Below are positions 1 through 64,000 of a stretch of 64,000 bases of DNA, in pieces. The DNA lies in the NCBI GenBank assembly GCA_964503085.1, contig CAZCYQ010000002.1:469-64468 (forward strand), written 5' to 3'. The translations under genes were made by a program, and so were the position numbers. The stretch is from an uncultured Rhodothermaceae bacterium (GTDB taxonomy: Bacteria > Bacteroidota > Rhodothermia > Rhodothermales > Bin80). Positions within the stretch are counted from its first letter, which is position 1. Every line of letters begins with the position of its first letter. The notes beneath the pieces are model-generated. The model worked only from the letters and a program-made list of their open reading frames with translations. It ran no database searches and had not been told where the DNA came from.

Positions 1-2631
1 GTAGGCTTTTTGCCCTCCCGGATCACATGTACCTATGACGCCCACGCTAGAAGGGCTGAGTCGGAGGCGAAGCTCCTGCCCCTGTGACCTCAGCATCGCC
101 ATATCTGTATCGTCAATGCGCCCAGCGACTACATTGACCCCATTCAGGACAAACACATTATCCAGCAGTCTATCTACCTGGACTGCTAGACGTGCGTGGC
201 GAAGCTGCTCCAGCTCCTTCTGCAGTGAGCGGTTCGTTTCCAGAAGCTCTGCTACAGATTCTTCAACGGGGCGCTTCGAACCCTTGAATTGCCTCTTGGT
301 GCGCGTAAGCATTTCCCGCTCCTGCGTAACCAAATCAACGGCATCAATCCCCGTGATGGCCTCTACACGACGAATACCCGCGGCAACGGATCCTTCAGAT
401 TGGAGGAGAAAGAGTCCGATCTCGCCAGTTGCGCCAACATGTGTGCCCCCGCACAATTCCACGGAAAAATCCGAATCAAATGTGACCATACGTACAAAAT
501 CCCCGTACTTCTCGCCAAAGAGCGCCGTGGCACCACGTGCCAGCGCCTCCCTGTAGGGTACTTCGTCCTCGATTTCCGCTAAAATATTTCGCTGTACCTG
601 CTCATTAACCCGATTCTGCACACGTCTTAGGTCCTCTGGACTAACTCGTTCGTAGTGACTGAAATCAAACCGCAAATGCCCTGCTGCTACGAGCGAACCC
701 TTTTGCTCTACCCCAGGCCCAAGCGTCTCTTTTAGAGCTGCGTGCATCAGGTGCGTTGCTGTGTGATGTTTCGCAATGCGCTGCCGACGCACTTGATCCA
801 CACTGGCGATGACCTCACACTCCAGACTAGACGGGAAACGTTCAACCTTGTGCAAAATCTGATCTTGCCACACCTGAGTATCAGTTACAGGAATAACCTC
901 ACCATCAAAATTGAGCGTACCCGTATCTCCAACCTGCCCCCCTTTTTCCGCATAGAATGGGGTGCTGTCCAGTATAATAACCCCTGCATCTACATCAGAC
1001 CCAATAACACGCGCACCTTCTAGTGTTGTCACTTCATAACCAACGAACCTCTTCCTTGTGTCTGATTGCTGCTCCTGAGTTCTGATAACTACATCTGGCT
1101 TGAACCGCGAAACTGCCTCTATCGTGCTGCCAATTTGAAGGCGAGCACGGTGCTTCTGCTCTGCCATCAGTTCTTCAAACCTGGGCATATCCACACGGCG
1201 ACCGTGTTCACGCGCCATTAATTGCGTGAGATCAACTGGAAAACCGTAAGTATCATGCAGTAAAAACGCAATCTCCCCAGGTATCCGGCTCAATCTGGCT
1301 ACCGAAATAAAAGACTGTAACCTATCGGTATTGGTCGTATAGGCTTTTTTCAACAGATCCTGGATGAACACATCCTCCTGAAAGCCCTTAATACAGTCCT
1401 CCCAATTACTTGAAGAGAGTTTGTCTAAGTACGCACAAACCGAATCAAACAGTTTCAGTCCGCGCCCCAACGTTCGCAGAAAAGCTCGTTCCTCTCCCCG
1501 GATACTCTCGGTTATGAATGCCGACTTTTCCCCCAAGTTCGGAGAGACTTCTCCAAGTGATTTTATGACCGCCGGCACTAAACGACAAAGAAATGGCTCC
1601 TTGAGATTAAGCGTAGTATACCCGTAGCGAACTGCTCGTCGCAAAATTCTGCGAATTACGTATCCCCGTCCCACATTACCCGGAGTAACTCCATCCGCAA
1701 TAGCGACTGCAATGGCACGGATATGATCCACTACAACCCGCATAGCGACTCGGATACTGTCCGAGTCCAGAGCGGGTTCTATGTCGTCGTACCCTCGAAT
1801 ACCGGCGATCGGCGTTAATCGGGCCACCTCACTCAAAAGCTCGCTGAAAGCATCCGTATCATAGGTGCTGATCTTGCCCTGCATAATGGCCGCAAGGCGT
1901 TCGAGCCCCATACCCGTATCTACATGGCGTGCTGCCAAGGGCACAAGCCCTTGATCTGCTTGCGCATTGTACTGAATGAACACCAGGTTCCACAACTCAA
2001 TCACTGTGGAGAGATCCTTGTTTACACATTCGCTCCCGGGTATCTGCTCACGCTGTTCCTCTGAACGAAGGTCAATGTGGATTTCTGAGCAAGGACCGCA
2101 CGGCCCGGTCTCCCCCATCATCCAGAAATTATCCTTCGAGTTGCCATATAAAACATGTTCTCTGGGTAAATAGCGTCTCCACAGGTCTGCGGCTTCCTCG
2201 TCTGAAGGCAAACCCAAGTCAACATCCCCAGCGTGGACCGTGGCATAAAGCCGATCCGCGGGCAGTCCCCACTTCTCTACAAGTAGTTCCCAGGCCAAGT
2301 CAATTGCCTCCTTCTTGAAGTAATCACCGAAGCTCCAGTTACCCAGCATTTCGAAGAAGGTGTGGTGATACGTATCGTGCCCCACTTCTTCAAGATCGTT
2401 ATGCTTGCCAGAAACTCGAAGGCATTTTTGCGTATCTGCGGCTCGGACATATGACCGTGACTCTTCCCCCAAAAAGATTTCCTTGAATTGGGCCATGCCT
2501 GAGTTGATGAACAGCAGCGTGGGATCATCCAAGGGTACAAGAGACGCACTGGGAACAATCGTATGCCCCTTTTCCTCAAAGAAATCTAGGAATTCCTTCC
2601 TAACCTGGGATATACTGCGATTTTTTACCAT
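1..2631 (-). CDS. alaS: alanine--tRNA ligase, C-terminus cut by the window edge
   Basis: Absent from the ORF track because there is no stop in the window. My minus-strand translation from the ATG at 2631 reads MVKNRSISQVRKEFLDFFEEKGHTIVPSASLVPLDDPTLLFINSGMAQFKEIFLG, a classic AlaRS N-terminus. Around 340-440 it reads HVGATGEIGLFLLQSEGSVAAGIRRVEAITG, the AlaRS C-terminal region. 2631 nt is exactly 877 codons to base 1 in that frame; I translated only the two segments quoted, so absence of internal stops is inferred, not checked. Confidence 0.95.
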   Translation of the reverse strand, partial: MVKNRSISQVRKEFLDFFEEKGHTIVPSASLVPLDDPTLLFINSGMAQFKEIFLGEESRSYVRAADTQKCLRVSGKHNDLEEVGHDTYHHTFFEMLGNWSFGDYFKKEAIDLAWELLVEKWGLPADRLYATVHAGDVDLGLPSDEEAADLWRRYLPREHVLYGNSKDNFWMMGETGPCGPCSEIHIDLRSEEQREQIPGSECVNKDLSTVIELWNLVFIQYNAQADQGLVPLAARHVDTGMGLERLAAIMQGKISTYDTDAFSELLSEVARLTPIAGIRGYDDIEPALDSDSIRVAMRVVVDHIRAIAVAIADGVTPGNVGRGYVIRRILRRAVRYGYTTLNLKEPFLCRLVPAVIKSLGEVSPNLGEKSAFITESIRGEERAFLRTLGRGLKLFDSVCAYLDKLSSSNWEDCIKGFQEDVFIQDLLKKAYTTNTDRLQSFISVARLSRIPGEIAFLLHDTYGFPVDLTQLMAREHGRRVDMPRFEELMAEQKHRARLQIGSTIEAVSRFKPDVVIRTQEQQSDTRKRFVGYEVTTLEGARVIGSDVDAGVIILDSTPFYAEKGGQVGDTGTLNFDGEVIPVTDTQVWQDQILHKVERFPSSLECEVIASVDQVRRQRIAKHHTATHLMHAALKETLGPGVEQKGSLVAAGHLRFDFSHYERVSPEDLRRVQNRVNEQVQRNILAEIEDEVPYREALARGATALFGEKYGDFVRMVTFDSDFSVELCGGTHVGATGEIGLFLLQSEGSVAAGIRRVEAITGIDAVDLVTQEREMLTRTKRQFKGSKRPVEESVAELLETNRSLQKELEQLRHARLAVQVDRLLDNVFVLNGVNVVAGRIDDTDMAMLRSQGQELRLRLSPSSVGVIGTCDPGGQKAY

Positions 2632-2812
2632 TAAGGTGGATCATATCATATCCTCCGTGGAACGATTGATCAATGGATCTTGTGCCTGCCAGCGTAGTGC
2701 ATCCACCTAACTTTGGAATTCTTGTATTTATAACACGAACTGTAACATCGGTCCAACACCGTACGTAGGCAAATCTAGTCCGTCAAAAACCGAAACCAGT
2801 TGGAATATCGCC

Positions 2813-3862
2813 ATGCGCTCATACCTGAAACCCATCCCCCTTGCTGTACTGTTACTTGTCGCTGCCCCAGTCAGTGCGCAGGTTCAGCTTACGCCGATCA
2901 GCGAAAAGTTTTCTGCCAACCAAGTCGACAACCTTATGCTCAGCGTAGTAGATGCTGACGTGACGGTGACCACATCCAATGCATCCAGCGTGACTGTTAA
3001 TGTCACCGTTGACGGCCGCGACCGTGACAAAGCAATGGAGTACTATGAAAAACAAAATTTCAGCGTGGCCCTTGAAGGTGGAGCATTACATGTCGTCTCA
3101 AAACCAGAACAGAATCTCGGGGAATTCTTCAATTGGCGCAACCCAATAGATATTAGTGTTATGATCAACATGCCAGCTGATGTGCCCTCGAGCATCCGCA
3201 CGTCTGATGGCAACCTAGCTATTGAGGAATTGACCTCCGGTGCAAAGATCAAAACCAGTGATGGCGATATAAAGATTGGTCAAATCTCGGGAGGAGACAT
3301 TGTGATCCAAACCTCAGATGGTAATATCGCGGCCGACTTGCTACAGGGACCATCTGTATCGATCAAGACTAGCGACGGAAACCTCATGCTCGGGGAACTC
3401 ATCGGAGATAGCGTTCGCGCCCAAACCTCCGACGGAGACATAAAAATTGAAATGGTATCTGGGGAGTTTGAGGCGAGAACATCAGATGGTGATCTCAGCA
3501 TCCGCAATATGGTGTCTTCCCGTGCTGTAGCGCAAACTTCGGATGGTGACATCAGGGTTAGCAACATTACAGGGAGTCTCACGGTCCGTACCAGCGACGG
3601 AGATGTAGAACTTGAACTGGTTGATCCAGGAGATATATCCGTATCCGTTGGCGATGGCGATGCGCTTGTTTCGATACCCGCCGACATCTCGACCACACTT
3701 GATGTGAGAACAAGTGATGGCGATGTGGAGATGGATGCATTCTCGAATTTCTCGGGTAATATTGCAAATTCGAGAGTTACCGGCGACCTTAATGGCGGTG
3801 GACCGACGATTCGCGTGCGTACATCTGATGGGGATGCAGTAATGCGAAGCCTCCGGCGTTAA
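2813..3862 (+). CDS. secreted DUF4097-type repeat protein (putative beta-helical adhesin-like)
   Basis: Signal peptide MRSYLKPIPLAVLLLVAAPVSAQ. About 11 tandem ~20-aa repeats are built on (K/R/Q)TSDG(D/N)(I/L)xx, the pattern of the DUF4097 family. Confidence 0.75.
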   Translation: MRSYLKPIPLAVLLLVAAPVSAQVQLTPISEKFSANQVDNLMLSVVDADVTVTTSNASSVTVNVTVDGRDRDKAMEYYEKQNFSVALEGGALHVVSKPEQNLGEFFNWRNPIDISVMINMPADVPSSIRTSDGNLAIEELTSGAKIKTSDGDIKIGQISGGDIVIQTSDGNIAADLLQGPSVSIKTSDGNLMLGELIGDSVRAQTSDGDIKIEMVSGEFEARTSDGDLSIRNMVSSRAVAQTSDGDIRVSNITGSLTVRTSDGDVELELVDPGDISVSVGDGDALVSIPADISTTLDVRTSDGDVEMDAFSNFSGNIANSRVTGDLNGGGPTIRVRTSDGDAVMRSLRR

Positions 3863-3866
3863 GAAA

Positions 3867-3887
3867 CTGCTCATTTCAGTTGAGCAG
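3867..3887 (+). terminator. hairpin just downstream of the DUF4097 gene
   Basis: ctgctca / tttcagt / tgagcag gives a 7-bp stem starting 5 nt after the stop. No clear T-run follows. Confidence 0.35.
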
Positions 3888-4068
3888 GCATTGACCCCGG
3901 CCTGATTTCTACTGAGCTGGAACGAGTTTTTCGGGAGCTTCCACTGTGATGACAAAGTGAGGCTGCGCCCTCCGCGGGATTCCGTGCGATGTGGCTCCTC
4001 TGAATCCAGTAGATGGCCTGGCGTTGAGCTCTTCTTCCAAGGATTGATCAAATCTCCATGCAAACCTG

Positions 4069-4098
4069 AAAAAAGCTGCCTGGGACAGGATCAGGCAG
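4069..4098 (-). terminator. rho-independent-type terminator of the RND permease gene
   Basis: On the minus strand, CTGCCTG-ATCCTGTCC-CAGGCAG (7-bp stem) is followed by CTTTTTTC. The hairpin overlaps the TGA stop at 4091-4093. Confidence 0.6.
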
Positions 4099-7000
4099 TC
4101 TGCATATCCTGCACGGTGCGACTGGAATTGATTCGAAGGAAGGCAGCCATCAGCGCGGGTAAGAGCAACATCAGGATTGCAGTTGTAACCATGATGCCAA
4201 CACCTAATGAAGCCGCAAACGGGGTCAGGTATTGTGCTTGAATTGCGGGCTCCAGAATAAGCGGCACAAATGCCAGGAATGTGGTCACTGACGTTAGCAT
4301 AATGGGACGAAAACGACTCTTGGCGCCTTCAATAATCGCCTGTCTTGGTGTACTTCCCTCTCGAATGCGTCGATCAATCGAGTCAATCATTACTAACGCA
4401 TCGTTCACGATGACCCCGCTAAGTCCAAAAAAGCCCAAGAAAGAAGCAGCACTGAGTGGAAGACCGAGTACCAGGTGACCAAGGATGACGCCAATGAGGC
4501 CAAATGGTACGATGGCCATCATTAGGAATGGTTTACGGTAGGAGCGCAGAGGGATCGCCAGCAACGCATATATCGCCAGCATAGCAAGGATAAATCCGCG
4601 GTTGAGTGCATCCAAGGACTCAAGTTGTTGTTGCTGTTCCCCTCCGAAGGAATAGGTTAGCTCGGGATCGGAAGCGATTATATCTGGGAGGAATCTATTT
4701 TCAAGAATCTCGTTGGCCTGTGACCCGGAGATCACCTCATCATTCACATCTGCCGTCACAGTAACAATTCGTTGTCCATCTTTCCGCCGAATAACCGGTG
4801 AGGATGCTCCCATTGTCATCGTGGCGACTTGATGGATCGGCACCTTCCCATCTGGTTGCGTCTGGATCAAATATCCCTCAACATCCGTGATTGCTTCCCG
4901 CTCGCTAGCGGGCAGACGCGTATAAACTCGGACTTCTTCTTCGCCACGTTGCAGTCTAACCGTCTCCACTCCAAAAAAAGCTGAACGCACCTGTCGGGCC
5001 AGATCTTCAACAGTGAGACCCAATGTTCGCGCTTCAGGTTGCAACTCCAGCTGAATCTCCCTGACACCAGGGGCGTGATCCGATCGGATATCAAATACAC
5101 CGGCCACACTATATAGGTTATTCACAACTGAATCGGCAGCAATGATCAGGCGCTCCGGGTTTGGATGAGATAACACAACCTCCACAGGATTCCCTAGGTT
5201 GATGACCTCTCCGCTGAAAGCAATTCCCCGAACATAGGGCAGGAATCCAACCTCTTCCCGCCAAGCCTGCATGACCGTGATAGTGGACATATCCCGTTGC
5301 TGCGCACTCAGTAACTTGAATTCAATACTGGCAATATGTGACTGGGGGTTCATGGTAGCGGCTGGATCAAGTCCTCCTCCCTCTACACGAGGGCCTTGAC
5401 CTATCACTATGACTACTCCCGCCAGCAATGAAGAGGCTCCCTCTGGTCTTTCCTGATCCAGGCGTTCAATCACCCGTATACCGGCAGCTTCCAGCTCCAT
5501 TGCAACTTCAAGAGTTCTCTCCGCAGGTGTTCCCTCCGGCATTTCAAGCGTAGCAGTGACAAAATCACCCTCTACTACCTCGGCAAGTGTAGTCGGAATC
5601 ACGCCCGCTGGAACCAGCGACAAACAGAGTACAAACAAACCGAGGGTTCCCGACATAATGATTGCGGGATAATCCGTAGCAAAGCGGAGGGCACGATTCA
5701 GCGGGCCCTGCAGAAACTTGTTCAGCCCTCGACTAACATGGGCTCGGATACGAAAAAGGAATTTATCTACAAAATTGGATGGCGTCCATTTTGGGCCTGG
5801 CAGGTGAGACAGATGCCTGGGTAGAATGAAAAGTGCTTCACCGAGAGAAATAACCAGCATGCCAATAATGATCGCTGGCAATGCAAACCACACTTCTCCA
5901 ATACCGCCCGGAATAAAAAGCAAGGGGGTGAACGCCGCAATTGAAGTGAGGACCGCGAAGGTTAATGCCGTCTTGATCCTTCGCGTTCCCCGAATTGCAG
6001 CGACCGGTCCAGGAAGACCTGTCATACGCTGAGAGTAGACTCGTTCGGCTACGACAATGGCATCGTCAACAATAATGCCAATTGCCAGAACGAATGCGAA
6101 AAGTGACTTATCGTTTATTGATATATCAAGCCACAGCATGACCGCCAATGCGCCTACGCCAGAGGTGATCAGACCGAGAATAACCCATATTGCAAGCCGG
6201 ATCTCAAGAAAGAGGGCCAGCGCAATGAATACCAGGATGAAGCCCAGAAAACCATTTCGAACCAATAGATCCACGCGCTCTGCATAAACAGGAGAATCAT
6301 CGTTCCATACGGTAATCCCAATTTCGTCGGGGAATGAAGGCAGGATTACATCCCGAATATGCTCATTGACTGCATCGGAAATCGCTTTAACATTCTCGCC
6401 CTCTCCTCGATAGATCTCTACGAAAGCTGCTGGCATGCCCTGATGACGAACAATCGTATTGGAATCCTGGAACTCGTCCCGGATAGTTGCAATGTCTCTG
6501 AGACGCACAACCGTTCCATCGTCTTGAGCAATAATGACGACTTCCTCAAAATCAAGTTGGTTATAATTCTGACCAATAGTCCGTACACGGACCTCGGACT
6601 CCCTTGTGTCAATGCTCCCGGCAGAAAGGTTGAGTGAGCTCTGGCGGACAGCGTAGGCAATGTCTTCCAGCGTCAATCCGAGTGCACGTAATGTAGCAAG
6701 TGATACTTCAATAGAGATCTCATAATCCCTCGTGCCACTGACTTCGACGAGAGATACGCTCGGCAATGTTTTTAATTCATTTTTGACTTGATAAGCAAGT
6801 TCTTTCAACGCACGCTCGGTCGCATCACCAAAGAGCACCAATCGAACCACGCTGGTACGGTTATCCATTTCCCTAAACTGGGGGCGCTCCGCCGAAGCCG
6901 GAAAAGATTGAATTTGTCCGACAACAGCTTGCACCTCGTCCATCGCCTCACTTATATTCGTACCGGTCCTCCACTGAATTCTCACGGATGCCACCCCTGG

Positions 7001-7288
7001 AGCAGCCAAAGATCTGATTGCCTTGACATCCTCCAGTGTCTCAATTTGCTCTTCAATCTTAACAATGATGGATTCTTCAATCTCTTCTGGCGTAGCCCCG
7101 GGATAGGCTATGAAGACCTCAATCATGTTAAAGGAGACTGTTGACCAGGCTTCCTTCTCCAGGCCTCCAAGCGATACGAGGCCCAAGGCAATGATGCCAA
7201 ACATCAACAAGTTGGGGGCAATCCGATTACTCGCCATGTAGGCGATTGGCCCTGCTGACTCACCTGAATAGGGACCCTTCTGATTCAT
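4091..7288 (-). CDS. efflux RND transporter permease (AcrB/HAE family)
   Basis: 1065 aa with the typical AcrB N-terminus (NRIAPNLLMFGIIALGLVSL), two large periplasmic loops and 12-TM architecture. It lies directly downstream of an adaptor gene. Confidence 0.9.
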   Translation of the reverse strand: MNQKGPYSGESAGPIAYMASNRIAPNLLMFGIIALGLVSLGGLEKEAWSTVSFNMIEVFIAYPGATPEEIEESIIVKIEEQIETLEDVKAIRSLAAPGVASVRIQWRTGTNISEAMDEVQAVVGQIQSFPASAERPQFREMDNRTSVVRLVLFGDATERALKELAYQVKNELKTLPSVSLVEVSGTRDYEISIEVSLATLRALGLTLEDIAYAVRQSSLNLSAGSIDTRESEVRVRTIGQNYNQLDFEEVVIIAQDDGTVVRLRDIATIRDEFQDSNTIVRHQGMPAAFVEIYRGEGENVKAISDAVNEHIRDVILPSFPDEIGITVWNDDSPVYAERVDLLVRNGFLGFILVFIALALFLEIRLAIWVILGLITSGVGALAVMLWLDISINDKSLFAFVLAIGIIVDDAIVVAERVYSQRMTGLPGPVAAIRGTRRIKTALTFAVLTSIAAFTPLLFIPGGIGEVWFALPAIIIGMLVISLGEALFILPRHLSHLPGPKWTPSNFVDKFLFRIRAHVSRGLNKFLQGPLNRALRFATDYPAIIMSGTLGLFVLCLSLVPAGVIPTTLAEVVEGDFVTATLEMPEGTPAERTLEVAMELEAAGIRVIERLDQERPEGASSLLAGVVIVIGQGPRVEGGGLDPAATMNPQSHIASIEFKLLSAQQRDMSTITVMQAWREEVGFLPYVRGIAFSGEVINLGNPVEVVLSHPNPERLIIAADSVVNNLYSVAGVFDIRSDHAPGVREIQLELQPEARTLGLTVEDLARQVRSAFFGVETVRLQRGEEEVRVYTRLPASEREAITDVEGYLIQTQPDGKVPIHQVATMTMGASSPVIRRKDGQRIVTVTADVNDEVISGSQANEILENRFLPDIIASDPELTYSFGGEQQQQLESLDALNRGFILAMLAIYALLAIPLRSYRKPFLMMAIVPFGLIGVILGHLVLGLPLSAASFLGFFGLSGVIVNDALVMIDSIDRRIREGSTPRQAIIEGAKSRFRPIMLTSVTTFLAFVPLILEPAIQAQYLTPFAASLGVGIMVTTAILMLLLPALMAAFLRINSSRTVQDMQTA

Positions 7289-7461
7289 CAGCGCAATCCG
7301 ATTCTAGGGTCTGTAAACAACACGTAGGAGAAGGACTGATCAACTTTGGACTGGATACTCATATTGCTCGGGTCACTGTTGATCAGAATTTGGAAATACC
7401 CCCTCACTGTGTTCATAAATGCAATGCCCAGATTGCATGATCTCGGTAGGCTATAATTCCC

Positions 7462-8655
7462 TTATAATTGGGTCCGTACTGCCATCCCATCAATGGCTGC
7501 CTGGATTCCGCTTACCACTACTTGTTGCCCTTCCTCGAGTGTCCCAGTAAGAAATACCTCATCCTCTGAACGCTGCAAAACTCGTACAGGAACACGGCTA
7601 AGCACATCGTCGCGCACGACCCATACCTCAGAATCCGGTTTGAGAGCTGATCGCCGTACTCTGAAATATTGGTCCGGTATTATCCCGTCAATTTCGACAT
7701 TCACAAACTTACCTATTAAGAGAGGTGGAACGCTGTTCGACTGCGTGAAATCTTCCGTGTCCAAGGCTAATCCAGCTGTGAACGGATTGGGCACACGAAT
7801 GACCACCTCTATCGTGCGCGTCTGCCTTTTTAGGGCTGCTTCCGCACGATCTACATAACCCGCCCACGAATAATGCTGTTCACCATACTTCGCGATCACA
7901 CGCGTGGAAATCCGCCTGTTTTGGGTGCTTGGTCTCAATCCCCAAAGTCCGGGGATCAGCGCTGCGCTTTCGTCAGGGAGTGGTACTACAACCTCAACGG
8001 TATCGATACTATATAAGTGCCCTACACTTTGGCCTGCTGCCACGAACTGTCCTACCGTTATGGACTCGCTCAAAACGGCCGCCGTAAAGGGACTGTAAAT
8101 GGCAACCCGGGATAGATGTAATTCGGATTCAACGAGCTCGGCCTGGTCCCTACTCAGCGCGGCCTGAGCAGCTGCAATTTGAGGTTCCCATAATGCCAAG
8201 GGGCTGGGTTGTACAGTACTTTCCTCATCTTTCCTTCTCTCGAACTGTGCCTTCGCAATATTGGATTCTGCCGTCACACGCATCAACTCAACTTCTTGAG
8301 CGGCTACATTAGCGCGTGCCCGATCCACTCTACCCAAGTAATCTGCATCATCAATTCGGAACAGAACCTCACCCGAGGATACCAGTCCTCCACTTTGAAA
8401 GGTGGGATTTACCCATACAACTCTGCCGGAGATTTCCGCCGTCACATCTACTTCAGCATATGGGCGTACAGTGCCTCCTCCATGTATCGGGATAGGTCCC
8501 TCTCCGCTCATAACGGAATCGGTAGTTACAAACGGGGCACGTGAGGGAATAGCCTGACGGGCAGTTTCGGGTCTTCGGGCTATGAGAATCGCGGCTATGA
8601 CCGTACATCCGACAAGGATAATGCCGGCAACCAAAAAGCTAAGTCTTCTACCCAT
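7462..8655 (-). CDS. efflux RND transporter periplasmic adaptor (MFP/HlyD family)
   Basis: 397 aa with an N-terminal membrane anchor, a coiled-coil hairpin segment (AAQEVELMRV...AAAQAALSRDQAELVESELHLSR) and beta-barrel segments. It sits upstream of the RND permease. No outer-membrane factor or TetR regulator is adjacent. Confidence 0.85.
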   Translation of the reverse strand: MGRRLSFLVAGIILVGCTVIAAILIARRPETARQAIPSRAPFVTTDSVMSGEGPIPIHGGGTVRPYAEVDVTAEISGRVVWVNPTFQSGGLVSSGEVLFRIDDADYLGRVDRARANVAAQEVELMRVTAESNIAKAQFERRKDEESTVQPSPLALWEPQIAAAQAALSRDQAELVESELHLSRVAIYSPFTAAVLSESITVGQFVAAGQSVGHLYSIDTVEVVVPLPDESAALIPGLWGLRPSTQNRRISTRVIAKYGEQHYSWAGYVDRAEAALKRQTRTIEVVIRVPNPFTAGLALDTEDFTQSNSVPPLLIGKFVNVEIDGIIPDQYFRVRRSALKPDSEVWVVRDDVLSRVPVRVLQRSEDEVFLTGTLEEGQQVVVSGIQAAIDGMAVRTQL

Positions 8656-9129
8656 TGAATCGTGTGATATTTTCAGACTCTTCCTGCTGGCATAAAAGGC
8701 TCTCTTTCTCTTTGAGAGGATCGGTCACTTTCGGATGCCTCTTGGATATGCAAATATTTTGGCAATTAAATACCGGTACTGATCAAGCGAAACCTGCCCC
8801 AGAGCCCACTCTGAACTTATGATAAACGCGATAAATCCCGATAATTTCTCATTGAAGGAGGTCTGCCGAATCTGTAATCTATGCGCTGTGCACCGAAATT
8901 AGCCAGAGATCACTTTTCATGTACACAATATTACAACCCAGAATCTTGCCACCCTCATCTCGAGAATTTACAAAACAGCGTTACATAAAACAGCACGCGC
9001 AATCATGTTCGGAGGCTTCCATCATTTCAAAGAAATGTGGATGCCCAACTAAAAATGGGGCATCCCCAAGCACAATTCGGAAAACGATTAACCCTTATGG
9101 ATAAGGAGGGGGCGTGCAGGATATGCACG

Positions 9130-10320
9130 TTATAGGCACTCTATCACTACTGCTGTTCCCCCACCCGTGCCGTGGCAAAGAGCTGCAAGACCTAGTGATT
9201 TTCTACGAGTCCTGAGTGCGTGTAGGAGCGTCACGACAACCCTGGCCCCTGAACATCCGATTGGATGTCCTAAGGCAATAGCACCACCATTCACATTTAG
9301 TATCCCGGGATCAATTCCAAGATCACGAACGAAAAGCACCGTACTTAAAGCAAACGCCTCGTTATTTTCATATAGATCTATGTCATCCACGCACATGCCA
9401 GTCACCCCTAGTGCACGCCGGGCTGCCTCGGCAGGAACCTCTATGAACCGGTCCCATGTTCCGGCTGCCCATGCGCTACCATGTATACGGGCTATCGGCC
9501 GCAGACTGTAATCTCTCACGAACTTTCCACTGGCAAGAAGAAGTGCTGCGGCTCCATCGCTTATTTGACTGCTGTTGCCCGCGGTCAGTAGTCCATCCTG
9601 TAAAAAAACAGGACGCAAATCGGCAAGTGTTTCTACAGTTGTGCCCGAGCGAATCCCCTCGTCCTGCTCTAGATTGCCCTTCCTTGTAGGGATTGGGGTG
9701 ATTTCGGCATCGAACCCGCCATTCAATGTCGCTCTGTGTGCCCGGGAATGAGATTCTGCAGCTACGGCATCCAGTTCTCGGCGGCTTACGCGGAGCGCCT
9801 GTGCCAAACGCTCCGCCTGTAACCCCATAGCTTCACCGCTTGTGGGATCTGATAACCCATCCCTGTATAAAAGGTCTACCACCGCTTCCCCCTGTCCAGG
9901 AAGATACTTATACCCCCATCTGGCACTGCTGGAGAGAGCAAACCCTGTATCCGACATAGATTCCACACCTCCCGCCAAGACCAAGTTTGAAGCACCCGAC
10001 TGGATAAATGCCGTTCCAGCAATCAGGCTCATCATGCCAGAAGAACATACCATATCAATGCCAACTGCATCAACGGAGTGAGGGATGCCTGCAAGCTTTG
10101 CTGCTTGTCGGGGAACAAGCTGTCCATGACCACCTTTCAGAACATGGCCCATCAAAATCAAATCGGGTGACAAGTCTGAAACTACGGACTGATCCAGTGC
10201 TGACCGAAGAATCGGTGCTGCAATTTTCGCCGGACTCAACGAGCGGAACGCCCCACCAAAACGACCAATTGGGGAACGTGTGGCACTCAAAATAAAGACA
10301 TCATTCATCTTGGTCGGCAT
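9130..10320 (-). CDS. acetyl-CoA C-acyltransferase (thiolase family)
   Basis: N-terminus VFILSATRSPIGRFGGAF, active-site region VCSSGMMSL, and C-terminal GHPIGCSGARV and CHGTGGG motifs. Confidence 0.9.
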   Translation of the reverse strand: MPTKMNDVFILSATRSPIGRFGGAFRSLSPAKIAAPILRSALDQSVVSDLSPDLILMGHVLKGGHGQLVPRQAAKLAGIPHSVDAVGIDMVCSSGMMSLIAGTAFIQSGASNLVLAGGVESMSDTGFALSSSARWGYKYLPGQGEAVVDLLYRDGLSDPTSGEAMGLQAERLAQALRVSRRELDAVAAESHSRAHRATLNGGFDAEITPIPTRKGNLEQDEGIRSGTTVETLADLRPVFLQDGLLTAGNSSQISDGAAALLLASGKFVRDYSLRPIARIHGSAWAAGTWDRFIEVPAEAARRALGVTGMCVDDIDLYENNEAFALSTVLFVRDLGIDPGILNVNGGAIALGHPIGCSGARVVVTLLHALRTRRKSLGLAALCHGTGGGTAVVIECL

Positions 10321-12327
10321 TTAATCCGTGGCGTCTTGTAATCGGGCAATAACCGCTTCTGTATCCTGGGTCGGCAGATCACATGTGCTCCCATGACATA
10401 CATGTATTGCCGGCTCATTACTGCCCCCGAAGACCGGACGTGAAAGAATCACGGCATTGGGAGCATAAATTCGTCTAAGGGCCGATAACATCTCCTGCGT
10501 TCCAACAAGACTGCGGGCTCCCGAAACCAGCACCTCGCTGCTGGGACCCAACGCATAGTCCAAGGCAGACAACGCTGCATTAAAGCCATCAGGGTAGTGC
10601 CGCAATCCCGCCGAATGCGCGGCAATCGCGTCATGCCCAGCGGCTTCCAGTTCAGTCTTGCCGGTTATGCGTCCTAAGCGTAACAGATTCATCATCATTA
10701 CAGCACCGCCTGCCGGGAGTGCGCTGTCAAATGATTGCTTTGGGCGCATCAGGAGTGCCTCGCTGTCCTGTGCAGTCAGATAAAAGCCCCCCTCTTCATC
10801 TCCGAATTCAGCTAATACTGTTTGTGTGAGCCTCATCGCCCACAAACAATAGTTCTCTTCGCCGGTAGCTTCATAAAGTGCCAGGAGTCCCATGACCATA
10901 TAGGCATAATCATCCAGCATGCCCGTTATTGCAGCTTCTCCCTCACGCCATCGATGCAGCAGTCTGCCTGGCTCCGGTACCATGTGTGCTTCAATGAATT
11001 GTGCGCATTTTACAGCACGGCGAATCAAATCGGCATCGTTCAACACCGTACCACACCGCGCCAGAGCGGCAATCATGAGTCCATTCCAGTCTGCTAACAC
11101 CTTATCATCAAGGAGCGGACGTATACGCTGCGCGCGAAGATCGAATAGCTGCCTGGAGGCCACGAACAGACGCGCACTATCCGAAAGATCATCCCCCGGA
11201 GAACGATAAAGGATGTTGTTACCGGAACGATCTCCGGTAGCTTCATCAATATAATTACCTGTTTCAGTAAGATTGAATGCACCTGTGACAAGCCTTGCGG
11301 CTGCTGGATCCAGCACACTACGCACTTCATCCATACTCCAGACATAGTATTTACCCTCGACTCCTTCAGAATCTGCGTCCTCTCCGGTACAATAGGTGCC
11401 TTCGGTATTCTGTAGTTCACGGCGAACGTACTCCAGTATGCTCCGAACTGTCTGCTCATACTCCAGACGTCCAGTTGCCTGAAATGCCTCAAGGTAGACT
11501 AGTGCCAGGAGCGCCTGATCATATAGCATCTTTTCGAAATGCGGCAAGCGCCACACTGGATCCGTACTGTAGCGGTGGAAACCCCCACCTATTTGATCAA
11601 ACATCCCCCCTCGACGCATCTGCTGAAGCGTATGTTCAACCATTTGCAGTGCGCGAGTATTTCCTGTACGATTCCAATAGCGCAGTAAGAATCTCAGACG
11701 TTCCGGGGACGGAAATTTGGGGGCATGACCAAATCCACCATTGACTGAGTCAAATTGTTGCTCATGGTACTTGAATGCTGCATCAAGGACCTGTACAGAT
11801 AACTCCCCTCCCGCAAGATCAAGCGTTGAGGCATTCTGCAACGCACCTAAAAAGTTATCCGCGATTTTCTCCAGCGCGGACCGATCCTCCTGCCACATTT
11901 CTGCTATACGTGGAATGATCTGCAGCATACCATCGCGTCCATAGCGCCCGGTCTTGGGGATATATGTACCTGCAAAAAATGGGCGCATGTCCGGCGTCAT
12001 CATTATGGAGAGTGGCCATCCACCACGCCCGGTGGCAACCTGACAGGCGCTCATATAGATGCTATCCACATCTGGACGCTCCTCACGGTCAACCTTGATG
12101 TTAACGAATGTGTCGTTCAGCAATTGGGCCACTTCTGTATCCTCAAACGACTCGTGCTCCATTACATGGCACCAATGGCACGTCGCATACCCGATTGAGA
12201 GAAATATTGGTCGATCAGTTGTCCGGGCAGTTGCAAAAGCCGCATCTCCCCAAGGCCACCAGTTAACCGGGTTATCCTTGTGCTGGAGAAGATATGGGCT
12301 CTTTTCGGAAGCCAAACGGTTGCTCAT
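10321..12327 (-). CDS. thioredoxin-domain protein, DUF255/YyaL family
   Basis: N-terminus [22 protein letters not shown]...[18 protein letters not shown] is the hallmark of YyaL / SPATA20-like proteins. A long alpha/alpha-toroid-like C-terminal part follows. Confidence 0.85.
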
Positions 12328-13637
12328 GATGCTACAAGACCTATGCCTACATCCATCACGTTTGTATGTGTGGGGCCGGTGATCAGAAGTTGTTTCGTGG
12401 CACGGAGGCAGTTATATGCATCATTCGCTTCAAGGGCCGCGTACGGATCTACTCCGTGCGCCAATGCCACCGGAACCGTGTTCGGGGTTACCCATCCCCC
12501 CGCAGCATCCGTAGGCCCATCAATCCCATCCGTACCGCCAGAAAGCAGCACAGCATCCAAAGATGCCCCCTCGAGTACACATGCTGCGGCCAATGCTAGC
12601 TCCTGGTTGCGTCCACCCTTCCCATTACCCCGTACGGTAACCGTGGTTTCACCACCCCAAATAAAACATTGACCCGGTTTTAGACGCAAGACACGTCGCG
12701 CCATGGCTGCTCCCACTTCCCGTGCTTCACCGCATACATCATGATCCACCGATACAACCTCGAATCCCATAGTTTGAGCGGCAGCTTTTGCTGCTTTCAA
12801 TGCGTTAACATTTGAGGCCAACAGCCGAAAAACTGACTGTTCCAAAAGCTTCGTGTTTGGCTTCGGTGTATCTGGCAAGCTACCTTCAATTCCATGTTGC
12901 AGATACTGGTGCACTTCCGTTGGAAGTTGCAAATCCAATCTCTGGATTATTTCTGTCGCGTCCTGCCAAGTAGTTGGATCACCCACCGTAGGCCCGCTCC
13001 CAATTACCGAGCTATCATCACCAATAACATCCGAGACAGCTAATGTGACCACATGTCCCGGCCACGCTGCTTCTGCAAGACGTCCCCCCTTTATGGCAGA
13101 TAGATGCTTGCGGATCGTATTCAACTGATGTATATCCGCACCGCTCTGCAAAAGCATCTGGTTTACCGTTCGAATATCCTGCAGAGATAAGCCATTGATC
13201 GGAGCACTCCACAACGCCGAAGCCCCACCGCTGAGTAACACGATGAGTGTATCGTCCCGCTCACAATCTTTCGCGACATTGAGAGCACGCTCCGCCGCAC
13301 GCTGACTATTGATATCGGGGATTGGATGTCCACCTTCGAAAATCCTTATCGCTGCAGGGCGTGCAAATTGATCTGGGAAGGAGTCCTTGTATCCGTGCGG
13401 TACAACTACCTCGCCCTCAAATGAGGCATTCGGGAAGCATTGCTCCAGTGCTGCTGCCATAGTCATAGCTGCTTTGCCAGCACCAACAACACGACATGAA
13501 CCGAAAATAGGCAAGTCAACCACCTTCTCAAATGCTCTATAGGCACTCACGCTATCTACCGCAACACTAAATATTCTCTTGGCCGCAAAACCAAACTCTG
13601 ACGCCCACAAATCCCTATTTTTAGGCTCATTCATCAT
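12324..13637 (-). CDS. glycerate 2-kinase / hydroxypyruvate reductase-like (DUF4147 + MOFRL)
   Basis: Motifs [35 protein letters not shown] and [15 protein letters not shown]. There is a 4-nt overlap with the downstream gene. Confidence 0.85.
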
Positions 13638-13645
13638 TTACTCCT

Positions 13646-14416
13646 ATGCATCGTCGTTCTTTTATGTCAACCGTCCCGCTGGCCGCGGCACTACCATTTG
13701 TATCACCCGTTAGTCCCGGAAAACAACAACAGTATTTCGAACTCATAACATACCACACGAATGTAGGAGCCGGTAAATCGCGCGTTGCTGATTTTTATCG
13801 GGACGCAGCATTACCCGCTTACGGAAGACTGGGTATCGGACCAATAGGTGTATTTGCCCCTATGTATGGACCCAACCAGCCATCTCTCTACGTTATACTC
13901 CCTCATCAAACCATGGACTCTGCCATGCGAAGTAGTACATTGCTCCTGGATGATTTAGAATTCCGACGCTCGGGGGCAGATTTCCTAAATGCCACACTTG
14001 ACAGTCCAGCCTATGTACGGCGAGAGCACCAACTTATGCGTGCTTTCGTGGATATGCCGCAGATAGCAAAACCCGCCAATGGACCGGATAGAATATTTGA
14101 ATTGCGAATATACGAGAGCCACAGCGACGTCGCTGGGCAGAAAAAAATTGCCATGTTCAACGAAGGTGGGGAGATTGCCATTTTCCATAAGACTGGGCTT
14201 AATCCAGTATTCTTCGGCGAGACACTATATGGACCATTAATGCCAAATCTGACCTATATGCTGGGGTTTGAGAATATGTCTGAACGAGATGCGGCATGGG
14301 CAAGGTTTATTGTTGATCCAGAATGGATTGCACTGCGCGATGATCCCACTTATGCAGATACCGTTTCCAATATTACGGACTTCATTCTTCGCCCCCTTCC
14401 ATTTTCACAGATTTGA
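13646..14416 (+). CDS. NIPSNAP family protein with Tat-like signal
   Basis: MHRRSFMSTVPLAAALP resembles a twin-arginine signal. There are two NIPSNAP-like halves (YFELITYH..., IFELRIYESH...). Confidence 0.7.
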   Translation: MHRRSFMSTVPLAAALPFVSPVSPGKQQQYFELITYHTNVGAGKSRVADFYRDAALPAYGRLGIGPIGVFAPMYGPNQPSLYVILPHQTMDSAMRSSTLLLDDLEFRRSGADFLNATLDSPAYVRREHQLMRAFVDMPQIAKPANGPDRIFELRIYESHSDVAGQKKIAMFNEGGEIAIFHKTGLNPVFFGETLYGPLMPNLTYMLGFENMSERDAAWARFIVDPEWIALRDDPTYADTVSNITDFILRPLPFSQI

Positions 14417-14417
14417 C

Positions 14418-15998
14418 ATGAAGAACTTACAAGCTTTTGTGATCCTGCTGGTTGTAGTCATATCGCTCCCCTTACTCGCATATGCACAGGTTGCGCCAGC
14501 TCCAGATCGTGGGCCTGATGAAGGCGAGGGGCCTTTTGAGCGCCTGGTCATCCGGGGGGCTACCGTGATTGACGGGACCGGCTCACCCCCTCGCAGTCCT
14601 ATGGATATCGTGATTGAGGGGAACCGTATCGTACGTGTGACCAGTGTTGGTGCCCCTTATGTGGACATCAATGAGGATCGCCGACCCGGTGAGGCAACTT
14701 TTGAAATTGATGCACATGGGAAATACGTGATGCCCGGGATTATAGATCTGCACGCCCATACGGGCGGAATCCCCAAGACTCCCGAAGCGGAATACATCTA
14801 TAAGCTATGGCTCGCTCACGGAATCACAACAGTGCGAGGAGTTTCCTTCGGAGGCTTTGAGTGGTCACTGAATGAGAAAAAGCGGAGCGCTAAAAACGCA
14901 ATCACTGCCCCCCACATGGTAAGTTACCATCGGCCCGGCAGCGGCTGGGACCAAGGCCCCGTCACAACCCCGGAAGCTGCGCGCGCCTGGGTACAATTTG
15001 CAGCCGAATCTGGAGTAGATGGCCTCAAGCTTGGCTCGTACCCGCCAGACATCATGTCTGCCCTGCTGGATGAGGCTGCCAAGCATAACCTCGGATCAAC
15101 AGCCCATTTAGGACAGATGGGGGTAGCTCAAATGAATGCGCTGGATGCAGCTAGGCTTGGACTTGGCAGCATGACCCACTTTTATGGACTCTTCGAGGCA
15201 CTTTACGATGCACATGATGTGCAACCCTGGCCTGTAGATATGGACTACAACGACGAACAGATGCGCTTCGGACAGGTCGCGCGTCAGTGGTCGCTGGTAA
15301 CCCCAAATAGCGATCGATGGCACGCTGTCATGAATGAATTCCTGGAACTGGACTACTATATCAATCCCACATTGAACATCTATTCGGCAGGACGGGATGT
15401 AATGCGAGCAAAAAATGCGGACTGGCACGAAAAATATACGCTCGGCAGTCTCTGGGAATTCTTTACACCAAGTCGCACCGATCATGGATCATATTTCTTC
15501 AACTGGACTACCCACGATGAGGTAGCGTGGAAGAAGTTTTATCAGGTCTGGATGCAGTTCCTCAATGAATACAAGAATCTTGGAGGCAAGGTTACAATCG
15601 GCAGTGATAGCGGCTATATCTATCAACTCTACGGGTTCGGAACGATCCTGGAGTTTGAACTGCTGCAGGAGGCTGGATTCCATCCATTAGAAGTTGTTCG
15701 CGCTGCTACTATGCATGGGGCCATGGAGATCTATAAGCCCCTCCAGAAACCCATCGACTTTGGAGTCATCCGCGCGGGCATGCGCGCGGATCTACTCATT
15801 GTAGACGAAAATCCATTGGCGAACTTTAAGGTTCTTTACGGAACGGGCGCTATGAAGCTCAACGATCAAACCGGTGAGGTTGAGCATGTAGGAGGAGTCA
15901 GGTATACCATCAAGGACGGTATCCTCTACGATGCAAAAGCTCTCTTGGAGGATGTAGCCAATATGGTACAAGCGCAACGGTACAAGGAAACGGAATAG
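14418..15998 (+). CDS. secreted amidohydrolase family protein
   Basis: I place the start at the ATG at 14418 (MKNLQAFVILLVVVISLPLLAYAQ signal), 1 nt after the upstream stop. The track start at 14268 overlaps the NIPSNAP gene. Metal-binding motif PGIIDLHAHTGG is present, with an amidohydrolase-like C-terminus. Confidence 0.85.
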   Translation: MKNLQAFVILLVVVISLPLLAYAQVAPAPDRGPDEGEGPFERLVIRGATVIDGTGSPPRSPMDIVIEGNRIVRVTSVGAPYVDINEDRRPGEATFEIDAHGKYVMPGIIDLHAHTGGIPKTPEAEYIYKLWLAHGITTVRGVSFGGFEWSLNEKKRSAKNAITAPHMVSYHRPGSGWDQGPVTTPEAARAWVQFAAESGVDGLKLGSYPPDIMSALLDEAAKHNLGSTAHLGQMGVAQMNALDAARLGLGSMTHFYGLFEALYDAHDVQPWPVDMDYNDEQMRFGQVARQWSLVTPNSDRWHAVMNEFLELDYYINPTLNIYSAGRDVMRAKNADWHEKYTLGSLWEFFTPSRTDHGSYFFNWTTHDEVAWKKFYQVWMQFLNEYKNLGGKVTIGSDSGYIYQLYGFGTILEFELLQEAGFHPLEVVRAATMHGAMEIYKPLQKPIDFGVIRAGMRADLLIVDENPLANFKVLYGTGAMKLNDQTGEVEHVGGVRYTIKDGILYDAKALLEDVANMVQAQRYKETE

Positions 15999-16047
15999 AC
16001 CTTGGTCAGTTATACGCATCCGTTTTAGCTTCAAAAACCACACTTAT

Positions 16048-16566
16048 TTGATGAAACAAGCAATTACCCTTTTCCTGATTGCAACTTTTGTGGCTCTGCC
16101 AGCCAGTGCACAGGAGCATGACAACAGCGCTTATCTCACTGCTTTTTCGGGTGATTTTGATGGCGCATCTGAAAAACTGCATTCTCTGGGAGAAGCCATC
16201 CCCGCCGACCTTTTTGACTGGCGCCCTGCAGAAGGAATCCGCTCAGTTCTCGAAGTGCTGGATCACGTATCAGATGCCAACTTTGGCATTGCGGCAGCAC
16301 TTGGCCATGCGTCGGACTACGGGGCCAATAAATCCGAAACCAAAGAAGCCGCCCTCGAGCGTTTGATGGCTTCCCAAAATCACGTACGCGGACTCCTGGA
16401 AACCATGGGAGACTCGGACTTGGGGGAGTCTATTGAACTCTTTGGGATGCAGCTGAACGTTTACGGAGCCTTGGCAATCATTGGCGGGCATACCCATGAG
16501 CACTTGGGACAGATGATCGCTTATGCGCGCTCAAATGGTGTCGCCCCGCCTTGGAGCGGTGGTTGA
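16048..16566 (+). CDS. DinB family protein (secreted)
   Basis: Signal peptide, then a four-helix DinB-like layout with a His triad region, including HTHEHLGQMIAYAR. Confidence 0.7.
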   Translation: MMKQAITLFLIATFVALPASAQEHDNSAYLTAFSGDFDGASEKLHSLGEAIPADLFDWRPAEGIRSVLEVLDHVSDANFGIAAALGHASDYGANKSETKEAALERLMASQNHVRGLLETMGDSDLGESIELFGMQLNVYGALAIIGGHTHEHLGQMIAYARSNGVAPPWSGG

Positions 16567-17533
16567 TCGAGGAATCGTCTGGATTATTGGCCTGTTACTG
16601 GTCACCCTGTGTGCCTGTCAGACTAACGTTGAACAGGCCTATCCTTCCCGTCCGCTGACCGTTATCGTGCCATGGAAAGCAGGTGGAGGTACTGATACCG
16701 CCACCCGCGCCTTGGCGGCTGTGCTACAGGATGAGCTGGGGCAGCCTGTGAATGTGATCAATCGAACTGGTGGCGGTGGGATTGTTGGACACTATGCTCT
16801 TAGTCAAGCCCAGCCGGATGGCTATACGCTGGGTGCCATCACCGTTGAAATTACGATGATGCACTGGACCGGCCTTACCCCTCTTGACTATACAAACTAC
16901 TCCCCGATTGCGCTGGTTACGGTCAATCCAAGCGCGATTACGGTGCGCAGTGATGCGCCTTGGGAAGACATACATGATCTCATTGCCGCGCTCGAGGCAG
17001 ATCCAGGAACCTTAACAGCAAGCGGTACCTCACTGGGCGGTATATGGGATTTGTGCAGGATTGGATTTCTCGAAGCTGTGGGCCTTGATCAGTCCGCCAT
17101 GCCATGGGTCCCGAGTCAAGGGGCGGCGCCTGCCTTGCAGGAGCTACTGGCAGGCGGAGTGGATGTTGTGACGGCCTCTCTTGCTGAAACCGATGCACTG
17201 CGCCGGGCTGGCCGAGTTCGAACGCTTGCTCTGATGGCAAATGAACGACTGTCCGTGGCCCCAGATGTACCCACGCTTAAAGAACTCGGGATTGACTACG
17301 CATCCGAAGGTGGCTGGATGGTGCTTGCCGCTCCGGAAAACCTGCCGAACGCACGCTTGGAACTGCTGCGTGTGGCCGTCTGGAATGCATCCCGCAAACC
17401 TGAATTCAGCGTGCCCCTTGAACGAGCAGGATTTAGATTGCGGCATCTTACCGGAGACGCTCTTGAAACATTCCTTCGGGAAGAAGATCATCGTAGTGGC
17501 ATACTCTTGAACGAAGCAGGACTTGCCTTATAA
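16523..17533 (+). CDS. tctC: tripartite tricarboxylate transporter substrate-binding protein (Bug/TctC)
   Basis: Lipobox LVTLCAC and core motif PWKAGGGTDTATR...NRTGGGG typical of TctC. The true start may be the in-frame GTG at 16559, which gives less overlap with the DinB gene. Confidence 0.85.
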   Translation: MRAQMVSPRLGAVVDRGIVWIIGLLLVTLCACQTNVEQAYPSRPLTVIVPWKAGGGTDTATRALAAVLQDELGQPVNVINRTGGGGIVGHYALSQAQPDGYTLGAITVEITMMHWTGLTPLDYTNYSPIALVTVNPSAITVRSDAPWEDIHDLIAALEADPGTLTASGTSLGGIWDLCRIGFLEAVGLDQSAMPWVPSQGAAPALQELLAGGVDVVTASLAETDALRRAGRVRTLALMANERLSVAPDVPTLKELGIDYASEGGWMVLAAPENLPNARLELLRVAVWNASRKPEFSVPLERAGFRLRHLTGDALETFLREEDHRSGILLNEAGLAL

Positions 17534-17951
17534 CAGCATCTATTTGCGAATACCGGGGATAGTATTTCTGATCCTCGCTGCCGCCATATGGCTGGGCACC
17601 CGTAATTTTCCTTCCCTCCCTGAGGGCTATCCTGGGCCGGGGCTTTTTCCAAATGCGCTGGCATTTTTGCTGGTGCTGGTCGGGATCGGCCTGCTTTGGC
17701 GGCCATCTGCTGAAGTTGTCCCCGCTACACATCAACTGTCCGCAAAAGGTGTCACACGCATTTTGGGCGGACTCTCAGGTGCACTCCTCTTCCTACTGAT
17801 AAATCCCTTGACCAGTATTGGTGCTGCTGCCGGCATGACCTGCCTGGTGTGTGGCATGGCCATGCGAGCTCGAATCAAGGCAGTGCTGATTACTTCTGCG
17901 ACCACCGGGGTCATGATACACCTGCTCTTTTCTGGACTGCTGGCCCTCTGA
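17523..17951 (+). CDS. tctB: tripartite tricarboxylate transporter small membrane protein TctB
   Basis: 142-aa protein with 4 TM helices, located between tctC and tctA. Confidence 0.75.
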   Translation: MPYNSIYLRIPGIVFLILAAAIWLGTRNFPSLPEGYPGPGLFPNALAFLLVLVGIGLLWRPSAEVVPATHQLSAKGVTRILGGLSGALLFLLINPLTSIGAAAGMTCLVCGMAMRARIKAVLITSATTGVMIHLLFSGLLAL

Positions 17952-19429
17952 TGACATTCGTGAGCTGGGAAGGCGTCCTTGCGCTGATTGCCGGCGCGCT
18001 TTATGGTGCAATCTTCGGAGCAGTACCCGGATTGACTGCTACGCTCGCTGTTGCGCTTTTTATCCCTATAGCATTCTTTCTTGACGCCAAAATCGCACTT
18101 CCGGCGATAATCGCTATTTCTTCGGTGGCCATATATGCTGGCGATGTTGGTTCAGCAATTGCACGGATTCCGGGAACACCGGCCAGCGCAGCTTACGCCG
18201 ACGAACTTCATAACCTTAGCAGATCACGAGGTGCTCTGTATGGACTTGGGATTAGTGCGCTGGGATCGTCAGTCGGTGGTATACTCGGCACGCTGGTTCT
18301 TGCCGGTGGTGCCTTGGCACTGGCTACTTTGGCCGCGATGTTTTCGTCATTTGAGTACTTCTGGATTGCTGTATTGGGCCTGACTGCCGGCATTTTTGCT
18401 TCGGGGCGATACCTGCTAAAGGGGTTCGGCAGTCTCTTGATTGGACTTCTGCTCTCAACCGTTGGAGTTGATCCGACGCTGGGTTACCCCAGATTTCATT
18501 TTGGAAACCCAGCTTTTCTCGGCGGACTGGACTACATCGCCGTAATGATCGGGTTGTTCGGTTTCTCCGAAGTATTGTACCACATGGGTGCCGGTACGAA
18601 TTCTGCCCGTGCGGCAGATGCTTCAATCCGTCGCGAAGCACTCAGTAATTTTTACGCAGGCCCGCTGAAATTAATTCGCAAGGCCCGCAAACTCGTAGTA
18701 CGATCCTCATTACTTGGAATTTTTGTAGGATTCCTGCCCGGCGCAGGCGCAGATATTGGTGCCTGGGTTGCTTGCAGTCTTGAAAAACTGACTGCAAAAC
18801 GGCAGAAAAATGAGGAACGGGTCGTTCTGGCTGGCGTGAGCAGCAACAATGCCGCGGTCGCAAGTGCCTGGATTCCTGCACTTTCACTGGGGCTGCCGGG
18901 AGACACGGTCACTGCTATGGTTCTGGGCGTATTCATGATGAAGGGAGTGACACCCGGCCCACTCTTGTTTCAGGAGCAGATGCCCTTGATATGGATACTC
19001 TTTGGCACCTTCCTGATTGCAAATATCTTATTGTTGCCCACCGTGGGGCTCCTAACAGCCCGCATAGCAGGCACAGCTCTGCGCCTGCCGTTTAACCTGC
19101 TTTTGCCCATAATTGCGGCAGCATGTGTTACAGGCGCCTACGCGATAAACAACAACCCTCTGGATGTGGGTGTTATGGTATTGATGGGAGTGGTCGCCCT
19201 AATGCTGCGCAGGGGTGGGTTTCCACTCGCACAAGTGGTCTTGGGAATGGTATTGGGGCCAATCCTCGAGCAGCATTTCATGGTAAGTGCCATCAAATCC
19301 AACTGGAACGCATTCAGCTTCTTTGAGCGCCCCATTGCGCTCATCTTGATGGGGGCCTGCGTTGCGACCGTGATCCTCGGCATCATTGCGTACAAACGAC
19401 GACTCACCGGCAGCCACGAAGGTGGTTGA
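17951..19429 (+). CDS. tctA: tripartite tricarboxylate transporter permease TctA
   Basis: Start placed at the ATG at 17951 (MTFVSWEGVLALIAG), overlapping the tctB TGA. It is a large polytopic protein. The track start at 17849 lies inside tctB. Confidence 0.85.
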   Translation: MTFVSWEGVLALIAGALYGAIFGAVPGLTATLAVALFIPIAFFLDAKIALPAIIAISSVAIYAGDVGSAIARIPGTPASAAYADELHNLSRSRGALYGLGISALGSSVGGILGTLVLAGGALALATLAAMFSSFEYFWIAVLGLTAGIFASGRYLLKGFGSLLIGLLLSTVGVDPTLGYPRFHFGNPAFLGGLDYIAVMIGLFGFSEVLYHMGAGTNSARAADASIRREALSNFYAGPLKLIRKARKLVVRSSLLGIFVGFLPGAGADIGAWVACSLEKLTAKRQKNEERVVLAGVSSNNAAVASAWIPALSLGLPGDTVTAMVLGVFMMKGVTPGPLLFQEQMPLIWILFGTFLIANILLLPTVGLLTARIAGTALRLPFNLLLPIIAAACVTGAYAINNNPLDVGVMVLMGVVALMLRRGGFPLAQVVLGMVLGPILEQHFMVSAIKSNWNAFSFFERPIALILMGACVATVILGIIAYKRRLTGSHEGG

Positions 19430-19695
19430 CCTGAATTGTGAACTTTGCTTACCTTGGAGAATGTACTTAATACTTAGCCAAGATGATGATGCAAATCGTT
19501 ATTTCATCACGCGCCCAAACTGCAACAACTCTGGAATACTCTCTACACGACCGGGGAATAATCCCCAGACCACATGTACCATGTATTTGTGTGTATCTGC
19601 ACGAACAGATTTTTCTGTAAAACTTCGCAGAACAGCTTCTAAACCACGCACCTCTTAGTGTCCAACACCTAAAGTCTCAATCTTCTTAGTTACAC

Positions 19696-20310
19696 ATGTC
19701 AGTATCAATCTCTTGGAACAGAACAGAAAGTACTCTTGTCGGAAGCGTTAGGGGAAGAATTGACACCAACAGTGCTTCTCACTTTGAAGATCTGATCAAG
19801 ATTCGGGCTACACCTGATGAACCGAGCCTAATCTTGGATTTTACTGAAGTCTCCTTTATCTCCAGTGCAGGATTACACGTACTTCTCCTTCTAGCGCACG
19901 AGTACGGACAATCAGGTAGAACATTTGGCTTATGTGAACTCCCAGAACTAATACATGAATTGATGGAGATTAGTGGGATCGTCAGGATTGTACGCATCTT
20001 TGAATCCTACGAGGCCGCAACCGGCAGACCAAGTCAATCGCCTGGGGACAAAGATGGAGTGGGCTTCAGTGAATCTTTCAACCTAGAACTTATTCGAGAC
20101 AAATTCAGTGATATCGCTGGGTACACTATCCAGAAACATGAACATGTTACTGGAACATCAATTCCCTTAGAAAAACTTGAACAGGCACACGCTGAAATAA
20201 TAGCCGGACTACGGGACGTTGATGCAGATATGCGGAAGGCGCTGCGAAGCTATCATATGAGGCTGTTTCACATAGCTGAAGCTAGACTCAATAAAGTGCT
20301 TGACGAGTGA
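19696..20310 (+). CDS. STAS domain protein (anti-sigma-factor-antagonist-like) with an unknown C-terminal extension
   Basis: The N-terminal ~110 aa include LILDFTEVSFISSAGLHVLLLL...ELMEISGI, a SpoIIAA/RsbV-type fold signature with the conserved Ser. The C-terminal ~90 aa have no motif I recognise. Confidence 0.7.
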   Translation: MSVSISWNRTESTLVGSVRGRIDTNSASHFEDLIKIRATPDEPSLILDFTEVSFISSAGLHVLLLLAHEYGQSGRTFGLCELPELIHELMEISGIVRIVRIFESYEAATGRPSQSPGDKDGVGFSESFNLELIRDKFSDIAGYTIQKHEHVTGTSIPLEKLEQAHAEIIAGLRDVDADMRKALRSYHMRLFHIAEARLNKVLDE

Positions 20311-20505
20311 GTCCGCCGTGGCGAGTGCTTGGGTGAGATTCGCTGAATTCTATCCTTCGATTCGCATCCTGCAAAAAGCCGGGTTCTACATCTCAATCTG
20401 GTACGAACTGTGGTAGGCCACACCGCGAATATCCCGACTCAATCAGACCGGACGGTGCCCTTCAAACCTGCCTCGATAGATACCTGATCCTGCAATCCAA
20501 TACAC

Positions 20506-21123
20506 TCACTCCGTCACAGGACGCGAATCCTGGATAGGTGAACTTAACACGTCAGGATTAACGGTTTCCTCCGAAGGCTGGTCAGCAGTTACTCCGGCTA
20601 GAAATTTTTTCTGGAAAACCAGGATTCCTATTACTCCGCCTACAATTCCAATATCCGCCACATTGAAGATGGGGAAAAGTGCCAAATACACATCCCCGAT
20701 CAAGGGCACACCAGAAGGTAATTGACCATACCAGATATCAAAATGAATGAAATCAACAACCCGCCCCTGAAAAAAGGGCGCGTAGTTAAACACCATGCCG
20801 TAGAAAAGGCGGTCAATGATATTACCCAAAGCCCCGCCGAGTATGCATGCCAGACTGACTGTGTACGGTAGATAACCAGTCCGTACGCGGAACATATAGA
20901 CCGTTATCATCGCGGCGGCCAAGAGTGAAAAAACTGTAATCAGTCCCGCCGGGCCGAATGTAATCCCGAAAGCCATCCCAGGATTTTCGGTGTACGTAAA
21001 CTTGAGCCAGTCACCCAAAAGATTGATCGCCCCAAGGTGACCAATATCCATTTTGAGTCGCACTACCAGCTTTGTCGCCTGATCCAGCACCATTACTCCG
21101 GCGACAATCCAAAACAATCGCAT
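20506..21123 (-). CDS. lspA: lipoprotein signal peptidase II
   Basis: Start placed at the ATG at 21123 (MRLFWIVAGVMVLDQATKL). Motifs NPGMAFG and FNVADIGI are present. The track start at 21228 overlaps the upstream gene. Confidence 0.9.
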   Translation of the reverse strand: MRLFWIVAGVMVLDQATKLVVRLKMDIGHLGAINLLGDWLKFTYTENPGMAFGITFGPAGLITVFSLLAAAMITVYMFRVRTGYLPYTVSLACILGGALGNIIDRLFYGMVFNYAPFFQGRVVDFIHFDIWYGQLPSGVPLIGDVYLALFPIFNVADIGIVGGVIGILVFQKKFLAGVTADQPSEETVNPDVLSSPIQDSRPVTE

Positions 21124-21131
21124 GCGACAGA

Positions 21132-21560
21132 CTAGCGATTTTGCTTTAGCTTGGCCTCGATAGAGATCTCCGTATGGGGAACCGCCTCTAGTCGCTCTTT
21201 CGATATGGGTTTGCCCGTCACCCTGCATACCCCGTATGTTCGATTCTCAATACGTTCAAGGGCACGGTCTAGGTAACCAATGTACTTTTGCTGACGAGCC
21301 AGCATCAGGTACAACTTTTCGCGCTCCATTGCATCAGTTCCGGCATCCGCCATATGAAAACTATAGGCTGAGTCACTTTCCGACTGCTCGCGCGAGTCTT
21401 TGATCTGGGCTTGCATTCGTTTGACCTCCTCAATCGCGTTTCCACGCTTTGCTAGGAGTAACGCACGGAAATGGGCCAGCAATTTGTCGTCAAATGGTGT
21501 CTCTGGGCGGCTACCTTCTTCGGTCTCCGATGCTGATTGAGCTGCTTTCTGAACATTCAT
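21132..21560 (-). CDS. TraR/DksA family regulator (Cys-poor Bacteroidetes type)
   Basis: A coiled-coil N-terminal part is followed by YGVCRVTGKPISKERLEAVPHTEISIEAK. Only one of the four canonical zinc-finger cysteines is retained. It sits in the ileS-dksA-lspA position. Confidence 0.75.
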   Translation of the reverse strand: MNVQKAAQSASETEEGSRPETPFDDKLLAHFRALLLAKRGNAIEEVKRMQAQIKDSREQSESDSAYSFHMADAGTDAMEREKLYLMLARQQKYIGYLDRALERIENRTYGVCRVTGKPISKERLEAVPHTEISIEAKLKQNR

Positions 21561-21593
21561 GGTAAAAACACTCTGCTTTTATGCGGGATCTCC

Positions 21594-24500
21594 TCACATC
21601 AGACGACTCACGCCGATGGTGAATGACTCCTCACCAATGCTGAACCGTTCTACACGCTCTCCTGTGGGAGAATTCGCGGGCTTCAACGAAACCGCCAGTG
21701 TTTCGTTTCTTACATGCTCAGCATATCGCTCTATCGCCCTAGACAGAATGTCTGTTGCATTGTACTCAATATGAATTCGGTCTGTAACATTAAATTCAGC
21801 GGCCTTTCTGAGGTTCTGGAGCCTGTTGATAGTCTCACGCGCCAACCCCTCAAACACCAGCTCCTCAGTAAGCACGGTATCCATCGCAACCGTATATCCC
21901 CCCTCCTGACCCACTAGCCAACCTTTGATTCCCTCGGTCACGATCTCGATATCCCCCGACTCTAAGTCCAGTTGGAATCCATCTCCGGTGATCGTTAATA
22001 ATTCGCCCGCAGCATATTTCTCGATCTCCTTCGCCTCCAAAGCTGAAATTGCTTTTTTTACTTTAGGCATATGACGTCCAGCTCTGCGGCCCAACTGGCG
22101 AAAGTTCGGACGCGCCTTGCGCCGCACAATGTTACTGGAGGCATCAACATATTCTATGGTTCTTGCATTCACCTCGTCCAGAATTATTGGGGCAACCGGA
22201 GCAACCATATCTTCCGCACATTTGTTGTCCACGACCACCAATACACGACCTATCGGTTGACGAATATTCAGCTTTGCCTGGTTGCGCAGTCCCAGCACAA
22301 TTGACGAAATGACCTGAGCCAGCTTCATCCGCATCTCCAATGAAGCATCTACCAGGGTCTCATCCTTTTCAGGAAATATTGCTAGATGAACCGACTCAGC
22401 TGCCTCTTCGGTATTTATGATAAGCCGCTGATACAGCCATTCACTGTAATGCGGAGCAATCGGAGCCATGAGACGTGCGAGCGTCTCAAGGCAGGTATGC
22501 ACCGTATGATATGCCGCCCATTTGTCGACATCTGATTCGGAAGCGGATTTAGCTTTAGCACTCCAGAATCTTCTTCTAGACCTGCGGATATACCAATTGG
22601 ACAGATCCACTAAAAAGTCCTCAACCGCGCGCGCTGCCCTCGTGGGATGATAATCTGCCAGCGCTCTGTCCACAAATCCGGCTATAGACTGTAGCCGGCT
22701 CAATATCCACCGGTCCAATTCCGGACGTTCAGCTATCGGAGGAGCTGCTTCTGAACTCGTAAAACCATCAATATTGGCGTAAGTGGCAAAAAAACTGTAG
22801 ACATTGGTCAGAGTGCCGAACAGTTTCCGCTCCACCTCCTTAACCCCGGAGAGACTGAACTTGAGATCCTCCCAAGGCGGTGAATTACTCATCATGTACC
22901 ATCTTACCCGGTCCGCCCCGTACTCTTTTATCACTTCAAAAGGATTCAATGCATTGCCTCGGGTCTTGGCCATCTTCTCACCATTGGCATCCAACAGTAA
23001 TCCATTGACAACACAATTGCGGAATGAAACATTATCCATAACCAGGGCAGCTATCGCATGCAGTGTATAGAACCAGCCTCGCGTCTGGTCTACCCCCTCA
23101 GCAATAAAATCCGCCGGAAAACTTCTCTCAAACGCCGTTTTGTTTTCGAACGGGTAATGCCACTGGGCGAATGGCATGGCCCCTGAATCAAACCATACAT
23201 CAATCGTCTCCGGCACCCGACGCATCGTCCCCCCGTCCGAACCGATCCATGTAAGCTCATCTACAAACGGTCGATGCAGATCAATATCCTCATCTTTGGC
23301 CGGTAATTGATCCCCACACCGTTCACGTAACTCCTCAATAGAACCGATCACCTCGATGATTTCTGGATCACGGTCAGATACCCAAACAGGAAGCGGAGTA
23401 CCCCAAAATCGCTGACGGCTGAGTGCCCAGTCTACATTGTTGGACAACCACTCTCCGAACCGCCCCTGTCCAATTGACCTGGGTTGCCAGCCAATGGTCT
23501 CATTTAGTTCCACCAACCGGTCACGAATTGCCGTTGTGCGGATGAACCAACTTTCCACTGGGTAACTCATAAGCGGAGTGCCCTTGCGCCAATCATGTGG
23601 ATAGTTATGCACATAACTGTCGTGACGGTGCAGGAGCCCGCGCCGTCGCAGATCCCGGATGATTTGTATATCGGCCTCCTTGAACCAACGCCCCCCTACG
23701 AGAGGTATTTCTGGAAGAAACTGTCCCCGTAGATCAATTGGATTCAATACTGGAAATCCATGAAGTTTTCCGACTGCGTAGTCGTCTGCACCAAAAGCAG
23801 GAGCTATATGTACGATTCCCGTGCCATCTTCCGTTGACACAAAATCGGCCACTACTACCCGCCATGCATCATGGCCTTGGTCTTTGAAGAAACTGAAGAG
23901 CGGCTCGTATCGCTCCCCCACAAGATCATCCCCGCTCAACGTGCCGGTTATCTCATAATCTTCACGCAGCATCTCCAGTCGAGCCCGAGCCAGAATCAAC
24001 TCTGATTCGGGAAGGGAGGTGCAACGAACCGATACATACTCAATGTCCGACCCCACTGCCAAAGCTGTATTAGAAATGAGCGTCCAGGGGGTTGTTGTCC
24101 AGGCAAGCAAATACGTATCCGGCCGATCAAGTGATCTGAATCGGACGGTCACGCTGGGATCTTGAACCTCTTTGTAGCCCAGGCTCACCTCATGTGAACT
24201 CAAAATCGTGCCAGATCCCGGACTGTACCAATGAATCTTATGTCCCTTGTATAGGAGCCCCTTCTCGTAAATTTTCTTGATCAACCACCATTCGGTTTCA
24301 ATATACTTTGTCTCGAACGTCACGTAGGGATTATCCAGGTCAACCCAATAACCCATTTGACGCGTCAATTCGTCCCACTCCTCTTTATAGATCAGCACAC
24401 TCTCACGGCACTTCTGATTGAACTTTGCCAATCCATAGCGCAGAATATCTTCGCGCCCATCAAGATTTAGCGCTTTCTCAACTTCAATTTCAACAGGTAA

Positions 24501-24791
24501 TCCATGCGTGTCCCAACCCGCCTTACGCTCGACGAGGCATCCTTTCATTGTATGGTACCTGCAGAACACATCCTTGATGGTCCGGGCCATCACATGATGT
24601 ATGCCCGGGTGTCCATTTGCAGTGGGCGGTCCTTCATAAAACGTATATGTCGGTGCTCCCGTGCGCGCCTGGATACTTTTCTCGAAGATACGCGCAGACT
24701 CCCACCAATCACGGATCTGCTGCTCAATAAGCTGGGCGTCGATACGCCGAATTTCCCCAAAACGCTGCATGCCCTTAGAGCTTGAAAGCAA
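21594..24791 (-). CDS. ileS: isoleucine--tRNA ligase
   Basis: HIGH region PPTANGHPGIHHVMARTIKD, KMSKS-type loop KMAKTRGN, and 1065 aa. The start could alternatively be the Met at 24770 (MQRFGE). Confidence 0.95.
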   Translation of the reverse strand: MLSSSKGMQRFGEIRRIDAQLIEQQIRDWWESARIFEKSIQARTGAPTYTFYEGPPTANGHPGIHHVMARTIKDVFCRYHTMKGCLVERKAGWDTHGLPVEIEVEKALNLDGREDILRYGLAKFNQKCRESVLIYKEEWDELTRQMGYWVDLDNPYVTFETKYIETEWWLIKKIYEKGLLYKGHKIHWYSPGSGTILSSHEVSLGYKEVQDPSVTVRFRSLDRPDTYLLAWTTTPWTLISNTALAVGSDIEYVSVRCTSLPESELILARARLEMLREDYEITGTLSGDDLVGERYEPLFSFFKDQGHDAWRVVVADFVSTEDGTGIVHIAPAFGADDYAVGKLHGFPVLNPIDLRGQFLPEIPLVGGRWFKEADIQIIRDLRRRGLLHRHDSYVHNYPHDWRKGTPLMSYPVESWFIRTTAIRDRLVELNETIGWQPRSIGQGRFGEWLSNNVDWALSRQRFWGTPLPVWVSDRDPEIIEVIGSIEELRERCGDQLPAKDEDIDLHRPFVDELTWIGSDGGTMRRVPETIDVWFDSGAMPFAQWHYPFENKTAFERSFPADFIAEGVDQTRGWFYTLHAIAALVMDNVSFRNCVVNGLLLDANGEKMAKTRGNALNPFEVIKEYGADRVRWYMMSNSPPWEDLKFSLSGVKEVERKLFGTLTNVYSFFATYANIDGFTSSEAAPPIAERPELDRWILSRLQSIAGFVDRALADYHPTRAARAVEDFLVDLSNWYIRRSRRRFWSAKAKSASESDVDKWAAYHTVHTCLETLARLMAPIAPHYSEWLYQRLIINTEEAAESVHLAIFPEKDETLVDASLEMRMKLAQVISSIVLGLRNQAKLNIRQPIGRVLVVVDNKCAEDMVAPVAPIILDEVNARTIEYVDASSNIVRRKARPNFRQLGRRAGRHMPKVKKAISALEAKEIEKYAAGELLTITGDGFQLDLESGDIEIVTEGIKGWLVGQEGGYTVAMDTVLTEELVFEGLARETINRLQNLRKAAEFNVTDRIHIEYNATDILSRAIERYAEHVRNETLAVSLKPANSPTGERVERFSIGEESFTIGVSRLM

Positions 24792-25034
24792 GCACGCTGA
24801 ACGAATCTTTGACGTTCTTGTTCGACTGGCGGACTGCGTACTTGTCCTGTTCTGGACAGCCCGTTTGTGAGATGCCTGTCCTAGAAATCACCGCCTCTGG
24901 AGGATTGCGCCAACGATTTACTCTATCTGCACTTGCTTGATTTATTACAGCAAAGGAGCAATCTCGCTACGAACCTCCCACGGAATCTGAGAATGCGAGT
25001 AGTGCATATCTAAGATTGGGTTTGTCCTTTTTAT

Positions 25035-25895
25035 TTATCGTAACTGCTCTTCACCGAAGGACGCAACTATATCCGACATGATTGTTGTGAGCTTTGGCTC
25101 CGCAATACCCGCAGCTTCCAAAACTTCTTCAAGTGTAACAGGCTGAAGCGTATCCGGGAAACATTCATCGGTAATGATACCAATAGCCATCACGCGTAAA
25201 TCCATATGTCTTGCAACAGTCACTTCCGGCGTTGTAGACATTCCTACTACATCCGCACCTATCGCACGCAGAAATCTGTATTCCGCCTTTGTTTCCAGGT
25301 TGGGACCCAATACAGATACATATACCCCCTCATGAAGCTTGATTGCGTGCTCATTTGCAATCTGCTTCGCACGAGCTCGCAACGCTACATCATACGGTTC
25401 ACTCATGTCCGGGAATCGCGGTCCCCATGCATCCACATTTGGTCCAACGAGCGGATTGACTCCTTGTAAATTGATATGATCCGAGAGTAACATCAACTCG
25501 CCTCGGCGATATGCTGGATTCATACCACCACATGCGGTGGTTATAAGCAGGCATTCAATACCTAAGCCAGCCACCACACGGATGGGAAAAGTGACCTCTC
25601 TGGCACTGTACCCTTCATATACATGCATCCGTCCCTGCATACAAACAACTGGAACCCCCTCCAGCGTGCCTATAAGAAGACGACCTTGATGGGACTCGAC
25701 CGTTGAAACCGGAAAATGCGGAAGCGAATCATACGGTATGGTATGCTGAACGTCAATTCTCTCGGCTAATTTGCCCAGACCAGTACCCAGTATCAAGCCA
25801 ATCTTGGGCTTAAAGTCCGTAACTGCATGCACAGCAGCTATCGCGGCATCCACCCGAGCTACCTGTGTTTCAGAATCTGGAATGTTTGTCTCCAT
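25035..25895 (-). CDS. purine nucleoside phosphorylase (PNP-I / PunA type)
   Basis: Motifs GRMHVYEGY, ACGGMNP and DHINLQGVNPLVGPN. Confidence 0.85.
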   Translation of the reverse strand: METNIPDSETQVARVDAAIAAVHAVTDFKPKIGLILGTGLGKLAERIDVQHTIPYDSLPHFPVSTVESHQGRLLIGTLEGVPVVCMQGRMHVYEGYSAREVTFPIRVVAGLGIECLLITTACGGMNPAYRRGELMLLSDHINLQGVNPLVGPNVDAWGPRFPDMSEPYDVALRARAKQIANEHAIKLHEGVYVSVLGPNLETKAEYRFLRAIGADVVGMSTTPEVTVARHMDLRVMAIGIITDECFPDTLQPVTLEEVLEAAGIAEPKLTTIMSDIVASFGEEQLR

Positions 25896-25919
25896 CTAAT
25901 CCATTGAATTATACACCAA

Positions 25920-26585
25920 CTATCGCCGGGGTCCGAACAGCGCAGAACCAATCCGTACATGTGTAGCCCCTTCCTCTATTGCAACTTCATAATCCCCGCT
26001 CATACCCATCGACAGGTGCTGACAGCCTAAATGTACATATCTGGACTGTATACTCCGCAGCAGACGAAATTCGTCGCGTACTTTGCGGACATCCGGGGAA
26101 GCCAAGGTCATCAATCCAGTCAGTCGCAAATATTCGAGATCGTTCAGCTGTGCCACTAATTCATCGACCAACGGCGGGCGCAGACCAAATTTGGAATCCT
26201 CTCCGGACACATTTACCTGGACGAAACAGGGCAGTACACGTGCAGCCTGCTCTGCGTGACGGTTTAGTGCCCTGGCTAGGCGTAAACTGTCCAATGCGTG
26301 AAACTCCCGTGCGTGTGCCACAACCTGACGTGCCTTATTGCGCTGCAGATGCCCAATCATATACCAGTTTACTTTTGGAAAAAGCGGTGCCTTGGCTACT
26401 AGTTCCTGTACCTTATTTTCACCAAAATCCATCAACCCAACCTCCAATGCAGCTTCTACAATTTCCGGGGGCCAAGTTTTGGTAACAGCAATGAGCGTTA
26501 TCTCTCGAACATCACGCCCAGCGCGATGGCAGGCCTTGGTAATGCGTTCTTGAACCTGACTATACCTTTCTGATATCTGGTGCAT
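25920..26585 (-). CDS. yggS: YggS family pyridoxal-phosphate homeostasis protein
   Basis: LIAVTKTWPPE...FGENKVQE...WYMIGHLQRNK...GMSGDYEVAIEEGATHVRIGSALFG is the typical YggS layout, including the PLP lysine. Confidence 0.9.
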   Translation of the reverse strand: MHQISERYSQVQERITKACHRAGRDVREITLIAVTKTWPPEIVEAALEVGLMDFGENKVQELVAKAPLFPKVNWYMIGHLQRNKARQVVAHAREFHALDSLRLARALNRHAEQAARVLPCFVQVNVSGEDSKFGLRPPLVDELVAQLNDLEYLRLTGLMTLASPDVRKVRDEFRLLRSIQSRYVHLGCQHLSMGMSGDYEVAIEEGATHVRIGSALFGPRR

Positions 26586-26606
26586 CGTGCCACGCTAGAC
26601 TGCCAA

Positions 26607-29126
26607 TTAACCTTCTGCACGCAATACAGAGAGCGTTGATTGCTCATAAATGCTCCTGCTGCTTAAGAAACCAACGGTTACGGTCAAGGCAATGACCACT
26701 GCAGTAACCAACAAGGTGGACTGACCTGAAACTCTCAATGGGATATCAAATGCTGTCACAGATAGAATCCATCCGGCTAATAGAGCTAATATCAGGCCAG
26801 TGGCACTAGAAAGCAAGCCCAGTACGGAGTACTCCGTGAGTGCAATGATTATCAGCTGCTTTCTGCTTCCTCCCAAGGTCTTGAGTAGCCCACTCTCTTC
26901 AATTCGTTGTAGACGTCCAATCAAAAGCGCACCTATCAGTACTAAAATGCCAGCAGCAAAACAAAAATAAGCCATAAACTGAATGGCAAAACCAATCCGA
27001 TCAAGCACTTCACGAATAATCCTCACAATGGTCTCCAAACTAAGTGCTGTGATAGTCGGAAAAGAGGCTGCTACGACGACCTGTAACGAGTCAGGTGTAG
27101 TACCCTCCCCTCTGCGACTTGAGATTACGTGTGTTTGGGGTGCTTCTTCCAAAACGTTGGTTGGAAATACAACGAAAAAATTCGACCTCATCTGCTCCCA
27201 GTCCACCTCACGGAAACTTGTAACCCTGGTGGGAACCTGCATTCCCTGGACATCGAATACAAGCGTATCCCCAATTTCTGCCAGTAATTCGTCACGCGCA
27301 AACTCTTCTTCTATTGATATTGGAACGAAAGCTGAATCCTTATGATGTACTCCCGTAAATGTACCGCTGACAAGTTGCTCGGCATCCGTGAGCTGTGCAC
27401 GATATGTGGACCTGTACTCGCGAACTAGCGGCCATGTAATTTCACGGCTGGAGTCCTGCACAATTTCTTCCACGGTCTGATCACCGACAGCATGCAGGCG
27501 CATGTTCACGATCGGAGAACTGTCAACAATTGACCAGCGCTGCTCCTCAATCAACTCGGTGATTTCCGCTAACTGATCGTCCTGGATATCAAAAAATATC
27601 ATATCTGGTCGACCTTCACCGCCTACCAAATCAATCTGACCGGAAATCATGCTCTCGCTAATAAGCAGCACCATGACAATAAATGCACCCAACCCCAATG
27701 CTATCATCACCAATACAGTCTGATTCCCAGGCCGATGTAGGTTGGCCAGTCCCTGACGAAGTGGATAGAATGGTATACGGCTTGTAATACGCCTTGCAAG
27801 CAGCATTAACAGCTTAGCGACCAGCAAAAGTGCACCCAGAGCAATAGTGATCGCTAATGCATAATAGGCGCTGGCGACCCAGCTTCCAGACTGCAGCGCA
27901 GCAGTAACAATCAAACCACCCACTATTGCCACATAAGCAAGTAATCGTACACGCGCCGGAGTAAGCGGCTCAATATTTGAGCGAAGTGCACGAAGGGGTG
28001 AAACACCGCGGACATCCAGAAGAGGTAGGATTGCAAAAATCAATGTCACCGTCAGCCCCACACCGAATCCCATCGCCATGCTAGACCAGGAAATCCGAAA
28101 TGCAATCTCAAACGGCAGGAAGGAACTCAGTGCATACGGAATCAGCACCTGTGATAGCGCTCCGCCAATACATCCGAGTACTCCGGCAATGCACCCGAGT
28201 ATGAACGCCTGGACAAAATAAACAGCAAAAACTCCCCCACTGCCCGCACCCAAGCATTGCAATACTGCAATATTGTTAAAGCAGCGTCGAACATGTGCTC
28301 TGATTGCACCTCCGACCCCAAGCCCTCCAAGTATCAGTGCACCAAACCCTGCCAAACCAAGGAATTCGCTGAAAAAATCCAGCGCTTCTTCCCAGTTTTC
28401 CCGCTGATCCGCCACCGTTTCAATATTGGCTGCAAACCCGGAAGATGAAGTGCGCAAAGAATCACGTATCTCTTCAGGATCCTCGTCCGGGGAAAGCTTT
28501 ACGTATACTTCGTAGTTAGCCATTGCCCCAAATCCAAGCAACAAGGAATCAAGCGTTTCCAGTGGAATATAGATGGAGGGCATGACGATCATACTGATCT
28601 CCGACTCGCCCGGTGAGCCTACGAGTGAACCGGCAATAGCATATTTGTGTCTGCCTACCTGGACGGTGTCTCCTACCGCTACCCCCAGCATGCGCATCAG
28701 CCCCTGATCAACCAGGGCACCCGAACCATTTCGAAATTGGCTTGCTGCCTCTACCGGATCAGTTTTGAGTGATCCATAAAACGGATATTTACCCTCTGCA
28801 GCGTGTATGCCTGATAAACGTGCCTGCCTCTGTGCCGGAAAATAGGCCACGGACAATGTTGAGATTCGCTGTGTCTTTTCAACACCAATCGTATCAATGG
28901 CCGCGCTTGTGGTGTCGGAAAACGGCTGATTGCTTGAGAAGCGCATATCTGCGCCAAGAAGCGCTCGTGCCTGTTCATCTACACTGTGCTGGAGACTATC
29001 TGATGTTGCGGACAAGGCTACCAGTAGCGCAACACCGACCACCATTGAAGACAGGAAAACCAATAGCCGGCGACGACTACCTCGACTTTCCCTCCATGCC
29101 ATGCGCAAAGTCCAAGTACTGATCAT
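26607..29126 (-). CDS. ABC transporter permease, double FtsX-domain (YbbP-like)
   Basis: 839 aa with two MacB/FtsX-like 4-TM modules and large extracytoplasmic loops. There is a 4-nt overlap with the upstream ATPase gene. Confidence 0.85.
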   Translation of the reverse strand: MISTWTLRMAWRESRGSRRRLLVFLSSMVVGVALLVALSATSDSLQHSVDEQARALLGADMRFSSNQPFSDTTSAAIDTIGVEKTQRISTLSVAYFPAQRQARLSGIHAAEGKYPFYGSLKTDPVEAASQFRNGSGALVDQGLMRMLGVAVGDTVQVGRHKYAIAGSLVGSPGESEISMIVMPSIYIPLETLDSLLLGFGAMANYEVYVKLSPDEDPEEIRDSLRTSSSGFAANIETVADQRENWEEALDFFSEFLGLAGFGALILGGLGVGGAIRAHVRRCFNNIAVLQCLGAGSGGVFAVYFVQAFILGCIAGVLGCIGGALSQVLIPYALSSFLPFEIAFRISWSSMAMGFGVGLTVTLIFAILPLLDVRGVSPLRALRSNIEPLTPARVRLLAYVAIVGGLIVTAALQSGSWVASAYYALAITIALGALLLVAKLLMLLARRITSRIPFYPLRQGLANLHRPGNQTVLVMIALGLGAFIVMVLLISESMISGQIDLVGGEGRPDMIFFDIQDDQLAEITELIEEQRWSIVDSSPIVNMRLHAVGDQTVEEIVQDSSREITWPLVREYRSTYRAQLTDAEQLVSGTFTGVHHKDSAFVPISIEEEFARDELLAEIGDTLVFDVQGMQVPTRVTSFREVDWEQMRSNFFVVFPTNVLEEAPQTHVISSRRGEGTTPDSLQVVVAASFPTITALSLETIVRIIREVLDRIGFAIQFMAYFCFAAGILVLIGALLIGRLQRIEESGLLKTLGGSRKQLIIIALTEYSVLGLLSSATGLILALLAGWILSVTAFDIPLRVSGQSTLLVTAVVIALTVTVGFLSSRSIYEQSTLSVLRAEG

Positions 29127-29818
29127 GTCAATACAGGTACTTCAACTTCACCGTTATAGTCCCGAACAATTCTACCTGCCTCAAGCTCCAAGATCCGATG
29201 GCACAAATGCGCCAATCTGAGATCGTGCGTTACAACAACCAGTGCAGTCCCGGCCGTACGATTCAAATCAAGCAGCAGTTCTTCAATCCTGATGCCCGTG
29301 GCAGTATCAAGATTGCCCGTAGGTTCGTCAGCGAAAAGAATCGCTGGACGATTAATGAATGCCCGGGCTAGTCCGACCCGCTGTTGCTCTCCCCCGCTCA
29401 TTTGTACGGGATAGTGATGCTCGCGTCCTTTTAGCCCCACCTCATGGAGTAACTCCAAGGCACGCTTGCGAGCGCCACCTTGACCACAGAGTTCCAGAGG
29501 AACCATAACATTCTGCAGCGCAGTAAGCGTCGGGATCAACCTGAAAGTCTGAAAAACAAATCCGACCGCATTACGTCGGATTTCTGCACACTCATCCTCG
29601 GAACATCGGCTCAAATCTTGCCCTGCAAGCTTCACGGTGCCCGAAGAAGGTGAATCCAGGCCTGCACACAGTCCAAGTAATGTAGTTTTTCCACTGCCGG
29701 ACGGCCCTACTACTGCACACGTATCTCCTGCATCAATTGCAAAGGTAACATCATCTAGGACTGTCAGTAATCGGGACCCACTTTGATACGTCTTGGTAAG
29801 CCCTGTAACTTTGAGCAT
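29123..29818 (-). CDS. ABC transporter ATP-binding protein (YbbA/LolD-like)
   Basis: Walker A GPSGSGKTT, signature MSGGEQQRV and Walker B ILFADEPTGNLD. Confidence 0.9.
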   Translation of the reverse strand: MLKVTGLTKTYQSGSRLLTVLDDVTFAIDAGDTCAVVGPSGSGKTTLLGLCAGLDSPSSGTVKLAGQDLSRCSEDECAEIRRNAVGFVFQTFRLIPTLTALQNVMVPLELCGQGGARKRALELLHEVGLKGREHHYPVQMSGGEQQRVGLARAFINRPAILFADEPTGNLDTATGIRIEELLLDLNRTAGTALVVVTHDLRLAHLCHRILELEAGRIVRDYNGEVEVPVLT

Positions 29819-29827
29819 TACAACCTC

Positions 29828-30496
29828 ATGGTCTTGACAGTCTTTTTTCCAACCCGGCTCCTATACACGGCTTGCCTCCTCTGTGTTCTGTCGTATGTAC
29901 GAGTGGCTGTCGCACAGGATTCAACCAGCCCTGTACGTGTGGTTTTTTTGGGCAACAGCCTGACTTCAGGCTATGGACTGTCCATGAAGGAAGCCTACCC
30001 CGCGCTCCTGCAGACACGCGTAGATTCGCTGCGGTGGCCCGTTATCATGGTTAACGCCGGGGTGAGCGGTGATACGTCCTCAGGAGGTCTCCGACGGCTG
30101 GGCTGGCAGCTGCGTAACCCGCCCGATGTACTGGTTGTGGCCTTGGGTGGAAATGACGGTCTCCGGGGAATATTACCTGCGCTCACAAGAACTAATTTGA
30201 TACAAATCGTCAACCGGACTAGAGTAGCGAACCCCGCAGCCACCATCATTATCGCGGGGATGCAGATGCCCCCGAACCTGGGAGCACAATTCCAGGAAGA
30301 ATTCAGTGCTGTGTTTCCTGCCGTGGTTGAAGAGACCGGCGCCGCTCTGATCCCCTTTCTGCTAGATGGGGTCGGGGGCATTGCTAAACTCAATCAGTCA
30401 GACGGGATTCATCCAACTGCAGCCGGTCAACGAATACTTGCTGATAACGTCTGGGAGGTTTTGGCACCCATCCTGCAGGCACACATCGCGCGCTAG
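29828..30496 (+). CDS. SGNH/GDSL arylesterase-lysophospholipase (TesA-like), secreted
   Basis: SGNH blocks VVFLGNSLTSG, GGNDG and DGIHPT are present. The start is placed at the Met at 29828 to avoid overlap with the divergent ABC gene. The divergent tesA / ybbA-ybbP arrangement mirrors E. coli. Confidence 0.85.
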   Translation: MVLTVFFPTRLLYTACLLCVLSYVRVAVAQDSTSPVRVVFLGNSLTSGYGLSMKEAYPALLQTRVDSLRWPVIMVNAGVSGDTSSGGLRRLGWQLRNPPDVLVVALGGNDGLRGILPALTRTNLIQIVNRTRVANPAATIIIAGMQMPPNLGAQFQEEFSAVFPAVVEETGAALIPFLLDGVGGIAKLNQSDGIHPTAAGQRILADNVWEVLAPILQAHIAR

Positions 30497-30727
30497 CGGT
30501 TTAGTTTCCACATCATCGTCTTTATAGTAGATGTTTCGCACGGTCCCCTGCTTCCGCTATCCAAATGGGGCCTCCTCCTTTTGAGCTATGTTTCTAGGAT
30601 GATGTTTACTTCTGTTCGGGCGTACAATTCCCTGTAATTGCCAAGCGATTCTTCACCACCTACACCACTGCCACAAAGATCTGTTCGCTGAGGTGTGAAA
30701 CTAATTGACGCGGCTAAACAAGCTAAC

Positions 30728-31054
30728 CTACCCGCTACCAGGAACCCAGAGGTGGCGTGAGAGAACCACGCAACCATCTTCATCAAACGTTACCCCTTCC
30801 CTCCGGAGCAGGTGTTCCATAACGTCAATCCCACCAAACTGCTTCGCCCCTGTCAACGCACCATACCGATTTACAACACGGTGACACGGCAAATGCGCCC
30901 CTTTCGCCGCCTTGAGGGCCCACCCAACTGTGCGAGCTGCGCTCCTGCTTCCCAAGTATTCGGCAATATGTCCATAAGTGGTCACCTTTGAAACTGGAAT
31001 GATGGCAACCGTGTCCCAAACCTGCTGAAAAAAATCCACTCGACTTTCAATCAT
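30728..31054 (-). CDS. MGMT-family protein (O6-alkylguanine-DNA alkyltransferase DNA-binding domain only)
   Basis: 108 aa with TTYGHIA...RTVGWALK...LPCHRVVN, i.e. a PCHRV active-site motif that includes the Cys. Its ATG shares one base with the upstream gene's TGA. Confidence 0.8.
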   Translation of the reverse strand: MIESRVDFFQQVWDTVAIIPVSKVTTYGHIAEYLGSRSAARTVGWALKAAKGAHLPCHRVVNRYGALTGAKQFGGIDVMEHLLRREGVTFDEDGCVVLSRHLWVPGSG

Positions 31055-32832
31055 CAGCGCATCTCCACATGAAGCAACCTGGATACTTCCAAGCCTGATA
31101 TTTCATCTCTGACCCTAACTCTTATACGAATCTTTCCTGTCCTTCTACCGATGTCCAGAACAACCTCGGTTTCCTCCGTCCGGCTCCGCCCCTCATACTC
31201 CACACTAGTCGATGAAGTACGCCGGCGCTCGGGCGTAACTTCGTAGGTCACTGTGTATGAGGTTGCATCTCGTCCACCGTAGGTAAGGTGATAAATTTCA
31301 AATGCCAGACCGAATCTCATATCTGGAAAAACCCACTCATGAGGCCACGGCTCCGAGGCCCCGCTTTTGGTATAGACGAGCGGCTTCAGATCACTCATCT
31401 CCAAAGCAAAACCGCTCGCATCCAGTGAACGAAGTGAGTCTATTCGTCTGGACATAACCTGCAAGCGAGAGCCGACTTCCTCAGCATTGACCCCGTACTG
31501 ATCCCATTGGAGAGCTAAGTGATATAGTCCGGTATCTCCAGTCACCTCAATTGTCTGTACTGGAATCGTTGCCGGCTCATCAGTAGGCGGAATCTCAATA
31601 CGTATCGCACCCGTACTGCTACGCCGCAATGTATGATCAGCCCTCTCCTGCGCTGTGTAGGTTTGCACGAAATACACCGGTTCTAATGCATGCCCTGGAG
31701 CAATCAGACCACCGGGTTCAGGGTGCCAATAGATCTCTGTTGTTGTCGTGCCATCGGGTTCCAGAAATCTCGCATAACGCACGCCCAATGGCAGTGTGCG
31801 CAAGGTTGACAGAACATCCGAGGTACTCGGAGGCAGTAATATTTCTTGTTGGTACGCTGCTTGATCATCTTCAATTCGTGCATTCGTGATCATGCTTTGG
31901 GCAAAAATATGTGCAGGTTGGCCCAAATCCTGGTCGAACTCTGTGGCCTCGGGACGCTCACCCTGAGTCAGTAATGTAGCCCCTGTGATAATTTTCGCGT
32001 TCTCCGTTGCATCGCGGCTCTGCAGGCGTCCCGGCTCACCGTGTGCAGCCAGCCATCTATCAACCTCATTGAATCGAGACCCAAAATGATAGTGCTCCAA
32101 GGCAAGCTGTCTGTACACAGAGCGCATAACAGCAAGTACCATCCTGGACTTGACCAGTCCGCGCCCTCCCTGCCCCAGACCAGACCGGAGTGCTGTTGGC
32201 AATAGATCGTAGGTATCACCTAGTCGATACGGCTTGCCATCTCTAATAAAGAGAAAATAGGCATCGCGGTCAATATTCAAATATCTCCAGAATTCATTTT
32301 CTGGAAAATCTCCGGGGCTCACAGCAACACCCGGTTGATAAATTGCGTCAATGAGCAATGGATCATCAAATACAATCCGAGTAATGCGCTCCGGTGCACC
32401 ATAGCGAACATAAATTTCCCCGCGCGCATCGTAACCCATCGGACACGCAGTACATACGTAGTGCTCCAAAGCATATTGCACACGCCGAACGTGCTCTACC
32501 ATCCGTTCATTGACTTCAGAGGCCGGTAGGGGGTCCTGTGCTCTCCACCAGCCTACAATGGCATCTCGGGCTTCCGTGGTTACATGGACAGAATCCGATA
32601 CAATCACCATATTCGCGACAGTTTCAGGAAGTAATGGAAGAAGCCGCTGTACTTCCGTGATCTGGGAACCATCATCCATTGAAGGGTCAGCCGCCAGAAT
32701 AGTCTTGTATTGCGCTACGGACTCGGCTATGGCCTCCAGATCTGTCGACTGCGCATGAGCAGTCTGAATAGCCACTAGACAAGCGGCTAAGCAGAGTGCA
32801 CAATGCATTGCCGAAGACTTCTTAGTAACCAT
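31054..32832 (-). CDS. secreted GWxTD-like domain protein
   Basis: Signal peptide. The segment VGWWRAQDPLPASEVNERMVEHVRRVQYALEHY...MGYDARGEIYVRYGAPERI matches the shape of the GWxTD domain (FW..DP...N....Y..R...A...F...GWxTDRG.vy..yG.P), but the name-giving GW-TD reads GY-DA. The C-terminal ~400 aa are unassigned. Confidence 0.55.
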   Translation of the reverse strand: MVTKKSSAMHCALCLAACLVAIQTAHAQSTDLEAIAESVAQYKTILAADPSMDDGSQITEVQRLLPLLPETVANMVIVSDSVHVTTEARDAIVGWWRAQDPLPASEVNERMVEHVRRVQYALEHYVCTACPMGYDARGEIYVRYGAPERITRIVFDDPLLIDAIYQPGVAVSPGDFPENEFWRYLNIDRDAYFLFIRDGKPYRLGDTYDLLPTALRSGLGQGGRGLVKSRMVLAVMRSVYRQLALEHYHFGSRFNEVDRWLAAHGEPGRLQSRDATENAKIITGATLLTQGERPEATEFDQDLGQPAHIFAQSMITNARIEDDQAAYQQEILLPPSTSDVLSTLRTLPLGVRYARFLEPDGTTTTEIYWHPEPGGLIAPGHALEPVYFVQTYTAQERADHTLRRSSTGAIRIEIPPTDEPATIPVQTIEVTGDTGLYHLALQWDQYGVNAEEVGSRLQVMSRRIDSLRSLDASGFALEMSDLKPLVYTKSGASEPWPHEWVFPDMRFGLAFEIYHLTYGGRDATSYTVTYEVTPERRRTSSTSVEYEGRSRTEETEVVLDIGRRTGKIRIRVRVRDEISGLEVSRLLHVEMR

Positions 32833-32841
32833 AATCCTCGA

Positions 32842-34995
32842 CTAAGTGTCAGGGGCTCCCAGTTGTACGGACCTGAAGGGTACCTTTTCAATTGTAGATG
32901 TTTCTTCACGGATGCCAATCATTTGCCGCATCGGTACGTTCTCAAACTGCTGCACTACGCCGGTAGCCGGCCATACGACCGTTACCAACTCAATTGCTGT
33001 GGCCTTGCCGAGGCCAATTTCCAAGCGAAGTGGTGACGACCCGAAACTCGCACCCGTTCCGACTGTCCGATGTAGGGTATCCACATCTGTAACAATTGAT
33101 ACACGTGCTCCAATCGCGCTTCGATTGGATCTTGTTCCTTCCAGAGAAAGCACAACCCAGGCATTTGAATGCCCCGGATTCTCAAAGAGCACATTGCGCG
33201 CAAGGTCTCCCTCAAAGGCTCCTCCCATAACCTGATATACATCCTGCGCTCCGTCGTGATTTATATCTCCGAACGCTACACCATGCCCTTTCTGTAAATG
33301 GCCAAAACCTCCTGCAGCCGTAACTTCTTCAAAGTGGGAGCCCCCAAGATTCCGGAACATCCTGTTAGGCATGAGCGCCCGCAGGTCTGGATCACCAGTC
33401 CCCACATAAAAATCCAGCCATCCATCTCCATCCAGATCTCCGTAGTTGCACCCCATTGTATACATAACTTTATTCAGTCCCGCTTTTTCAGTTACATCTT
33501 CAAAAGTACCATCCTGCCGATTCCGGTACAACCGGGGGTGCTCATCTCCACCGGGCAATCCAAGATATTCGGCCGCTATATCACCGGCCGTGGCACGCCA
33601 ACCAGAAACAAACAGGTCCAGCCAGCCATCCTGATCAAAATCCCAGAACCACGCCGGGAAGCTATCTATTGGTTCCTGTACACCCGCATTTCTGCTTACA
33701 TCCGTGAACACCTTTCCATTCTCATTACGCAAAAGCAGGTTTGATTCGAGGTACCTGCTGACAAACAGATCGGGCCAACCATCATTGTCATAGTCTCCCC
33801 AGACCACGGCCTTTACATAGCCCAAAAGCGCAACTCCATATTCCCGGGCGGACTCCACAAAAGTCCCATTGCCCTGGTTGACAAACAACTCGCTTGGATG
33901 CCGCCCTGCTTGTGGATTGGACTCATTCCCAATGAACAGATCCAGATCCCCATCACGATCAAAGTCGCTCCATGCAGCTGTCTGTGTCGGATGACGGGAA
34001 TACACCCCAGATTCTATGGTAACGTCTTCGAATTTACCCCGACCATTATTGCGCAGAAGCGAATTGGGGTGCCCCTCGCTCAGCCACGCTCCACGCAGTA
34101 CAAACACATCCTGATCACCATCATTGTCGTAATCTGCGTGCACCAGGTTTAGGCCTCCTGTCAATCCGGTCAATCCGGCTGCATGTGTACGCTCCTCAAA
34201 TTTGCCTTTACCGTCACTCTCAAAGTACCGAATCTGATCACGCAATCCCCAAGAAGAAACTATCAGATCAAGCCACCCATCACCCGACAAATCTTCCAGT
34301 ACGACGCCTCCAGACAGCCCCATAACATTTACACCCAAGAGCGGAGCCACATCCACAAATCTCGAAATTGATGCCCCTTGACGGAAACTATCCACGGGAA
34401 TCCTCCACTTGGCATCAACGCGGTCTGGATGTGTACCCAGCGTCATGTGTGCCAGGTTCAGCAACCACAAAGCATTCATATCCTTCGGGTCCTCTTCAAG
34501 AATTTTTTCATACCACGGTATAGCCATTGCTGACCCCCGAGGCAGCTTATGAACGCCTGCGGCACCAATCGGGAACAGGCACCTGGAGGCGCTGTGATCC
34601 ACCAAGCAATTCTCTTGCTCTCCAATCCGCAGATGGCTGAGCGCGAGATGATCCATGGCAGCCAAACGCCACGACGGATCAAATTCATCCGGAGAGGCCT
34701 CCAATAATTGTAGAATCTCTTCAAATACTCCGACGGCAGCTTCGCTATCCCCTGCCCGCAGCAACTCTGTTCCTAGCAAAGCGCTGTACTGTATACGGTC
34801 GGGAAGCGCTGCTGGAACGATCTGCATACCCAGCGCAGCTGCGCGTGCCACATTTGCATGAGCATTCCGGCGAGGGTTCTGATCGGTTTCCGCGGCAATT
34901 TCTTCAAGCTCTGCAACCATTTGTACCGTGCCCTCGGGCTCGGTTGAGCTGCATGCAGCAAATAACAAGAAGGCCAATGTCAAATGACGTGACAT
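32842..34995 (-). CDS. CRTAC1-family lipoprotein (TPR + FG-GAP/VCBS repeats + ASPIC/UnbV)
   Basis: Lipobox LLFAACS and an N-terminal TPR-like region. Repeated D.DGDG..D(L/V)(F/Y)V FG-GAP motifs are present (DYDNDGDQDVFV, DFDRDGDLDLFI, DYDNDGWPDLFV, DLDGDGWLDFYV). The C-terminus VGTGASFGSSPLRLEIGLG is an ASPIC/UnbV signature. Confidence 0.85.
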   Translation of the reverse strand: MSRHLTLAFLLFAACSSTEPEGTVQMVAELEEIAAETDQNPRRNAHANVARAAALGMQIVPAALPDRIQYSALLGTELLRAGDSEAAVGVFEEILQLLEASPDEFDPSWRLAAMDHLALSHLRIGEQENCLVDHSASRCLFPIGAAGVHKLPRGSAMAIPWYEKILEEDPKDMNALWLLNLAHMTLGTHPDRVDAKWRIPVDSFRQGASISRFVDVAPLLGVNVMGLSGGVVLEDLSGDGWLDLIVSSWGLRDQIRYFESDGKGKFEERTHAAGLTGLTGGLNLVHADYDNDGDQDVFVLRGAWLSEGHPNSLLRNNGRGKFEDVTIESGVYSRHPTQTAAWSDFDRDGDLDLFIGNESNPQAGRHPSELFVNQGNGTFVESAREYGVALLGYVKAVVWGDYDNDGWPDLFVSRYLESNLLLRNENGKVFTDVSRNAGVQEPIDSFPAWFWDFDQDGWLDLFVSGWRATAGDIAAEYLGLPGGDEHPRLYRNRQDGTFEDVTEKAGLNKVMYTMGCNYGDLDGDGWLDFYVGTGDPDLRALMPNRMFRNLGGSHFEEVTAAGGFGHLQKGHGVAFGDINHDGAQDVYQVMGGAFEGDLARNVLFENPGHSNAWVVLSLEGTRSNRSAIGARVSIVTDVDTLHRTVGTGASFGSSPLRLEIGLGKATAIELVTVVWPATGVVQQFENVPMRQMIGIREETSTIEKVPFRSVQLGAPDT

Positions 34996-34999
34996 GAAT

Positions 35000-37900
35000 C
35001 TACTGCTTTGTCAGCAATACCCTGCTGTCCCCCTCCAGTTTCACCGTAACCGGTTGTTGACCACCGGGCCAGATCACTTCAACGCCAACCGGAGTGCCGC
35101 TGAGCCCGAGGGTAGCCGTTGTCGCATTCTGCGACCAATATCCCGTTCCTCCAGTTACTAAACGGGCTGGTCCTCGACTCCCATCTGAATAAATCACACA
35201 AAGAATTGCCCCAATAGCATCCGTGGCAGAGGCAAATTCAACAGAAATGCCCTCCCTGTACGACACTTGACGATACACAAGTGTCGCACCATTGTGCTGA
35301 GAAAACGCAACTTCATCCTGCCCGTCTCCATCAAAATCTCCAACAGAGACCGCCCGCCCTTCTCCATAAACTTCAAAACCAGATTGGGACTCCGGGGTGA
35401 ATGTGCCATCACCATGACCTAAAAGCAAGAGTCCCCGACCCGCATCCTGCCTCGGAGTTGACAAAGGATAAGCGAACCAGTTCTGAGATAAAATGATGTC
35501 TTCATACCCATCAAGGTTCGCGTCCAGTACAACAGGGCTGATCCCTGCGCTGTATTGTGCTTCTGCAGGCAATGAACGGTGCTCAAAATGATCCCCCCTG
35601 TTAAGAAAGATGCTTGATGCATACGTATCCGCTTCGACGATCTGAGCATTTTCCATTGCTGACGATGGCAGAAGCTGCGCAACCTCCATCGTGCTGAAGT
35701 CCTGGTGCGAAGTAACGCGCATCTGTATTGGAGGGATGGCCGATATCAGATCAGCGAGCATACGTGAAGGTCGATAACTATTCATGATCGGATCCAGGAA
35801 GGATTCCAAAATGTCAGTCGTGCCATTAGCATCAAAATCGCCGTAGTGCAGTCGCACCTTTGTGCCGCGATCATAACGACTGTTCCACCCGGCATTTGAA
35901 GCAACAATATCAAGCCTGCGATCACCGTCAAAATCACCGATTGACACACCACGCCACAAGCCTAGAAAGGGTTGTAGACCGAAAAATTCAGTCTGATCAG
36001 AAAAACCCTCCTCTCCGCTTATCAGTACCCGAACCGGCCCCCATTCAGTAGCAAGCACCAGATCCTCGCGTCCGTCGCCATTCATATCTCCGAACACACT
36101 GCCGCTTACAGGTCCTAATCCACTCAAAGATTCTCCAAGCCTGTAAGCTCCTTGTTCATTCAAATAGATGTGACTGTTTGCAGCTCTCGGATATGCTCCG
36201 GGAATGAAATGCCCCCCAACAAAAAGATCAAGATCCTCGTCCATATCGATATCTGCCACCGACAGCGGTCCGGGAACGCCCGGGCCAAACGGAATCTTTT
36301 GATGCTGTAATTCTTTGCCATCCGGCGCAATATCGTAAATGTGGACCCAGGACGAGTCTGGAAAGCGCTCGTAGCCGGACTCCCCCACCATCATGCGTAT
36401 ACGGCCATTGCTGATGGGGAGGGCAATCATGCCTGTTGCGTCACCTGAAAGTGGATCCAAGATGGGGCGCCCCTGCAGTCTGAAGGTCTGGTTCTGTCCC
36501 GCACCTTCCAGTAACTCGGAACGACCATCCCCATCGACATCTATAGCAGCGAGTGCAGGTCCCCGCCGGCTGAGGCGCCATGGCAGTAGCGGCTGAAGCT
36601 GAAAGTCATCAAACTCCTGCTCAGGCCGTGGCTCAGACTGCGAATGGAGCGTATACATGGGTGCCACCGGCGAAACCGGCGGTACCTCAGTTGGATGCGT
36701 TGCCCCCGATTCTTCAATTATGTACAGTCTGTCACCCTTATCCACATTGACACTCGAGTGTTTCCCACTCGGCCAGGCAACTTCAACCCGGCATGGCGCG
36801 GATCCCATTGCAAAAACCGCGATCAGTTGATCGGATGACAGGTAACCTCCGCCCAGAGACATTTGCTTGGACTGCTCCGGTAAACCCTCACAATGCACAC
36901 CAATGTCTGCCCCAACCCCACCGGTGTTTGGGGGCTCACCTTCCAGAATAACTGCCAATCGATCCGTCGTCCCGGTATTGCGATAAACACCAGGGGACGC
37001 GTTTAGTCTGTTTGTAACGATGTCCAGATCTCCATCTCCATCCAGATCTCCCAATGCCATACCATGCGCTACATCGGCGCTTTGACCTAATCCCCATCCC
37101 CCGGGCATATCCTCAAACGCTAAATCTCCACGGTTACGAAACGCTACGTTTTCTAGTGCAAGGGGTGGAAAATACAGGAGTAGTCTTCTGGCTGCCTGCC
37201 AGGAGGGAGCGGATGCCATGCGGCGCTGCTCAATTCCCTGTGCATCCAGATCCTGTACATCATATACATGCCCCGTCGTAATCAAGATGTCTTCCCAGCC
37301 ATCTAGATCAACATCCATGAAGCTCGTAGCCCAGGACCAGTCAGATGCAGCCACCTGTGCAAACCAGGCCAGTTCTGCAAATGTGGTGTCCCCTCGACCA
37401 ACCATGAGTGCATTTTGCATTTCCTGCGGACGAAACGACAAATCACCAGGTGGGCCTTCCAGGGGTATTCGTGTGTTCCGCTGACGAAGCCTCCGGGAAT
37501 AATCGCGACTCAACATGTCGGTCATGAAAAAATCAACAATACCGTCGCGGTTAACATCTGAAAAATCCACTGACATCGTGGCGTTACTCGTCTTGCGTAA
37601 CGCATGATCGGGCGCATGTCGAAAAACACCATTTCCAAGACCGATCCAGAGTGCATCCGGGCTGTCAAAATCGTTACAGACATACAGATCTGCTATACCG
37701 TCCCCCGTCACATCATAGAACTTGGCCGTGAGCGCCCAATCCCTTGGGGTTGATGTTATCGGCTTTCCTTCCGTATCCAGAAAAGCCCCCTCGATCCACG
37801 AGACAGGAGCAAAATGCCCCGAACCGTCATTCAGATAAAGCCCATCCGGTTCAGCAAGCTCACTGCGTATGACTTTGGTTCCGATTTGTGTGAACCTGTA

Positions 37901-38608
37901 GTGTGCCCGGAATTCCTCTTTTGGAACCTGCCCTTCCTCCGAGAGGACCGCTTCCCAGCTAATGGCCGCAGGGGGCAGACTGTCGGCCAGTGCAATGCGC
38001 TTGTACCGAGCAATGTATGCATCCAAATCTCCGTCATGATCAACATCAGCCAGGGTTGCAGTCGTGCCGGCGTACGAAGAATTCAGCCCTGCAGCGTTAG
38101 GGACGAGCTCAAACCTGCTCCCTCCCAGGTTGCGGTATACCGCCCCCGGACCAAGCGGCATAGTGAGAAGCAGATCCAAATCATAATCACCATCCAGATC
38201 CGCCATGACTACGCCGGCAGTGGCACGGGCCGTGCTGTCCAGCCCCGCGCGGACAGAAATATCCTCAAACCTCCAATCGCCAAGGTTCTGGTAGAGCGCG
38301 TCTGGGGCCGATAGCCGAGCTACATACACATCCGGAAGTCCATCCCCCGTCACATCTCCAATTGCAATACCGGATCCATGCATCATGTGCCGGTTGGCTA
38401 TTATCGCGTCCTGTGATACAGCGTTGACCGCTATTATCCCGGACCGCTGCGAATCAACCTCCGTGAAACCCGTTTGCGAGCGACCCTGCACATTCAGCTC
38501 CCGATAACGAAAGCCATCTCCCTGTGTCCAGTTGGTCGGTGAATGAGTACAGCCTGCTATCGCGGTAACGGTCACGATTGCCCATACTCGATATCCAGCA
38601 TACATCAC
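35000..38608 (-). CDS. FG-GAP/VCBS repeat + ASPIC/UnbV lipoprotein, double module (paralog 1)
   Basis: Lipobox AIAGC. There are many GD.(D/N)GDG..D motifs. Two UnbV/ASPIC-like signatures occur, mid-protein LGGGYLSSDQL and C-terminal GGTGYWSQN. Confidence 0.85.
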   Translation of the reverse strand: MMYAGYRVWAIVTVTAIAGCTHSPTNWTQGDGFRYRELNVQGRSQTGFTEVDSQRSGIIAVNAVSQDAIIANRHMMHGSGIAIGDVTGDGLPDVYVARLSAPDALYQNLGDWRFEDISVRAGLDSTARATAGVVMADLDGDYDLDLLLTMPLGPGAVYRNLGGSRFELVPNAAGLNSSYAGTTATLADVDHDGDLDAYIARYKRIALADSLPPAAISWEAVLSEEGQVPKEEFRAHYRFTQIGTKVIRSELAEPDGLYLNDGSGHFAPVSWIEGAFLDTEGKPITSTPRDWALTAKFYDVTGDGIADLYVCNDFDSPDALWIGLGNGVFRHAPDHALRKTSNATMSVDFSDVNRDGIVDFFMTDMLSRDYSRRLRQRNTRIPLEGPPGDLSFRPQEMQNALMVGRGDTTFAELAWFAQVAASDWSWATSFMDVDLDGWEDILITTGHVYDVQDLDAQGIEQRRMASAPSWQAARRLLLYFPPLALENVAFRNRGDLAFEDMPGGWGLGQSADVAHGMALGDLDGDGDLDIVTNRLNASPGVYRNTGTTDRLAVILEGEPPNTGGVGADIGVHCEGLPEQSKQMSLGGGYLSSDQLIAVFAMGSAPCRVEVAWPSGKHSSVNVDKGDRLYIIEESGATHPTEVPPVSPVAPMYTLHSQSEPRPEQEFDDFQLQPLLPWRLSRRGPALAAIDVDGDGRSELLEGAGQNQTFRLQGRPILDPLSGDATGMIALPISNGRIRMMVGESGYERFPDSSWVHIYDIAPDGKELQHQKIPFGPGVPGPLSVADIDMDEDLDLFVGGHFIPGAYPRAANSHIYLNEQGAYRLGESLSGLGPVSGSVFGDMNGDGREDLVLATEWGPVRVLISGEEGFSDQTEFFGLQPFLGLWRGVSIGDFDGDRRLDIVASNAGWNSRYDRGTKVRLHYGDFDANGTTDILESFLDPIMNSYRPSRMLADLISAIPPIQMRVTSHQDFSTMEVAQLLPSSAMENAQIVEADTYASSIFLNRGDHFEHRSLPAEAQYSAGISPVVLDANLDGYEDIILSQNWFAYPLSTPRQDAGRGLLLLGHGDGTFTPESQSGFEVYGEGRAVSVGDFDGDGQDEVAFSQHNGATLVYRQVSYREGISVEFASATDAIGAILCVIYSDGSRGPARLVTGGTGYWSQNATTATLGLSGTPVGVEVIWPGGQQPVTVKLEGDSRVLLTKQ

Positions 38609-38609
38609 A

Positions 38610-41600
38610 CTACTCCCGCGTGATTAATATTGACTGCGCACTGGCCTGGACAGCTGTCGAGGTAGACGTGCCATCCGGCCAATTGACGTGTACTTTCACA
38701 ATCGCGTCACGCGGAGCCAGTATAGGTTCAACACTGCTCTGTGACCAATATCCGCTTCCTGCAACTATGGGCACTGAGGGTCCCAGGCTGCCGTCGCGGT
38801 ACTCCGCACGTAAATTTCCGCCGACCGCAGCCCTATTCCAGCCAGGAACACGCAATGTTACACGCAGCCCTTGAGTGGCAGTCCTGTTCTGAAGGTGTAC
38901 TACCGGTCCGGCATTCTGTGCAACTGCAAGATCCAGGCGACCATCACGATCGAAATCCGCGCTTACCGCAGCCCGCTGTGAGCCGTAAATGTAAATCCCC
39001 GATACCTTCGCCGGTTGGGGGACCAGCTTATGGGATTCATCCGCCAACAATAGCAGGCCCAAGCCACTGTCCAAACGTGGGTAACCTGACGGCACTGCAA
39101 AAAAGTTTTGACTCAGAAACAGGTCTGTACGCCCGTCACCGTTGAAATCCCCCGGTACTGGCGCAAAAGCGGGCGACCATTGGGCTTCATCGGCAAGCGG
39201 CACCGCCTCGTAGTGAGATTCCCGATTCAGGAATACCATCGTCCGCCATTCTGTGACCTCGTGAAAATCAGCTCCGCTCAATACTGGACCAAAAATATCC
39301 ATCGCCGAGCGTGTCGCGAAGTCCTCGTAGGTCCGAATATGCTGCCGCAATGTCGGTAAGGCATGCGTAAGCGTACGGAAATCCCGTATCAAGCCAAACG
39401 CATCTAATTCCGGGACATGCTGCACCTCCAGAATATCCAGACTGCCATTGTTATCCAGGTCTCCGTAATACGCACGGAGCGGTACGTCCTGAGCATAGGG
39501 GTGATTTTGTCCCCAGTTGGTTGCAATCAAGTCCAGTTTGCCATCCCCGTCAAAATCTGCGGGTGCTACACCATTCCACCATCCCGTATGCTCAGCTAAT
39601 CCCAACGTACGTGTCATCCGCACGAGCCGCCCGCCTCCCCGGTTGTGAAATACATGTACCGGCCCCCACATCGTCGCAAGCGCCAGATCAGTAGTGCCAT
39701 CACCATTCAGATCGGCGGCTGTGGCCCCGGAAACGAGTCCCAGTTTTTCAAATGGTGCACTGAGCGTGTCATCTCGTACGAGTATTCCGTCTTCGCGCCG
39801 ATAAATGGCACTGCTCACACTCACCGGATACTGTCCAGGCATAAAATTGCCGCCTACAAAGAGCTCAAGCCTACCATCGCCGGTAAAATCTCCCAATGCG
39901 AGTGGTCCGGGGCTCTCCGGCCCGAAGGCGTATGAGGTATCGCCGCGATATCGCATCGAGACCCGAGTAATTTTCGACACTTCTGCGGTATCCTGTGGAG
40001 TGCGTTCATAGTTGCTAATTCCTGCCAGTACTATATAGCTTCCTGGGACAATTACTATACCCCCGTGATCCCCAGACGAAGGCTCACTGAAGCTTCGGAT
40101 GATTTCGAACTGTCCGCCGTTATTAAATACAAATCTAAGCGACTCACCCTTGCCTCCCCCCAGAATCAGATCCTCATAACCGCTTCCACCATATCCTGTG
40201 ACCGCTAGCGAAGGACCTCGCTGGCTAAGTTTGTGCGGCAGAAGCGGTTGTCGATTAAAGTCTGTATAACTACTTTCCTGATGCTCCAACCCTATGCTTA
40301 ACGCTGTAAACATTGTCTCCATAGACTGCGCTACAGATGGTTTGGTCGCTTCTATTTGCGGCTGAAAGATTCTGTACTCGTTACCAGGCAAGACTTCCTC
40401 TATGACACTGCGACCACCGCCCGTCCAATGCACTTCAATCTGTGCGCCCGGGGCATAGGCAAACGTGAGCGCTGCGTCGCTTGAGGAAAGGTATTGTCCG
40501 CCTGCAATAATTTCCTGTCGCTGAGGAGGCAGGCTGTCGCTGGTGACCAGCACCACTGTGCCAACCCCTTGCGGGTTCGGCGCATTCCCCTGAAGACGAA
40601 CGAGAATTCGTTCACCTTCTGCGTCATTACGAAATACCCCCACGGGAGCGTCCAGGCGATTTATGATCACATCCTGATCTCCGTCTTCGTCAAGATCTGC
40701 GAAGGCCATTCCATGTGCCACATCGGCGACCACTCCGAGCCCCCAACCTTCCTCAACCCACTCAAACCGGGCGTTGCCGAGATTGCGGAACGCAATATTC
40801 GGTAGATCCAGGTCTGGAAAATCCAACAGAACCTCTCGCCAGGGGCGTCGGGAAGATCCTGCCGCGATTTGCGCGTCTGCATCCATTGCATCGTATGCAT
40901 GACCGGTGGTGAGGAGCAAATCCTGAAGACCATCCAAATCCACATCAATGAATGCACTGCTCCATGTCCAGCCCGTTGCGGCAACGCCACTCATGCGTGC
41001 TAGCTCGGAGTAGGTCGTATCGGAGCGATTCAACAGCAGCATGTTCTGCATCTCCTGCGGACGTGCATGAATATCTCCCATTATTACGACTTCGGGAGGT
41101 ATTACAAAGTGCTGTTTTTGCCGACGTATATAATCTGGGCTCAGCATGTCCGCCAGAAACATATCCACATCCCCATCTGCATCAACATCTGCCGCAGCCA
41201 CAGACATCGTCGACTGACTGGTTTTCCTCAGAGCTAGTGTAGACACTGCCCTGAAAGTACCTTCTGCACTGCCCAGCCAAAAATGATCTGGGCTTTCGAA
41301 GTCATTGCATACATAGAGATCCTGATATCCATCTCCATTAAGGTCCTGGAAGCGTACCGCCAACGTCCAGTCTCGCGGAGTTTCCGTCAGTGGATGACCT
41401 CCTTCATCCAGAAAAAGTCCCTCGGTAAACGGTACTTCGGTAAAGTACCCTGTCCCATCATTGAAGAATACGCGATCCGGCTCTGCCAGCTCCACACGCA
41501 TCAGGCGGTCGCCCTGGCGTATGAGTTTGTAATCGTCGGCCCAATAATCGTTGACCACGAACGAGTCGGCGACCTGTTTAACGACACGTTCAAAAGTGAT

Positions 41601-42248
41601 TTCATTTGGCGGCCAGATATCTTTGACTGTGGCCTCCTTGTAGAAGCCTGCATATATATCCAAATCACCATCCTTATCCATATCTGCCAGCGCAACCGAG
41701 GTTGCACCGCCGGACTGTGGCAGGTTTGCCTGCGCAGTATAGTCCGTGAATTGACCTGTGCCATCGTTCAGGAATAATTGTACACCGCTTCCGAGCGATG
41801 TGACAAATAGATCCAGATCACCGTCTGCATCCACATCAACGAACGCCGCCCCGGTTGCTCGTGGATTCACCAAACCCAGATTAGCCCGAAGGGTCACATC
41901 CTCAAATTGCCAATCCCCCTGGTTGCGGTGGAGTGTACTCCCATGTTCCATACCTGCCAGAAAAACATCAGGCAGGCCGTCTCCGTCTACATCACCTGTT
42001 GCCACACCCGATCCATTCACAACATGTCGGTTGGTTATGAAAGCCGAGGTGCTTATTGCATTGTTGAAAGCAATGGAATTGGAGACTTCCGTAAACCCTG
42101 TACCTTCACCGATCGGAGAAGCAAGCGGGCGTACTTCATATCCTTCGAAGGGCGTCCACGTACGTTCAGTCTCCCGACTACACCCAACCAAGACCAGCAC
42201 GCCTAGCAGGACAAAGGTCAGGGCACTATTAGCAGGCCATCTGAACAT
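38610..42248 (-). CDS. FG-GAP/VCBS repeat + ASPIC/UnbV lipoprotein, double module (paralog 2)
   Basis: Lipobox LVLVGCS. It is colinear with the downstream paralog (e.g. PRDWTLAVRFQDLNGDGYQDLYVCNDFESPD versus PRDWALTAKFYDVTGDGIADLYVCNDFDSPD). ASPIC signatures are AGGQYLSSSD and AGSGYWSQSS. Confidence 0.85.
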   Translation of the reverse strand: MFRWPANSALTFVLLGVLVLVGCSRETERTWTPFEGYEVRPLASPIGEGTGFTEVSNSIAFNNAISTSAFITNRHVVNGSGVATGDVDGDGLPDVFLAGMEHGSTLHRNQGDWQFEDVTLRANLGLVNPRATGAAFVDVDADGDLDLFVTSLGSGVQLFLNDGTGQFTDYTAQANLPQSGGATSVALADMDKDGDLDIYAGFYKEATVKDIWPPNEITFERVVKQVADSFVVNDYWADDYKLIRQGDRLMRVELAEPDRVFFNDGTGYFTEVPFTEGLFLDEGGHPLTETPRDWTLAVRFQDLNGDGYQDLYVCNDFESPDHFWLGSAEGTFRAVSTLALRKTSQSTMSVAAADVDADGDVDMFLADMLSPDYIRRQKQHFVIPPEVVIMGDIHARPQEMQNMLLLNRSDTTYSELARMSGVAATGWTWSSAFIDVDLDGLQDLLLTTGHAYDAMDADAQIAAGSSRRPWREVLLDFPDLDLPNIAFRNLGNARFEWVEEGWGLGVVADVAHGMAFADLDEDGDQDVIINRLDAPVGVFRNDAEGERILVRLQGNAPNPQGVGTVVLVTSDSLPPQRQEIIAGGQYLSSSDAALTFAYAPGAQIEVHWTGGGRSVIEEVLPGNEYRIFQPQIEATKPSVAQSMETMFTALSIGLEHQESSYTDFNRQPLLPHKLSQRGPSLAVTGYGGSGYEDLILGGGKGESLRFVFNNGGQFEIIRSFSEPSSGDHGGIVIVPGSYIVLAGISNYERTPQDTAEVSKITRVSMRYRGDTSYAFGPESPGPLALGDFTGDGRLELFVGGNFMPGQYPVSVSSAIYRREDGILVRDDTLSAPFEKLGLVSGATAADLNGDGTTDLALATMWGPVHVFHNRGGGRLVRMTRTLGLAEHTGWWNGVAPADFDGDGKLDLIATNWGQNHPYAQDVPLRAYYGDLDNNGSLDILEVQHVPELDAFGLIRDFRTLTHALPTLRQHIRTYEDFATRSAMDIFGPVLSGADFHEVTEWRTMVFLNRESHYEAVPLADEAQWSPAFAPVPGDFNGDGRTDLFLSQNFFAVPSGYPRLDSGLGLLLLADESHKLVPQPAKVSGIYIYGSQRAAVSADFDRDGRLDLAVAQNAGPVVHLQNRTATQGLRVTLRVPGWNRAAVGGNLRAEYRDGSLGPSVPIVAGSGYWSQSSVEPILAPRDAIVKVHVNWPDGTSTSTAVQASAQSILITRE

Positions 42249-42262
42249 TCAGAACGCCCCGG

Positions 42263-42766
42263 TTACATCACGCCACCCTTGAACTCGTTCTCAAGGTACT
42301 CGGCAATTTCTTCAAAGTACGCTTCCCGTTCGGGCACAATAGGAACGTCTACCCAGTTACCGCCTACTGCAAGTTGTCCCTCGCACTCGGCTATCATACG
42401 TGCGGCAAATGTACTGCCTATACCTCCTGCACGGCTACGCGGACGTGCCGTGACCGAAATGCGCACTCTCACTTGGGTATACCCGGCCAGTTGTTCCTCT
42501 TCAAGCGCAGTAACTTCTTTCCATGATGCCTCCATGCGTACATCCTCAGCCGTATCTACGCGTCGATCTAATCGATACCCGTACCGTGTCAGTAACGCAT
42601 CTTCCGCTGTTGTGACTATATGATTCCGCGCCGAGGTCCCGAGGTTGAACCTCAGCGTACTGCTGGCGGCACGGTCGCCCCCAGAACCGGGACCGGAACA
42701 GGCCCCTAGGAATAAGGCGATGCCCAAAGCCAAAATCGTTACACGATACATCGAATCTACCTGCAT
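42263..42766 (-). CDS. small lipoprotein of unknown function
   Basis: 167 aa with lipobox LFLGACS and no motif I recognise. It lies between the SusD-like and VCBS genes; the start may be the Met at 42751. Confidence 0.6.
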   Translation of the reverse strand: MQVDSMYRVTILALGIALFLGACSGPGSGGDRAASSTLRFNLGTSARNHIVTTAEDALLTRYGYRLDRRVDTAEDVRMEASWKEVTALEEEQLAGYTQVRVRISVTARPRSRAGGIGSTFAARMIAECEGQLAVGGNWVDVPIVPEREAYFEEIAEYLENEFKGGVM

Positions 42767-42844
42767 TTAGTCATGGTTATCCAAATATACACACAGGGAG
42801 GCCAGTGCTTCCGACGCACTGACCCTCCCTCTTATCAGATATGC

Positions 42845-44494
42845 TTAGCGAGGACGGACATTGTCGAAATCCCGCCTATAATCGTCCCGTTGATAGGCCG
42901 TCGGAGCAGCTCCAGTACCACCGACACCGCCAAACGTGTAACTTTGTAGTCCCAGCGTCTCCAATTCCCTGCCTGGCACCGGGAAATGGATGGGGGTACC
43001 TGTAACAAGGTCACCCAATCCCCTGTCGTCATAATAGGCAAGACCAGCCCAGGTCTGGAATGTCTCTATGCGCCGTTCATGCTTAAGCTTCGCCCACAGA
43101 CTGGCCGAATCCATGTGACTCTGCGCATCTTTAGACGAACCGGGGGAATCCGTACCAGCGGCTGGATTAAGCATCCCCCTGCTTACACGGGTTTTGTTAA
43201 TCAGATCGGCAACTGTAGATGTACTGCCACTCGTACGCAAAAGGGCCTCGGCCTTGTACATATCCATCTCTGCCATAATCATGTGGGGCATTACACCATT
43301 AGCCTTCCCCAAATTATAGTACTGATAACGCTTATGATTATGAGATGAATAGTGATAAACACCGCGAGCAGCCGGGAATGGCCCATTGTTTCCCTGGTAT
43401 TCGAAGTCAGAGCCATCAACGGTCAGGTCGGTAGCGTCTCCTACGATCCTGCGATCCGCTGTGGCAATGTCAAAGACTAAGCGTTCTCCCAGGGGTTTTG
43501 CCAGCCACGCATCGTAACCGCCAGACTCATCCGCCGGCCCAATCGTGCGGTAATCAGCTCTGCTCCAGGTGGTTCCATTTTGCCCGTAGAACTTAAGGCA
43601 ATCAAATTCCGTCTCGCCATCGTCATCGCCAATGGGCGAGAAATCTTCGGTAATCCCGGCATCTACGCGGCTGATTACCTCACTCCAGTTTACCGCGGCG
43701 CGTTCAGACTCATTACGAGCAACCTGAACAGTTAATCGCGCTATGAAGGAGTTGATCAGTTTAACCATGTCGTCTGAAGTCACATCCAAGCCCCAGATCC
43801 AATCCTCCGCTGCAGTAAACGAGAATGAGCCTGTTTGTGCAATCGCACGTGCTTCTTCCAGCATCTGAATGGCCGCTTGGTTCACATCCATGTACGGACG
43901 CAATTCCAGTGCATCATTCTCTAGATCCACCGTCTCATCGACAATGAATGCCTGATCAAAGATCAATGAGAGCGTTCCATGCATTAGGCCTTGATTCATT
44001 TTTGCAAACGCCTTCAGACGTGCTGTGTCATGACCTTCGCGTGTGAAGACGTTGCTCTCCACACTTTCTTCTTCTTCAGCACGCGCGATAGCCTGCAGGG
44101 CATCGTTTGCATTTGAGATGCCCCGATAGGAGTCAAACCATGGTTCCCTCGTGGAAGAAGCGCGACTATAGGTTGAACTGTTATCCCAAGCAATGCGAGG
44201 CTCACTTGACATGTCTCTCATTCCCCAGTTGGCCCACGATGAGGAGTTCTCATCTGCCAACGTCGAAAAGAACATTGCACCATTGCCGCAACCCTGGATG
44301 CTGAGCCAGTAATCAGCAAACGTACCTTTAACCAAGTTCACAACATCTCCAGGCTGTGCAAAAGCAACCGTCCGGTCTGGAGCATTATTGTTTTCAACGG
44401 CCAAATCCTGACAGCCGACAGCGCTCAACGACAGTATGCCGACTAGTGTATAAAAAGCGATCCGCTTCATTTGATTTATGTTTTCAAGTTTCAT
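42845..44494 (-). CDS. RagB/SusD family nutrient-uptake outer-membrane lipoprotein
   Basis: Lipobox LSAVGCQD and ~540 aa with TPR-like helical composition. It lies immediately downstream of a SusC-like gene, with a 14-nt gap. Confidence 0.85.
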   Translation of the reverse strand: MKLENINQMKRIAFYTLVGILSLSAVGCQDLAVENNNAPDRTVAFAQPGDVVNLVKGTFADYWLSIQGCGNGAMFFSTLADENSSSWANWGMRDMSSEPRIAWDNSSTYSRASSTREPWFDSYRGISNANDALQAIARAEEEESVESNVFTREGHDTARLKAFAKMNQGLMHGTLSLIFDQAFIVDETVDLENDALELRPYMDVNQAAIQMLEEARAIAQTGSFSFTAAEDWIWGLDVTSDDMVKLINSFIARLTVQVARNESERAAVNWSEVISRVDAGITEDFSPIGDDDGETEFDCLKFYGQNGTTWSRADYRTIGPADESGGYDAWLAKPLGERLVFDIATADRRIVGDATDLTVDGSDFEYQGNNGPFPAARGVYHYSSHNHKRYQYYNLGKANGVMPHMIMAEMDMYKAEALLRTSGSTSTVADLINKTRVSRGMLNPAAGTDSPGSSKDAQSHMDSASLWAKLKHERRIETFQTWAGLAYYDDRGLGDLVTGTPIHFPVPGRELETLGLQSYTFGGVGGTGAAPTAYQRDDYRRDFDNVRPR

Positions 44495-44508
44495 GTTCGC
44501 TCACCAAA

Positions 44509-47500
44509 CTAAAACTGGAATTCCAGCTTCGCCCGAACCGTGCGAAAGGGTGGATAATTAAAGTCGTCCACGCGGTATAACGTCGCATCCGACCCGGAAC
44601 CCACTTCGGGATCAAACCCTGAATAATCAGAGAATGTCAGTAGGTTGCGTCCTATGATGCTTGCTGAAACGGAATGCAGTACATTGCCAAAGACGCGTGA
44701 GAGCTGCTGACGGTTGAATGTATATCCCACCGAAAGCTCACGCAGTTTGATGTATGTGGCATCTTCTACAAAATGGCTGTTCCGTGCAGTAGCATCGTAG
44801 AGTACTTCGTAGTATGTGGTGGACTTCTTCATGTCTTCTTGCTTACTCCCCTGGTCCTGATCGGTGTTACGACCATCACGATAGCTCCACTGCTTTGTGA
44901 AGTTGTAAACATCACCGCCAATTTGAGCACCCCACAACATGTACAAAGTTATTCCTTTGTACCGGAACGTAGAATTAAATCCAATGCTGAAATCTGGAAG
45001 CGCATCAGCGATCTGGACCTGATCCGTCTCATTGTCCTCGTCGTAGTACTTGATTGGGATTCCCCAGCGATAGTTGTTCTCACCCGCAGAAACCGTCGTA
45101 CCCCATAGATCATCCTCCCCACCCAAAGCGCCATCTGAACCCGGACCGCTGGTGTAACTGTTCCCCTGACCAACCGCTACAACATAGCCGTCGTCGTTCA
45201 CGTCAAAGTAGCTCGCATCCACACCGATGGGCAGATCCGAGAGTTCCGTGATGAACCTGTTGCCGTACATTGAACCTAGGATTTCGCCTTCCCGATAAAA
45301 GAACAGGCCCTGCGGTCCACCCAGGTATGGATTGGAGTGAAATTCGGTAATCTCCTGATGCGTACGGTCAAAAATAATACCGACCTCGAAATCCATATCA
45401 CGAGAATTGTAGACATTTGCATTCACGCTGGCCTCCACCGTATTTGATGTAAGATTACCTGCATTACGCCACTGTGTACTAAACCCGAAGTATCCCGCAA
45501 GTGGAACTCGCAGAAGCAGGTCCTCCACTTCGGTATCCGCATACACCAATTCAATAAAAATGCGATCCAGAACCCCTACGTCCAATCCAACTTCTGTTTC
45601 CGTCTGCAATTCCGGCTTCAGGAACGCATTCCCCAAGGTCGCCTTTGAGAGCTGGCCATTACTGAGTGAGAGTGTCTCATATTGTGCCTGGAAGCCGGGG
45701 CGCCCGCCCGCTGTTCCGATTGAGGCACGCAGCTTCAATTCGGTAACTGGACTGTTGCCTGGCCAGAAGTCTTCTTCCGAGATGCGCCATGCGGCACTGC
45801 CGCGGTAATAAGACTGCCAGCGCTCTTCTGCGCCGAACAACGAACTGCCGTCGCGGCGGAAAAATACATCCATGATGTACTTGTCCGCGTAGTCCATCCC
45901 GGCAGTTGCATAGTAGCCTTCAGACCGGACCGTTGAAGAACCGTTGCCAAATATTTTTTCGCCTTCCGTCTCCACATTGGAGAGGTCTGAGATACCCAAA
46001 GTCACGATATCGGTCCCCAGTACAAATTCTGAGAATGAATCAAAGTCCTCCACCTGCGCCTTGAGTTGCGCACGTGTAGTGAAGCTTCCAAACCGCTTGC
46101 GGAATGAAGCCGTAATATCGTAATTGATCGCCTCGCTGACCGAGTTACGCCGTTCAATGCGGCCATCATTTAACGAGGAGGGATCAATAGTTGCGAACCC
46201 GATGTCGTAAAACTCTAATTCATCCCTGTCGGAACGATCATAGCTGAAGTTGCTTTCTAAGTCCATCCATTCAAGCGGACTCCAGCGTGCCCGGAAATTC
46301 CCGAGGATGCGTGAGCGATCCTGGTTCATATCAGCGTTCTCAATCACATACAGCGGATTTTCCTCTACCGCCAATGGGTCTGCCTGAACTTTGAGCTCAC
46401 CTGCTTCATCTTCTGCTGACAGGTTGACCAGCGGGTTTGTGAACATCAAACCAAAGAACGGATTGATGTTTGAATTTGAAGCCAAGGATGAGGTTACCGC
46501 ATCATTCTTCGACTGGGAGTAGAATCCCGAAGTTGAAACGGTAAGGGTAGGTCGAATCCGGTGATCCAGATTAACCCGGACATTCCTGCGCTGGAGGCCT
46601 GTCAGGCCCTGAATCGCCCCCTGCTCAACAACATTCGTAAACGAAGCCAGGAAATTTGTCTTGGAACTGTTCTGGCTTACGCCGACATAGTTGGTCCATG
46701 TATTCCCAGGATTAAAAAATTGGTCAAAAGCGTTATAGAGTGTGCCTTGATACGGGTTATCATAGAAAGCTGCACCATGTGGGTTGGTATCCTGGAGCGT
46801 GCCTGGTCCATATCCATTGCTCAAACAATTATCACACTCATTTTTTGCTCCAGAATTATCCAGGAAATTCCCGGATCCATCCACCCGCAGATCATGAGAC
46901 GTATTTGCCTGAAATGACTTGACTACACCACTCACGCCATACTCGTTACGAACCGTCACACGAGTCTGGTTCAGGGGGACGGCTCCGCCCCGCTGCGTTG
47001 TGATATTGATCACGCCATTTTGGGCTCGTGATCCGTATAGCGAAGAGGCTGCGGCTCCTTTGACGATCTCTATGTTTTCAATATCAAGCGCATCAATATC
47101 GACCTGGTTTGCTCCTAGAACTACCCCGTCAACAATGAAGAGCGGCTGATTACTCCCGGTAATGCTGGTGGCTCCCCGAAGGCGCACGGAAACCGCGTCT
47201 CCCGGCGTGCCACTGCGTGCCTGAACGGCCACACCCGCAACCTTACCCTGGATTGAAGCAACCGGGTTAGACGCAGGTGCCAATGTAATTGCCTCAGAGT
47301 CCACCGAGCTCACGGTGAAGGCCAGTTTCTTCCTGGGCGTAGCTTCGGCAACACCGGTAACTACGAACTCGTCCAGCTGCAACAGGTCGAGAGCCAGAAC
47401 AAAATCTTCTGTCATAATGCCCTCGCTGATCGTGATGGTTCGAACCTGATCGGTAAAACCAACGTAGCCAGCGGTGAGCTCCAGTGTTTGTCCTACATTT

Positions 47501-47712
47501 GCGGCAGGCACCTGGAAAGTGTAGTTTCCGTCTAGATCTGTGGACGCACCTACGACCAAGGACTGAATGAGCACATTCGCTCCGATGAGCGGCTCGCCTG
47601 TGTCATCGGTAACCTTTCCAGAGATTATACTCTGTGCGCTCACCAGCCCCGGAAAAAGCAACGCACATAACAACGCTGCTGTCAAAGAAAACGTTTTCAT
47701 GAGTCTTTCCAT
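44509..47712 (-). CDS. SusC/RagA family TonB-linked outer-membrane protein
   Basis: Start placed at the Met at 47712 (MERLMKTFSLTAALLCALLFPGLVSAQ); the track start at 47811 adds a non-signal extension. It has a CarboxypepD_reg-like domain (ISGKVTDDTGEPLIGANV...DLDGNYTF), a plug (IENIEIVKGAAASSLYGSRAQNGVINITTQRG) and a terminal aromatic residue ...KLEFQF. Confidence 0.9.
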   Translation of the reverse strand: MERLMKTFSLTAALLCALLFPGLVSAQSIISGKVTDDTGEPLIGANVLIQSLVVGASTDLDGNYTFQVPAANVGQTLELTAGYVGFTDQVRTITISEGIMTEDFVLALDLLQLDEFVVTGVAEATPRKKLAFTVSSVDSEAITLAPASNPVASIQGKVAGVAVQARSGTPGDAVSVRLRGATSITGSNQPLFIVDGVVLGANQVDIDALDIENIEIVKGAAASSLYGSRAQNGVINITTQRGGAVPLNQTRVTVRNEYGVSGVVKSFQANTSHDLRVDGSGNFLDNSGAKNECDNCLSNGYGPGTLQDTNPHGAAFYDNPYQGTLYNAFDQFFNPGNTWTNYVGVSQNSSKTNFLASFTNVVEQGAIQGLTGLQRRNVRVNLDHRIRPTLTVSTSGFYSQSKNDAVTSSLASNSNINPFFGLMFTNPLVNLSAEDEAGELKVQADPLAVEENPLYVIENADMNQDRSRILGNFRARWSPLEWMDLESNFSYDRSDRDELEFYDIGFATIDPSSLNDGRIERRNSVSEAINYDITASFRKRFGSFTTRAQLKAQVEDFDSFSEFVLGTDIVTLGISDLSNVETEGEKIFGNGSSTVRSEGYYATAGMDYADKYIMDVFFRRDGSSLFGAEERWQSYYRGSAAWRISEEDFWPGNSPVTELKLRASIGTAGGRPGFQAQYETLSLSNGQLSKATLGNAFLKPELQTETEVGLDVGVLDRIFIELVYADTEVEDLLLRVPLAGYFGFSTQWRNAGNLTSNTVEASVNANVYNSRDMDFEVGIIFDRTHQEITEFHSNPYLGGPQGLFFYREGEILGSMYGNRFITELSDLPIGVDASYFDVNDDGYVVAVGQGNSYTSGPGSDGALGGEDDLWGTTVSAGENNYRWGIPIKYYDEDNETDQVQIADALPDFSIGFNSTFRYKGITLYMLWGAQIGGDVYNFTKQWSYRDGRNTDQDQGSKQEDMKKSTTYYEVLYDATARNSHFVEDATYIKLRELSVGYTFNRQQLSRVFGNVLHSVSASIIGRNLLTFSDYSGFDPEVGSGSDATLYRVDDFNYPPFRTVRAKLEFQF

Positions 47713-47895
47713 GTTTTGTGAGTGAATTAGTATGTAGGGACAAGGGACCAATAGATCACTGGACCTGATAGGTCCCTGAAGATAAATAAAAAGCACTACA
47801 GCAAAAACCACCCCGCTACTACAGTGTACACCGCATATTCCTGGACATAAAGGAATTTCCTGACGGATGGGCGTCAGCTCCAGCTACCCAGTGTA

Positions 47896-48735
47896 CTACT
47901 GGCCGCCCAGGATCAATGGCAATCCATCACTGCCGCTGCCCACAATTACGGTTTTGGCGTTCGTGGAATTTGCCAGTTGCTGCGTAGCTTCAATTCCCTT
48001 GAAGCGGAGGAATTGAGACGAGAGACTTGCAGTGATGATCTGCTGATAGGCTGCTTCGCCCTCTGCCTCAATGCGTTTGCGTTCGGCCTCGAGGCGTTCC
48101 TTTTGAATGGTAAACTCGTAACGTTCCGCTTCCTGCTCCTCTTTTAGCTTGTTCTCAATAGCTACTTTAATCTGCTCAGGAAGCCGTACATCTCTGATAA
48201 GAATGGCCTCAACAATGACATCCTCGTTTTCCACATTCTCCTTCACACGGGAAAATATCTGATCCTGTAATTCGGTCCTTCGACTTGAGTAGAGTTCTTC
48301 GGGGGTGAACTGGCCAATCACCTCACGCACTACACTGCGGAGCTCTGGACCGATCAGCTTCCGGAAATAATCAACCCCGTAGTTCACGTGCAGCACTGGT
48401 AGGGTTTCTGATGCTGGCCTCCAGCGTACAGAAATATCCGTGCCAATAGACAATCCATTGCTGGAGAGTGCCTCCATATTTTCCAGTCTCTCCTGTACCC
48501 GAACATCGTATTTAATCACTTTCAGCCACGGAGCGTGGAGATGAAGCCCCTCACCATATACATCTTCAATGTTCGTACCTCCGAAGGGAGAATAGCGAAC
48601 CCCAGCCTGACCCGAGACTATGGTCGTAGTCATACAACCAGCAGCTAATGAACCAACAACCAGAATCACGGCAAGTAGTATAGCCCCTCTGGTCAAAAAA
48701 CGCGTCGGGTTCGAAAAATTTGATCGGTTATCCAT
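47896..48735 (-). CDS. SPFH/band-7 (prohibitin-like) membrane protein
   Basis: Start placed at the Met at 48735 (MDNRSNF...). It has a membrane anchor, an SPFH core (VRYSPFGG...GLSIGTDISVRW...LIGPELRSVVREVIGQFTPEELY) and a coiled-coil tail. Confidence 0.8.
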   Translation of the reverse strand: MDNRSNFSNPTRFLTRGAILLAVILVVGSLAAGCMTTTIVSGQAGVRYSPFGGTNIEDVYGEGLHLHAPWLKVIKYDVRVQERLENMEALSSNGLSIGTDISVRWRPASETLPVLHVNYGVDYFRKLIGPELRSVVREVIGQFTPEELYSSRRTELQDQIFSRVKENVENEDVIVEAILIRDVRLPEQIKVAIENKLKEEQEAERYEFTIQKERLEAERKRIEAEGEAAYQQIITASLSSQFLRFKGIEATQQLANSTNAKTVIVGSGSDGLPLILGGQ

Positions 48736-48853
48736 TATCCTTGTGCAAGTTAATAATTTTACAGTGTGGTTGGGATGACGATTCCCGTGATACGGGTACA
48801 ATCAACGGTATGCTTTGTTGCAGGTTTTACGTTCAAATATTTTGTTAGCGCAT

Positions 48854-49867
48854 ATGAAACGAGCGCTTGAAGATCTTCTTGGTAAAGACAACGTTCGCGA
48901 GAATGTGGTACTTGCGCCGTACACAACGATGCAACTGGGAGGCCCCGCAGATCTCTTTGTCGAGGTTACAAGTGCAGATGCACTCGCGTATGCAATAAAA
49001 ACCGTGCGTGAGCTTGATGTCCCCCACTTCCTGTTGGGCTACGGGGCCAATATAGTCGTTGGAGACTCCGGTTTCCGCGGAGTCGTTATCCGTAATGCTG
49101 CTCAAAACATAGACTTTGACGGCAACCGGGTTACCGCGGAGAGTGGTGCTATCGTGTATCCAGACCTGATTGAAGCATCTGTCGCTCGGTCACTGTCTGG
49201 CCTGGAGCATTACGTTGGTATCCCTTCAACCGTGGGAGGGGCACTTTGGCAGAATCTTCACTTTCTTTCTCCAGCTCCGGCCCGTGAGCGAACCATGTTT
49301 ATTGAGGAGGTTCTTGAACATGCAGATCTCATGACTGCAGAGAGCGACCTTCGGCGTGTGGATGTAGGTTATTTTGAGTTTGGATATGATTACTCCATCC
49401 TGCATCGGCGAAATGACGTTGTGTTACGGGCAACCTTCCGGCTTACGCCCGCACAGGAAGTGGATTTGCGCAAAATAATGGCCGAGAACCTTGCGTGGCG
49501 CGCCCTGAGGCACCCCCCATTGGATACTGAACCCAGCGTCGGGTCTATCTTCAAGAAGATTCAGGGCATCGGAGCTGGGCGTCTGATTGATGAATGTGGA
49601 CTTAAAGGCGCCAGTTTTGGAGGCATCACAGTAACGCATCGCCATGCCAATATTATGGTCAATCAGGGAGGAGGAACGGCCGCAGATTTGCAGGCACTGG
49701 TAGCCTATGTTCAGAAAGAGGTAGCCGTGCAGACAGGCTACCATCTGGAAACTGAAATTGATTTTATCGGTGAATTTGATCCACCGACCAGTGGGTCCCC
49801 AGTGTTTGTCCCCCGTCCAGCTGGGTTGATTACGGCCGAAGAGTTGGCTGCACGCCGCATAACCTAA
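48854..49867 (+). CDS. murB: UDP-N-acetylmuramate dehydrogenase
   Basis: Start placed at the ATG at 48854 (MKRALEDLL...). Motifs are LAPYTTMQLGGPADLF, GYGANIVV, GSIFKK and HANIMVN. Confidence 0.9.
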   Translation: MKRALEDLLGKDNVRENVVLAPYTTMQLGGPADLFVEVTSADALAYAIKTVRELDVPHFLLGYGANIVVGDSGFRGVVIRNAAQNIDFDGNRVTAESGAIVYPDLIEASVARSLSGLEHYVGIPSTVGGALWQNLHFLSPAPARERTMFIEEVLEHADLMTAESDLRRVDVGYFEFGYDYSILHRRNDVVLRATFRLTPAQEVDLRKIMAENLAWRALRHPPLDTEPSVGSIFKKIQGIGAGRLIDECGLKGASFGGITVTHRHANIMVNQGGGTAADLQALVAYVQKEVAVQTGYHLETEIDFIGEFDPPTSGSPVFVPRPAGLITAEELAARRIT

Positions 49868-50568
49868 TGGCTTCGAGAAAACTCTCAAGTTGGACCAACG
49901 GAGCCCTAGCAGTCCTACGCAAAGATCTCCAATTGGAACTGCGTAACAAATCAGTCCTGGGCACGCTGCTTATTTTTGTCCTGAGTACAATGTTTCTGAT
50001 CCTGGTTGCAGCAGGTAGAGGCGACCTTGAGCCGCGAACAGAGGCAGCATTTCTCTGGATTGTGATCTTCTTCACGGCCGCTCTGGGTCTAGGACGTGCA
50101 TTCCTGTCTGAGAAAGAGCAGAAAACCAGACTTTTCTTGCGAATACATACACGCCCCCTCATGGTCTACGCCGGAAAACTGTGTTACAGTTTTCTTACGA
50201 TCCTGTGTGCAAATGTCGTTTCAGCATGCATCTTCCTGCTGCTGCTTGGGGTGGAGGTTGCCTTGCCGGGCTTATTTATACTGACACTTATCCTGGGAAC
50301 GCTGGGGCTCGCAGGAGCAACGACACTGTTAGCCGCCATTATTGCGAGAACAACACGAAGCGGGGTACTCTTACCCGTGTTGCTGTTTCCGCTTCTGGTC
50401 CCCCTTCTGCTCGCAGCTGTCGAGTCTACTTACTTCAGTTTCGTTGGTCAATCATTTACCGAAGGGGGGTGGACCGCATCCCTTGGATCCTTACTCACTA
50501 TAACTAGTTTCTCCGGCGTAGTGGTCGCTGCATCTGTTTTGTTGTTTGACTACGTCTGGCAGGATTAA
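49867..50568 (+). CDS. ccmB: heme exporter permease CcmB
   Basis: 233 aa with 6 TM helices. The N-terminus LRKDLQLELRNK and FLWIVIFFTAALGLGRAF...EKE are CcmB-like. It lies in a ccmBCDE context. Its ATG overlaps the murB TAA. Confidence 0.7.
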   Translation: MASRKLSSWTNGALAVLRKDLQLELRNKSVLGTLLIFVLSTMFLILVAAGRGDLEPRTEAAFLWIVIFFTAALGLGRAFLSEKEQKTRLFLRIHTRPLMVYAGKLCYSFLTILCANVVSACIFLLLLGVEVALPGLFILTLILGTLGLAGATTLLAAIIARTTRSGVLLPVLLFPLLVPLLLAAVESTYFSFVGQSFTEGGWTASLGSLLTITSFSGVVVAASVLLFDYVWQD

Positions 50569-50582
50569 CGAGTCTTCCCCGA

Positions 50583-51299
50583 ATGCCCCGTAAATACAAG
50601 ACCATACGCCTTGTAATTATCATCTGGATGACGCTCGTACTGTTGGGGGCATTTTCCTTTGGCGGTGCGTGGCTGAATATTCCAAAATTGGCGATGCTGG
50701 AGCATACGGCCCGGAACCTGTATTTCCATGTTCCCATGTGGTTCACCATGATGGCGTTGACTGCCCTTTCGGCAGTACATGCTATCCAGTGCCTCCGAAC
50801 GAATAGTTCTGTCAGCGACATCAGATCCCGTACAGCTGCACTAATTGCTGTGATATTCGGTTTACTGGGTCTCGCCACAGGTAGTGTCTGGGCACATTAT
50901 ACCTGGTATGAAGGCACAAACATATGGTGGAATTTTGACCCCAAGCAATCGATGGCGGCTGTTCAGGTCTTGATTTATTGCGCATATTTCGCCCTTAGGA
51001 GTGCGCTGGACGATCCCCGCAAACGGGCTCGTATTGCTGCCGTTTACAATATATTTGCCTTTGTAACCGTCCCCTTCCTGCTGTATGTACTTCCGCGTCA
51101 ATTGGAAAGCTTGCATCCTGGTGCGGAAGGTAACCCCGCCTTCAGCGAAATCACGGATCCGATCATGCGAGTAGTCTTTTACCCCGCTGTCCTTGGATTC
51201 ATAGGCGTTGGTTGGCTACTTTACACTCAACGAGTCAGATTGGCCCGTGCTGTAACGGCATTGCAGAACATTGAGGAAGACAAGCATTTTCGAACATGA
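50583..51299 (+). CDS. ccmC: cytochrome c biogenesis protein CcmC
   Basis: 238-aa polytopic protein with a Trp-rich loop WAHYTWYEGTNIWWNFDPKQ, lying between the ccmB and ccmD/E genes. Confidence 0.7.
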   Translation: MPRKYKTIRLVIIIWMTLVLLGAFSFGGAWLNIPKLAMLEHTARNLYFHVPMWFTMMALTALSAVHAIQCLRTNSSVSDIRSRTAALIAVIFGLLGLATGSVWAHYTWYEGTNIWWNFDPKQSMAAVQVLIYCAYFALRSALDDPRKRARIAAVYNIFAFVTVPFLLYVLPRQLESLHPGAEGNPAFSEITDPIMRVVFYPAVLGFIGVGWLLYTQRVRLARAVTALQNIEEDKHFRT

Positions 51300-51499
51300 A
51301 CCTGATACTCTTGTTAATACAGGCAGCCCAAGGCATTGAGACCGTCATGTTGGATAACGACAAACTGATGGTCGTTCTTGCCGTTGTACTTATTATCTGG
51401 GTGGGAATCACGGTCTTCATTTATGCTACAGATCGAAAAATTGATCAACTGGAATCCTCGGTGAAAGCCCTGAGCAGTGAAAGAAAAACCAACGATTGA
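51296..51499 (+). CDS. ccmD: CcmD-like single-TM protein (Bacteroidetes-type)
   Basis: 67 aa with one TM helix (LMVVLAVVLIIWVGITVFIY) and a 4-nt overlap with ccmC. Confidence 0.6.
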   Translation: MNLILLLIQAAQGIETVMLDNDKLMVVLAVVLIIWVGITVFIYATDRKIDQLESSVKALSSERKTND

Positions 51500-51521
51500 T
51501 CCGAGTTAACCGGATTCAGCC

Positions 51522-51941
51522 ATGCGTAAACCTCGCACTATTATCAGTCTTATTGCCTTAGTAGGCTTCGCCTCCCTGCTTCTGTTCAGTTTCGGAGACC
51601 AGGTGGGGGTGTATATGCATTTTTCTGAAGCTGAGGCATCCGGGACACGCGCTCATGTCGTTGGCATCTGGGTCCAATCCGAGACCACACACTATGACCC
51701 TAATGAAAATCTATTCAAATTCCATCTGCGTGATGACGAAGGAACCGTGCGAGAAGTGCACTACCGTGACCCAAAGCCGGCGAGCTTTGAAGATGCCGAG
51801 AAGATCGTCGTAGAGGGATACCTTAATGGAGAAATTTTTGAAGCCGAACATATCCTCATGAAGTGCCCTTCCAAATATAGTGCCGCGAGTGCATTGGATG
51901 AGGCATTGCCTGCTTCAGGTACGAGCAAGTCCACTCAATAA
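51522..51941 (+). CDS. ccmE: cytochrome c maturation heme chaperone CcmE, CxxxY variant
   Basis: N-terminal anchor and an OB-fold-like core. The C-terminal motif reads AEHILMKCPSKY where canonical CcmE has ...AKHDENY (HxxxY). Confidence 0.75.
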   Translation: MRKPRTIISLIALVGFASLLLFSFGDQVGVYMHFSEAEASGTRAHVVGIWVQSETTHYDPNENLFKFHLRDDEGTVREVHYRDPKPASFEDAEKIVVEGYLNGEIFEAEHILMKCPSKYSAASALDEALPASGTSKSTQ

Positions 51942-52005
51942 ATCTTTCCAAACCGGTGTGAACTCCCTATAGCCGGTTATAGGACACCCCGCATCACCGA
52001 CATTT

Positions 52006-54714
52006 CTACATCAGCCGAGGCTTGTACGTGAATTTCAGCATCGCGTAGCGACCCAGTAACGTAATACGTGATTCTTGAATATAATTGGCCCCACTGGAGA
52101 TGCTTACGTTCCGACTATTGTTTAGCGCGTCATTGAGCTCAAACTCTATATTGCCGCGACCCTTCAGCAGTACTCTCGACATTGATAGATTCAGCAAAGC
52201 TACGTTCTGACTTGTGCCGAAAAGCGTTCGGTCAAACATACGGTAAAACAGTGATGAATCAAATGACCAGTTTTCAGAGGGATTCCAAATCATTTGTGCT
52301 TCTATTGTACCGTTAGTGTAGTTCCGGTTCAACTCTTCATTCAATGAATAGCGGATCCTGTTGTATGTGATTTCCCCCGTTGCAGTGAGGTCAACCTTGT
52401 CCCCTCCGTAATGCGTAATTTCGAGGCTAAGCCTGTTGCGCAGCACCCGTGTATCATTCTCTGCACCATTAACCATCTCCGTGCCACGCTCCAAGTCAAT
52501 ATCGTTGTCTAATTCCCAACTCATATTTAATGATCGAATTGGCATACCCGAACCTATGTCACTGTCGACCGACCATACATCTCCCGCATTGATTGCCCGC
52601 AATGTTTGGCGTAACTGTGTATCTACTGCGCGCTCATATATGATGCTGTTGTGTATGTATCTTCCGCCGAGACCCACGAATAGATTAAAATCCGAGTAGG
52701 GCTTATAGAAATGATATCTGGCTCCTGCTTGATGCTCATATTCGGGGGTGAGTGCCGGATTACCAACGTGAATACGCAGTGGGTTACTGTTATCTGTAAA
52801 GGGCTGCAACTGCCTTAGCGAGGGTTCGTGTATTCTTGCCGCATAGCGGATGCTAAGCCCGTGCTGTTCAGCAGGGTCAAATTGCGCCAGGAAGCCCGGC
52901 AAAACATGTGTGAGCCGACTCCGTATGGTCCGTGAAAGATCTCTAATCATTCCTCTTCGACGGGAGTGTCTTACCTCCATGCTCCCTGCTACGTACCACG
53001 AACGATCAGCAGCCTGCAACGTGAATTCAGCACCAGAACGCCAGTACTCATAATGCTGTCTAAATCTCTCACTGAGGGAGGCATTCCTAATGCTGGTCCC
53101 ATCAATGATATCGAAGTATGACTTGTTTTCCCTTCGATCAGTGGCTGTACGATTCAAATACAACGTCAGTATGCGGCCTCTTAACAGGGGTTGTAGAAAC
53201 TCGAGGCGATGTCCATACCGAAGACTACTGCCCTCAAATTCCTGCTCCTGATTCAGCTCTTCGCGCGTCTGTATATCCCCAAGCGTAGAAAGTTGTGTCT
53301 CTGTGCCCAGCCGAGTTACTTCGTCTGAATTATTCGCATTCACCGTGCTTGTCGCGATAAGACTGTGACCTTTGGATGAGAGCCTTTTGCGCCAGACAAG
53401 ACGTGCATCTGCATTAACGGCATCCTCCTCATTATACTTGTTGTGCTCGGCTATACTTGACAATGCTCTTGACAGGTCCATTGTGTGCTCCTGACCCGTT
53501 CGATTAAATGATTGTAACACCTTCGACAATGTTCCTTTAAATCGCAGATCGTGCCCTTCACTCAGCTTTATATTAGCCTGTAATATTGTCGAATGTGCTA
53601 GATTGTCGGTTCGGCGATTATTGGATTCGTCACTTGACGCCGCTACATCTGCATCCAACAGTTCCTTGCGCAATAGCACCGACTCCTGAGCATTCGCATG
53701 GTCGGTCAGGAAATAGCTGAGATTGACCCTAGTGTCATCGCCAAAATCACGATTAGCATGGAAACCAAGGCCCAGTGATTTGGAGATCCCATCGTCCGGT
53801 GATGTTATTCTACCTGCTCCCCGAAAACTTTGAAGTTGATCAAAGCTGAAGCCGGGCTGATTTACATTTTCTGCATTCCCAATCAGTGCTAACTGCGTTT
53901 CCGGCGCGAACCGAAAAGCACTAAGTTGACCAAAATATCGCCCCTGACTCCAATTCTCCGCACCAAGCCCACCTGTGGTATGGCCAAATGCACCGCGTTT
54001 AGCCTCCTTGGTAAGTTGTAGGTCAACGGTCTTCTCCTCGCGACCATCGGGGATTCCGGTCAGCTCCGATCTATCGGACGCCTTATCATATACTTGAACT
54101 TTTTCTACCGCATCCGCAGGCAGGTTACGCGTAGCAATCGTATGATCACTGCTAAAGAACTCCTTGCCCTCCACCAACACATGTTCAACTACCTTTCCTT
54201 GGGCGAATATTGTACCATAGCGATCCACATCTAGGCCTGGTAAGCGCCGGAGCAAGTCCTCCACCATGTCTTGCGGACGTACTATAAACGCCAAAACATT
54301 GTACTCAACCGTATCTCCGCGAACGACATACGGCAGACGATCAGCCTCAATGACAAATTCTTCCAGTTCCTGGGTTTGTATCCCTAGCATAATTTGCCCC
54401 ATATCAACATCTGCACTGACGATGTCAAATTCTTGACGTACCGTCTGGTATCCCACAGAGGAGACACGTAGAACATATGCGCCTGTAGGCAACCGACCAA
54501 TATTGAAAGTGCCTGCATCATCCGTCGTTCCAAACTGGATGAGAGCCGAGTCTGCGTGCGCCAGAACCACTACGGTAGCTTGGGGAATTGCGGCATCCGT
54601 TGAATCTGTAATCGCACCTGCTACGGAGAAATGCTGAGCATACGCGACAGGAATAAGGCAGAGCATTAAGGCAATTACCGAGGCAACACACGAAACAAGT
54701 CTCTCAATGCTCAT
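52006..54714 (-). CDS. TonB-dependent outer-membrane beta-barrel receptor with CarboxypepD_reg domain
   Basis: Signal peptide, then VAGAITDSTDAAIPQATVVV...DDAGTFNIGRLPTGAYVLRVSSVGYQT, a plug region, and a long beta-barrel ending ...LKFTYKPRLM. Confidence 0.85.
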   Translation of the reverse strand: MSIERLVSCVASVIALMLCLIPVAYAQHFSVAGAITDSTDAAIPQATVVVLAHADSALIQFGTTDDAGTFNIGRLPTGAYVLRVSSVGYQTVRQEFDIVSADVDMGQIMLGIQTQELEEFVIEADRLPYVVRGDTVEYNVLAFIVRPQDMVEDLLRRLPGLDVDRYGTIFAQGKVVEHVLVEGKEFFSSDHTIATRNLPADAVEKVQVYDKASDRSELTGIPDGREEKTVDLQLTKEAKRGAFGHTTGGLGAENWSQGRYFGQLSAFRFAPETQLALIGNAENVNQPGFSFDQLQSFRGAGRITSPDDGISKSLGLGFHANRDFGDDTRVNLSYFLTDHANAQESVLLRKELLDADVAASSDESNNRRTDNLAHSTILQANIKLSEGHDLRFKGTLSKVLQSFNRTGQEHTMDLSRALSSIAEHNKYNEEDAVNADARLVWRKRLSSKGHSLIATSTVNANNSDEVTRLGTETQLSTLGDIQTREELNQEQEFEGSSLRYGHRLEFLQPLLRGRILTLYLNRTATDRRENKSYFDIIDGTSIRNASLSERFRQHYEYWRSGAEFTLQAADRSWYVAGSMEVRHSRRRGMIRDLSRTIRSRLTHVLPGFLAQFDPAEQHGLSIRYAARIHEPSLRQLQPFTDNSNPLRIHVGNPALTPEYEHQAGARYHFYKPYSDFNLFVGLGGRYIHNSIIYERAVDTQLRQTLRAINAGDVWSVDSDIGSGMPIRSLNMSWELDNDIDLERGTEMVNGAENDTRVLRNRLSLEITHYGGDKVDLTATGEITYNRIRYSLNEELNRNYTNGTIEAQMIWNPSENWSFDSSLFYRMFDRTLFGTSQNVALLNLSMSRVLLKGRGNIEFELNDALNNSRNVSISSGANYIQESRITLLGRYAMLKFTYKPRLM

Positions 54715-54844
54715 ATTGGCCCTATTCCTGTCCGCGGGAAGAAAATTGGATTATAATCTGCATCTGTTTTCCAGATGGTCTAAGGTACGGTTAGCACTTG
54801 CACAGTATATTTAGCTGCGCATAAATCGGGTTGACCGTACGACG

Positions 54845-55450
54845 CGGCTAGGGTTCGTAGAACAAATAAGCCTGGTTCGGGTCATTAGCGTGTTGCGCGG
54901 ATGGCCAGCACTGATAGCTTATGGCATTCAGTATCCCCGCCCCAGAGCCGTCCAGATGTCAGTAGGCCGAGGGCATTCCTTCACTGTTACATTCAATAAC
55001 CCCAAGCCGGCAACACAACCACAGTTTCTGCTTCATGGCAATCTGGGCGGGTTCCAGATAAATGCACTGACAACAGGAGATCCGACGACAAGGAAACCAA
55101 GCATGCGCTGAAATTGGCTGATTTATGGAGAGCACTCTTCCAACTGAATCTTGTTGGCACAAGTTTTCTCCCGTCGTATGCCCATCGCGTCCAGACTCTC
55201 GTCCAGGCATACGATTATATTTCGTCCACTCAGGCGTTCTTTGACAACTGATTGAGATAACGATCGAACTCTATGTGTCTGCTTTGAAAACCGGGCTGCC
55301 CGCCGCATGGACAACTTTCGTGTGGTGATATTGGTTAAGCCTTGAAGTATTATTTCGAACTGGCACAGTCCACCCAGAAGGACAAACACTCCCGAGCCGC
55401 AATCTCGAAATCTTCGACTGTGCCTCTAACCTTCAACTTTATCAATCCCT
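54845..55450 (-). pseudogene. possible degraded DDE transposase relic (IS630/Tc1-like?)
   Basis: The minus strand yields only broken frames. Fragments include IIVCLDESLDAMGIRREKTCANK (compare vvflDESgf...W..kG) and GILNAISYQCWPSAQH (compare SPeLNPIE..W..lK). This is weak, motif-level evidence only. Confidence 0.3.
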
Positions 55451-55609
55451 CCAAAATTGAATTCAATTAAGCATCACGTTTAATATACAGGGGTACTTGC
55501 GAAGTCTCACACTCTAGTTCCCGCTGTGACCAACCGAGGATCGTAAAATGGGGTTCTCGGATGGATGGGGCGCAAAAACTGATTGGACCACTTACGAGAC
55601 AAAATTTGG

Positions 55610-56377
55610 TTACTGCCCCGACCGATTTAGGATAATTATCTTCCCTTCCTGAACATCGCGCAACTGCTGTTCATATCTACGCCGGTCTTCGTCCATCACC
55701 GTTTGCTTCGTGCGACGATATTGTCTATCCGACACTTTTTGTCCCCTTACTGGCGGTACGATACCACGCGCCAGTTCGTCTATCAAGAGGGAATCAGCTG
55801 CGTACACTTCCCCAGATGCGGCATTTGTAACCATCAAAATGAGCCCGGGCAGCCCGCCGTACCGACCCGGACCTGCCGGAATCGATATGGCAGGCGCAAA
55901 CCATGCTTCAATCTCGGCTGAATCCACCACTGCCGTCGCCTTCTCAACGCGAAGCCCCAAATAGACACGCTCTTCACCGCCCAGGCGCCAAGGAATGACA
56001 GGAGTTTTGTCGCTGATAAGATACACATCCAAGCCCAGTACCCGTGATTCTGTGTACATACCACTGCGAAAATTAACATAGGTCGTGTCAACTTCCTCCT
56101 CTCCATCTCTGATCTTTCTATCTCCTGGCTCAATATGAGGCTTGTTGGTCGGATACATCAGAGAGGTAGTTGTGTCAAACACCATGCTTCGTGATACTGT
56201 AGCATGCGTTGCAGGCTTGACGAACTCTGTTCCATATGCCTCACTTGTGGCAGCCTCGTAGACAAGATAATGGCTGTACAGCACCGGATACGTATGAGTG
56301 TAGCGCACGGTACCCACCTGTGCCGACGCACCCAAAAAAGGTGCCAACGTGACTGCGATTAAGATAATTTGGCGCAT
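55610..56377 (-). CDS. GLPGLI family protein
   Basis: Signal peptide plus the name-giving motif in RYGGLPGLILMV. This family usually accompanies CarboxypepD_reg-type TonB barrels in Bacteroidota. Confidence 0.85.
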   Translation of the reverse strand: MRQIILIAVTLAPFLGASAQVGTVRYTHTYPVLYSHYLVYEAATSEAYGTEFVKPATHATVSRSMVFDTTTSLMYPTNKPHIEPGDRKIRDGEEEVDTTYVNFRSGMYTESRVLGLDVYLISDKTPVIPWRLGGEERVYLGLRVEKATAVVDSAEIEAWFAPAISIPAGPGRYGGLPGLILMVTNAASGEVYAADSLLIDELARGIVPPVRGQKVSDRQYRRTKQTVMDEDRRRYEQQLRDVQEGKIIILNRSGQ

Positions 56378-56489
56378 GATTCATAGATGAAATAAAAGCG
56401 GGAGACCCCATGCCCAAAAGCCAATACCTTAGGCAAGTGTGCGCACTGGTCGCACTGCTGTCTTATCTGGTCCCATCCACGCTCAACCA

Positions 56490-56975
56490 TTACATTCCAC
56501 AATAAACCGGATTACACGTGGAAAACTCATCGCCCCTTTCATTACGGCAAGTATACCAGCCACCCTTACCTTCGCACTTCAGATTTTCTTTGCATTCTTC
56601 GTAGTCTGCCCGCAGTCGTCTACCAGCACCTGCCTGACGCACGCACTCTGGCGCTGATTTCGCTTGCACGAACAGACCTATATCCAGCAATGTGTTTGCA
56701 GTGGGCAAAACACGGACCGGATCAACACCAAGCTCAACTACCGGTAAGGGGCATTCGGTTGGTTGAGTGTAATGGTCGGTTAACAATACATGAGATGCGT
56801 TGTCCAGTACAAAATTGGACTGAGCGGGCGGCGTGATGTCTATCTCAACTGCGATGGCAGAGATAACATTGGGGGACGACTGACTAAACACACCGGGAAC
56901 AAATCCTGCGGAAACAACAAACAGACCCACTAGGGCCAAAACCGAAAAATGAACTCTAAGCATTACAACCACCAT
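56490..56975 (-). CDS. secreted Cys-rich hypothetical protein
   Basis: Signal peptide (LALVGLFVVSAGFVPGVFSQ). The C-terminal 60 aa hold 7 of the 8 Cys (ECVRQ...YEECKENLKCEGKGGWYTCRNERGDEFSTCNPVYCGM). I recognise no family. Confidence 0.5.
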   Translation of the reverse strand: MVVVMLRVHFSVLALVGLFVVSAGFVPGVFSQSSPNVISAIAVEIDITPPAQSNFVLDNASHVLLTDHYTQPTECPLPVVELGVDPVRVLPTANTLLDIGLFVQAKSAPECVRQAGAGRRLRADYEECKENLKCEGKGGWYTCRNERGDEFSTCNPVYCGM

Positions 56976-57429
56976 TCAGTTAACTTTTTGTGAACGACGG
57001 CAACGGAATTGTCACCGCCGGGTACAATATACGACTTTGTGTCTAAAACGCAACCGTTGTCTGTTCTTTATCTGTTATATATTGGGCATAATCGGTTATA
57101 TGCTAGTTAATTCGTGAAAATTTAGGTAATTGGTGGATGGTTTTGCAAAATCCTCGTTAAAGACCCAATACCAGGGGGATTTTTGTTAGCGCAAGTAATG
57201 ACGTTATAGGACCGTGGGATTTCTTCTTTCGCACTTGCCAGAACACCTGAATAAGTGCTAGCGGATGTAGAAATTGTAAATTACACATTGCTTCGGTTCA
57301 ACACAGCGGAGAAAATCATTCAACTCGAGCCTCATGCATTGTCTTAAACCGGGGAATTTATTTGAAGATTGGGTCTTTCGAGTCTTGCTAGTTCCGATAG
57401 GTGAATCTGGAGCGGGTGGTCGAAAATTA

Positions 57430-58305
57430 TGACGGTGATCATGATTTGTACCACAGAATACGCGATGTATCTAAGATGCACCCGGCATCAAAAACAGCAG
57501 AATATGAGGCTCTTGTCTCGCCACCGCAACAGTCCTAGGCAGACCCACCAAATTGAACGGGATGCGGGGCAATCACTGTGCGGAGAGGGGCGTGCTATGA
57601 CTACATGCAATAGACGAGTTCAAGCGGCTGCGGATGCGAAAATGAAAAACAGGCGCGCTCCGCTGATAGGGGGCGGGGGGAAACAATTTTCGGCGTCACG
57701 AGCCTGATTGAACCGACCCAATCCCGTTTTATCAGCGAGAATTCTTCAAGTGTAGCGATCGCCCGCTGCACACGCCGTGCACAAAACCCCATGAGTCTTC
57801 TAATACAGGGGGACGAGGTGTCAATAATGCCTCGGAATAGGTCACCCGTTGCCCCACCGCACCAAGATTTTAAATTGGCAAAGTCAGTGGAGTAGATTAT
57901 CTTTTCGTTCAAGAATTCCTATGTCTCCTCCGGCAAACAATGTAACACAGTGCCGCATTGGCCTCCTTCGTCGTGGCATCGATTCCCAACGTCTTGCCTC
58001 TTCATAAACCCGCTTTCTTTAACCGCTTCAAAAAACAGATAAATACCATCGTACGTACTTCCAAACTCAAACGCTTCCTCGTCTTGGACATCGTACTGTG
58101 GTCCGGGGAGTTTTCGTCAAAGCACAACCCAAATACTTGCGCTACGCCAATGAATCATTTCACCACCGGGCAATCTCTCGCTCCGATCCCTAACCCTCCA
58201 TATAGCCAATTATAAACATCCGACAAGAGCCCCCCTAGGCTGTTGAGCAAGGGATAGGGGTTTCCATCGGCCTGTAGTGGACAACAATTTAAGAACTTCA
58301 CGTTT
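57430..58305 (-). pseudogene. decayed IS1182/IS5-type (DUF772 + DDE) transposase, copy A
   Basis: My minus-strand translation switches frames and hits stops: KREVLKLLSTTGRWKPLSLAQQPRGALVGCL* / VYNWLYGGLGIGARDCPVVK* / FIGVAQVFGLCFDENSPDHSTMSKTRKRLSLEVRTMVFICFLKRLKKAGL* / RGKTLGIDATTKEANAAL... These match the conserved ..GRP..P.., ..PDHST.S+.R+RL.. and G+...IDAT..EANA blocks of this transposase family. The N-terminal ~40 aa and part of the C-terminus are missing. Confidence 0.65.
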
Positions 58306-58343
58306 ACGCTTAGTTACCAGAATATTCTAGTGGTTGAACCCCA

Positions 58344-58583
58344 TTAACGGGACTCGAGTTTGTCGAGATCCTTACGACTCTGAACGAGCACCTCATTGAA
58401 GCAGTTCTCACAGAATCGTCGCGTTGCTGAGTGCTGCTTACGAAGCTGAGGAACGTCGTGACATACGACTCCCTTCAGAATATCGGCTCGACAGCGGCTA
58501 CATGATGTCTTGCGCCCGCAGATCTTTTTGATTGGACGACCAAGGGACGAACCAATAAGCGACGGAGTCTTCCCCTTAGGCAT
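58344..58583 (-). CDS. 79-aa basic zinc-ribbon-like protein
   Basis: Lys/Arg-rich N-terminus. Cys pattern is C22, C28-x2-C31, C41-H42, C58-x2-C61. There is an 8-nt overlap with the end of the helicase gene, suggesting translational coupling. Confidence 0.6.
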   Translation of the reverse strand: MPKGKTPSLIGSSLGRPIKKICGRKTSCSRCRADILKGVVCHDVPQLRKQHSATRRFCENCFNEVLVQSRKDLDKLESR

Positions 58584-60600
58584 TCTGTGCTTTCTTTAGC
58601 TCCCTAACAAGGCGGTCCAATATTTTCGGGAGTTCACTCCTCGCGGAAACAAATTCCTCATGAGACCAATCTGGTCTCTTGCGTCCGTTTCCAACCTTCT
58701 TTGCGATTTCCTGATTGACCATTATAAGAGCTGCAACGGAGTTGTTGTGTGCCCCAATCTCGGTCTTGAGTTTGCGCGGAATCTCAATTCCTTTGGGTTT
58801 GAGGTCGACGCGGTTAAGCAATACCTTCGCCGTGCGCTTCACTTCCTCATCCAAACGCTTCCTTCCCTCTATCCATTGCCTTGCGGGTATCTGGCTGAAA
58901 GGCTGCGCTGCAGGCACCATACCTGGCCCGAGCGCGTCGGACCGGCTCTTCTGTACGACCTGGTGGGCTAGGCGAGGATCAAGCCCCAGTGACTCCAGCT
59001 TCTTCTCAAGGTCTTGTTGGATGTCGGCGTCTTCAGCAGTAGAAAAGTCTTCCTCGAATAGTTGCTCTACGATTTCGCTTTCAACAACCATGTCCTCGTG
59101 AAGCTTCATCCGAGCGTCACCTCCAAGAACGTGCTTAGGCGGGTCTGGATCCTTTCCCCCCGTGACTTCCTCCCAGAACCTCTGGTCATCGTTCTCGAAG
59201 AGCTTGAAGCGCTTCAAGAGTTCATCTAAGTTCATCCCGGCGTGGGTCACGATGTGACCATAATTGTCAGGATGGGTCGGCTCATTCTGGACCACGACCC
59301 GAAGGATGCGGCCCACGAACTGGATGTAAGGAGCGAGCGAACGGAATGGGCGAAAGATTGCCGCGACACTCAGTTTTGGGTGATCGAATCCCTCCCCAAG
59401 CATCTGGACTTGGACAATGCAGTCGAGGACACCGTTGTAAAGATCCCGTAAGACCTCTTCATTGGCCTTTTCGTCAGCTAGCTTGCCTGGACTGCTATGA
59501 ACAATGGCCGTTTCGTACCCCCGCTCGCTGTAGAGCGACCGAATCTGTCTCGCATGGTTGATCGAGCACGCGACGGCGATGAGTTGGTGCTTAGTCCCGG
59601 TTTGCCGGAGTTGCTCCAGCTTCTCAAGGCTATTGTCTACAATCGAGACATTGCACGGTGTTGAAAGTGCTACACCGCGGCTGAACCATGTCTCTTCCTT
59701 CATCCCGAGAACCTCTTCAAGAGTAAAGGTACACTCCTCTCCATTCATTGTGAAAGTAAGTTCGCTTGGAGCCACGTAGCTGGCCTTCAACCTCTTTACG
59801 TAGCCCTTGATGGTGGCGCTCTTGAACGGGTAGCGAAATATAAGCTCCCCCTCGATTTCCTGCCGGTCGGTTCGGAACGGTGTCGCAGTTAGGTTGACGA
59901 CTTTCGCATCTCGAAATCTTTCGAAGACTCGCTGCCAGCTTGCAGCCGCACTGTGATGTGCCTCGTCGACGATGATAAGGTCAAAGAAGTCTCTCGGGAG
60001 CTTGGGAAGCCACTTATCGGTATTGGTGCCGAGTTGTTGGATATTGGTTACTACGATGTGTGATTTTTCGCACACCGAGAGGTTGCCGGTGTCGAGTGTG
60101 CAGACGAACGGTCCGTGGATCATGTGCTGAGGTTCCAACACGCTTCGCTGCCACCAGAAGCACTGCTGTCTATTAGTGATATCTAGGGTCCGACAAAGTT
60201 CTTCCTTGATCGTAAGGTTCGGTGCGATTACTAAGACACGGCCTTTGGCAATCCCGAACGGAAGGATGGCTGCTACGCCGGACTTTCCACAACCAACGGG
60301 AAGCTGAACCAACGCCTTTTGACCACCACGCCGGAAATAGTCTGCAGCTTGAAGGTAAGCGTCACGCTGAGGCTCTCTGAGGGCCGGATTATCCTGTATG
60401 TGAACCGGTGTGACCTGAAAGAACTCCTCGAGCCGTCGAGCTCCCTGCATCCAGGCTGCGAGTTCCCCGCGATCATACATCCATTTCTTATCGAGGCGTC
60501 TTGCGGGGATGCGCCTCTGCCTAGTAAGCTCGTAAAGCTTTGTGAGCCCAATTCCGAGGTATTCGGCGGCCTGGTCGGTGCCAATCCAACGTTGTTTCAT
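58576..60600 (-). CDS. SF2 DEAD/DEAH-box helicase (ResIII-like) with N-terminal excisionase/MerR-type HTH and a charged C-terminal extension
   Basis: HTH: TDQAAEYLGIGLTKLYELTRQRRIPARRL. Motif I is LPVGCGKSG, motif II IIVDEAHH, motif III NLTATPFR, motif V QVQMLGEGFDHP and motif VI FVGRILR. I prefer the ATG at 60600 (MKQRW) over the TTG start at 60636 used by the track. Confidence 0.85.
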   Translation of the reverse strand: MKQRWIGTDQAAEYLGIGLTKLYELTRQRRIPARRLDKKWMYDRGELAAWMQGARRLEEFFQVTPVHIQDNPALREPQRDAYLQAADYFRRGGQKALVQLPVGCGKSGVAAILPFGIAKGRVLVIAPNLTIKEELCRTLDITNRQQCFWWQRSVLEPQHMIHGPFVCTLDTGNLSVCEKSHIVVTNIQQLGTNTDKWLPKLPRDFFDLIIVDEAHHSAAASWQRVFERFRDAKVVNLTATPFRTDRQEIEGELIFRYPFKSATIKGYVKRLKASYVAPSELTFTMNGEECTFTLEEVLGMKEETWFSRGVALSTPCNVSIVDNSLEKLEQLRQTGTKHQLIAVACSINHARQIRSLYSERGYETAIVHSSPGKLADEKANEEVLRDLYNGVLDCIVQVQMLGEGFDHPKLSVAAIFRPFRSLAPYIQFVGRILRVVVQNEPTHPDNYGHIVTHAGMNLDELLKRFKLFENDDQRFWEEVTGGKDPDPPKHVLGGDARMKLHEDMVVESEIVEQLFEEDFSTAEDADIQQDLEKKLESLGLDPRLAHQVVQKSRSDALGPGMVPAAQPFSQIPARQWIEGRKRLDEEVKRTAKVLLNRVDLKPKGIEIPRKLKTEIGAHNNSVAALIMVNQEIAKKVGNGRKRPDWSHEEFVSARSELPKILDRLVRELKKAQNA

Positions 60601-60606
60601 GATGTA

Positions 60607-60636
60607 ATGATACGAAATGACGGTATACAATGTCAA
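60607..60636 (-). promoter_or_regulatory. sigma70-like promoter directly abutting the helicase ATG
   Basis: The minus strand reads TTGACA (60636-60631), an 18-nt spacer, then TATCAT (60612-60607). The ATG follows at 60600, which would give a leaderless or near-leaderless mRNA. Confidence 0.25.
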
Positions 60637-60709
60637 ATACTGCTCATACTGATATATTGTTCCACGGTCATGACCTCTAAATTGACACTACCTCTCCGAC
60701 AGTCGAGAT

Positions 60710-61872
60710 TCAATTACTAGGCAGCAATTTGCCAATCACCCGATCTGATTGCCGAGTATTCCTGCAAGGAGTGCTGGTCAGAGGTTCTGCCAGAGGTCTA
60801 CAGGGTGTGGGACGACCACATTGAAACTCTGGAGACAGGCATGTTCGTATTCGAGATAGCTCCACGGCGGAGTGGATCCTGTCCTCCAGGGCGAAATCCA
60901 CGAGGAATATACCTCTCTACGTTTTCAGCAACAGTGCCGCATGGACCGGTGACTGGCTGTTGCGCCCAGAATGCTACCTGATTATCGAAGACCAGCAATC
61001 CGGCCAACTCCTACAACAGCCGTCATATCGTCACGAGGATTAACTATGGATGGCAGCAGCAGGCGCTTCGTCTAGGCTAGGCGTAAGTAATTCACGTGCA
61101 ATTTTCATCCGGCGAAGCTCATTCGCGATGCCGTTCTTGTCTATTTTCGGTACTTCCTTGGTATGGATACTACAAATTGATTGGCCAGGATTCCAGCACA
61201 GCACCTAATGCTTTTCGAAGTTACCGCGAAATGCCCAGGCGAGAAATGCGCCGACCTCTATCCAGGTCCGTGCGGAGGACCACTGTGGCACAACAATGAA
61301 CACGGACAAGAAATCCCGTACATTGAAGCGTGACTTGGCAAAGGGCTTGCCCTTACTAATCACCTTGAACAACCGTTTCTCGGCATTCTAGTGGTTGCCC
61401 GATCCAGGAAGACTAAATGGAAGGATCATTCCCAAGAGCAGATCCTGATCCGTATCTTGAACGTGATGCTTAACTGAGTTCAATTTTGGACGGATTGATA
61501 AAGTTAAAGGTTCGAGGCACAGCCAAAGACTATTGATCTTCTCTTGATAACCCGAGCATATGCCCTGCTTCCCCCCGCAACAACACCCGAACGACCATTA
61601 CGATCCGCACAATATTCTCGGCAAAGCCGGTCCACAAACTTGTCAAAACCACACTTGAAGAGCACGGGCTCTATTGCATCGAGATACGTGTTTGAACTGG
61701 AACCGAATTCATGCGAAAAAATAAAGAACTCGCCTTGAGTGCTCTCCGTACGTGTTCCTATTGCCATGGATTTGTACCATATACAATCTGAACACAAGCG
61801 CACTCGTAAAAAATACCCTACCGAGTCTTGAATCCCGACTTTATCCACAGACTGCTTGGTCTGCAAACACAA
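60710..61872 (-). pseudogene. decayed IS1182/IS5-type transposase, copy B
   Basis: Minus-strand fragments lie in different frames: FFIFSHEFGSSSNTYLDAIEPVLFKCGFDKFVDRLCREYCADRNGRSGVV (compare mFsy.sle..vP.dHplR.i...vd..l..f...Y...GRPsipP), LLLGMILPFSLPGSGNH*NAEKRLFKV (compare FlGl.ld..PdhsT.sknR.RL) and FDNQVAFWAQQ (compare vDGTlieAwAS). Multiple stops are present. Confidence 0.6.
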
Positions 61873-61999
61873 GAAAATCCGTTGCGCCAGAGTTCCAGGA
61901 TGGGCTTAAACTCCGGCCGTGCTCAAGACGGGCAGATGTTTTTGACAACCCAGCAGCGGGATTTACTGCACCACCTTCTAACAAAATTCAAGACTCATT

Positions 62000-63373
62000 A
62001 TGTCTCAAGTTAGTCTCGAATACTTAACGGACAGCATTCTTTTGGACCCCTCTGCTCAGAGCAATTTTTACTCAAGCCTTTCAGACATACAGCTCTTGGA
62101 CGAATTGATGGCATACCGGGAACACATCAAGAACAGACGAGAAGAGCTTAACCGCGAGTTGGTTGCCGGTCGCGGCAAACTGGGGGCATATTTTGGCATG
62201 TCTCTGGTGGCCGAGCCAAAGTTTGAACAGTTGATGCGGGCCGCCCTCTACTTCGATCAGTTGCTGGTCAAAGATCCGCTTGTTCCGCATGGCCGAGAAT
62301 CATCTCACGAGAGTGAAATGATGGAACAGTTTATAGGCAGTAAGTACGAAAAACTGGACCGCCAAGCGATAGCGGAAGCAGCATGCTTAATCTCTAGATT
62401 GTTGCCTCTAGTGCGAGGAGATGTCGTGAAGCTTGTCCCTTCCAGTTTGGAGCACGAGCCTCCGAAAGAGGTCAGGTTTACGTATTCACCCGACCTTTTT
62501 TCCGAGCGAGTCCCGGCACCTCTGCTCCCGTGGTTTTACAATCAAGTAGAAGTATTGCCCGTGAGGCGCCGTGCCGATGGAGTGCTAGAACTCTCAAAGG
62601 GATTGGACCTGATGCCGTGCAATGATATCTTAGTTTGCCTGCGCGAACTTAATCAGGAGCATGTTTTTCATTACTTGCCAATTGTTGAGCAAAAAATGTT
62701 ACCAAACGGGGAATTAACGATCCAATTCCAGAAACCAGCCCCGGATCAACGACCAACCCTGGAGGAATTCCAAATCTGGGTAAGGCAGTCGGTCAATCAG
62801 GCTTCAGGCTATGCCTTCCGGCGCATTGCATCAGACCTACGAGTTTCTGCCGCTTGCGACACGATGATGTTCACGGACTCTCAAGGCATTGCTGAGTTCC
62901 TCAGACTGCAGGTTACAGAGCACGGAAGGATCAATGAGGAATTGGCAACGCTTGCCCTACAGTTTGAATTGCCTTTCCTAGACCGTCTCACTGCTGACGA
63001 TCTAATGATAATTCGGCGGCGGCATGGTGAATCATTTGAAGGTTTCCGTTCCGAGCTCCGTCGGCAATTGCGAGAGTTAAGAGGTGTCAGATCACAGAAA
63101 GACCTTCAGCGAGGTCTTGAGAACATACAGCAGGACATAACAGAAGTGCAGATGCGCCGCATCCAGGCACACGCGCGGCAACTCCGAGGTCACCTTTTTC
63201 GTGAAGCCGTCATCGGATTTGCCAGCTTAGCCACTGTAATTGCCTCCCAAGGCGTTTCTCTCGCTTCTCTGTGGTGGGCTGCCGACAAGGCTTGGGAACA
63301 TGGTCTTGAATACGGGGAAATTCGACGGAATCCAGCTTTCTTTGTTTGGCAGCTACAGAAACGTGCGAAATGA
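62000..63373 (+). CDS. hypothetical 457-aa protein with a C-terminal hydrophobic segment
   Basis: Clean ORF starting with ATG. I recognise no catalytic or family motif. The Arg/Glu-rich helical region (RSELRRQLRELRGVRSQKDLQRGLENIQQDITEVQMRRIQAHARQLRG) is followed by AVIGFASLATVIASQGVSLASLWWAA, a putative TM or amphipathic anchor. Confidence 0.6.
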   Translation: MSQVSLEYLTDSILLDPSAQSNFYSSLSDIQLLDELMAYREHIKNRREELNRELVAGRGKLGAYFGMSLVAEPKFEQLMRAALYFDQLLVKDPLVPHGRESSHESEMMEQFIGSKYEKLDRQAIAEAACLISRLLPLVRGDVVKLVPSSLEHEPPKEVRFTYSPDLFSERVPAPLLPWFYNQVEVLPVRRRADGVLELSKGLDLMPCNDILVCLRELNQEHVFHYLPIVEQKMLPNGELTIQFQKPAPDQRPTLEEFQIWVRQSVNQASGYAFRRIASDLRVSAACDTMMFTDSQGIAEFLRLQVTEHGRINEELATLALQFELPFLDRLTADDLMIIRRRHGESFEGFRSELRRQLRELRGVRSQKDLQRGLENIQQDITEVQMRRIQAHARQLRGHLFREAVIGFASLATVIASQGVSLASLWWAADKAWEHGLEYGEIRRNPAFFVWQLQKRAK

Positions 63374-64000
63374 TATTAAGCACTCTTAGATAACTAATCT
63401 GAATTTCCGCGGGTGAATTTGGCGGTGAGTACTGGATGAATTGGGCTGCCGTAAGATTCCGTCCATCCCTGCATTCGGCGCTCTCAGGCACATCCTCTCT
63501 GTAGGGCGTTGACCACAGCACTCCTCGAGTCACATTTCCTCCCTTTGGGCGTAAGGCCCTGGGGGTAGTTGGTTGCTCTCACGTAGTTACCCGCGATAGC
63601 GCGCAACCTAACCTTCGCGCGCTGCCCGTGTACTCCAGAATCAACTGCTTGTCCCCGTCATAATCAAAGATCTTAATATTGATCGCAAACCTTCAACTCA
63701 CTCCGTTGTGCCTCGTGTATTAGACAATGGGATATCCTGGGTCAGGCGTCCCTAGCCGAGTTGGGCAATCAGATGTTCTCGGCACTCGCCGTAGCCCCAT
63801 GATGCCCCGCACATCCCCAGCTTTACACCGAGGTGAGCTGAAATCGACGGACGAGGACTGGAATCTACTCGCGAAGGCAAGTCGTTTTGCCGCGAACGGA
63901 TACTCCGTTTTCTGCGCGACGATAAGTTCATCGATTGGAACGATCTCATCGTGGATCTTTCTACCGAGAGTCCGGCCCACCCGACCTCGGCTCTATGTCG

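Follow-up and report, generated by a model that had tools for sequence, protein, structure and literature searches.

What does a SusC/SusD pair import when its gene neighbours are neither recognisable enzymes nor regulators? Classical PULs combine SusCD with glycoside hydrolases or lyases and with a SusR, HTCS or ECF-sigma regulator. The window analysed here, a stretch of 64 kb from a bacterium of the Rhodothermales (Bacteroidota), holds a pair of another kind, embedded in a cluster of eight genes that all lie on the minus strand at 30728-47712. They encode, in order, SusC, a SusD-like protein, a 167-aa lipoprotein, two double-propeller lipoproteins of about 1200 aa each (FG1212 and FG1202), a third propeller lipoprotein of 717 aa, a GWxTD-domain protein and an MGMT-family protein. 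A preliminary description had proposed this content and a co-directional layout with gaps of -1 to 78 nt. Both survive scrutiny: profile and fold matches support the gene content, the ORF check of the window leaves the coordinates unchanged, and the recomputed gaps, read from susC towards the MGMT gene, measure 14, 78, 14, 1, 4, 9 and -1 nt. Two of the identities are softer, since SusD is supported by its fold but not by its sequence, and the TPR region of the 717-aa protein is weak. From the tight co-directional packing we infer a single operon of eight genes.

The first gene (44509..47712, minus strand) encodes a SusC/RagA-type TonB-dependent transporter of 1067 aa, with TIGR04056, TIGR04057, Pfam and PDB matches. 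Its start is the ATG at 47712, and the reading frame stays open upstream to a GTG at 47811. The protein is built from a signal peptide, a CarboxypepD_reg-like domain, a Plug domain and a barrel; it matches TIGR04056 of NCBIfam over its full length with 541.2 bits (cut-off 368.25) and the SusC signature TIGR04057 with 46.7 bits (cut-off 46.2). Pfam recognises CarbopepD_reg_2 and Plug in it and finds no match to the STN signalling domain, and its PDB sequence matches are SusC homologues and RagA, at about 1e-49. Judged by its sequence, it is a bona fide member of the family.

The susD-like gene (42845..44494, minus strand) begins 14 nt downstream of susC and encodes a highly divergent lipoprotein of 549 aa. 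Its lipobox ends in AVGC, followed by QDLAVEN, and the residues from the cysteine onwards (C-Q-D-L-A-V-E) are conserved. No SusD family model of Pfam passes its threshold (SusD-like_3 reaches 21.5 bits, under a cut-off of 27), PDB sequence and profile searches are both without a match, and hhalign against canonical SusDs gives a weak match to the C-terminal part only. The identity of the protein is confirmed instead by the helical, TPR-containing SusD fold of its AF2 model (pLDDT 85.6, pTM 0.86). In fact, the best 50 Foldseek matches of this model in the PDB all belong to the SusD family (top match 3jys, E 5.7e-8, TM 0.66), and several of them were solved with glycans bound. The divergent subfamily is sizeable, with 339 homologues, and among the 120 listed nearly all are without a Pfam match.

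The enzymes and regulators of a PUL were sought around this pair with Pfam and NCBIfam. No GH, PL, CE or CBM is found in the eight cluster genes, the flanks or the 10 further large ORFs scanned elsewhere in the window, and within this scope the proposed absence of a recognisable CAZyme holds. Nor do the cluster genes, the flanks and these 10 ORFs include an HTCS, an ECF-sigma/anti-sigma pair or a SusR. The absence of a regulator, also proposed before, is true of the locus itself but not of its paralogues: SusCD loci whose SusD is 48-50% identical adjoin a divergently transcribed 1200-aa HAMP/HisKA sensor kinase. Set against a classical PUL, the cluster has the susC/susD pair and shows neither a recognisable CAZyme nor a linked regulator.

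What it has in their place is a mass of propellers. The FG1212 lipoprotein (38610..42248, minus strand) consists of two tandem CRTAC1-like modules, as seen by Pfam, AF2, Foldseek and PDB profile searches, each an FG-GAP/VCBS beta-propeller followed by an ASPIC/UnbV beta-sandwich. FG1202 (35000..38608, minus strand) is a paralogue with the same Pfam architecture, about 40% identity and a lipobox of its own. The 717-aa lipoprotein (32842..34995, minus strand) carries a helical, weakly TPR-like N-terminus (TPR_14 at E=6e-4, under the cut-off), one FG-GAP propeller (FG-GAP_3, 159 bits) and one ASPIC/UnbV domain (46.5 bits). Pfam finds FG-GAP_3, FG-GAP and UnbV_ASPIC domains in all three, and they contain 12 (FG1212), 9 (FG1202) and 6 (717-aa protein) Dx[DN]x[DN]G motifs, from which Ca2+ binding by the DxDxDG loops is predicted. 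Together the three lipoproteins comprise 3131 residues, in line with the roughly 3100 propeller residues first counted beside the TonB importer.

The AF2 model of FG1212 (pLDDT 91.8, pTM 0.92) is nearly all beta. Its top Foldseek match is murine CRTAC1 (9etn; E 4.5e-21, TM on the target 0.65, about 18% identity), the remaining ones being generic multi-propeller proteins, and a profile of the double-propeller family searched against the PDB returns CRTAC1 (1e-32), integrin alpha and YenB, and up to E<=10 it contains neither a lyase nor a hydrolase. The two propeller/ASPIC modules account for the whole model, so that a separate catalytic domain, which might have been hidden in so large a protein, is excluded for FG1212 at the level of the predicted structure; this check applies to FG1212, the GWxTD and 167-aa proteins having no assigned fold. 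Vertebrate CRTAC1/ASPIC is thus the best structural and sequence match, and it shares the propeller with DxDxDG motifs and the following ASPIC/UnbV sandwich, yet at only about 18% identity. The bacterial proteins differ from it as lipoproteins, two with tandem modules and one with an N-terminal helical region, and Pfam detects no EGF-type domain in them. Outside the Ca2+ loops the double-propeller family keeps a set of invariant polar motifs. In mature FG1212 these include CNDF (292-295), R319/S322/M326, R374-x-Q376...N380, G427-H428..D431 and H490-G491, and, between the modules, H634-x-E636...D641-F642..QPLL.

Where would these proteins sit? Lipoboxes mark SusD, the 167-aa protein and the three propeller proteins as lipoproteins. 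In FG1212 and the 717-aa protein, as in the SusD orthologues, acidic residues follow 3-6 positions past the cysteine, as would fit exposure at the surface. The preliminary description had predicted surface exposure for all the propellers, and here too it is no more than predicted. Neither FG1202 nor the 167-aa lipoprotein has acidic residues after the lipid-anchored cysteine, so that these two may face the periplasm.

We tentatively favour, at somewhat under an even chance, a SusCD-type, TonB-powered import operon in which CRTAC1-like propeller/ASPIC accessory lipoproteins stand in for recognisable hydrolases and lyases. The propellers most probably bind substrate for the SusCD complex and may also process it. 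We envision Ca2+-loaded propeller lipoproteins anchored in the outer membrane beside the SusC barrel and the SusD lid, where they would occupy the places held in Bacteroides utilisomes by surface glycan-binding proteins and surface enzymes. Their ligand would be a polymer or conjugate from outside the cell, an anionic glycan or glycoconjugate being the most plausible, and they would pass it, whole or in pieces, to SusD for import by SusC, while the 167-aa lipoprotein and the GWxTD protein would be lineage-specific accessory parts. Two steps of this scheme are conjectural, namely that the propellers associate physically with SusCD and what kind of ligand they bind. The VCBS/FG-GAP superfamily takes in sugar-binding lectins (PVL, tachylectin) as well as integrins (PMC8023676). 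A full-text literature search found no functional characterisation of such a cluster, in agreement with the earlier statement that the role of ASPIC/UnbV in SusCD uptake is not established.

The Bacteroides utilisome, exemplified by the levan system BT1762-63 (PDB 8aa0, 5t3r), shares with the cluster a SusC barrel, a SusD-fold lid and further co-directional lipoproteins. The cluster differs in that it has no recognisable GH/PL/CE, no HTCS/ECF/SusR, no sugar transporter and no catabolic genes; its SusD is too divergent for Pfam and PDB sequence searches, and it is a conserved core locus whereas the classical one is variable and accessory. Typical PULs also bring genes for inner-membrane transport and for catabolism in the periplasm or cytoplasm; the cluster has none of these, which speaks against the favoured reading.

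How far does the arrangement reach? The cluster is syntenic in seven close relatives and in three distant genomes (L021, L022 and L028), which share the murB neighbour, and the linkage of SusCD with ASPIC/UnbV, for which a comparative synteny check had been suggested, is thereby found in all ten. The conserved order is SusC, SusD, small lipoprotein, propeller protein or proteins, TPR-propeller, GWxTD protein (in some) and MGMT, and it is still kept in the distant genomes, although their double propellers are only 42-48% identical; such an arrangement is far beyond chance. SusC is 62-69% identical to its counterparts in L021 and L022, and the 717-aa protein, at 56-59%, is the most conserved of the three propeller proteins. 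In the distant loci SusC and SusD are conserved on a par with MurB and Band7, and the position of the locus is fixed. By these comparisons of sequence, the locus belongs to the vertically conserved core of the Rhodothermales lineage, and the arrangement is not rare. Housekeeping-level conservation of SusCD is seldom seen in niche-specific glycan loci and would suit a nutrient of a more basic kind. As a proxy for co-occurrence, at least 27 of the 66 contigs (>=15 kb) with the SusD subfamily equal in size a contig bearing one of the best 120 double-propeller homologues, a size match that gives a lower bound.

The same partnership appears elsewhere with other parts. Both Lewinella (L015) and another Bacteroidota MAG (L013) have a SusC with one or two canonical SusD_RagB-type SusDs, followed by at least two tandem FG-GAP/ASPIC double-propeller genes of about 1100 aa. 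Identity to the propellers of the cluster is no more than 26-30%, and neither locus has the 167-aa lipoprotein, the TPR-propeller, the GWxTD protein or a terminal MGMT gene. Clusters of SusCD with VCBS/FG-GAP/ASPIC genes are thus already annotated, though uncharacterised, in other Bacteroidota. The coupling may nevertheless be loose, because the paralogous loci L023-L025 differ in what follows susD: an opposite-strand propeller gene, Calx-beta/T9SS proteins or an LRR protein. FG1212 has more than 5000 homologues, and double-propeller proteins also stand alone in unrelated contexts (L029) and occur in phyla without SusCD. Outside Bacteroidota some homologues have weak carbohydrate-related neighbours, namely a GH31 and a DctP-type solute-binding gene in L014; similarly weak links are a gene for a TAT-signal GFO/IDH/MocA oxidoreductase beside the L010 homologue and sulfatases in L027. 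Within the cluster, the FG1202 copy looks dispensable or redundant, because its orthologue in L002 is interrupted by an IS transposase gene and only gene fragments fill its position in L022.

The fixed murB/ccm position across distant genomes, together with the conservation of SusC and SusD, also speaks for a cargo that is not a glycan at all, for example a peptide or protein fragment, a chelated metal, a cofactor or an organophosphate, with the propellers as high-affinity scavengers. There are precedents: RagAB imports peptides, and BtuG and XusB are propeller lipoproteins that serve TonB-dependent transporters of Bacteroides. The RagAB importer of Porphyromonas gingivalis (PDB 6sli) likewise works as a SusCD-type pair with no CAZyme, and its RagA ranks with the top PDB sequence matches of our SusC (6.6e-49), which is equally close to RagA and to glycan-type SusC proteins. 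A non-glycan cargo would also sit well with a cluster devoid of CAZymes, sugar transporters and catabolic genes, with a PAP2-family protein downstream of the propeller genes in L013 and with sulfate-assimilation genes next to the paralogous loci. Still, we consider it unlikely. An Rfam search of the region upstream of susC gives no riboswitch or other Rfam family, the cluster contains no metal- or cofactor-related genes, and three proteins with 3100 residues are much for a small ligand. The best 50 neighbours of the SusD model are, moreover, all of the SusD family, several with bound glycans. RagAB differs from the cluster in that RagB is not among these 50 and that we know of no propeller lipoproteins in the rag locus. 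Neither BtuG nor XusB is among the best 50 Foldseek matches of the FG1212 model; the parallel with them would be one of analogy.

Alternatively, the propellers themselves could be an unrecognised family of lyases or hydrolases, and the locus a classical PUL whose CAZymes escape the databases. Many propeller folds are catalytic, GH74 is among the generic structural matches of FG1212, the invariant polar motifs could build an active site, and a GDSL/SGNH hydrolase replaces the GWxTD gene in L008. These motifs are, however, equally compatible with a binding site or a structural core, and the sole strong structural neighbour is CRTAC1, to our knowledge not an enzyme. A known enzyme with a related fold is the PL11 rhamnogalacturonan lyase (YesW/YesX, RGL11), whose Ca2+-binding propeller falls in the VCBS supercluster as well (PMC8023676). 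Membership in PL11 was considered and rejected: the propellers have no RGL11 match in Pfam, PL11 is absent from their best 50 structural matches, and no lyase appears at E<=10. With no similarity to any GH, PL or CE by Pfam, NCBIfam or PDB, and no lyase or hydrolase among the PDB matches of the family profile at E<=10, we regard such a hidden PUL as improbable; catalysis by the propellers, the GWxTD protein or the 167-aa protein may be kept as a candidate activity.

A bolder proposal, and in our estimate a doubtful one, makes the locus a new class of SusCD utilisome in the core genome of the Rhodothermales lineage, with new propeller-based enzymes or a non-glycan substrate. That the double propellers, the divergent SusD, the 167-aa lipoprotein and the GWxTD protein work as one machine, as this would have it, is a grouping to which we likewise give little credence. 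If true, it would provide the first biochemical role for the ASPIC/UnbV-CRTAC1 module, which is common to bacteria through vertebrates.

Least probable by our reckoning is that the propellers are adhesins or 'eukaryote-like' host-interaction proteins that neighbour SusCD but stay outside import, even though several close relatives are MAGs that we take, from their names, to be sponge symbionts. FG-GAP/VCBS proteins do often carry adhesin annotations (PMC3914696), the slot after susD holds interchangeable adhesin-type proteins in L023-L025 and one propeller gene is IS-disrupted in L002, but the gaps of 1-14 nt among the propeller genes and towards their cluster neighbours point to shared transcription and coupled translation, the order is kept at 42-48% protein identity, and the same linkage arose with an unrelated canonical SusD in other Bacteroidota.

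The import operon that we favour would come with accessory genes of its own. The 167-aa lipoprotein (42263..42766, minus strand) belongs to an uncharacterised family, is defined by its lipobox and conserved position and has a Gly/Ser-rich linker after the cysteine; Pfam, NCBIfam and PDB searches give no match. In a library of 1.8 billion proteins its family comprises 148 representative clusters, nearly all of 150-175 aa. The gene directly follows susD in every syntenic locus, with orthologues of 135-165 aa at the equivalent position in L021, L022 and L028. The secreted GWxTD-domain protein (592 aa; 31054..32832, minus strand) matches TIGR04514 over residues 86-153 with 37.3 bits (cut-off 28) and has no match in Pfam or the PDB. 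Read by eye, its GWxTD motif is degenerate (GYDARG) and its N-terminus resembles an ordinary signal peptide. It has 73 homologues only, all those with a named source coming from Rhodothermales, Rhodothermaceae or a Bacteroidota MAG, and in Rhodothermaceae bacterium RA the homologue likewise lies downstream of a TonB-dependent receptor. The gene is present in L022 and absent from L021, and in L028 its place is taken by a 724-aa gene without a Pfam match.

The last gene, whose start overlaps the GWxTD stop by 1 nt, encodes a single-domain MGMT-family protein of 108 aa (30728..31054, minus strand; PF01035, 86.6 bits) without a signal peptide. The PCHRV cysteine is intact, and because LPCHRVV is present, MGMT-type chemistry is predicted for this protein of ATL-like size without an N-terminal domain; the best PDB match is Atl1 of S. 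pombe. The gene also ends the cluster in L021, L022, L028 and L008. It is probably a conserved co-transcribed passenger of cytoplasmic, DNA-repair type rather than a functional component of the importer.

Two non-coding elements accompany the genes. Directly past the susD stop lies a GC-rich stem-loop followed by a moderately U-rich tract (approximately 42794..42828, minus strand; MFE fold, z = -1.9), which may act as an attenuator or stabilise the mRNA. Its 15-bp stem is kept in eight close relatives, and the structure is not proven because compensatory changes are absent across them. Some 35-65 nt upstream of the susC start, conservation picks out an imperfect palindrome, GGGACCTATCAGGTCCAGTGATCTATTGGTCCC (47744..47776, minus strand), which folds no better than shuffled sequences and could be an operator or an element of the 5' UTR. 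Its core, CAGGTCATGTGATCTG, has at most one change in L001, L002, L004, L006 and L007 and two in the window copy, and in L007 a near-identical second copy precedes the core.

The ORF map places eight genes on the minus strand between 30728 and 47712, separated from susC to the MGMT gene by 14, 78, 14, 1, 4, 9 and -1 nt, which is exactly the co-directional layout, with gaps of -1 to 78 nt, given in the preliminary description. The first gene encodes a bona fide SusC, with TIGR04056 at 541 bits, the TIGR04057 signature, and CarboxypepD_reg-like and Plug domains (Pfam/NCBIfam). A start at ATG 47712 yields a normal signal peptide, and the GTG at 47811, which opens a longer susC ORF, is probably not the one used. 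Three proteins, the 1212-aa FG1212 (38610-42248), its 1202-aa paralogue FG1202 (35000-38608) and a 717-aa TPR-propeller, each carry a lipobox and FG-GAP_3, FG-GAP and UnbV_ASPIC domains in Pfam, with 12, 9 and 6 Dx[DN]x[DN]G motifs respectively. The 592-aa protein scores above the cut-off for the TIGR04514 GWxTD domain; neither it nor the 167-aa lipoprotein finds a Pfam or PDB match, whether searched as single sequences or as family profiles. A distant homologue of the 167-aa lipoprotein lies on a contig of just 1.5 kb, which yielded no informative gene context. The last, 108-aa protein is one MGMT DNA-binding domain with its PCHRV cysteine intact, and its closest solved relative is S. pombe Atl1.

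The 549-aa lipoprotein that follows SusC was harder to assign. Its Pfam match is sub-threshold, alignment to canonical SusDs with hhalign is weak and C-terminal, and neither the single sequence (phmmer) nor a profile finds a match in the PDB. Confirmation from sequence by these four routes thus failed or was weak, and the fold search alone settled the matter. For a model built from a 47-sequence alignment (pLDDT 85.6, pTM 0.86), all 50 top Foldseek matches in the PDB belong to the SusD family, SusD itself and BT1762 among them, with TM scores up to 0.66 at 12-14% identity. By predicted fold and by position, then, this lipoprotein is a SusD. It belongs to a divergent subfamily in which 339 homologues were detected; nearly all of the 120 listed have no Pfam match. 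One new element here is the fold-level proof, at the level of the model, of a SusD subfamily invisible to Pfam.

SusCD systems are the hallmark machinery of nutrient uptake in Bacteroidota. To our knowledge, those understood so far have known glycan-binding proteins and enzymes as partners, or import peptides; CAZyme-free SusCD systems are a known category, RagAB being an example. The absence of a CAZyme or regulator claimed for the present cluster holds up: among its genes, its flanks and 10 further large ORFs of the window, the Pfam and NCBIfam searches gave no match to a GH, PL, CE or CBM family, nor to any HTCS, ECF-sigma or SusR regulator family. The upstream flank encodes Band7, MurB and CcmB/C/E, the downstream flank a GDSL hydrolase, an ABC ATPase and an FtsX permease, and the 10 further ORFs are housekeeping genes such as those for AcrB, thiolase, an aminoacyl-tRNA synthetase and TctA. 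We rejected the GDSL gene (29783-30496) as a cluster member, as it is encoded on the plus strand, opposite to the cluster, and groups with the ATPase and permease genes downstream. At 26607-30496, the downstream border of the cluster, this plus-strand GDSL/SGNH hydrolase gene is divergent from the ABC ATPase and FtsX/MacB-type permease genes, an arrangement that we take to be that of E. coli tesA-ybbA-ybbP. A few kb upstream of the cluster, beyond the ccm genes, the minus strand at 52006-54714 encodes a second CarboxypepD_reg and OMP_b-brl_3 outer-membrane protein of 902 aa.

Our leading, still tentative, reading is that the cluster encodes a SusCD import machine with CRTAC1-like Ca2+-propeller accessory lipoproteins. 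The propeller lipoproteins would act as substrate-capture modules for the importer and might possibly also process the substrate, with the MGMT protein as a passenger. The AlphaFold2 model of mature FG1212 (pLDDT 91.8, pTM 0.92) is almost entirely beta and consists wholly of two propeller/ASPIC modules. Its sole specific structural neighbour in Foldseek is murine CRTAC1 (9etn, E 4.5e-21); the other matches are generic multi-propeller proteins, for example DDB1, SF3B3, GH74 and the BT4663 sensor domain. In the PDB, the profile of the double-propeller family likewise matches CRTAC1 (1e-32), together with integrin alpha chains and YenB.

Could the propellers themselves be unrecognised enzymes? 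PL11 lies within the same VCBS supercluster (PMC8023676), and polar motifs that lie apart from the Ca2+ loops are invariant in the double-propeller family (among them C292-N293-D294-F295, R319, R374/Q376/N380, H428/D431, H490 and H634/E636/D641 in mature FG1212 numbering). The family profile, however, finds no lyase or hydrolase in the PDB even at E<=10. Because model and profile show neither, we rejected a separate GH or PL domain inside FG1212, the kind of hidden domain that the preliminary description had considered for the large proteins, and also membership of the propellers in PL11, for which there was no sequence or profile match even at E<=10. Unrecognised catalysis by the propellers themselves we regard as an unlikely explanation. 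Few stretches of the family are as conserved as the inter-module linker of FG1212 (mature ~633-657; H-x-E....DF..QPLL...LS..GP), which hints that the linker is a functional or plug-like element, not a passive one. More than 5000 double-propeller homologues are present in the protein collection, some in Gemmatimonadota, Verrucomicrobiota, Planctomycetota and Calditrichota, and they sometimes stand alone; one from Gemmatimonadota adjoins a GH31 gene and a DctP-type solute-binding gene.

Another alternative keeps the import machine and replaces its cargo, the ligand being something other than a glycan. We consider this doubtful. The sequence holds no clue to the substrate, and upstream of susC we found no riboswitch and no other known RNA from which the ligand could be named. 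That SusCD and the propellers are merely adjacent, with no functional coupling, we regard as improbable.

The synteny comparison proposed in the preliminary description found the linkage of SusCD with ASPIC/UnbV proteins in 7 close and 3 distant genomes. The source of the window is a Rhodothermales MAG. In the closest relatives, which include bins that, judging by their names, we presume to come from sponge microbiomes, FG1212 identity is 84-93%, and the complete cluster is syntenic together with its flanks in the 7. In the distant genomes, L021 (8.1-Mb contig), L022 (5.9-Mb contig) and L028, the order is kept as SusC, divergent SusD, a 135-165-aa protein, one to three propeller proteins, the TPR-propeller, in some a GWxTD-like protein, and MGMT. 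The GWxTD-like gene is present in two of these three and sequence-confirmed in L022 only. All three share with the window the murB neighbourhood, plus ccm where visible. Against L021 and L022, identities to the window are 62-69% for SusC and 59-65% for SusD, and 59-63% for MurB and 61-72% for Band7; the SusCD pair is therefore as conserved as its housekeeping neighbours. The 717-aa TPR-propeller follows at 56-59%, then the 167-aa lipoprotein at 44-50%, the double propellers at 42-48% and the GWxTD protein at 38%. Judged from these comparisons, the SusCD-propeller locus is a stable core locus, which is unusual for a PUL. Its housekeeping-like conservation and fixed position are new here, and so are the two protein families that accompany it, the 167-aa lipoproteins and the GWxTD proteins.

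The number of propeller modules is less constant. In L021 the first propeller gene is single-module, and L022 has only fragments where the second double propeller would stand. In L002, a related complete Rhodothermales chromosome, the FG1202 orthologue is split, at ~15570-17110, by a ~1.5-kb insertion with a 376-aa IS-type transposase ORF. Because of this interruption, and likewise the fragments in L022, the second paralogue seems dispensable on genomic grounds. The single-domain MGMT gene, ATL-like in size but with its PCHRV cysteine codon intact (30728-31054 in the window), closes the cluster also in L008, L021, L022 and L028, and it stays last although the preceding gene differs, encoding a GWxTD protein, a GDSL hydrolase or the TPR-propeller. 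This gene for DNA-alkylation repair would be a conserved passenger.

Linkage of SusCD to propellers has also arisen in other settings. In Lewinella (L015) and a Bacteroidota MAG (L013), canonical SusD_RagB genes are independently followed by tandem genes for ~1100-aa propellers, and in L013 by a PAP2 protein after these. In loci L023-L025 there is a paralogous SusCD whose SusD is of the divergent type too, at 48-50% identity. It adjoins the gene for a 1200-aa HAMP/HisKA sensor kinase that is transcribed divergently and whose large N-terminal region has no assignment. Downstream of this SusCD lie sulfate-assimilation genes (PAPS_reduct-family and sulfate adenylyltransferase/APS kinase-like), joined in L023 by a Na/sulfate symporter-like gene. 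What follows susD varies among these loci: an opposite-strand double propeller, two Calx-beta/T9SS proteins, or an LRR protein and a propeller. As a whole, the SusCD-propeller arrangement of the window is widespread and already visible in public annotations.

Bacteroides and Capnocytophaga have a lipoprotein export signal. In SusD orthologues C-Q-D-L-A-V-E is almost invariant after the lipobox, and in double-propeller orthologues positions +3 and +5 are often D or E. From the Cys, FG1212 reads CSRETER and the 717-aa protein CSSTEPE; such acidic residues are absent in FG1202 (CTHSPTN) and in the 167-aa family, which has a Gly/Ser linker. By analogy, this pattern fits surface exposure of some, not all, of the cluster lipoproteins.

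No Rfam family was matched in the window as a whole or in the region that precedes susC, and sigma-70 promoter and terminator scans gave counts equal to the shuffled expectation. Directly after the susD stop come a GC-rich 15-bp stem-loop (~42794-42828, minus strand) and then a moderately U-rich tract. The stem-loop is kept in 8 close relatives, with no compensatory changes; it may serve as an attenuator or stabiliser and so fix how strongly the downstream genes are expressed relative to susCD. A conserved imperfect palindrome (47744-47776, minus strand) lies ~35-65 nt upstream of susC, with the core CAGGTCATGTGATCTG in close relatives and a near-identical second copy preceding the core in locus L007. 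It has no Rfam match, folds no better than shuffled sequences and is a possible operator site.

We know of no established biochemical function for the CRTAC1/ASPIC family in any organism. That no role of ASPIC/UnbV modules in such clusters is established, as the preliminary description held, agrees with our full-text literature search, whose coverage leaves out most subscription-journal papers and which returned no functional study. Learning what the propellers of the window bind or cut would give the family a function and account for a type of CAZyme-free SusCD locus that recurs in environmental Bacteroidota; it might even inform the function of vertebrate CRTAC1.

Two further loci deserve mention. 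In L021, the MGMT gene is directly followed (17091-22411) by genes for another SusC, for a 429-aa SusD and for a 158-aa lipoprotein that aligns only weakly with the 167-aa family (19% identity); next comes a TPR protein whose Pfam TPR and cytochrome-c3-like matches are weak or faint. In L026 (Rhodothermaceae bacterium RA, CP030158; 5549-12241), a TonB-dependent receptor of 981 aa and a 409-aa protein with no Pfam match precede a 746-aa GWxTD homologue; the GWxTD subfamily may be generally associated with TonB-dependent transporters.

Follow-up and report, generated by a model that had tools for sequence, protein, structure and literature searches.

SF2 helicases with an adjacent zinc-binding partner are known from defence islands, where the DISARM proteins DrmA/DrmB and MrfA/YprA involve a DUF1998 zinc module; the YprA family is defined by the arrangement OB-CON-DUF1998 (PMC12458937). 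A ResIII + Helicase_C core also drives the restriction-type motors (Type I HsdR, Type III Res, Type IV SauUSI, PDB 7clg, and PbeA), and a core of this kind is found in the phage helicases of PHROG 16 ('SSL2/Rad25-like'). HTH proteins head variable defence operons, CBASS-like SMODS+SLATT included, in the CapH/CapP and CapW/BrxR systems. Iteron-binding initiators and origin-binding initiator-helicases combine a DNA-binding domain and a helicase beside short phased repeats, and excisionases (RDFs; Xis, AlpA) carry a characteristic HTH. Here we report a locus that is like each of these in part, found in a stretch of DNA of 64,000 nucleotides (the window). Its genes and domains are:

58576..60600, minus strand: HTH-fused SF2 helicase gene, 674 aa, intact
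60442..60588, minus strand: N-terminal HTH_17 (excisionase/MerR-type winged helix), residues ~5-53 (Pfam PF12728, E 4.8e-12)
59872..60384, minus strand: RecA1 lobe (ResIII/DEAD; Pfam PF04851, E 1e-24)
59296..59625, minus strand: RecA2 lobe (Helicase_C; Pfam PF00271, E 1.5e-9)
58579..59292, minus strand: C-terminal helicase tail, residues 437-674, predicted all-helical, orphan fold
58344..58583, minus strand: 79-aa zinc-finger partner gene, adjoining the helicase 3' end, with a C-terminal helix

The helicase reading frame (58576..60636, minus strand) starts at the ATG at 60600, which gives 674 aa, the length common to nearly all homologues. The protein is an SF2 (ResIII/XPB/RadD-like) motor with an N-terminal Xis/MerR-type HTH. 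An earlier note on this DNA had described an HTH joined to a complete SF2 core in ~675 aa, and this is what was found: Pfam recognises HTH_17, ResIII and Helicase_C, and all four motifs were located, namely Walker A GCGKSG (residues 103-108) and DEAH (212-215) in RecA1, both unchanged across clades, TATPFR from residue 238 and motif VI, QFVGRILR, from residue 427. The match to the excisionase-domain model TIGR01764 is just above threshold, at 29.7 bits (cut-off 28.8), and residues 401-440 are the best-conserved part of the protein. There are more than 4319 helicase homologues, the best 120 of which are 74-100% identical and mostly 674 aa long. The tail had been called highly charged and devoid of recognised motifs; 33% of residues 437-674 are charged, a Pfam scan gave no match, and Foldseek against the PDB returned nothing (best E 1.2). 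Its AlphaFold2 model has a pLDDT of 73 overall and ~90 over the last 100 residues, with a confident bundle at ~573-674. A nuclease hidden in the tail was ruled out by the all-helical model, the empty Foldseek search and the lack of a conserved catalytic motif, and Pfam detected no nuclease, methylase or other effector domain in either protein of the pair.

The partner is basic (18 K+R vs 7 D+E), and the CxxC...CxxC pattern previously pointed out in it corresponds to four predicted zinc ligands (C28, C31, C58, C61) that are invariant (n=51 homologues); its N-terminal peptide, MPKGKTPSLIGSSLGRP, is near-invariant. Both genes are far beyond chance, given thousands of helicase homologues and 80 of the small protein. 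The predicted fold of the partner (AlphaFold2, pLDDT 84.6) resembles PARP-type fingers, which sense DNA nicks and ends, with weak statistics: the 26 best PDB matches in Foldseek are all PARP-1 Zn1/Zn2 or Lig3 zinc fingers, at E 0.016-0.25 and a query-normalised TM of 0.41-0.54, and hhalign against PARP-1 Zn2 places the four ligands in register, but at E 0.018 and a probability of only 2.6%. Pfam zf-PARP gave no match at E <= 0.1, a PDB profile search no PARP match, a viral structure library only weak matches to uncharacterised phage zinc fingers, and PADLOC-DB 2.0.0 nothing better than E 0.006. The partner resembles the PARP-type fingers (PARP-1 Zn1/Zn2, DNA ligase III ZnF) in predicted fold, and its conserved 'CxxCxxxIxKG ... 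xxCF' pattern can be aligned with theirs; it differs in its ligand set, CCCC as opposed to CCHC (Cx2C...Hx2C register) in zf-PARP (PF00645), and in being a stand-alone protein with a docking-like N-terminal peptide.

The two genes (58344..58583 and 58576..60600, both on the minus strand) share 8 nt (ATGCCTAA), as had been claimed, and in 51 loci they overlap by 8 or 14 nt. The zinc-finger gene lies directly downstream of the helicase gene in 65 of the 66 testable loci and in all 8 plasmids (8/8), which bears out the earlier idea of a coupled pair, and helicase identity and zinc-finger identity rise and fall together (rho 0.68, p 7e-10). No relative is similar at the DNA level beyond 58332-60621, the downstream edge being at 58332-58340, and no third conserved gene accompanies the pair across loci. 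Transposon ends or a common flank were ruled out, as similarity stops at the gene edges. A programmed frameshift joining both reading frames was rejected, since the constant frame offset between them is no evidence: it arises because the helicase stop codon shifts in steps of 3. We conclude that helicase and zinc finger form a genuine, co-inherited, translationally coupled two-gene module with no assigned name. No model naming the pair was found in Pfam, NCBIfam 20, PADLOC-DB 2.0.0 or PHROGs, in keeping with its earlier description as an uncharacterised module with neither nuclease, methylase nor named system; a full-text literature search, protein accession numbers included, found no description of it, and the YprA paper and a lactococcal plasmidome paper do not cover it. 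The 79-aa gene is missing from the gene tables of all 8 plasmids checked, and the pairing is therefore invisible to standard annotation.

According to the labels of the source records, genomes with the pair belong to >15 phyla, and the labelled sources include Rhodothermales, Planctomycetota, Patescibacteria, Myxococcota and an archaeal Methanolobus bin. Across phyla the helicase has a fixed length and is 74-88% identical, which implies horizontal transfer. Most copies are chromosomal; a DNA search found no E. coli relative. It is extremely unlikely that the protein is an ordinary housekeeping RadD-like DNA-repair helicase. Some homologues bear the JGI label 'DNA repair protein RadD' and RadD is the best NCBIfam match, but the score for the RadD (YejH) model is 78.8 bits where 720 is the cut-off, and the match spans residues 75-247, RecA1 only, while the distribution is patchy, the two Rhodothermales copies show no synteny, and cross-phylum identity is as given above. 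The missed equivalog threshold and the absent synteny effectively refute this reading.

The surroundings in the window differ from those first described. The supposed 'IS graveyard' was not found: none of the nine flanking small ORFs is a transposase by Pfam (8/9 have no Pfam match at E<=0.05 and 1/9 has weak sub-threshold HTH matches), and the sole IS, with an intact IS110-family transposase, lies just outside the window (~64361-65536). Nor are housekeeping neighbours lacking, as had been stated, because host-type genes begin ~1.4 kb downstream with an unannotated 161-aa ORF, a Porph_ging protein and an OMP beta-barrel, followed by ccmE/ccmB and murB. The window holds no tRNA or Rfam feature, and the scanned ORFs of 52-64 kb include no integrase. 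Across 75 loci the neighbourhoods are hypervariable and, by plain counts, rich in defence and mobile-element genes. The nearest neighbours (n=141) are spread over 91 Pfam families, and no family is seen in more than 4 loci; among them are SLATT, SMODS, Type ISP, Mrr, AbiEii-type AAA_21, AbiU2 and DUF6119, and PADLOC matches among the neighbours are capH/capP, LmuB, PsyrT and RmrA. Integrases occur near the pair in 12 of 80 loci, and ParA and resolvase recur. The proposal of a defence or mobile-element module finds support in the neighbourhoods of the 75 loci and loses the IS-graveyard context on which it had partly drawn. The locus is best explained as a two-gene module, complete in itself and horizontally mobile, that occurs in defence islands and mobile elements.

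Upstream of the helicase, a predicted promoter and short repeats were found:

60604..60640, minus strand: putative promoter/operator region; promoter scan matches 11/12 positions
60623-60614 (CCGTCATTTC) and 60613-60604 (GTATCATTAC): in-phase 10-nt repeat units
60630-60639: inverted repeat unit, one copy

The predicted promoter consists of TTGACA (60636-60631), an 18-nt spacer and TATCAT (60612-60607). TATCAT ends 6 nt upstream of the helicase ATG, a leaderless layout common to the clade of at least 67%, and occurs in 39 of 79 loci against 0.7 expected. The repeat motif of the family across loci is nTATCAtTTG. Successive same-strand copies are spaced by exactly 10 nt in 46 of 48 cases, and the repeats are 31 times as dense over the promoter as in the remainder of the loci, where only scattered matches and no second repeat cluster or origin-like feature were found. 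The units of the window itself are degenerate, scoring 5.6-6.9 of a maximum of 16.3, below the threshold of 7 used for counting repeats. The 42% clade has another repeat, GTTGTAnA, and the HTH-less clade none. Phased direct repeats over the module's own promoter therefore track the HTH clade, and it is from this covariation that we infer a probable binding of the HTH to the repeats.

The sequence just downstream of the pair bears on whether it acts on other genes:

58327..58344, minus strand: vestigial start of a lost downstream gene (ATG GGG TTC AAC CAC TAG)

This 5-codon vestige overlaps the zinc-finger stop codon exactly like the SMODS start in loci L002-L004, where the two form a TGATG overlap; in L014 SMODS starts ~18 nt downstream. 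SLATT_4 follows SMODS in L002, L003, L004 and L014, and vestiges of SMODS are seen in the window, L001 and L006. In close relatives, the pair, SMODS and SLATT make up a single operon. Tested as Type I CBASS, the cyclase and effector genes are both present in L002-L004 and L014 and absent from the window. The copy in the window has probably lost SMODS+SLATT, with the helicase/zinc-finger pair left intact. More generally, a co-directional gene starts within 80 nt downstream in 20 of 62 loci; in ~9 of the 20 its start overlaps the preceding stop codon or follows it after <=3 nt. These genes include SMODS and DUF6119 by Pfam and, by reading of the sequence alone, NUDIX-box, P-loop ATPase and DUF3800-like proteins. 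The remaining 42 of 62 loci have no co-directional downstream gene (29 have nothing nearby, 13 an abutting convergent gene), and the pair is intact and highly conserved in them. Outside the partner, its N-terminal TPSLIG peptide turns up solely in the next protein of L005 and L007, again at the N-terminus.

These junctions would suit a pair that serves as an ATP-driven transcriptional switch gating interchangeable adjacent defence effectors, like CapH/CapP, CapW and BrxR, the window copy being a regulator orphaned by the loss of SMODS+SLATT. The putative cognate operator of the HTH covers the promoter, a co-directional gene is present in the 20 loci, and the SMODS vestiges and the recurring TPSLIG peptide fit as well. 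We nevertheless regard such a switch as unlikely, in view of the 42 loci in which the pair persists with no gene to control, of the cost of a 674-aa motor as a plain repressor, and of the HTH-less relatives, which keep the zinc-finger partner and have no operator. A bolder form of the idea, which we consider rather improbable, is that the pair represents a transcriptional gate of a new class, powered by ATP and triggered by DNA lesions. Through its HTH, an XPB-like translocase would be held at the phased repeats that cover its own promoter; a PARP-like zinc finger would detect foreign or broken DNA ends, whereupon the motor would leave or remodel the promoter, and promoter release would switch on interchangeable defence effectors. 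A sensor cassette of this kind, portable, leaderless and independent of the host, would account for the near-identical copies in >15 phyla.

Plasmid and phage relatives bear on a role in replication. The strongest profile match of the helicase core (residues 29-559, E 5.8e-52) is phrog_16 'DNA helicase', in the functional category DNA, RNA and nucleotide metabolism, which we take to be a helicase of phage replication modules. On 6-kb plasmids of Salmonella and Serratia, a ColE2-type Rep (PF03090 + PriCT_1), an HTH-less helicase relative and the zinc finger are encoded by overlapping genes. The phrog_16 match and this Rep coupling both point to replication, and the pair might accordingly be a replication or recombination accessory, its helicase being loaded by the HTH at iteron-like repeats, or working with a primase-type Rep, to aid replication or fork restart of plasmids or integrative elements in many hosts, and its zinc finger recognising a primer end or nick. 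A 16.6-kb Paracoccus plasmid (p2) has no annotated Rep, the repeats lie beside the gene much as in an iteron/rep layout, ParA and resolvase are found repeatedly in the vicinity, and a leaderless design with a broad host range would suit a self-sufficient replicon. Still, this role has a low probability in our judgement. Of four informative plasmids, three (those of Rhodococcus and Acinetobacter, and Paracoccus p4) carry a separate Rep, with the helicase in accessory regions, which weakens the idea that the helicase alone initiates plasmid replication; in Acinetobacter a pdif module carries the helicase, along with HipA, as cargo (PMC7885321). Among more distant relatives, the helicase core is fused to an HNH nuclease in 6 of 30 and to a primase in 0 of 30, which counts against replication and for defence. 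The loci have no second repeat cluster or origin-like feature, and prophage relatives, the closest of which have a different partner of ~110 aa, sit in the integrase/CI/ImmA/AbiE (lysogeny) region and not in the replication module. The full-length helicase is absent from 50,697 phage genomes (INPHARED), where matches cover <=69% of the query, and IMG/VR viral contigs gave one partial match to the HTH clade only; both results speak against a phage-borne gene. The earlier note's own alternative, a replication or transfer helicase of an integrative element, is thus weakened: it retains the ColE2-type Rep operon of the HTH-less relative and has the separate Reps against it.

The pair also occurs on conjugative and mobilisable plasmids, and on a Paracoccus plasmid it adjoins an ArdC-like zincin, orphan methylases and MobQ. 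Both observations would fit an anti-defence or establishment factor of mobile elements that protects incoming DNA ends or displaces host restriction or CRISPR complexes. Such a factor is very unlikely, as most copies are chromosomal, among defence genes and not in plasmid leading regions, and essentially none is found in lytic phage genomes.

The reading that we prefer, tentatively and at somewhat less than an even chance, is a self-repressed defence or conflict module with the zinc finger as DNA sensor and the helicase as motor. Several HTH domains would occupy the repeats along one face of the helix, across the -35 and -10 elements, and repress the operon. The zinc finger would recognise abnormal DNA, for example incoming phage or plasmid DNA that is nicked or has free ends, and dock on the helicase via its invariant N-terminal peptide; the ATP-driven motor could then act on the bound DNA by unwinding it, stripping proteins from it or exposing it to host nucleases. 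Engagement with DNA would pull the helicase off its operator and raise expression, and in some relatives the same promoter may drive SMODS+SLATT or proteins with a NUDIX-box-like motif, DUF6119, ATPase-like or DUF3800-like proteins downstream. In favour of a defence role, the closest cores in the defence library are restriction-type motors: the matches to the helicase core in PADLOC-DB 2.0.0, all generic, are mREase_IV (E 2e-16), PbeA and REase_I, and the best PDB match is 7clg. The missing effector domain and the orphan-fold tail count against it, as does the combination of 74-88% cross-phylum identity and fixed length, which is unusual for defence genes. Defence genes normally diversify.

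We regard the pair as a credible, though unproven, candidate for a defence or sensor system of a new kind that works without a nuclease. As such it would be among the most widely transferred and most conserved ones known, and having no recognisable nuclease it would point to an unexplored mode of immunity or immune regulation. A PARP-type DNA-break-sensing finger, if truly present, would be placed in prokaryotic conflict systems. The compact 2.3-kb cassette, with its own putative operator and leaderless promoter, appears functional in very different hosts. The earlier note had missed the repeats of the putative operator, the vestige of SMODS at the downstream junction and how extremely conserved the pair is across phyla.

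Set beside the known systems, the pair departs from each of them. Restriction-type motors differ from it in having a nuclease domain, a methylase partner and a target-recognition domain, whereas the tail here is an orphan helical one; tested as a Type I/III R subunit, the helicase has the ResIII motor and lacks the endonuclease domain and an adjacent methyltransferase, no methylase is a conserved neighbour, and all NCBIfam equivalog scores are far below the cut-offs. The PHROG 16 helicases have neither HTH, tail nor zinc-finger partner. Compared with CapH/CapP and CapW/BrxR, the HTH here is joined to an ATP-driven motor of 600 aa, WYL and M78 domains are absent, and two thirds of the pair's loci have no co-directional cargo. 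Iteron and origin initiators differ in their motors (SF3 or SF4, here SF2); the 10-nt repeats of the pair overlap the promoter, and most plasmids carrying its helicase have their own Rep. Xis-type proteins are small and stand alone beside an integrase and att site; here no integrase is among the scanned ORFs and the excisionase-type HTH is part of a protein with a 600-aa helicase. The earlier analogy with helicase+DUF1998 systems (DISARM, MrfA) does not extend to homology, as neither protein matches DUF1998 at E<=0.1 (Pfam) or DrmA/DrmB in PADLOC, and the 79-aa partner has a PARP-like predicted fold in place of the DUF1998 module. Unlike DISARM, MrfA and YprA, the pair combines its helicase with an N-terminal HTH and a putative cognate operator.

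The helicase and zinc-finger genes are both present on the minus strand at the positions reported in an earlier note. The features of the locus are as follows (window coordinates).

58576..60636, minus strand: helicase ORF, first codon TTG
58344..58583, minus strand: zinc-finger ORF, 79 aa
58344-58327, minus strand: remnant of the start of a SMODS (CD-NTase-like) gene, five codons long, ATGGGGTTCAACCACTAG, directly after the zinc-finger stop codon
62000-63373, plus strand: 457-aa ORF, pointing away from the helicase and separated from it by 1.4 kb
~64361-65536, just past the window end (L088:2-1177, another assembly of this locus): intact IS110-family transposase (PF01548 and PF02371)

Translation from the ATG at 60600 yields a helicase of 674 aa, the length of nearly all homologues, and the zinc-finger gene starts 8 nt ahead of the helicase stop codon, at ATGCCTAA. 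The proposed fusion of an HTH to an SF2 core was recovered by Pfam (HTH_17, ResIII and Helicase_C), with the motifs GCGKSG (residue 103), DEAH (212), TATPFR (238) and QFVGRILR (427) in place, and an excisionase-domain model scores just above its cut-off. The tail, said to lack a recognizable motif, is indeed empty in Pfam (residues 437-674) and contains no catalytic-type motif; it is conserved at residues 440-480 and weakly beyond, is predicted to be all-helical, and yielded no structural match. The CxxC...CxxC zinc ribbon of the small protein also holds, with C28, C31, C58 and C61 invariant among 51 homologues, in which the N-terminal peptide, MPKGKTPSLIGSSLGRP, is likewise almost wholly invariant.

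The description of the surroundings had to be revised. The supposed IS graveyard contains no transposase among the nine flanking small ORFs, eight of which have no Pfam match at E ≤ 0.05 and the ninth weak sub-threshold HTH matches, and host-type genes, thought to be absent, start ~1.4 kb downstream. Four independent metagenome assemblies of the locus all end at the IS110-family transposase. Searches of Pfam, NCBIfam, PADLOC and PHROGs gave no match for the 457-aa ORF, another possible piece of island cargo.

The pair is mobile, intact and co-evolving. Scanning a single genome for each species yielded 80 loci, and a relative is encoded in 153 of 179 matched stretches. The loci span at least 15 phyla by record titles, with taxonomy mostly from MAG labels as deposited. 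Another Rhodothermales has a helicase 88% identical to the window's. Identity falls to 78-84% in Gemmatimonadota and Planctomycetota and to 75% in Acidimicrobiia, Dehalococcoidia and Bryobacterales; it is ~70% for Patescibacteria and Myxococcota, ~57% among Proteobacteria, Melainabacteria and others, 53% for a Methanolobus bin and 42% for Actinomycetota. DNA similarity to the window is confined to ~58332-60621 even in the closest locus, i.e. to the two genes with ~20 nt upstream and ~12 nt downstream. The zinc-finger gene lies directly 3' of the helicase in 65 of the 66 loci with at least 51% helicase identity and sequence remaining beyond the helicase, overlapping it by 8 nt in 26 loci and by 14 nt in 25, and across loci the identity of one protein tracks that of the other (rho 0.68, p 7e-10). 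It was also found in all eight plasmids with this helicase form (≥51%), from whose gene tables the ~80-aa partner is missing. Gene callers likewise overlooked it in two of the four assemblies of the window's own locus (L088, L089). The 42% actinobacterial clade and an HTH-less plasmid clade (~33%) have an ORF of 74-82 aa in the same place and layout, with some zinc ligands replaced. There is no conserved third gene across the loci. One Bryobacterales MAG holds two copies of the module (57% and 58% helicase identity). Three contigs deposited as Streptomyces (two) and Nocardioides isolates (L077-L079) are all 41,635 bp long with identical helicase coordinates, and a related 27,646-bp Streptomyces contig (L076) has a helicase upstream region identical to that of the Rhodococcus plasmid pN9T4-3, which also concerns L083; these matches are a shared plasmid or cross-contamination.

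The core of the helicase belongs to the SF2 motors of ResIII/XPB/RadD-like type. Its strongest profile match is phrog_16 'DNA helicase' (E 6e-52); the best hits in PADLOC are PbeA and restriction motors of Types IV and I, and those in the PDB are 7clg, RadD and XPB. The curated equivalogs of NCBIfam were all missed by a wide margin, and it is extremely improbable that the protein is a housekeeping RadD. Among 30 more distant relatives, six have an HNH nuclease and none a primase.

The small protein was modelled confidently, though without zinc, as a beta-rich zinc finger with a C-terminal helix (pLDDT 84.6). In the PDB, its 26 best fold matches comprise only zinc fingers of PARP-1 (Zn1/Zn2) and DNA ligase III, with E 0.016-0.25, probability 0.84-1.00 and TM 0.41-0.54. 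The four ligands fall in register with PARP-1 Zn2 in an hhalign alignment that is not significant, and profile searches with the small protein did not find PARP. A PARP-like sensor of DNA nicks or ends is a lead rather than a result. The six-frame translation of all loci (2.9 million residues) contains the motif [TP][PT]SLIG 27 times; 25 of these are zinc-finger N-termini, and two are N-termini of ~250-aa proteins encoded right after the zinc finger (L005:12263-13009, L007:8013-8768), which on reading carry a NUDIX-box-like motif, REFKEELVDTG. The shared peptide could be a docking peptide or a recombination scar.

The pair has its own clade-specific repeat array. The 50 nt 5' of the helicase hold direct repeats of the unit nTATCAtTTG at a density 31 times that in the rest of the loci. 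Because these upstream regions also served to train the weight matrix, independent evidence comes from the phasing (46 of 48 successive same-strand copies spaced exactly 10 nt) and from a k-mer test (TATCAT in 39 of 79 loci, 0.7 expected). In the 42% clade the HTH also matches MerR models, and the phased repeat there is another one, GTTGTAnA; the HTH-less clade has none upstream. Since the repeat covaries with the HTH clade, we infer that the HTH targets the promoter of its own gene, where it would autorepress the operon; that the pair is purely a regulator seems unlikely. The window's own array is degenerate, its two in-phase units reaching scores of 5.6 and 6.9 against a maximum of 16.3. Immediately upstream and in divergent orientation there is often a gene for a resolvase-type serine recombinase (L081, Paracoccus p2; L083, Rhodococcus; L087, Xanthomonas; 8 of 80 genome loci), which places the array within a shared intergenic region. 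In the ≥67% clade, a -10-like hexamer (TATCAT, TATCGT or TATTGT), itself part of a repeat unit, ends 6-8 nt before the ATG in 15 of 23 loci, and 11 of the 23 pass a stricter test (a promoter match of ≥9/12 whose -10 ends 5-8 nt ahead of the start codon). No Shine-Dalgarno motif occurs within 70 nt upstream in any of the 23, whereas most loci of the <67% clade have a 17-41-nt leader, with an SD-like motif in 29 of 45. The window's subclade is therefore probably leaderless.

The pair has no effector domain and lies within defence and mobile-element neighbourhoods. Neighbour ORFs were called with a simple longest-ORF rule; the 141 nearest, from 75 loci, represent 91 Pfam families, and no family recurs in more than four loci. 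Many of these neighbours are defence components by raw tally, in Pfam (SLATT, SMODS, Type ISP, Mrr, AbiEii-type AAA_21, AbiU2, DUF6119) and in PADLOC (CapH/CapP, Type I and IIG R-M, LmuB, PsyrT, RmrA); within 10 kb, genes for tyrosine integrases recur in 12 loci, for resolvases in 8 and for ParA in 7. The full-length helicase was absent from the phage genomes searched and nearly so from viral contigs; the partner of related prophage helicases is a different protein of ~110 aa, and these helicases adjoin integrases, CI/Cro repressors, ImmA and AbiE. An anti-defence role is very doubtful. Plasmid copies of the pair are mostly accessory: the helicase-carrying Rhodococcus, Acinetobacter and Paracoccus p4 plasmids have their own Rep, none is annotated on Paracoccus p2, and in Acinetobacter a pdif module with HipA carries the helicase as cargo (PMC7885321). 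Two small, mobilisable 6-kb plasmids differ (L082:1-2918, Salmonella p7101_67-3; L084:2342-5127, Serratia p10VA4), in that three overlapping genes encode a ColE2-type Rep (PF03090 and PriCT_1), a helicase lacking the HTH and a partner of 77-81 aa, the second and third genes again overlapping by 8 nt. This arrangement argues for a replication accessory, an explanation to which we give little probability for the pair.

No name for the pair was found in the models of Pfam, NCBIfam, PADLOC or PHROGs, or in the literature searched. We tentatively regard it as a defence or conflict module, in which the zinc finger would sense DNA structure and dock on the helicase, whose motor would act on foreign DNA. 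A co-directional gene follows within 80 nt in 20 of 62 loci, with diverse products; 13 have an abutting convergent gene and 29 nothing nearby. In L002-L004, a SMODS start overlaps the zinc-finger stop codon as TGATG (L002:12257-13144), in L014 it lies ~18 nt downstream, and SLATT_4 follows SMODS in all four. The similarity 12 nt beyond the zinc-finger stop in the window exists because the first SMODS codons, and no more of that gene, remain there, as in L001 and L006. The vestige here and the full genes in relatives show that a CBASS-like effector pair has been lost from the window copy.
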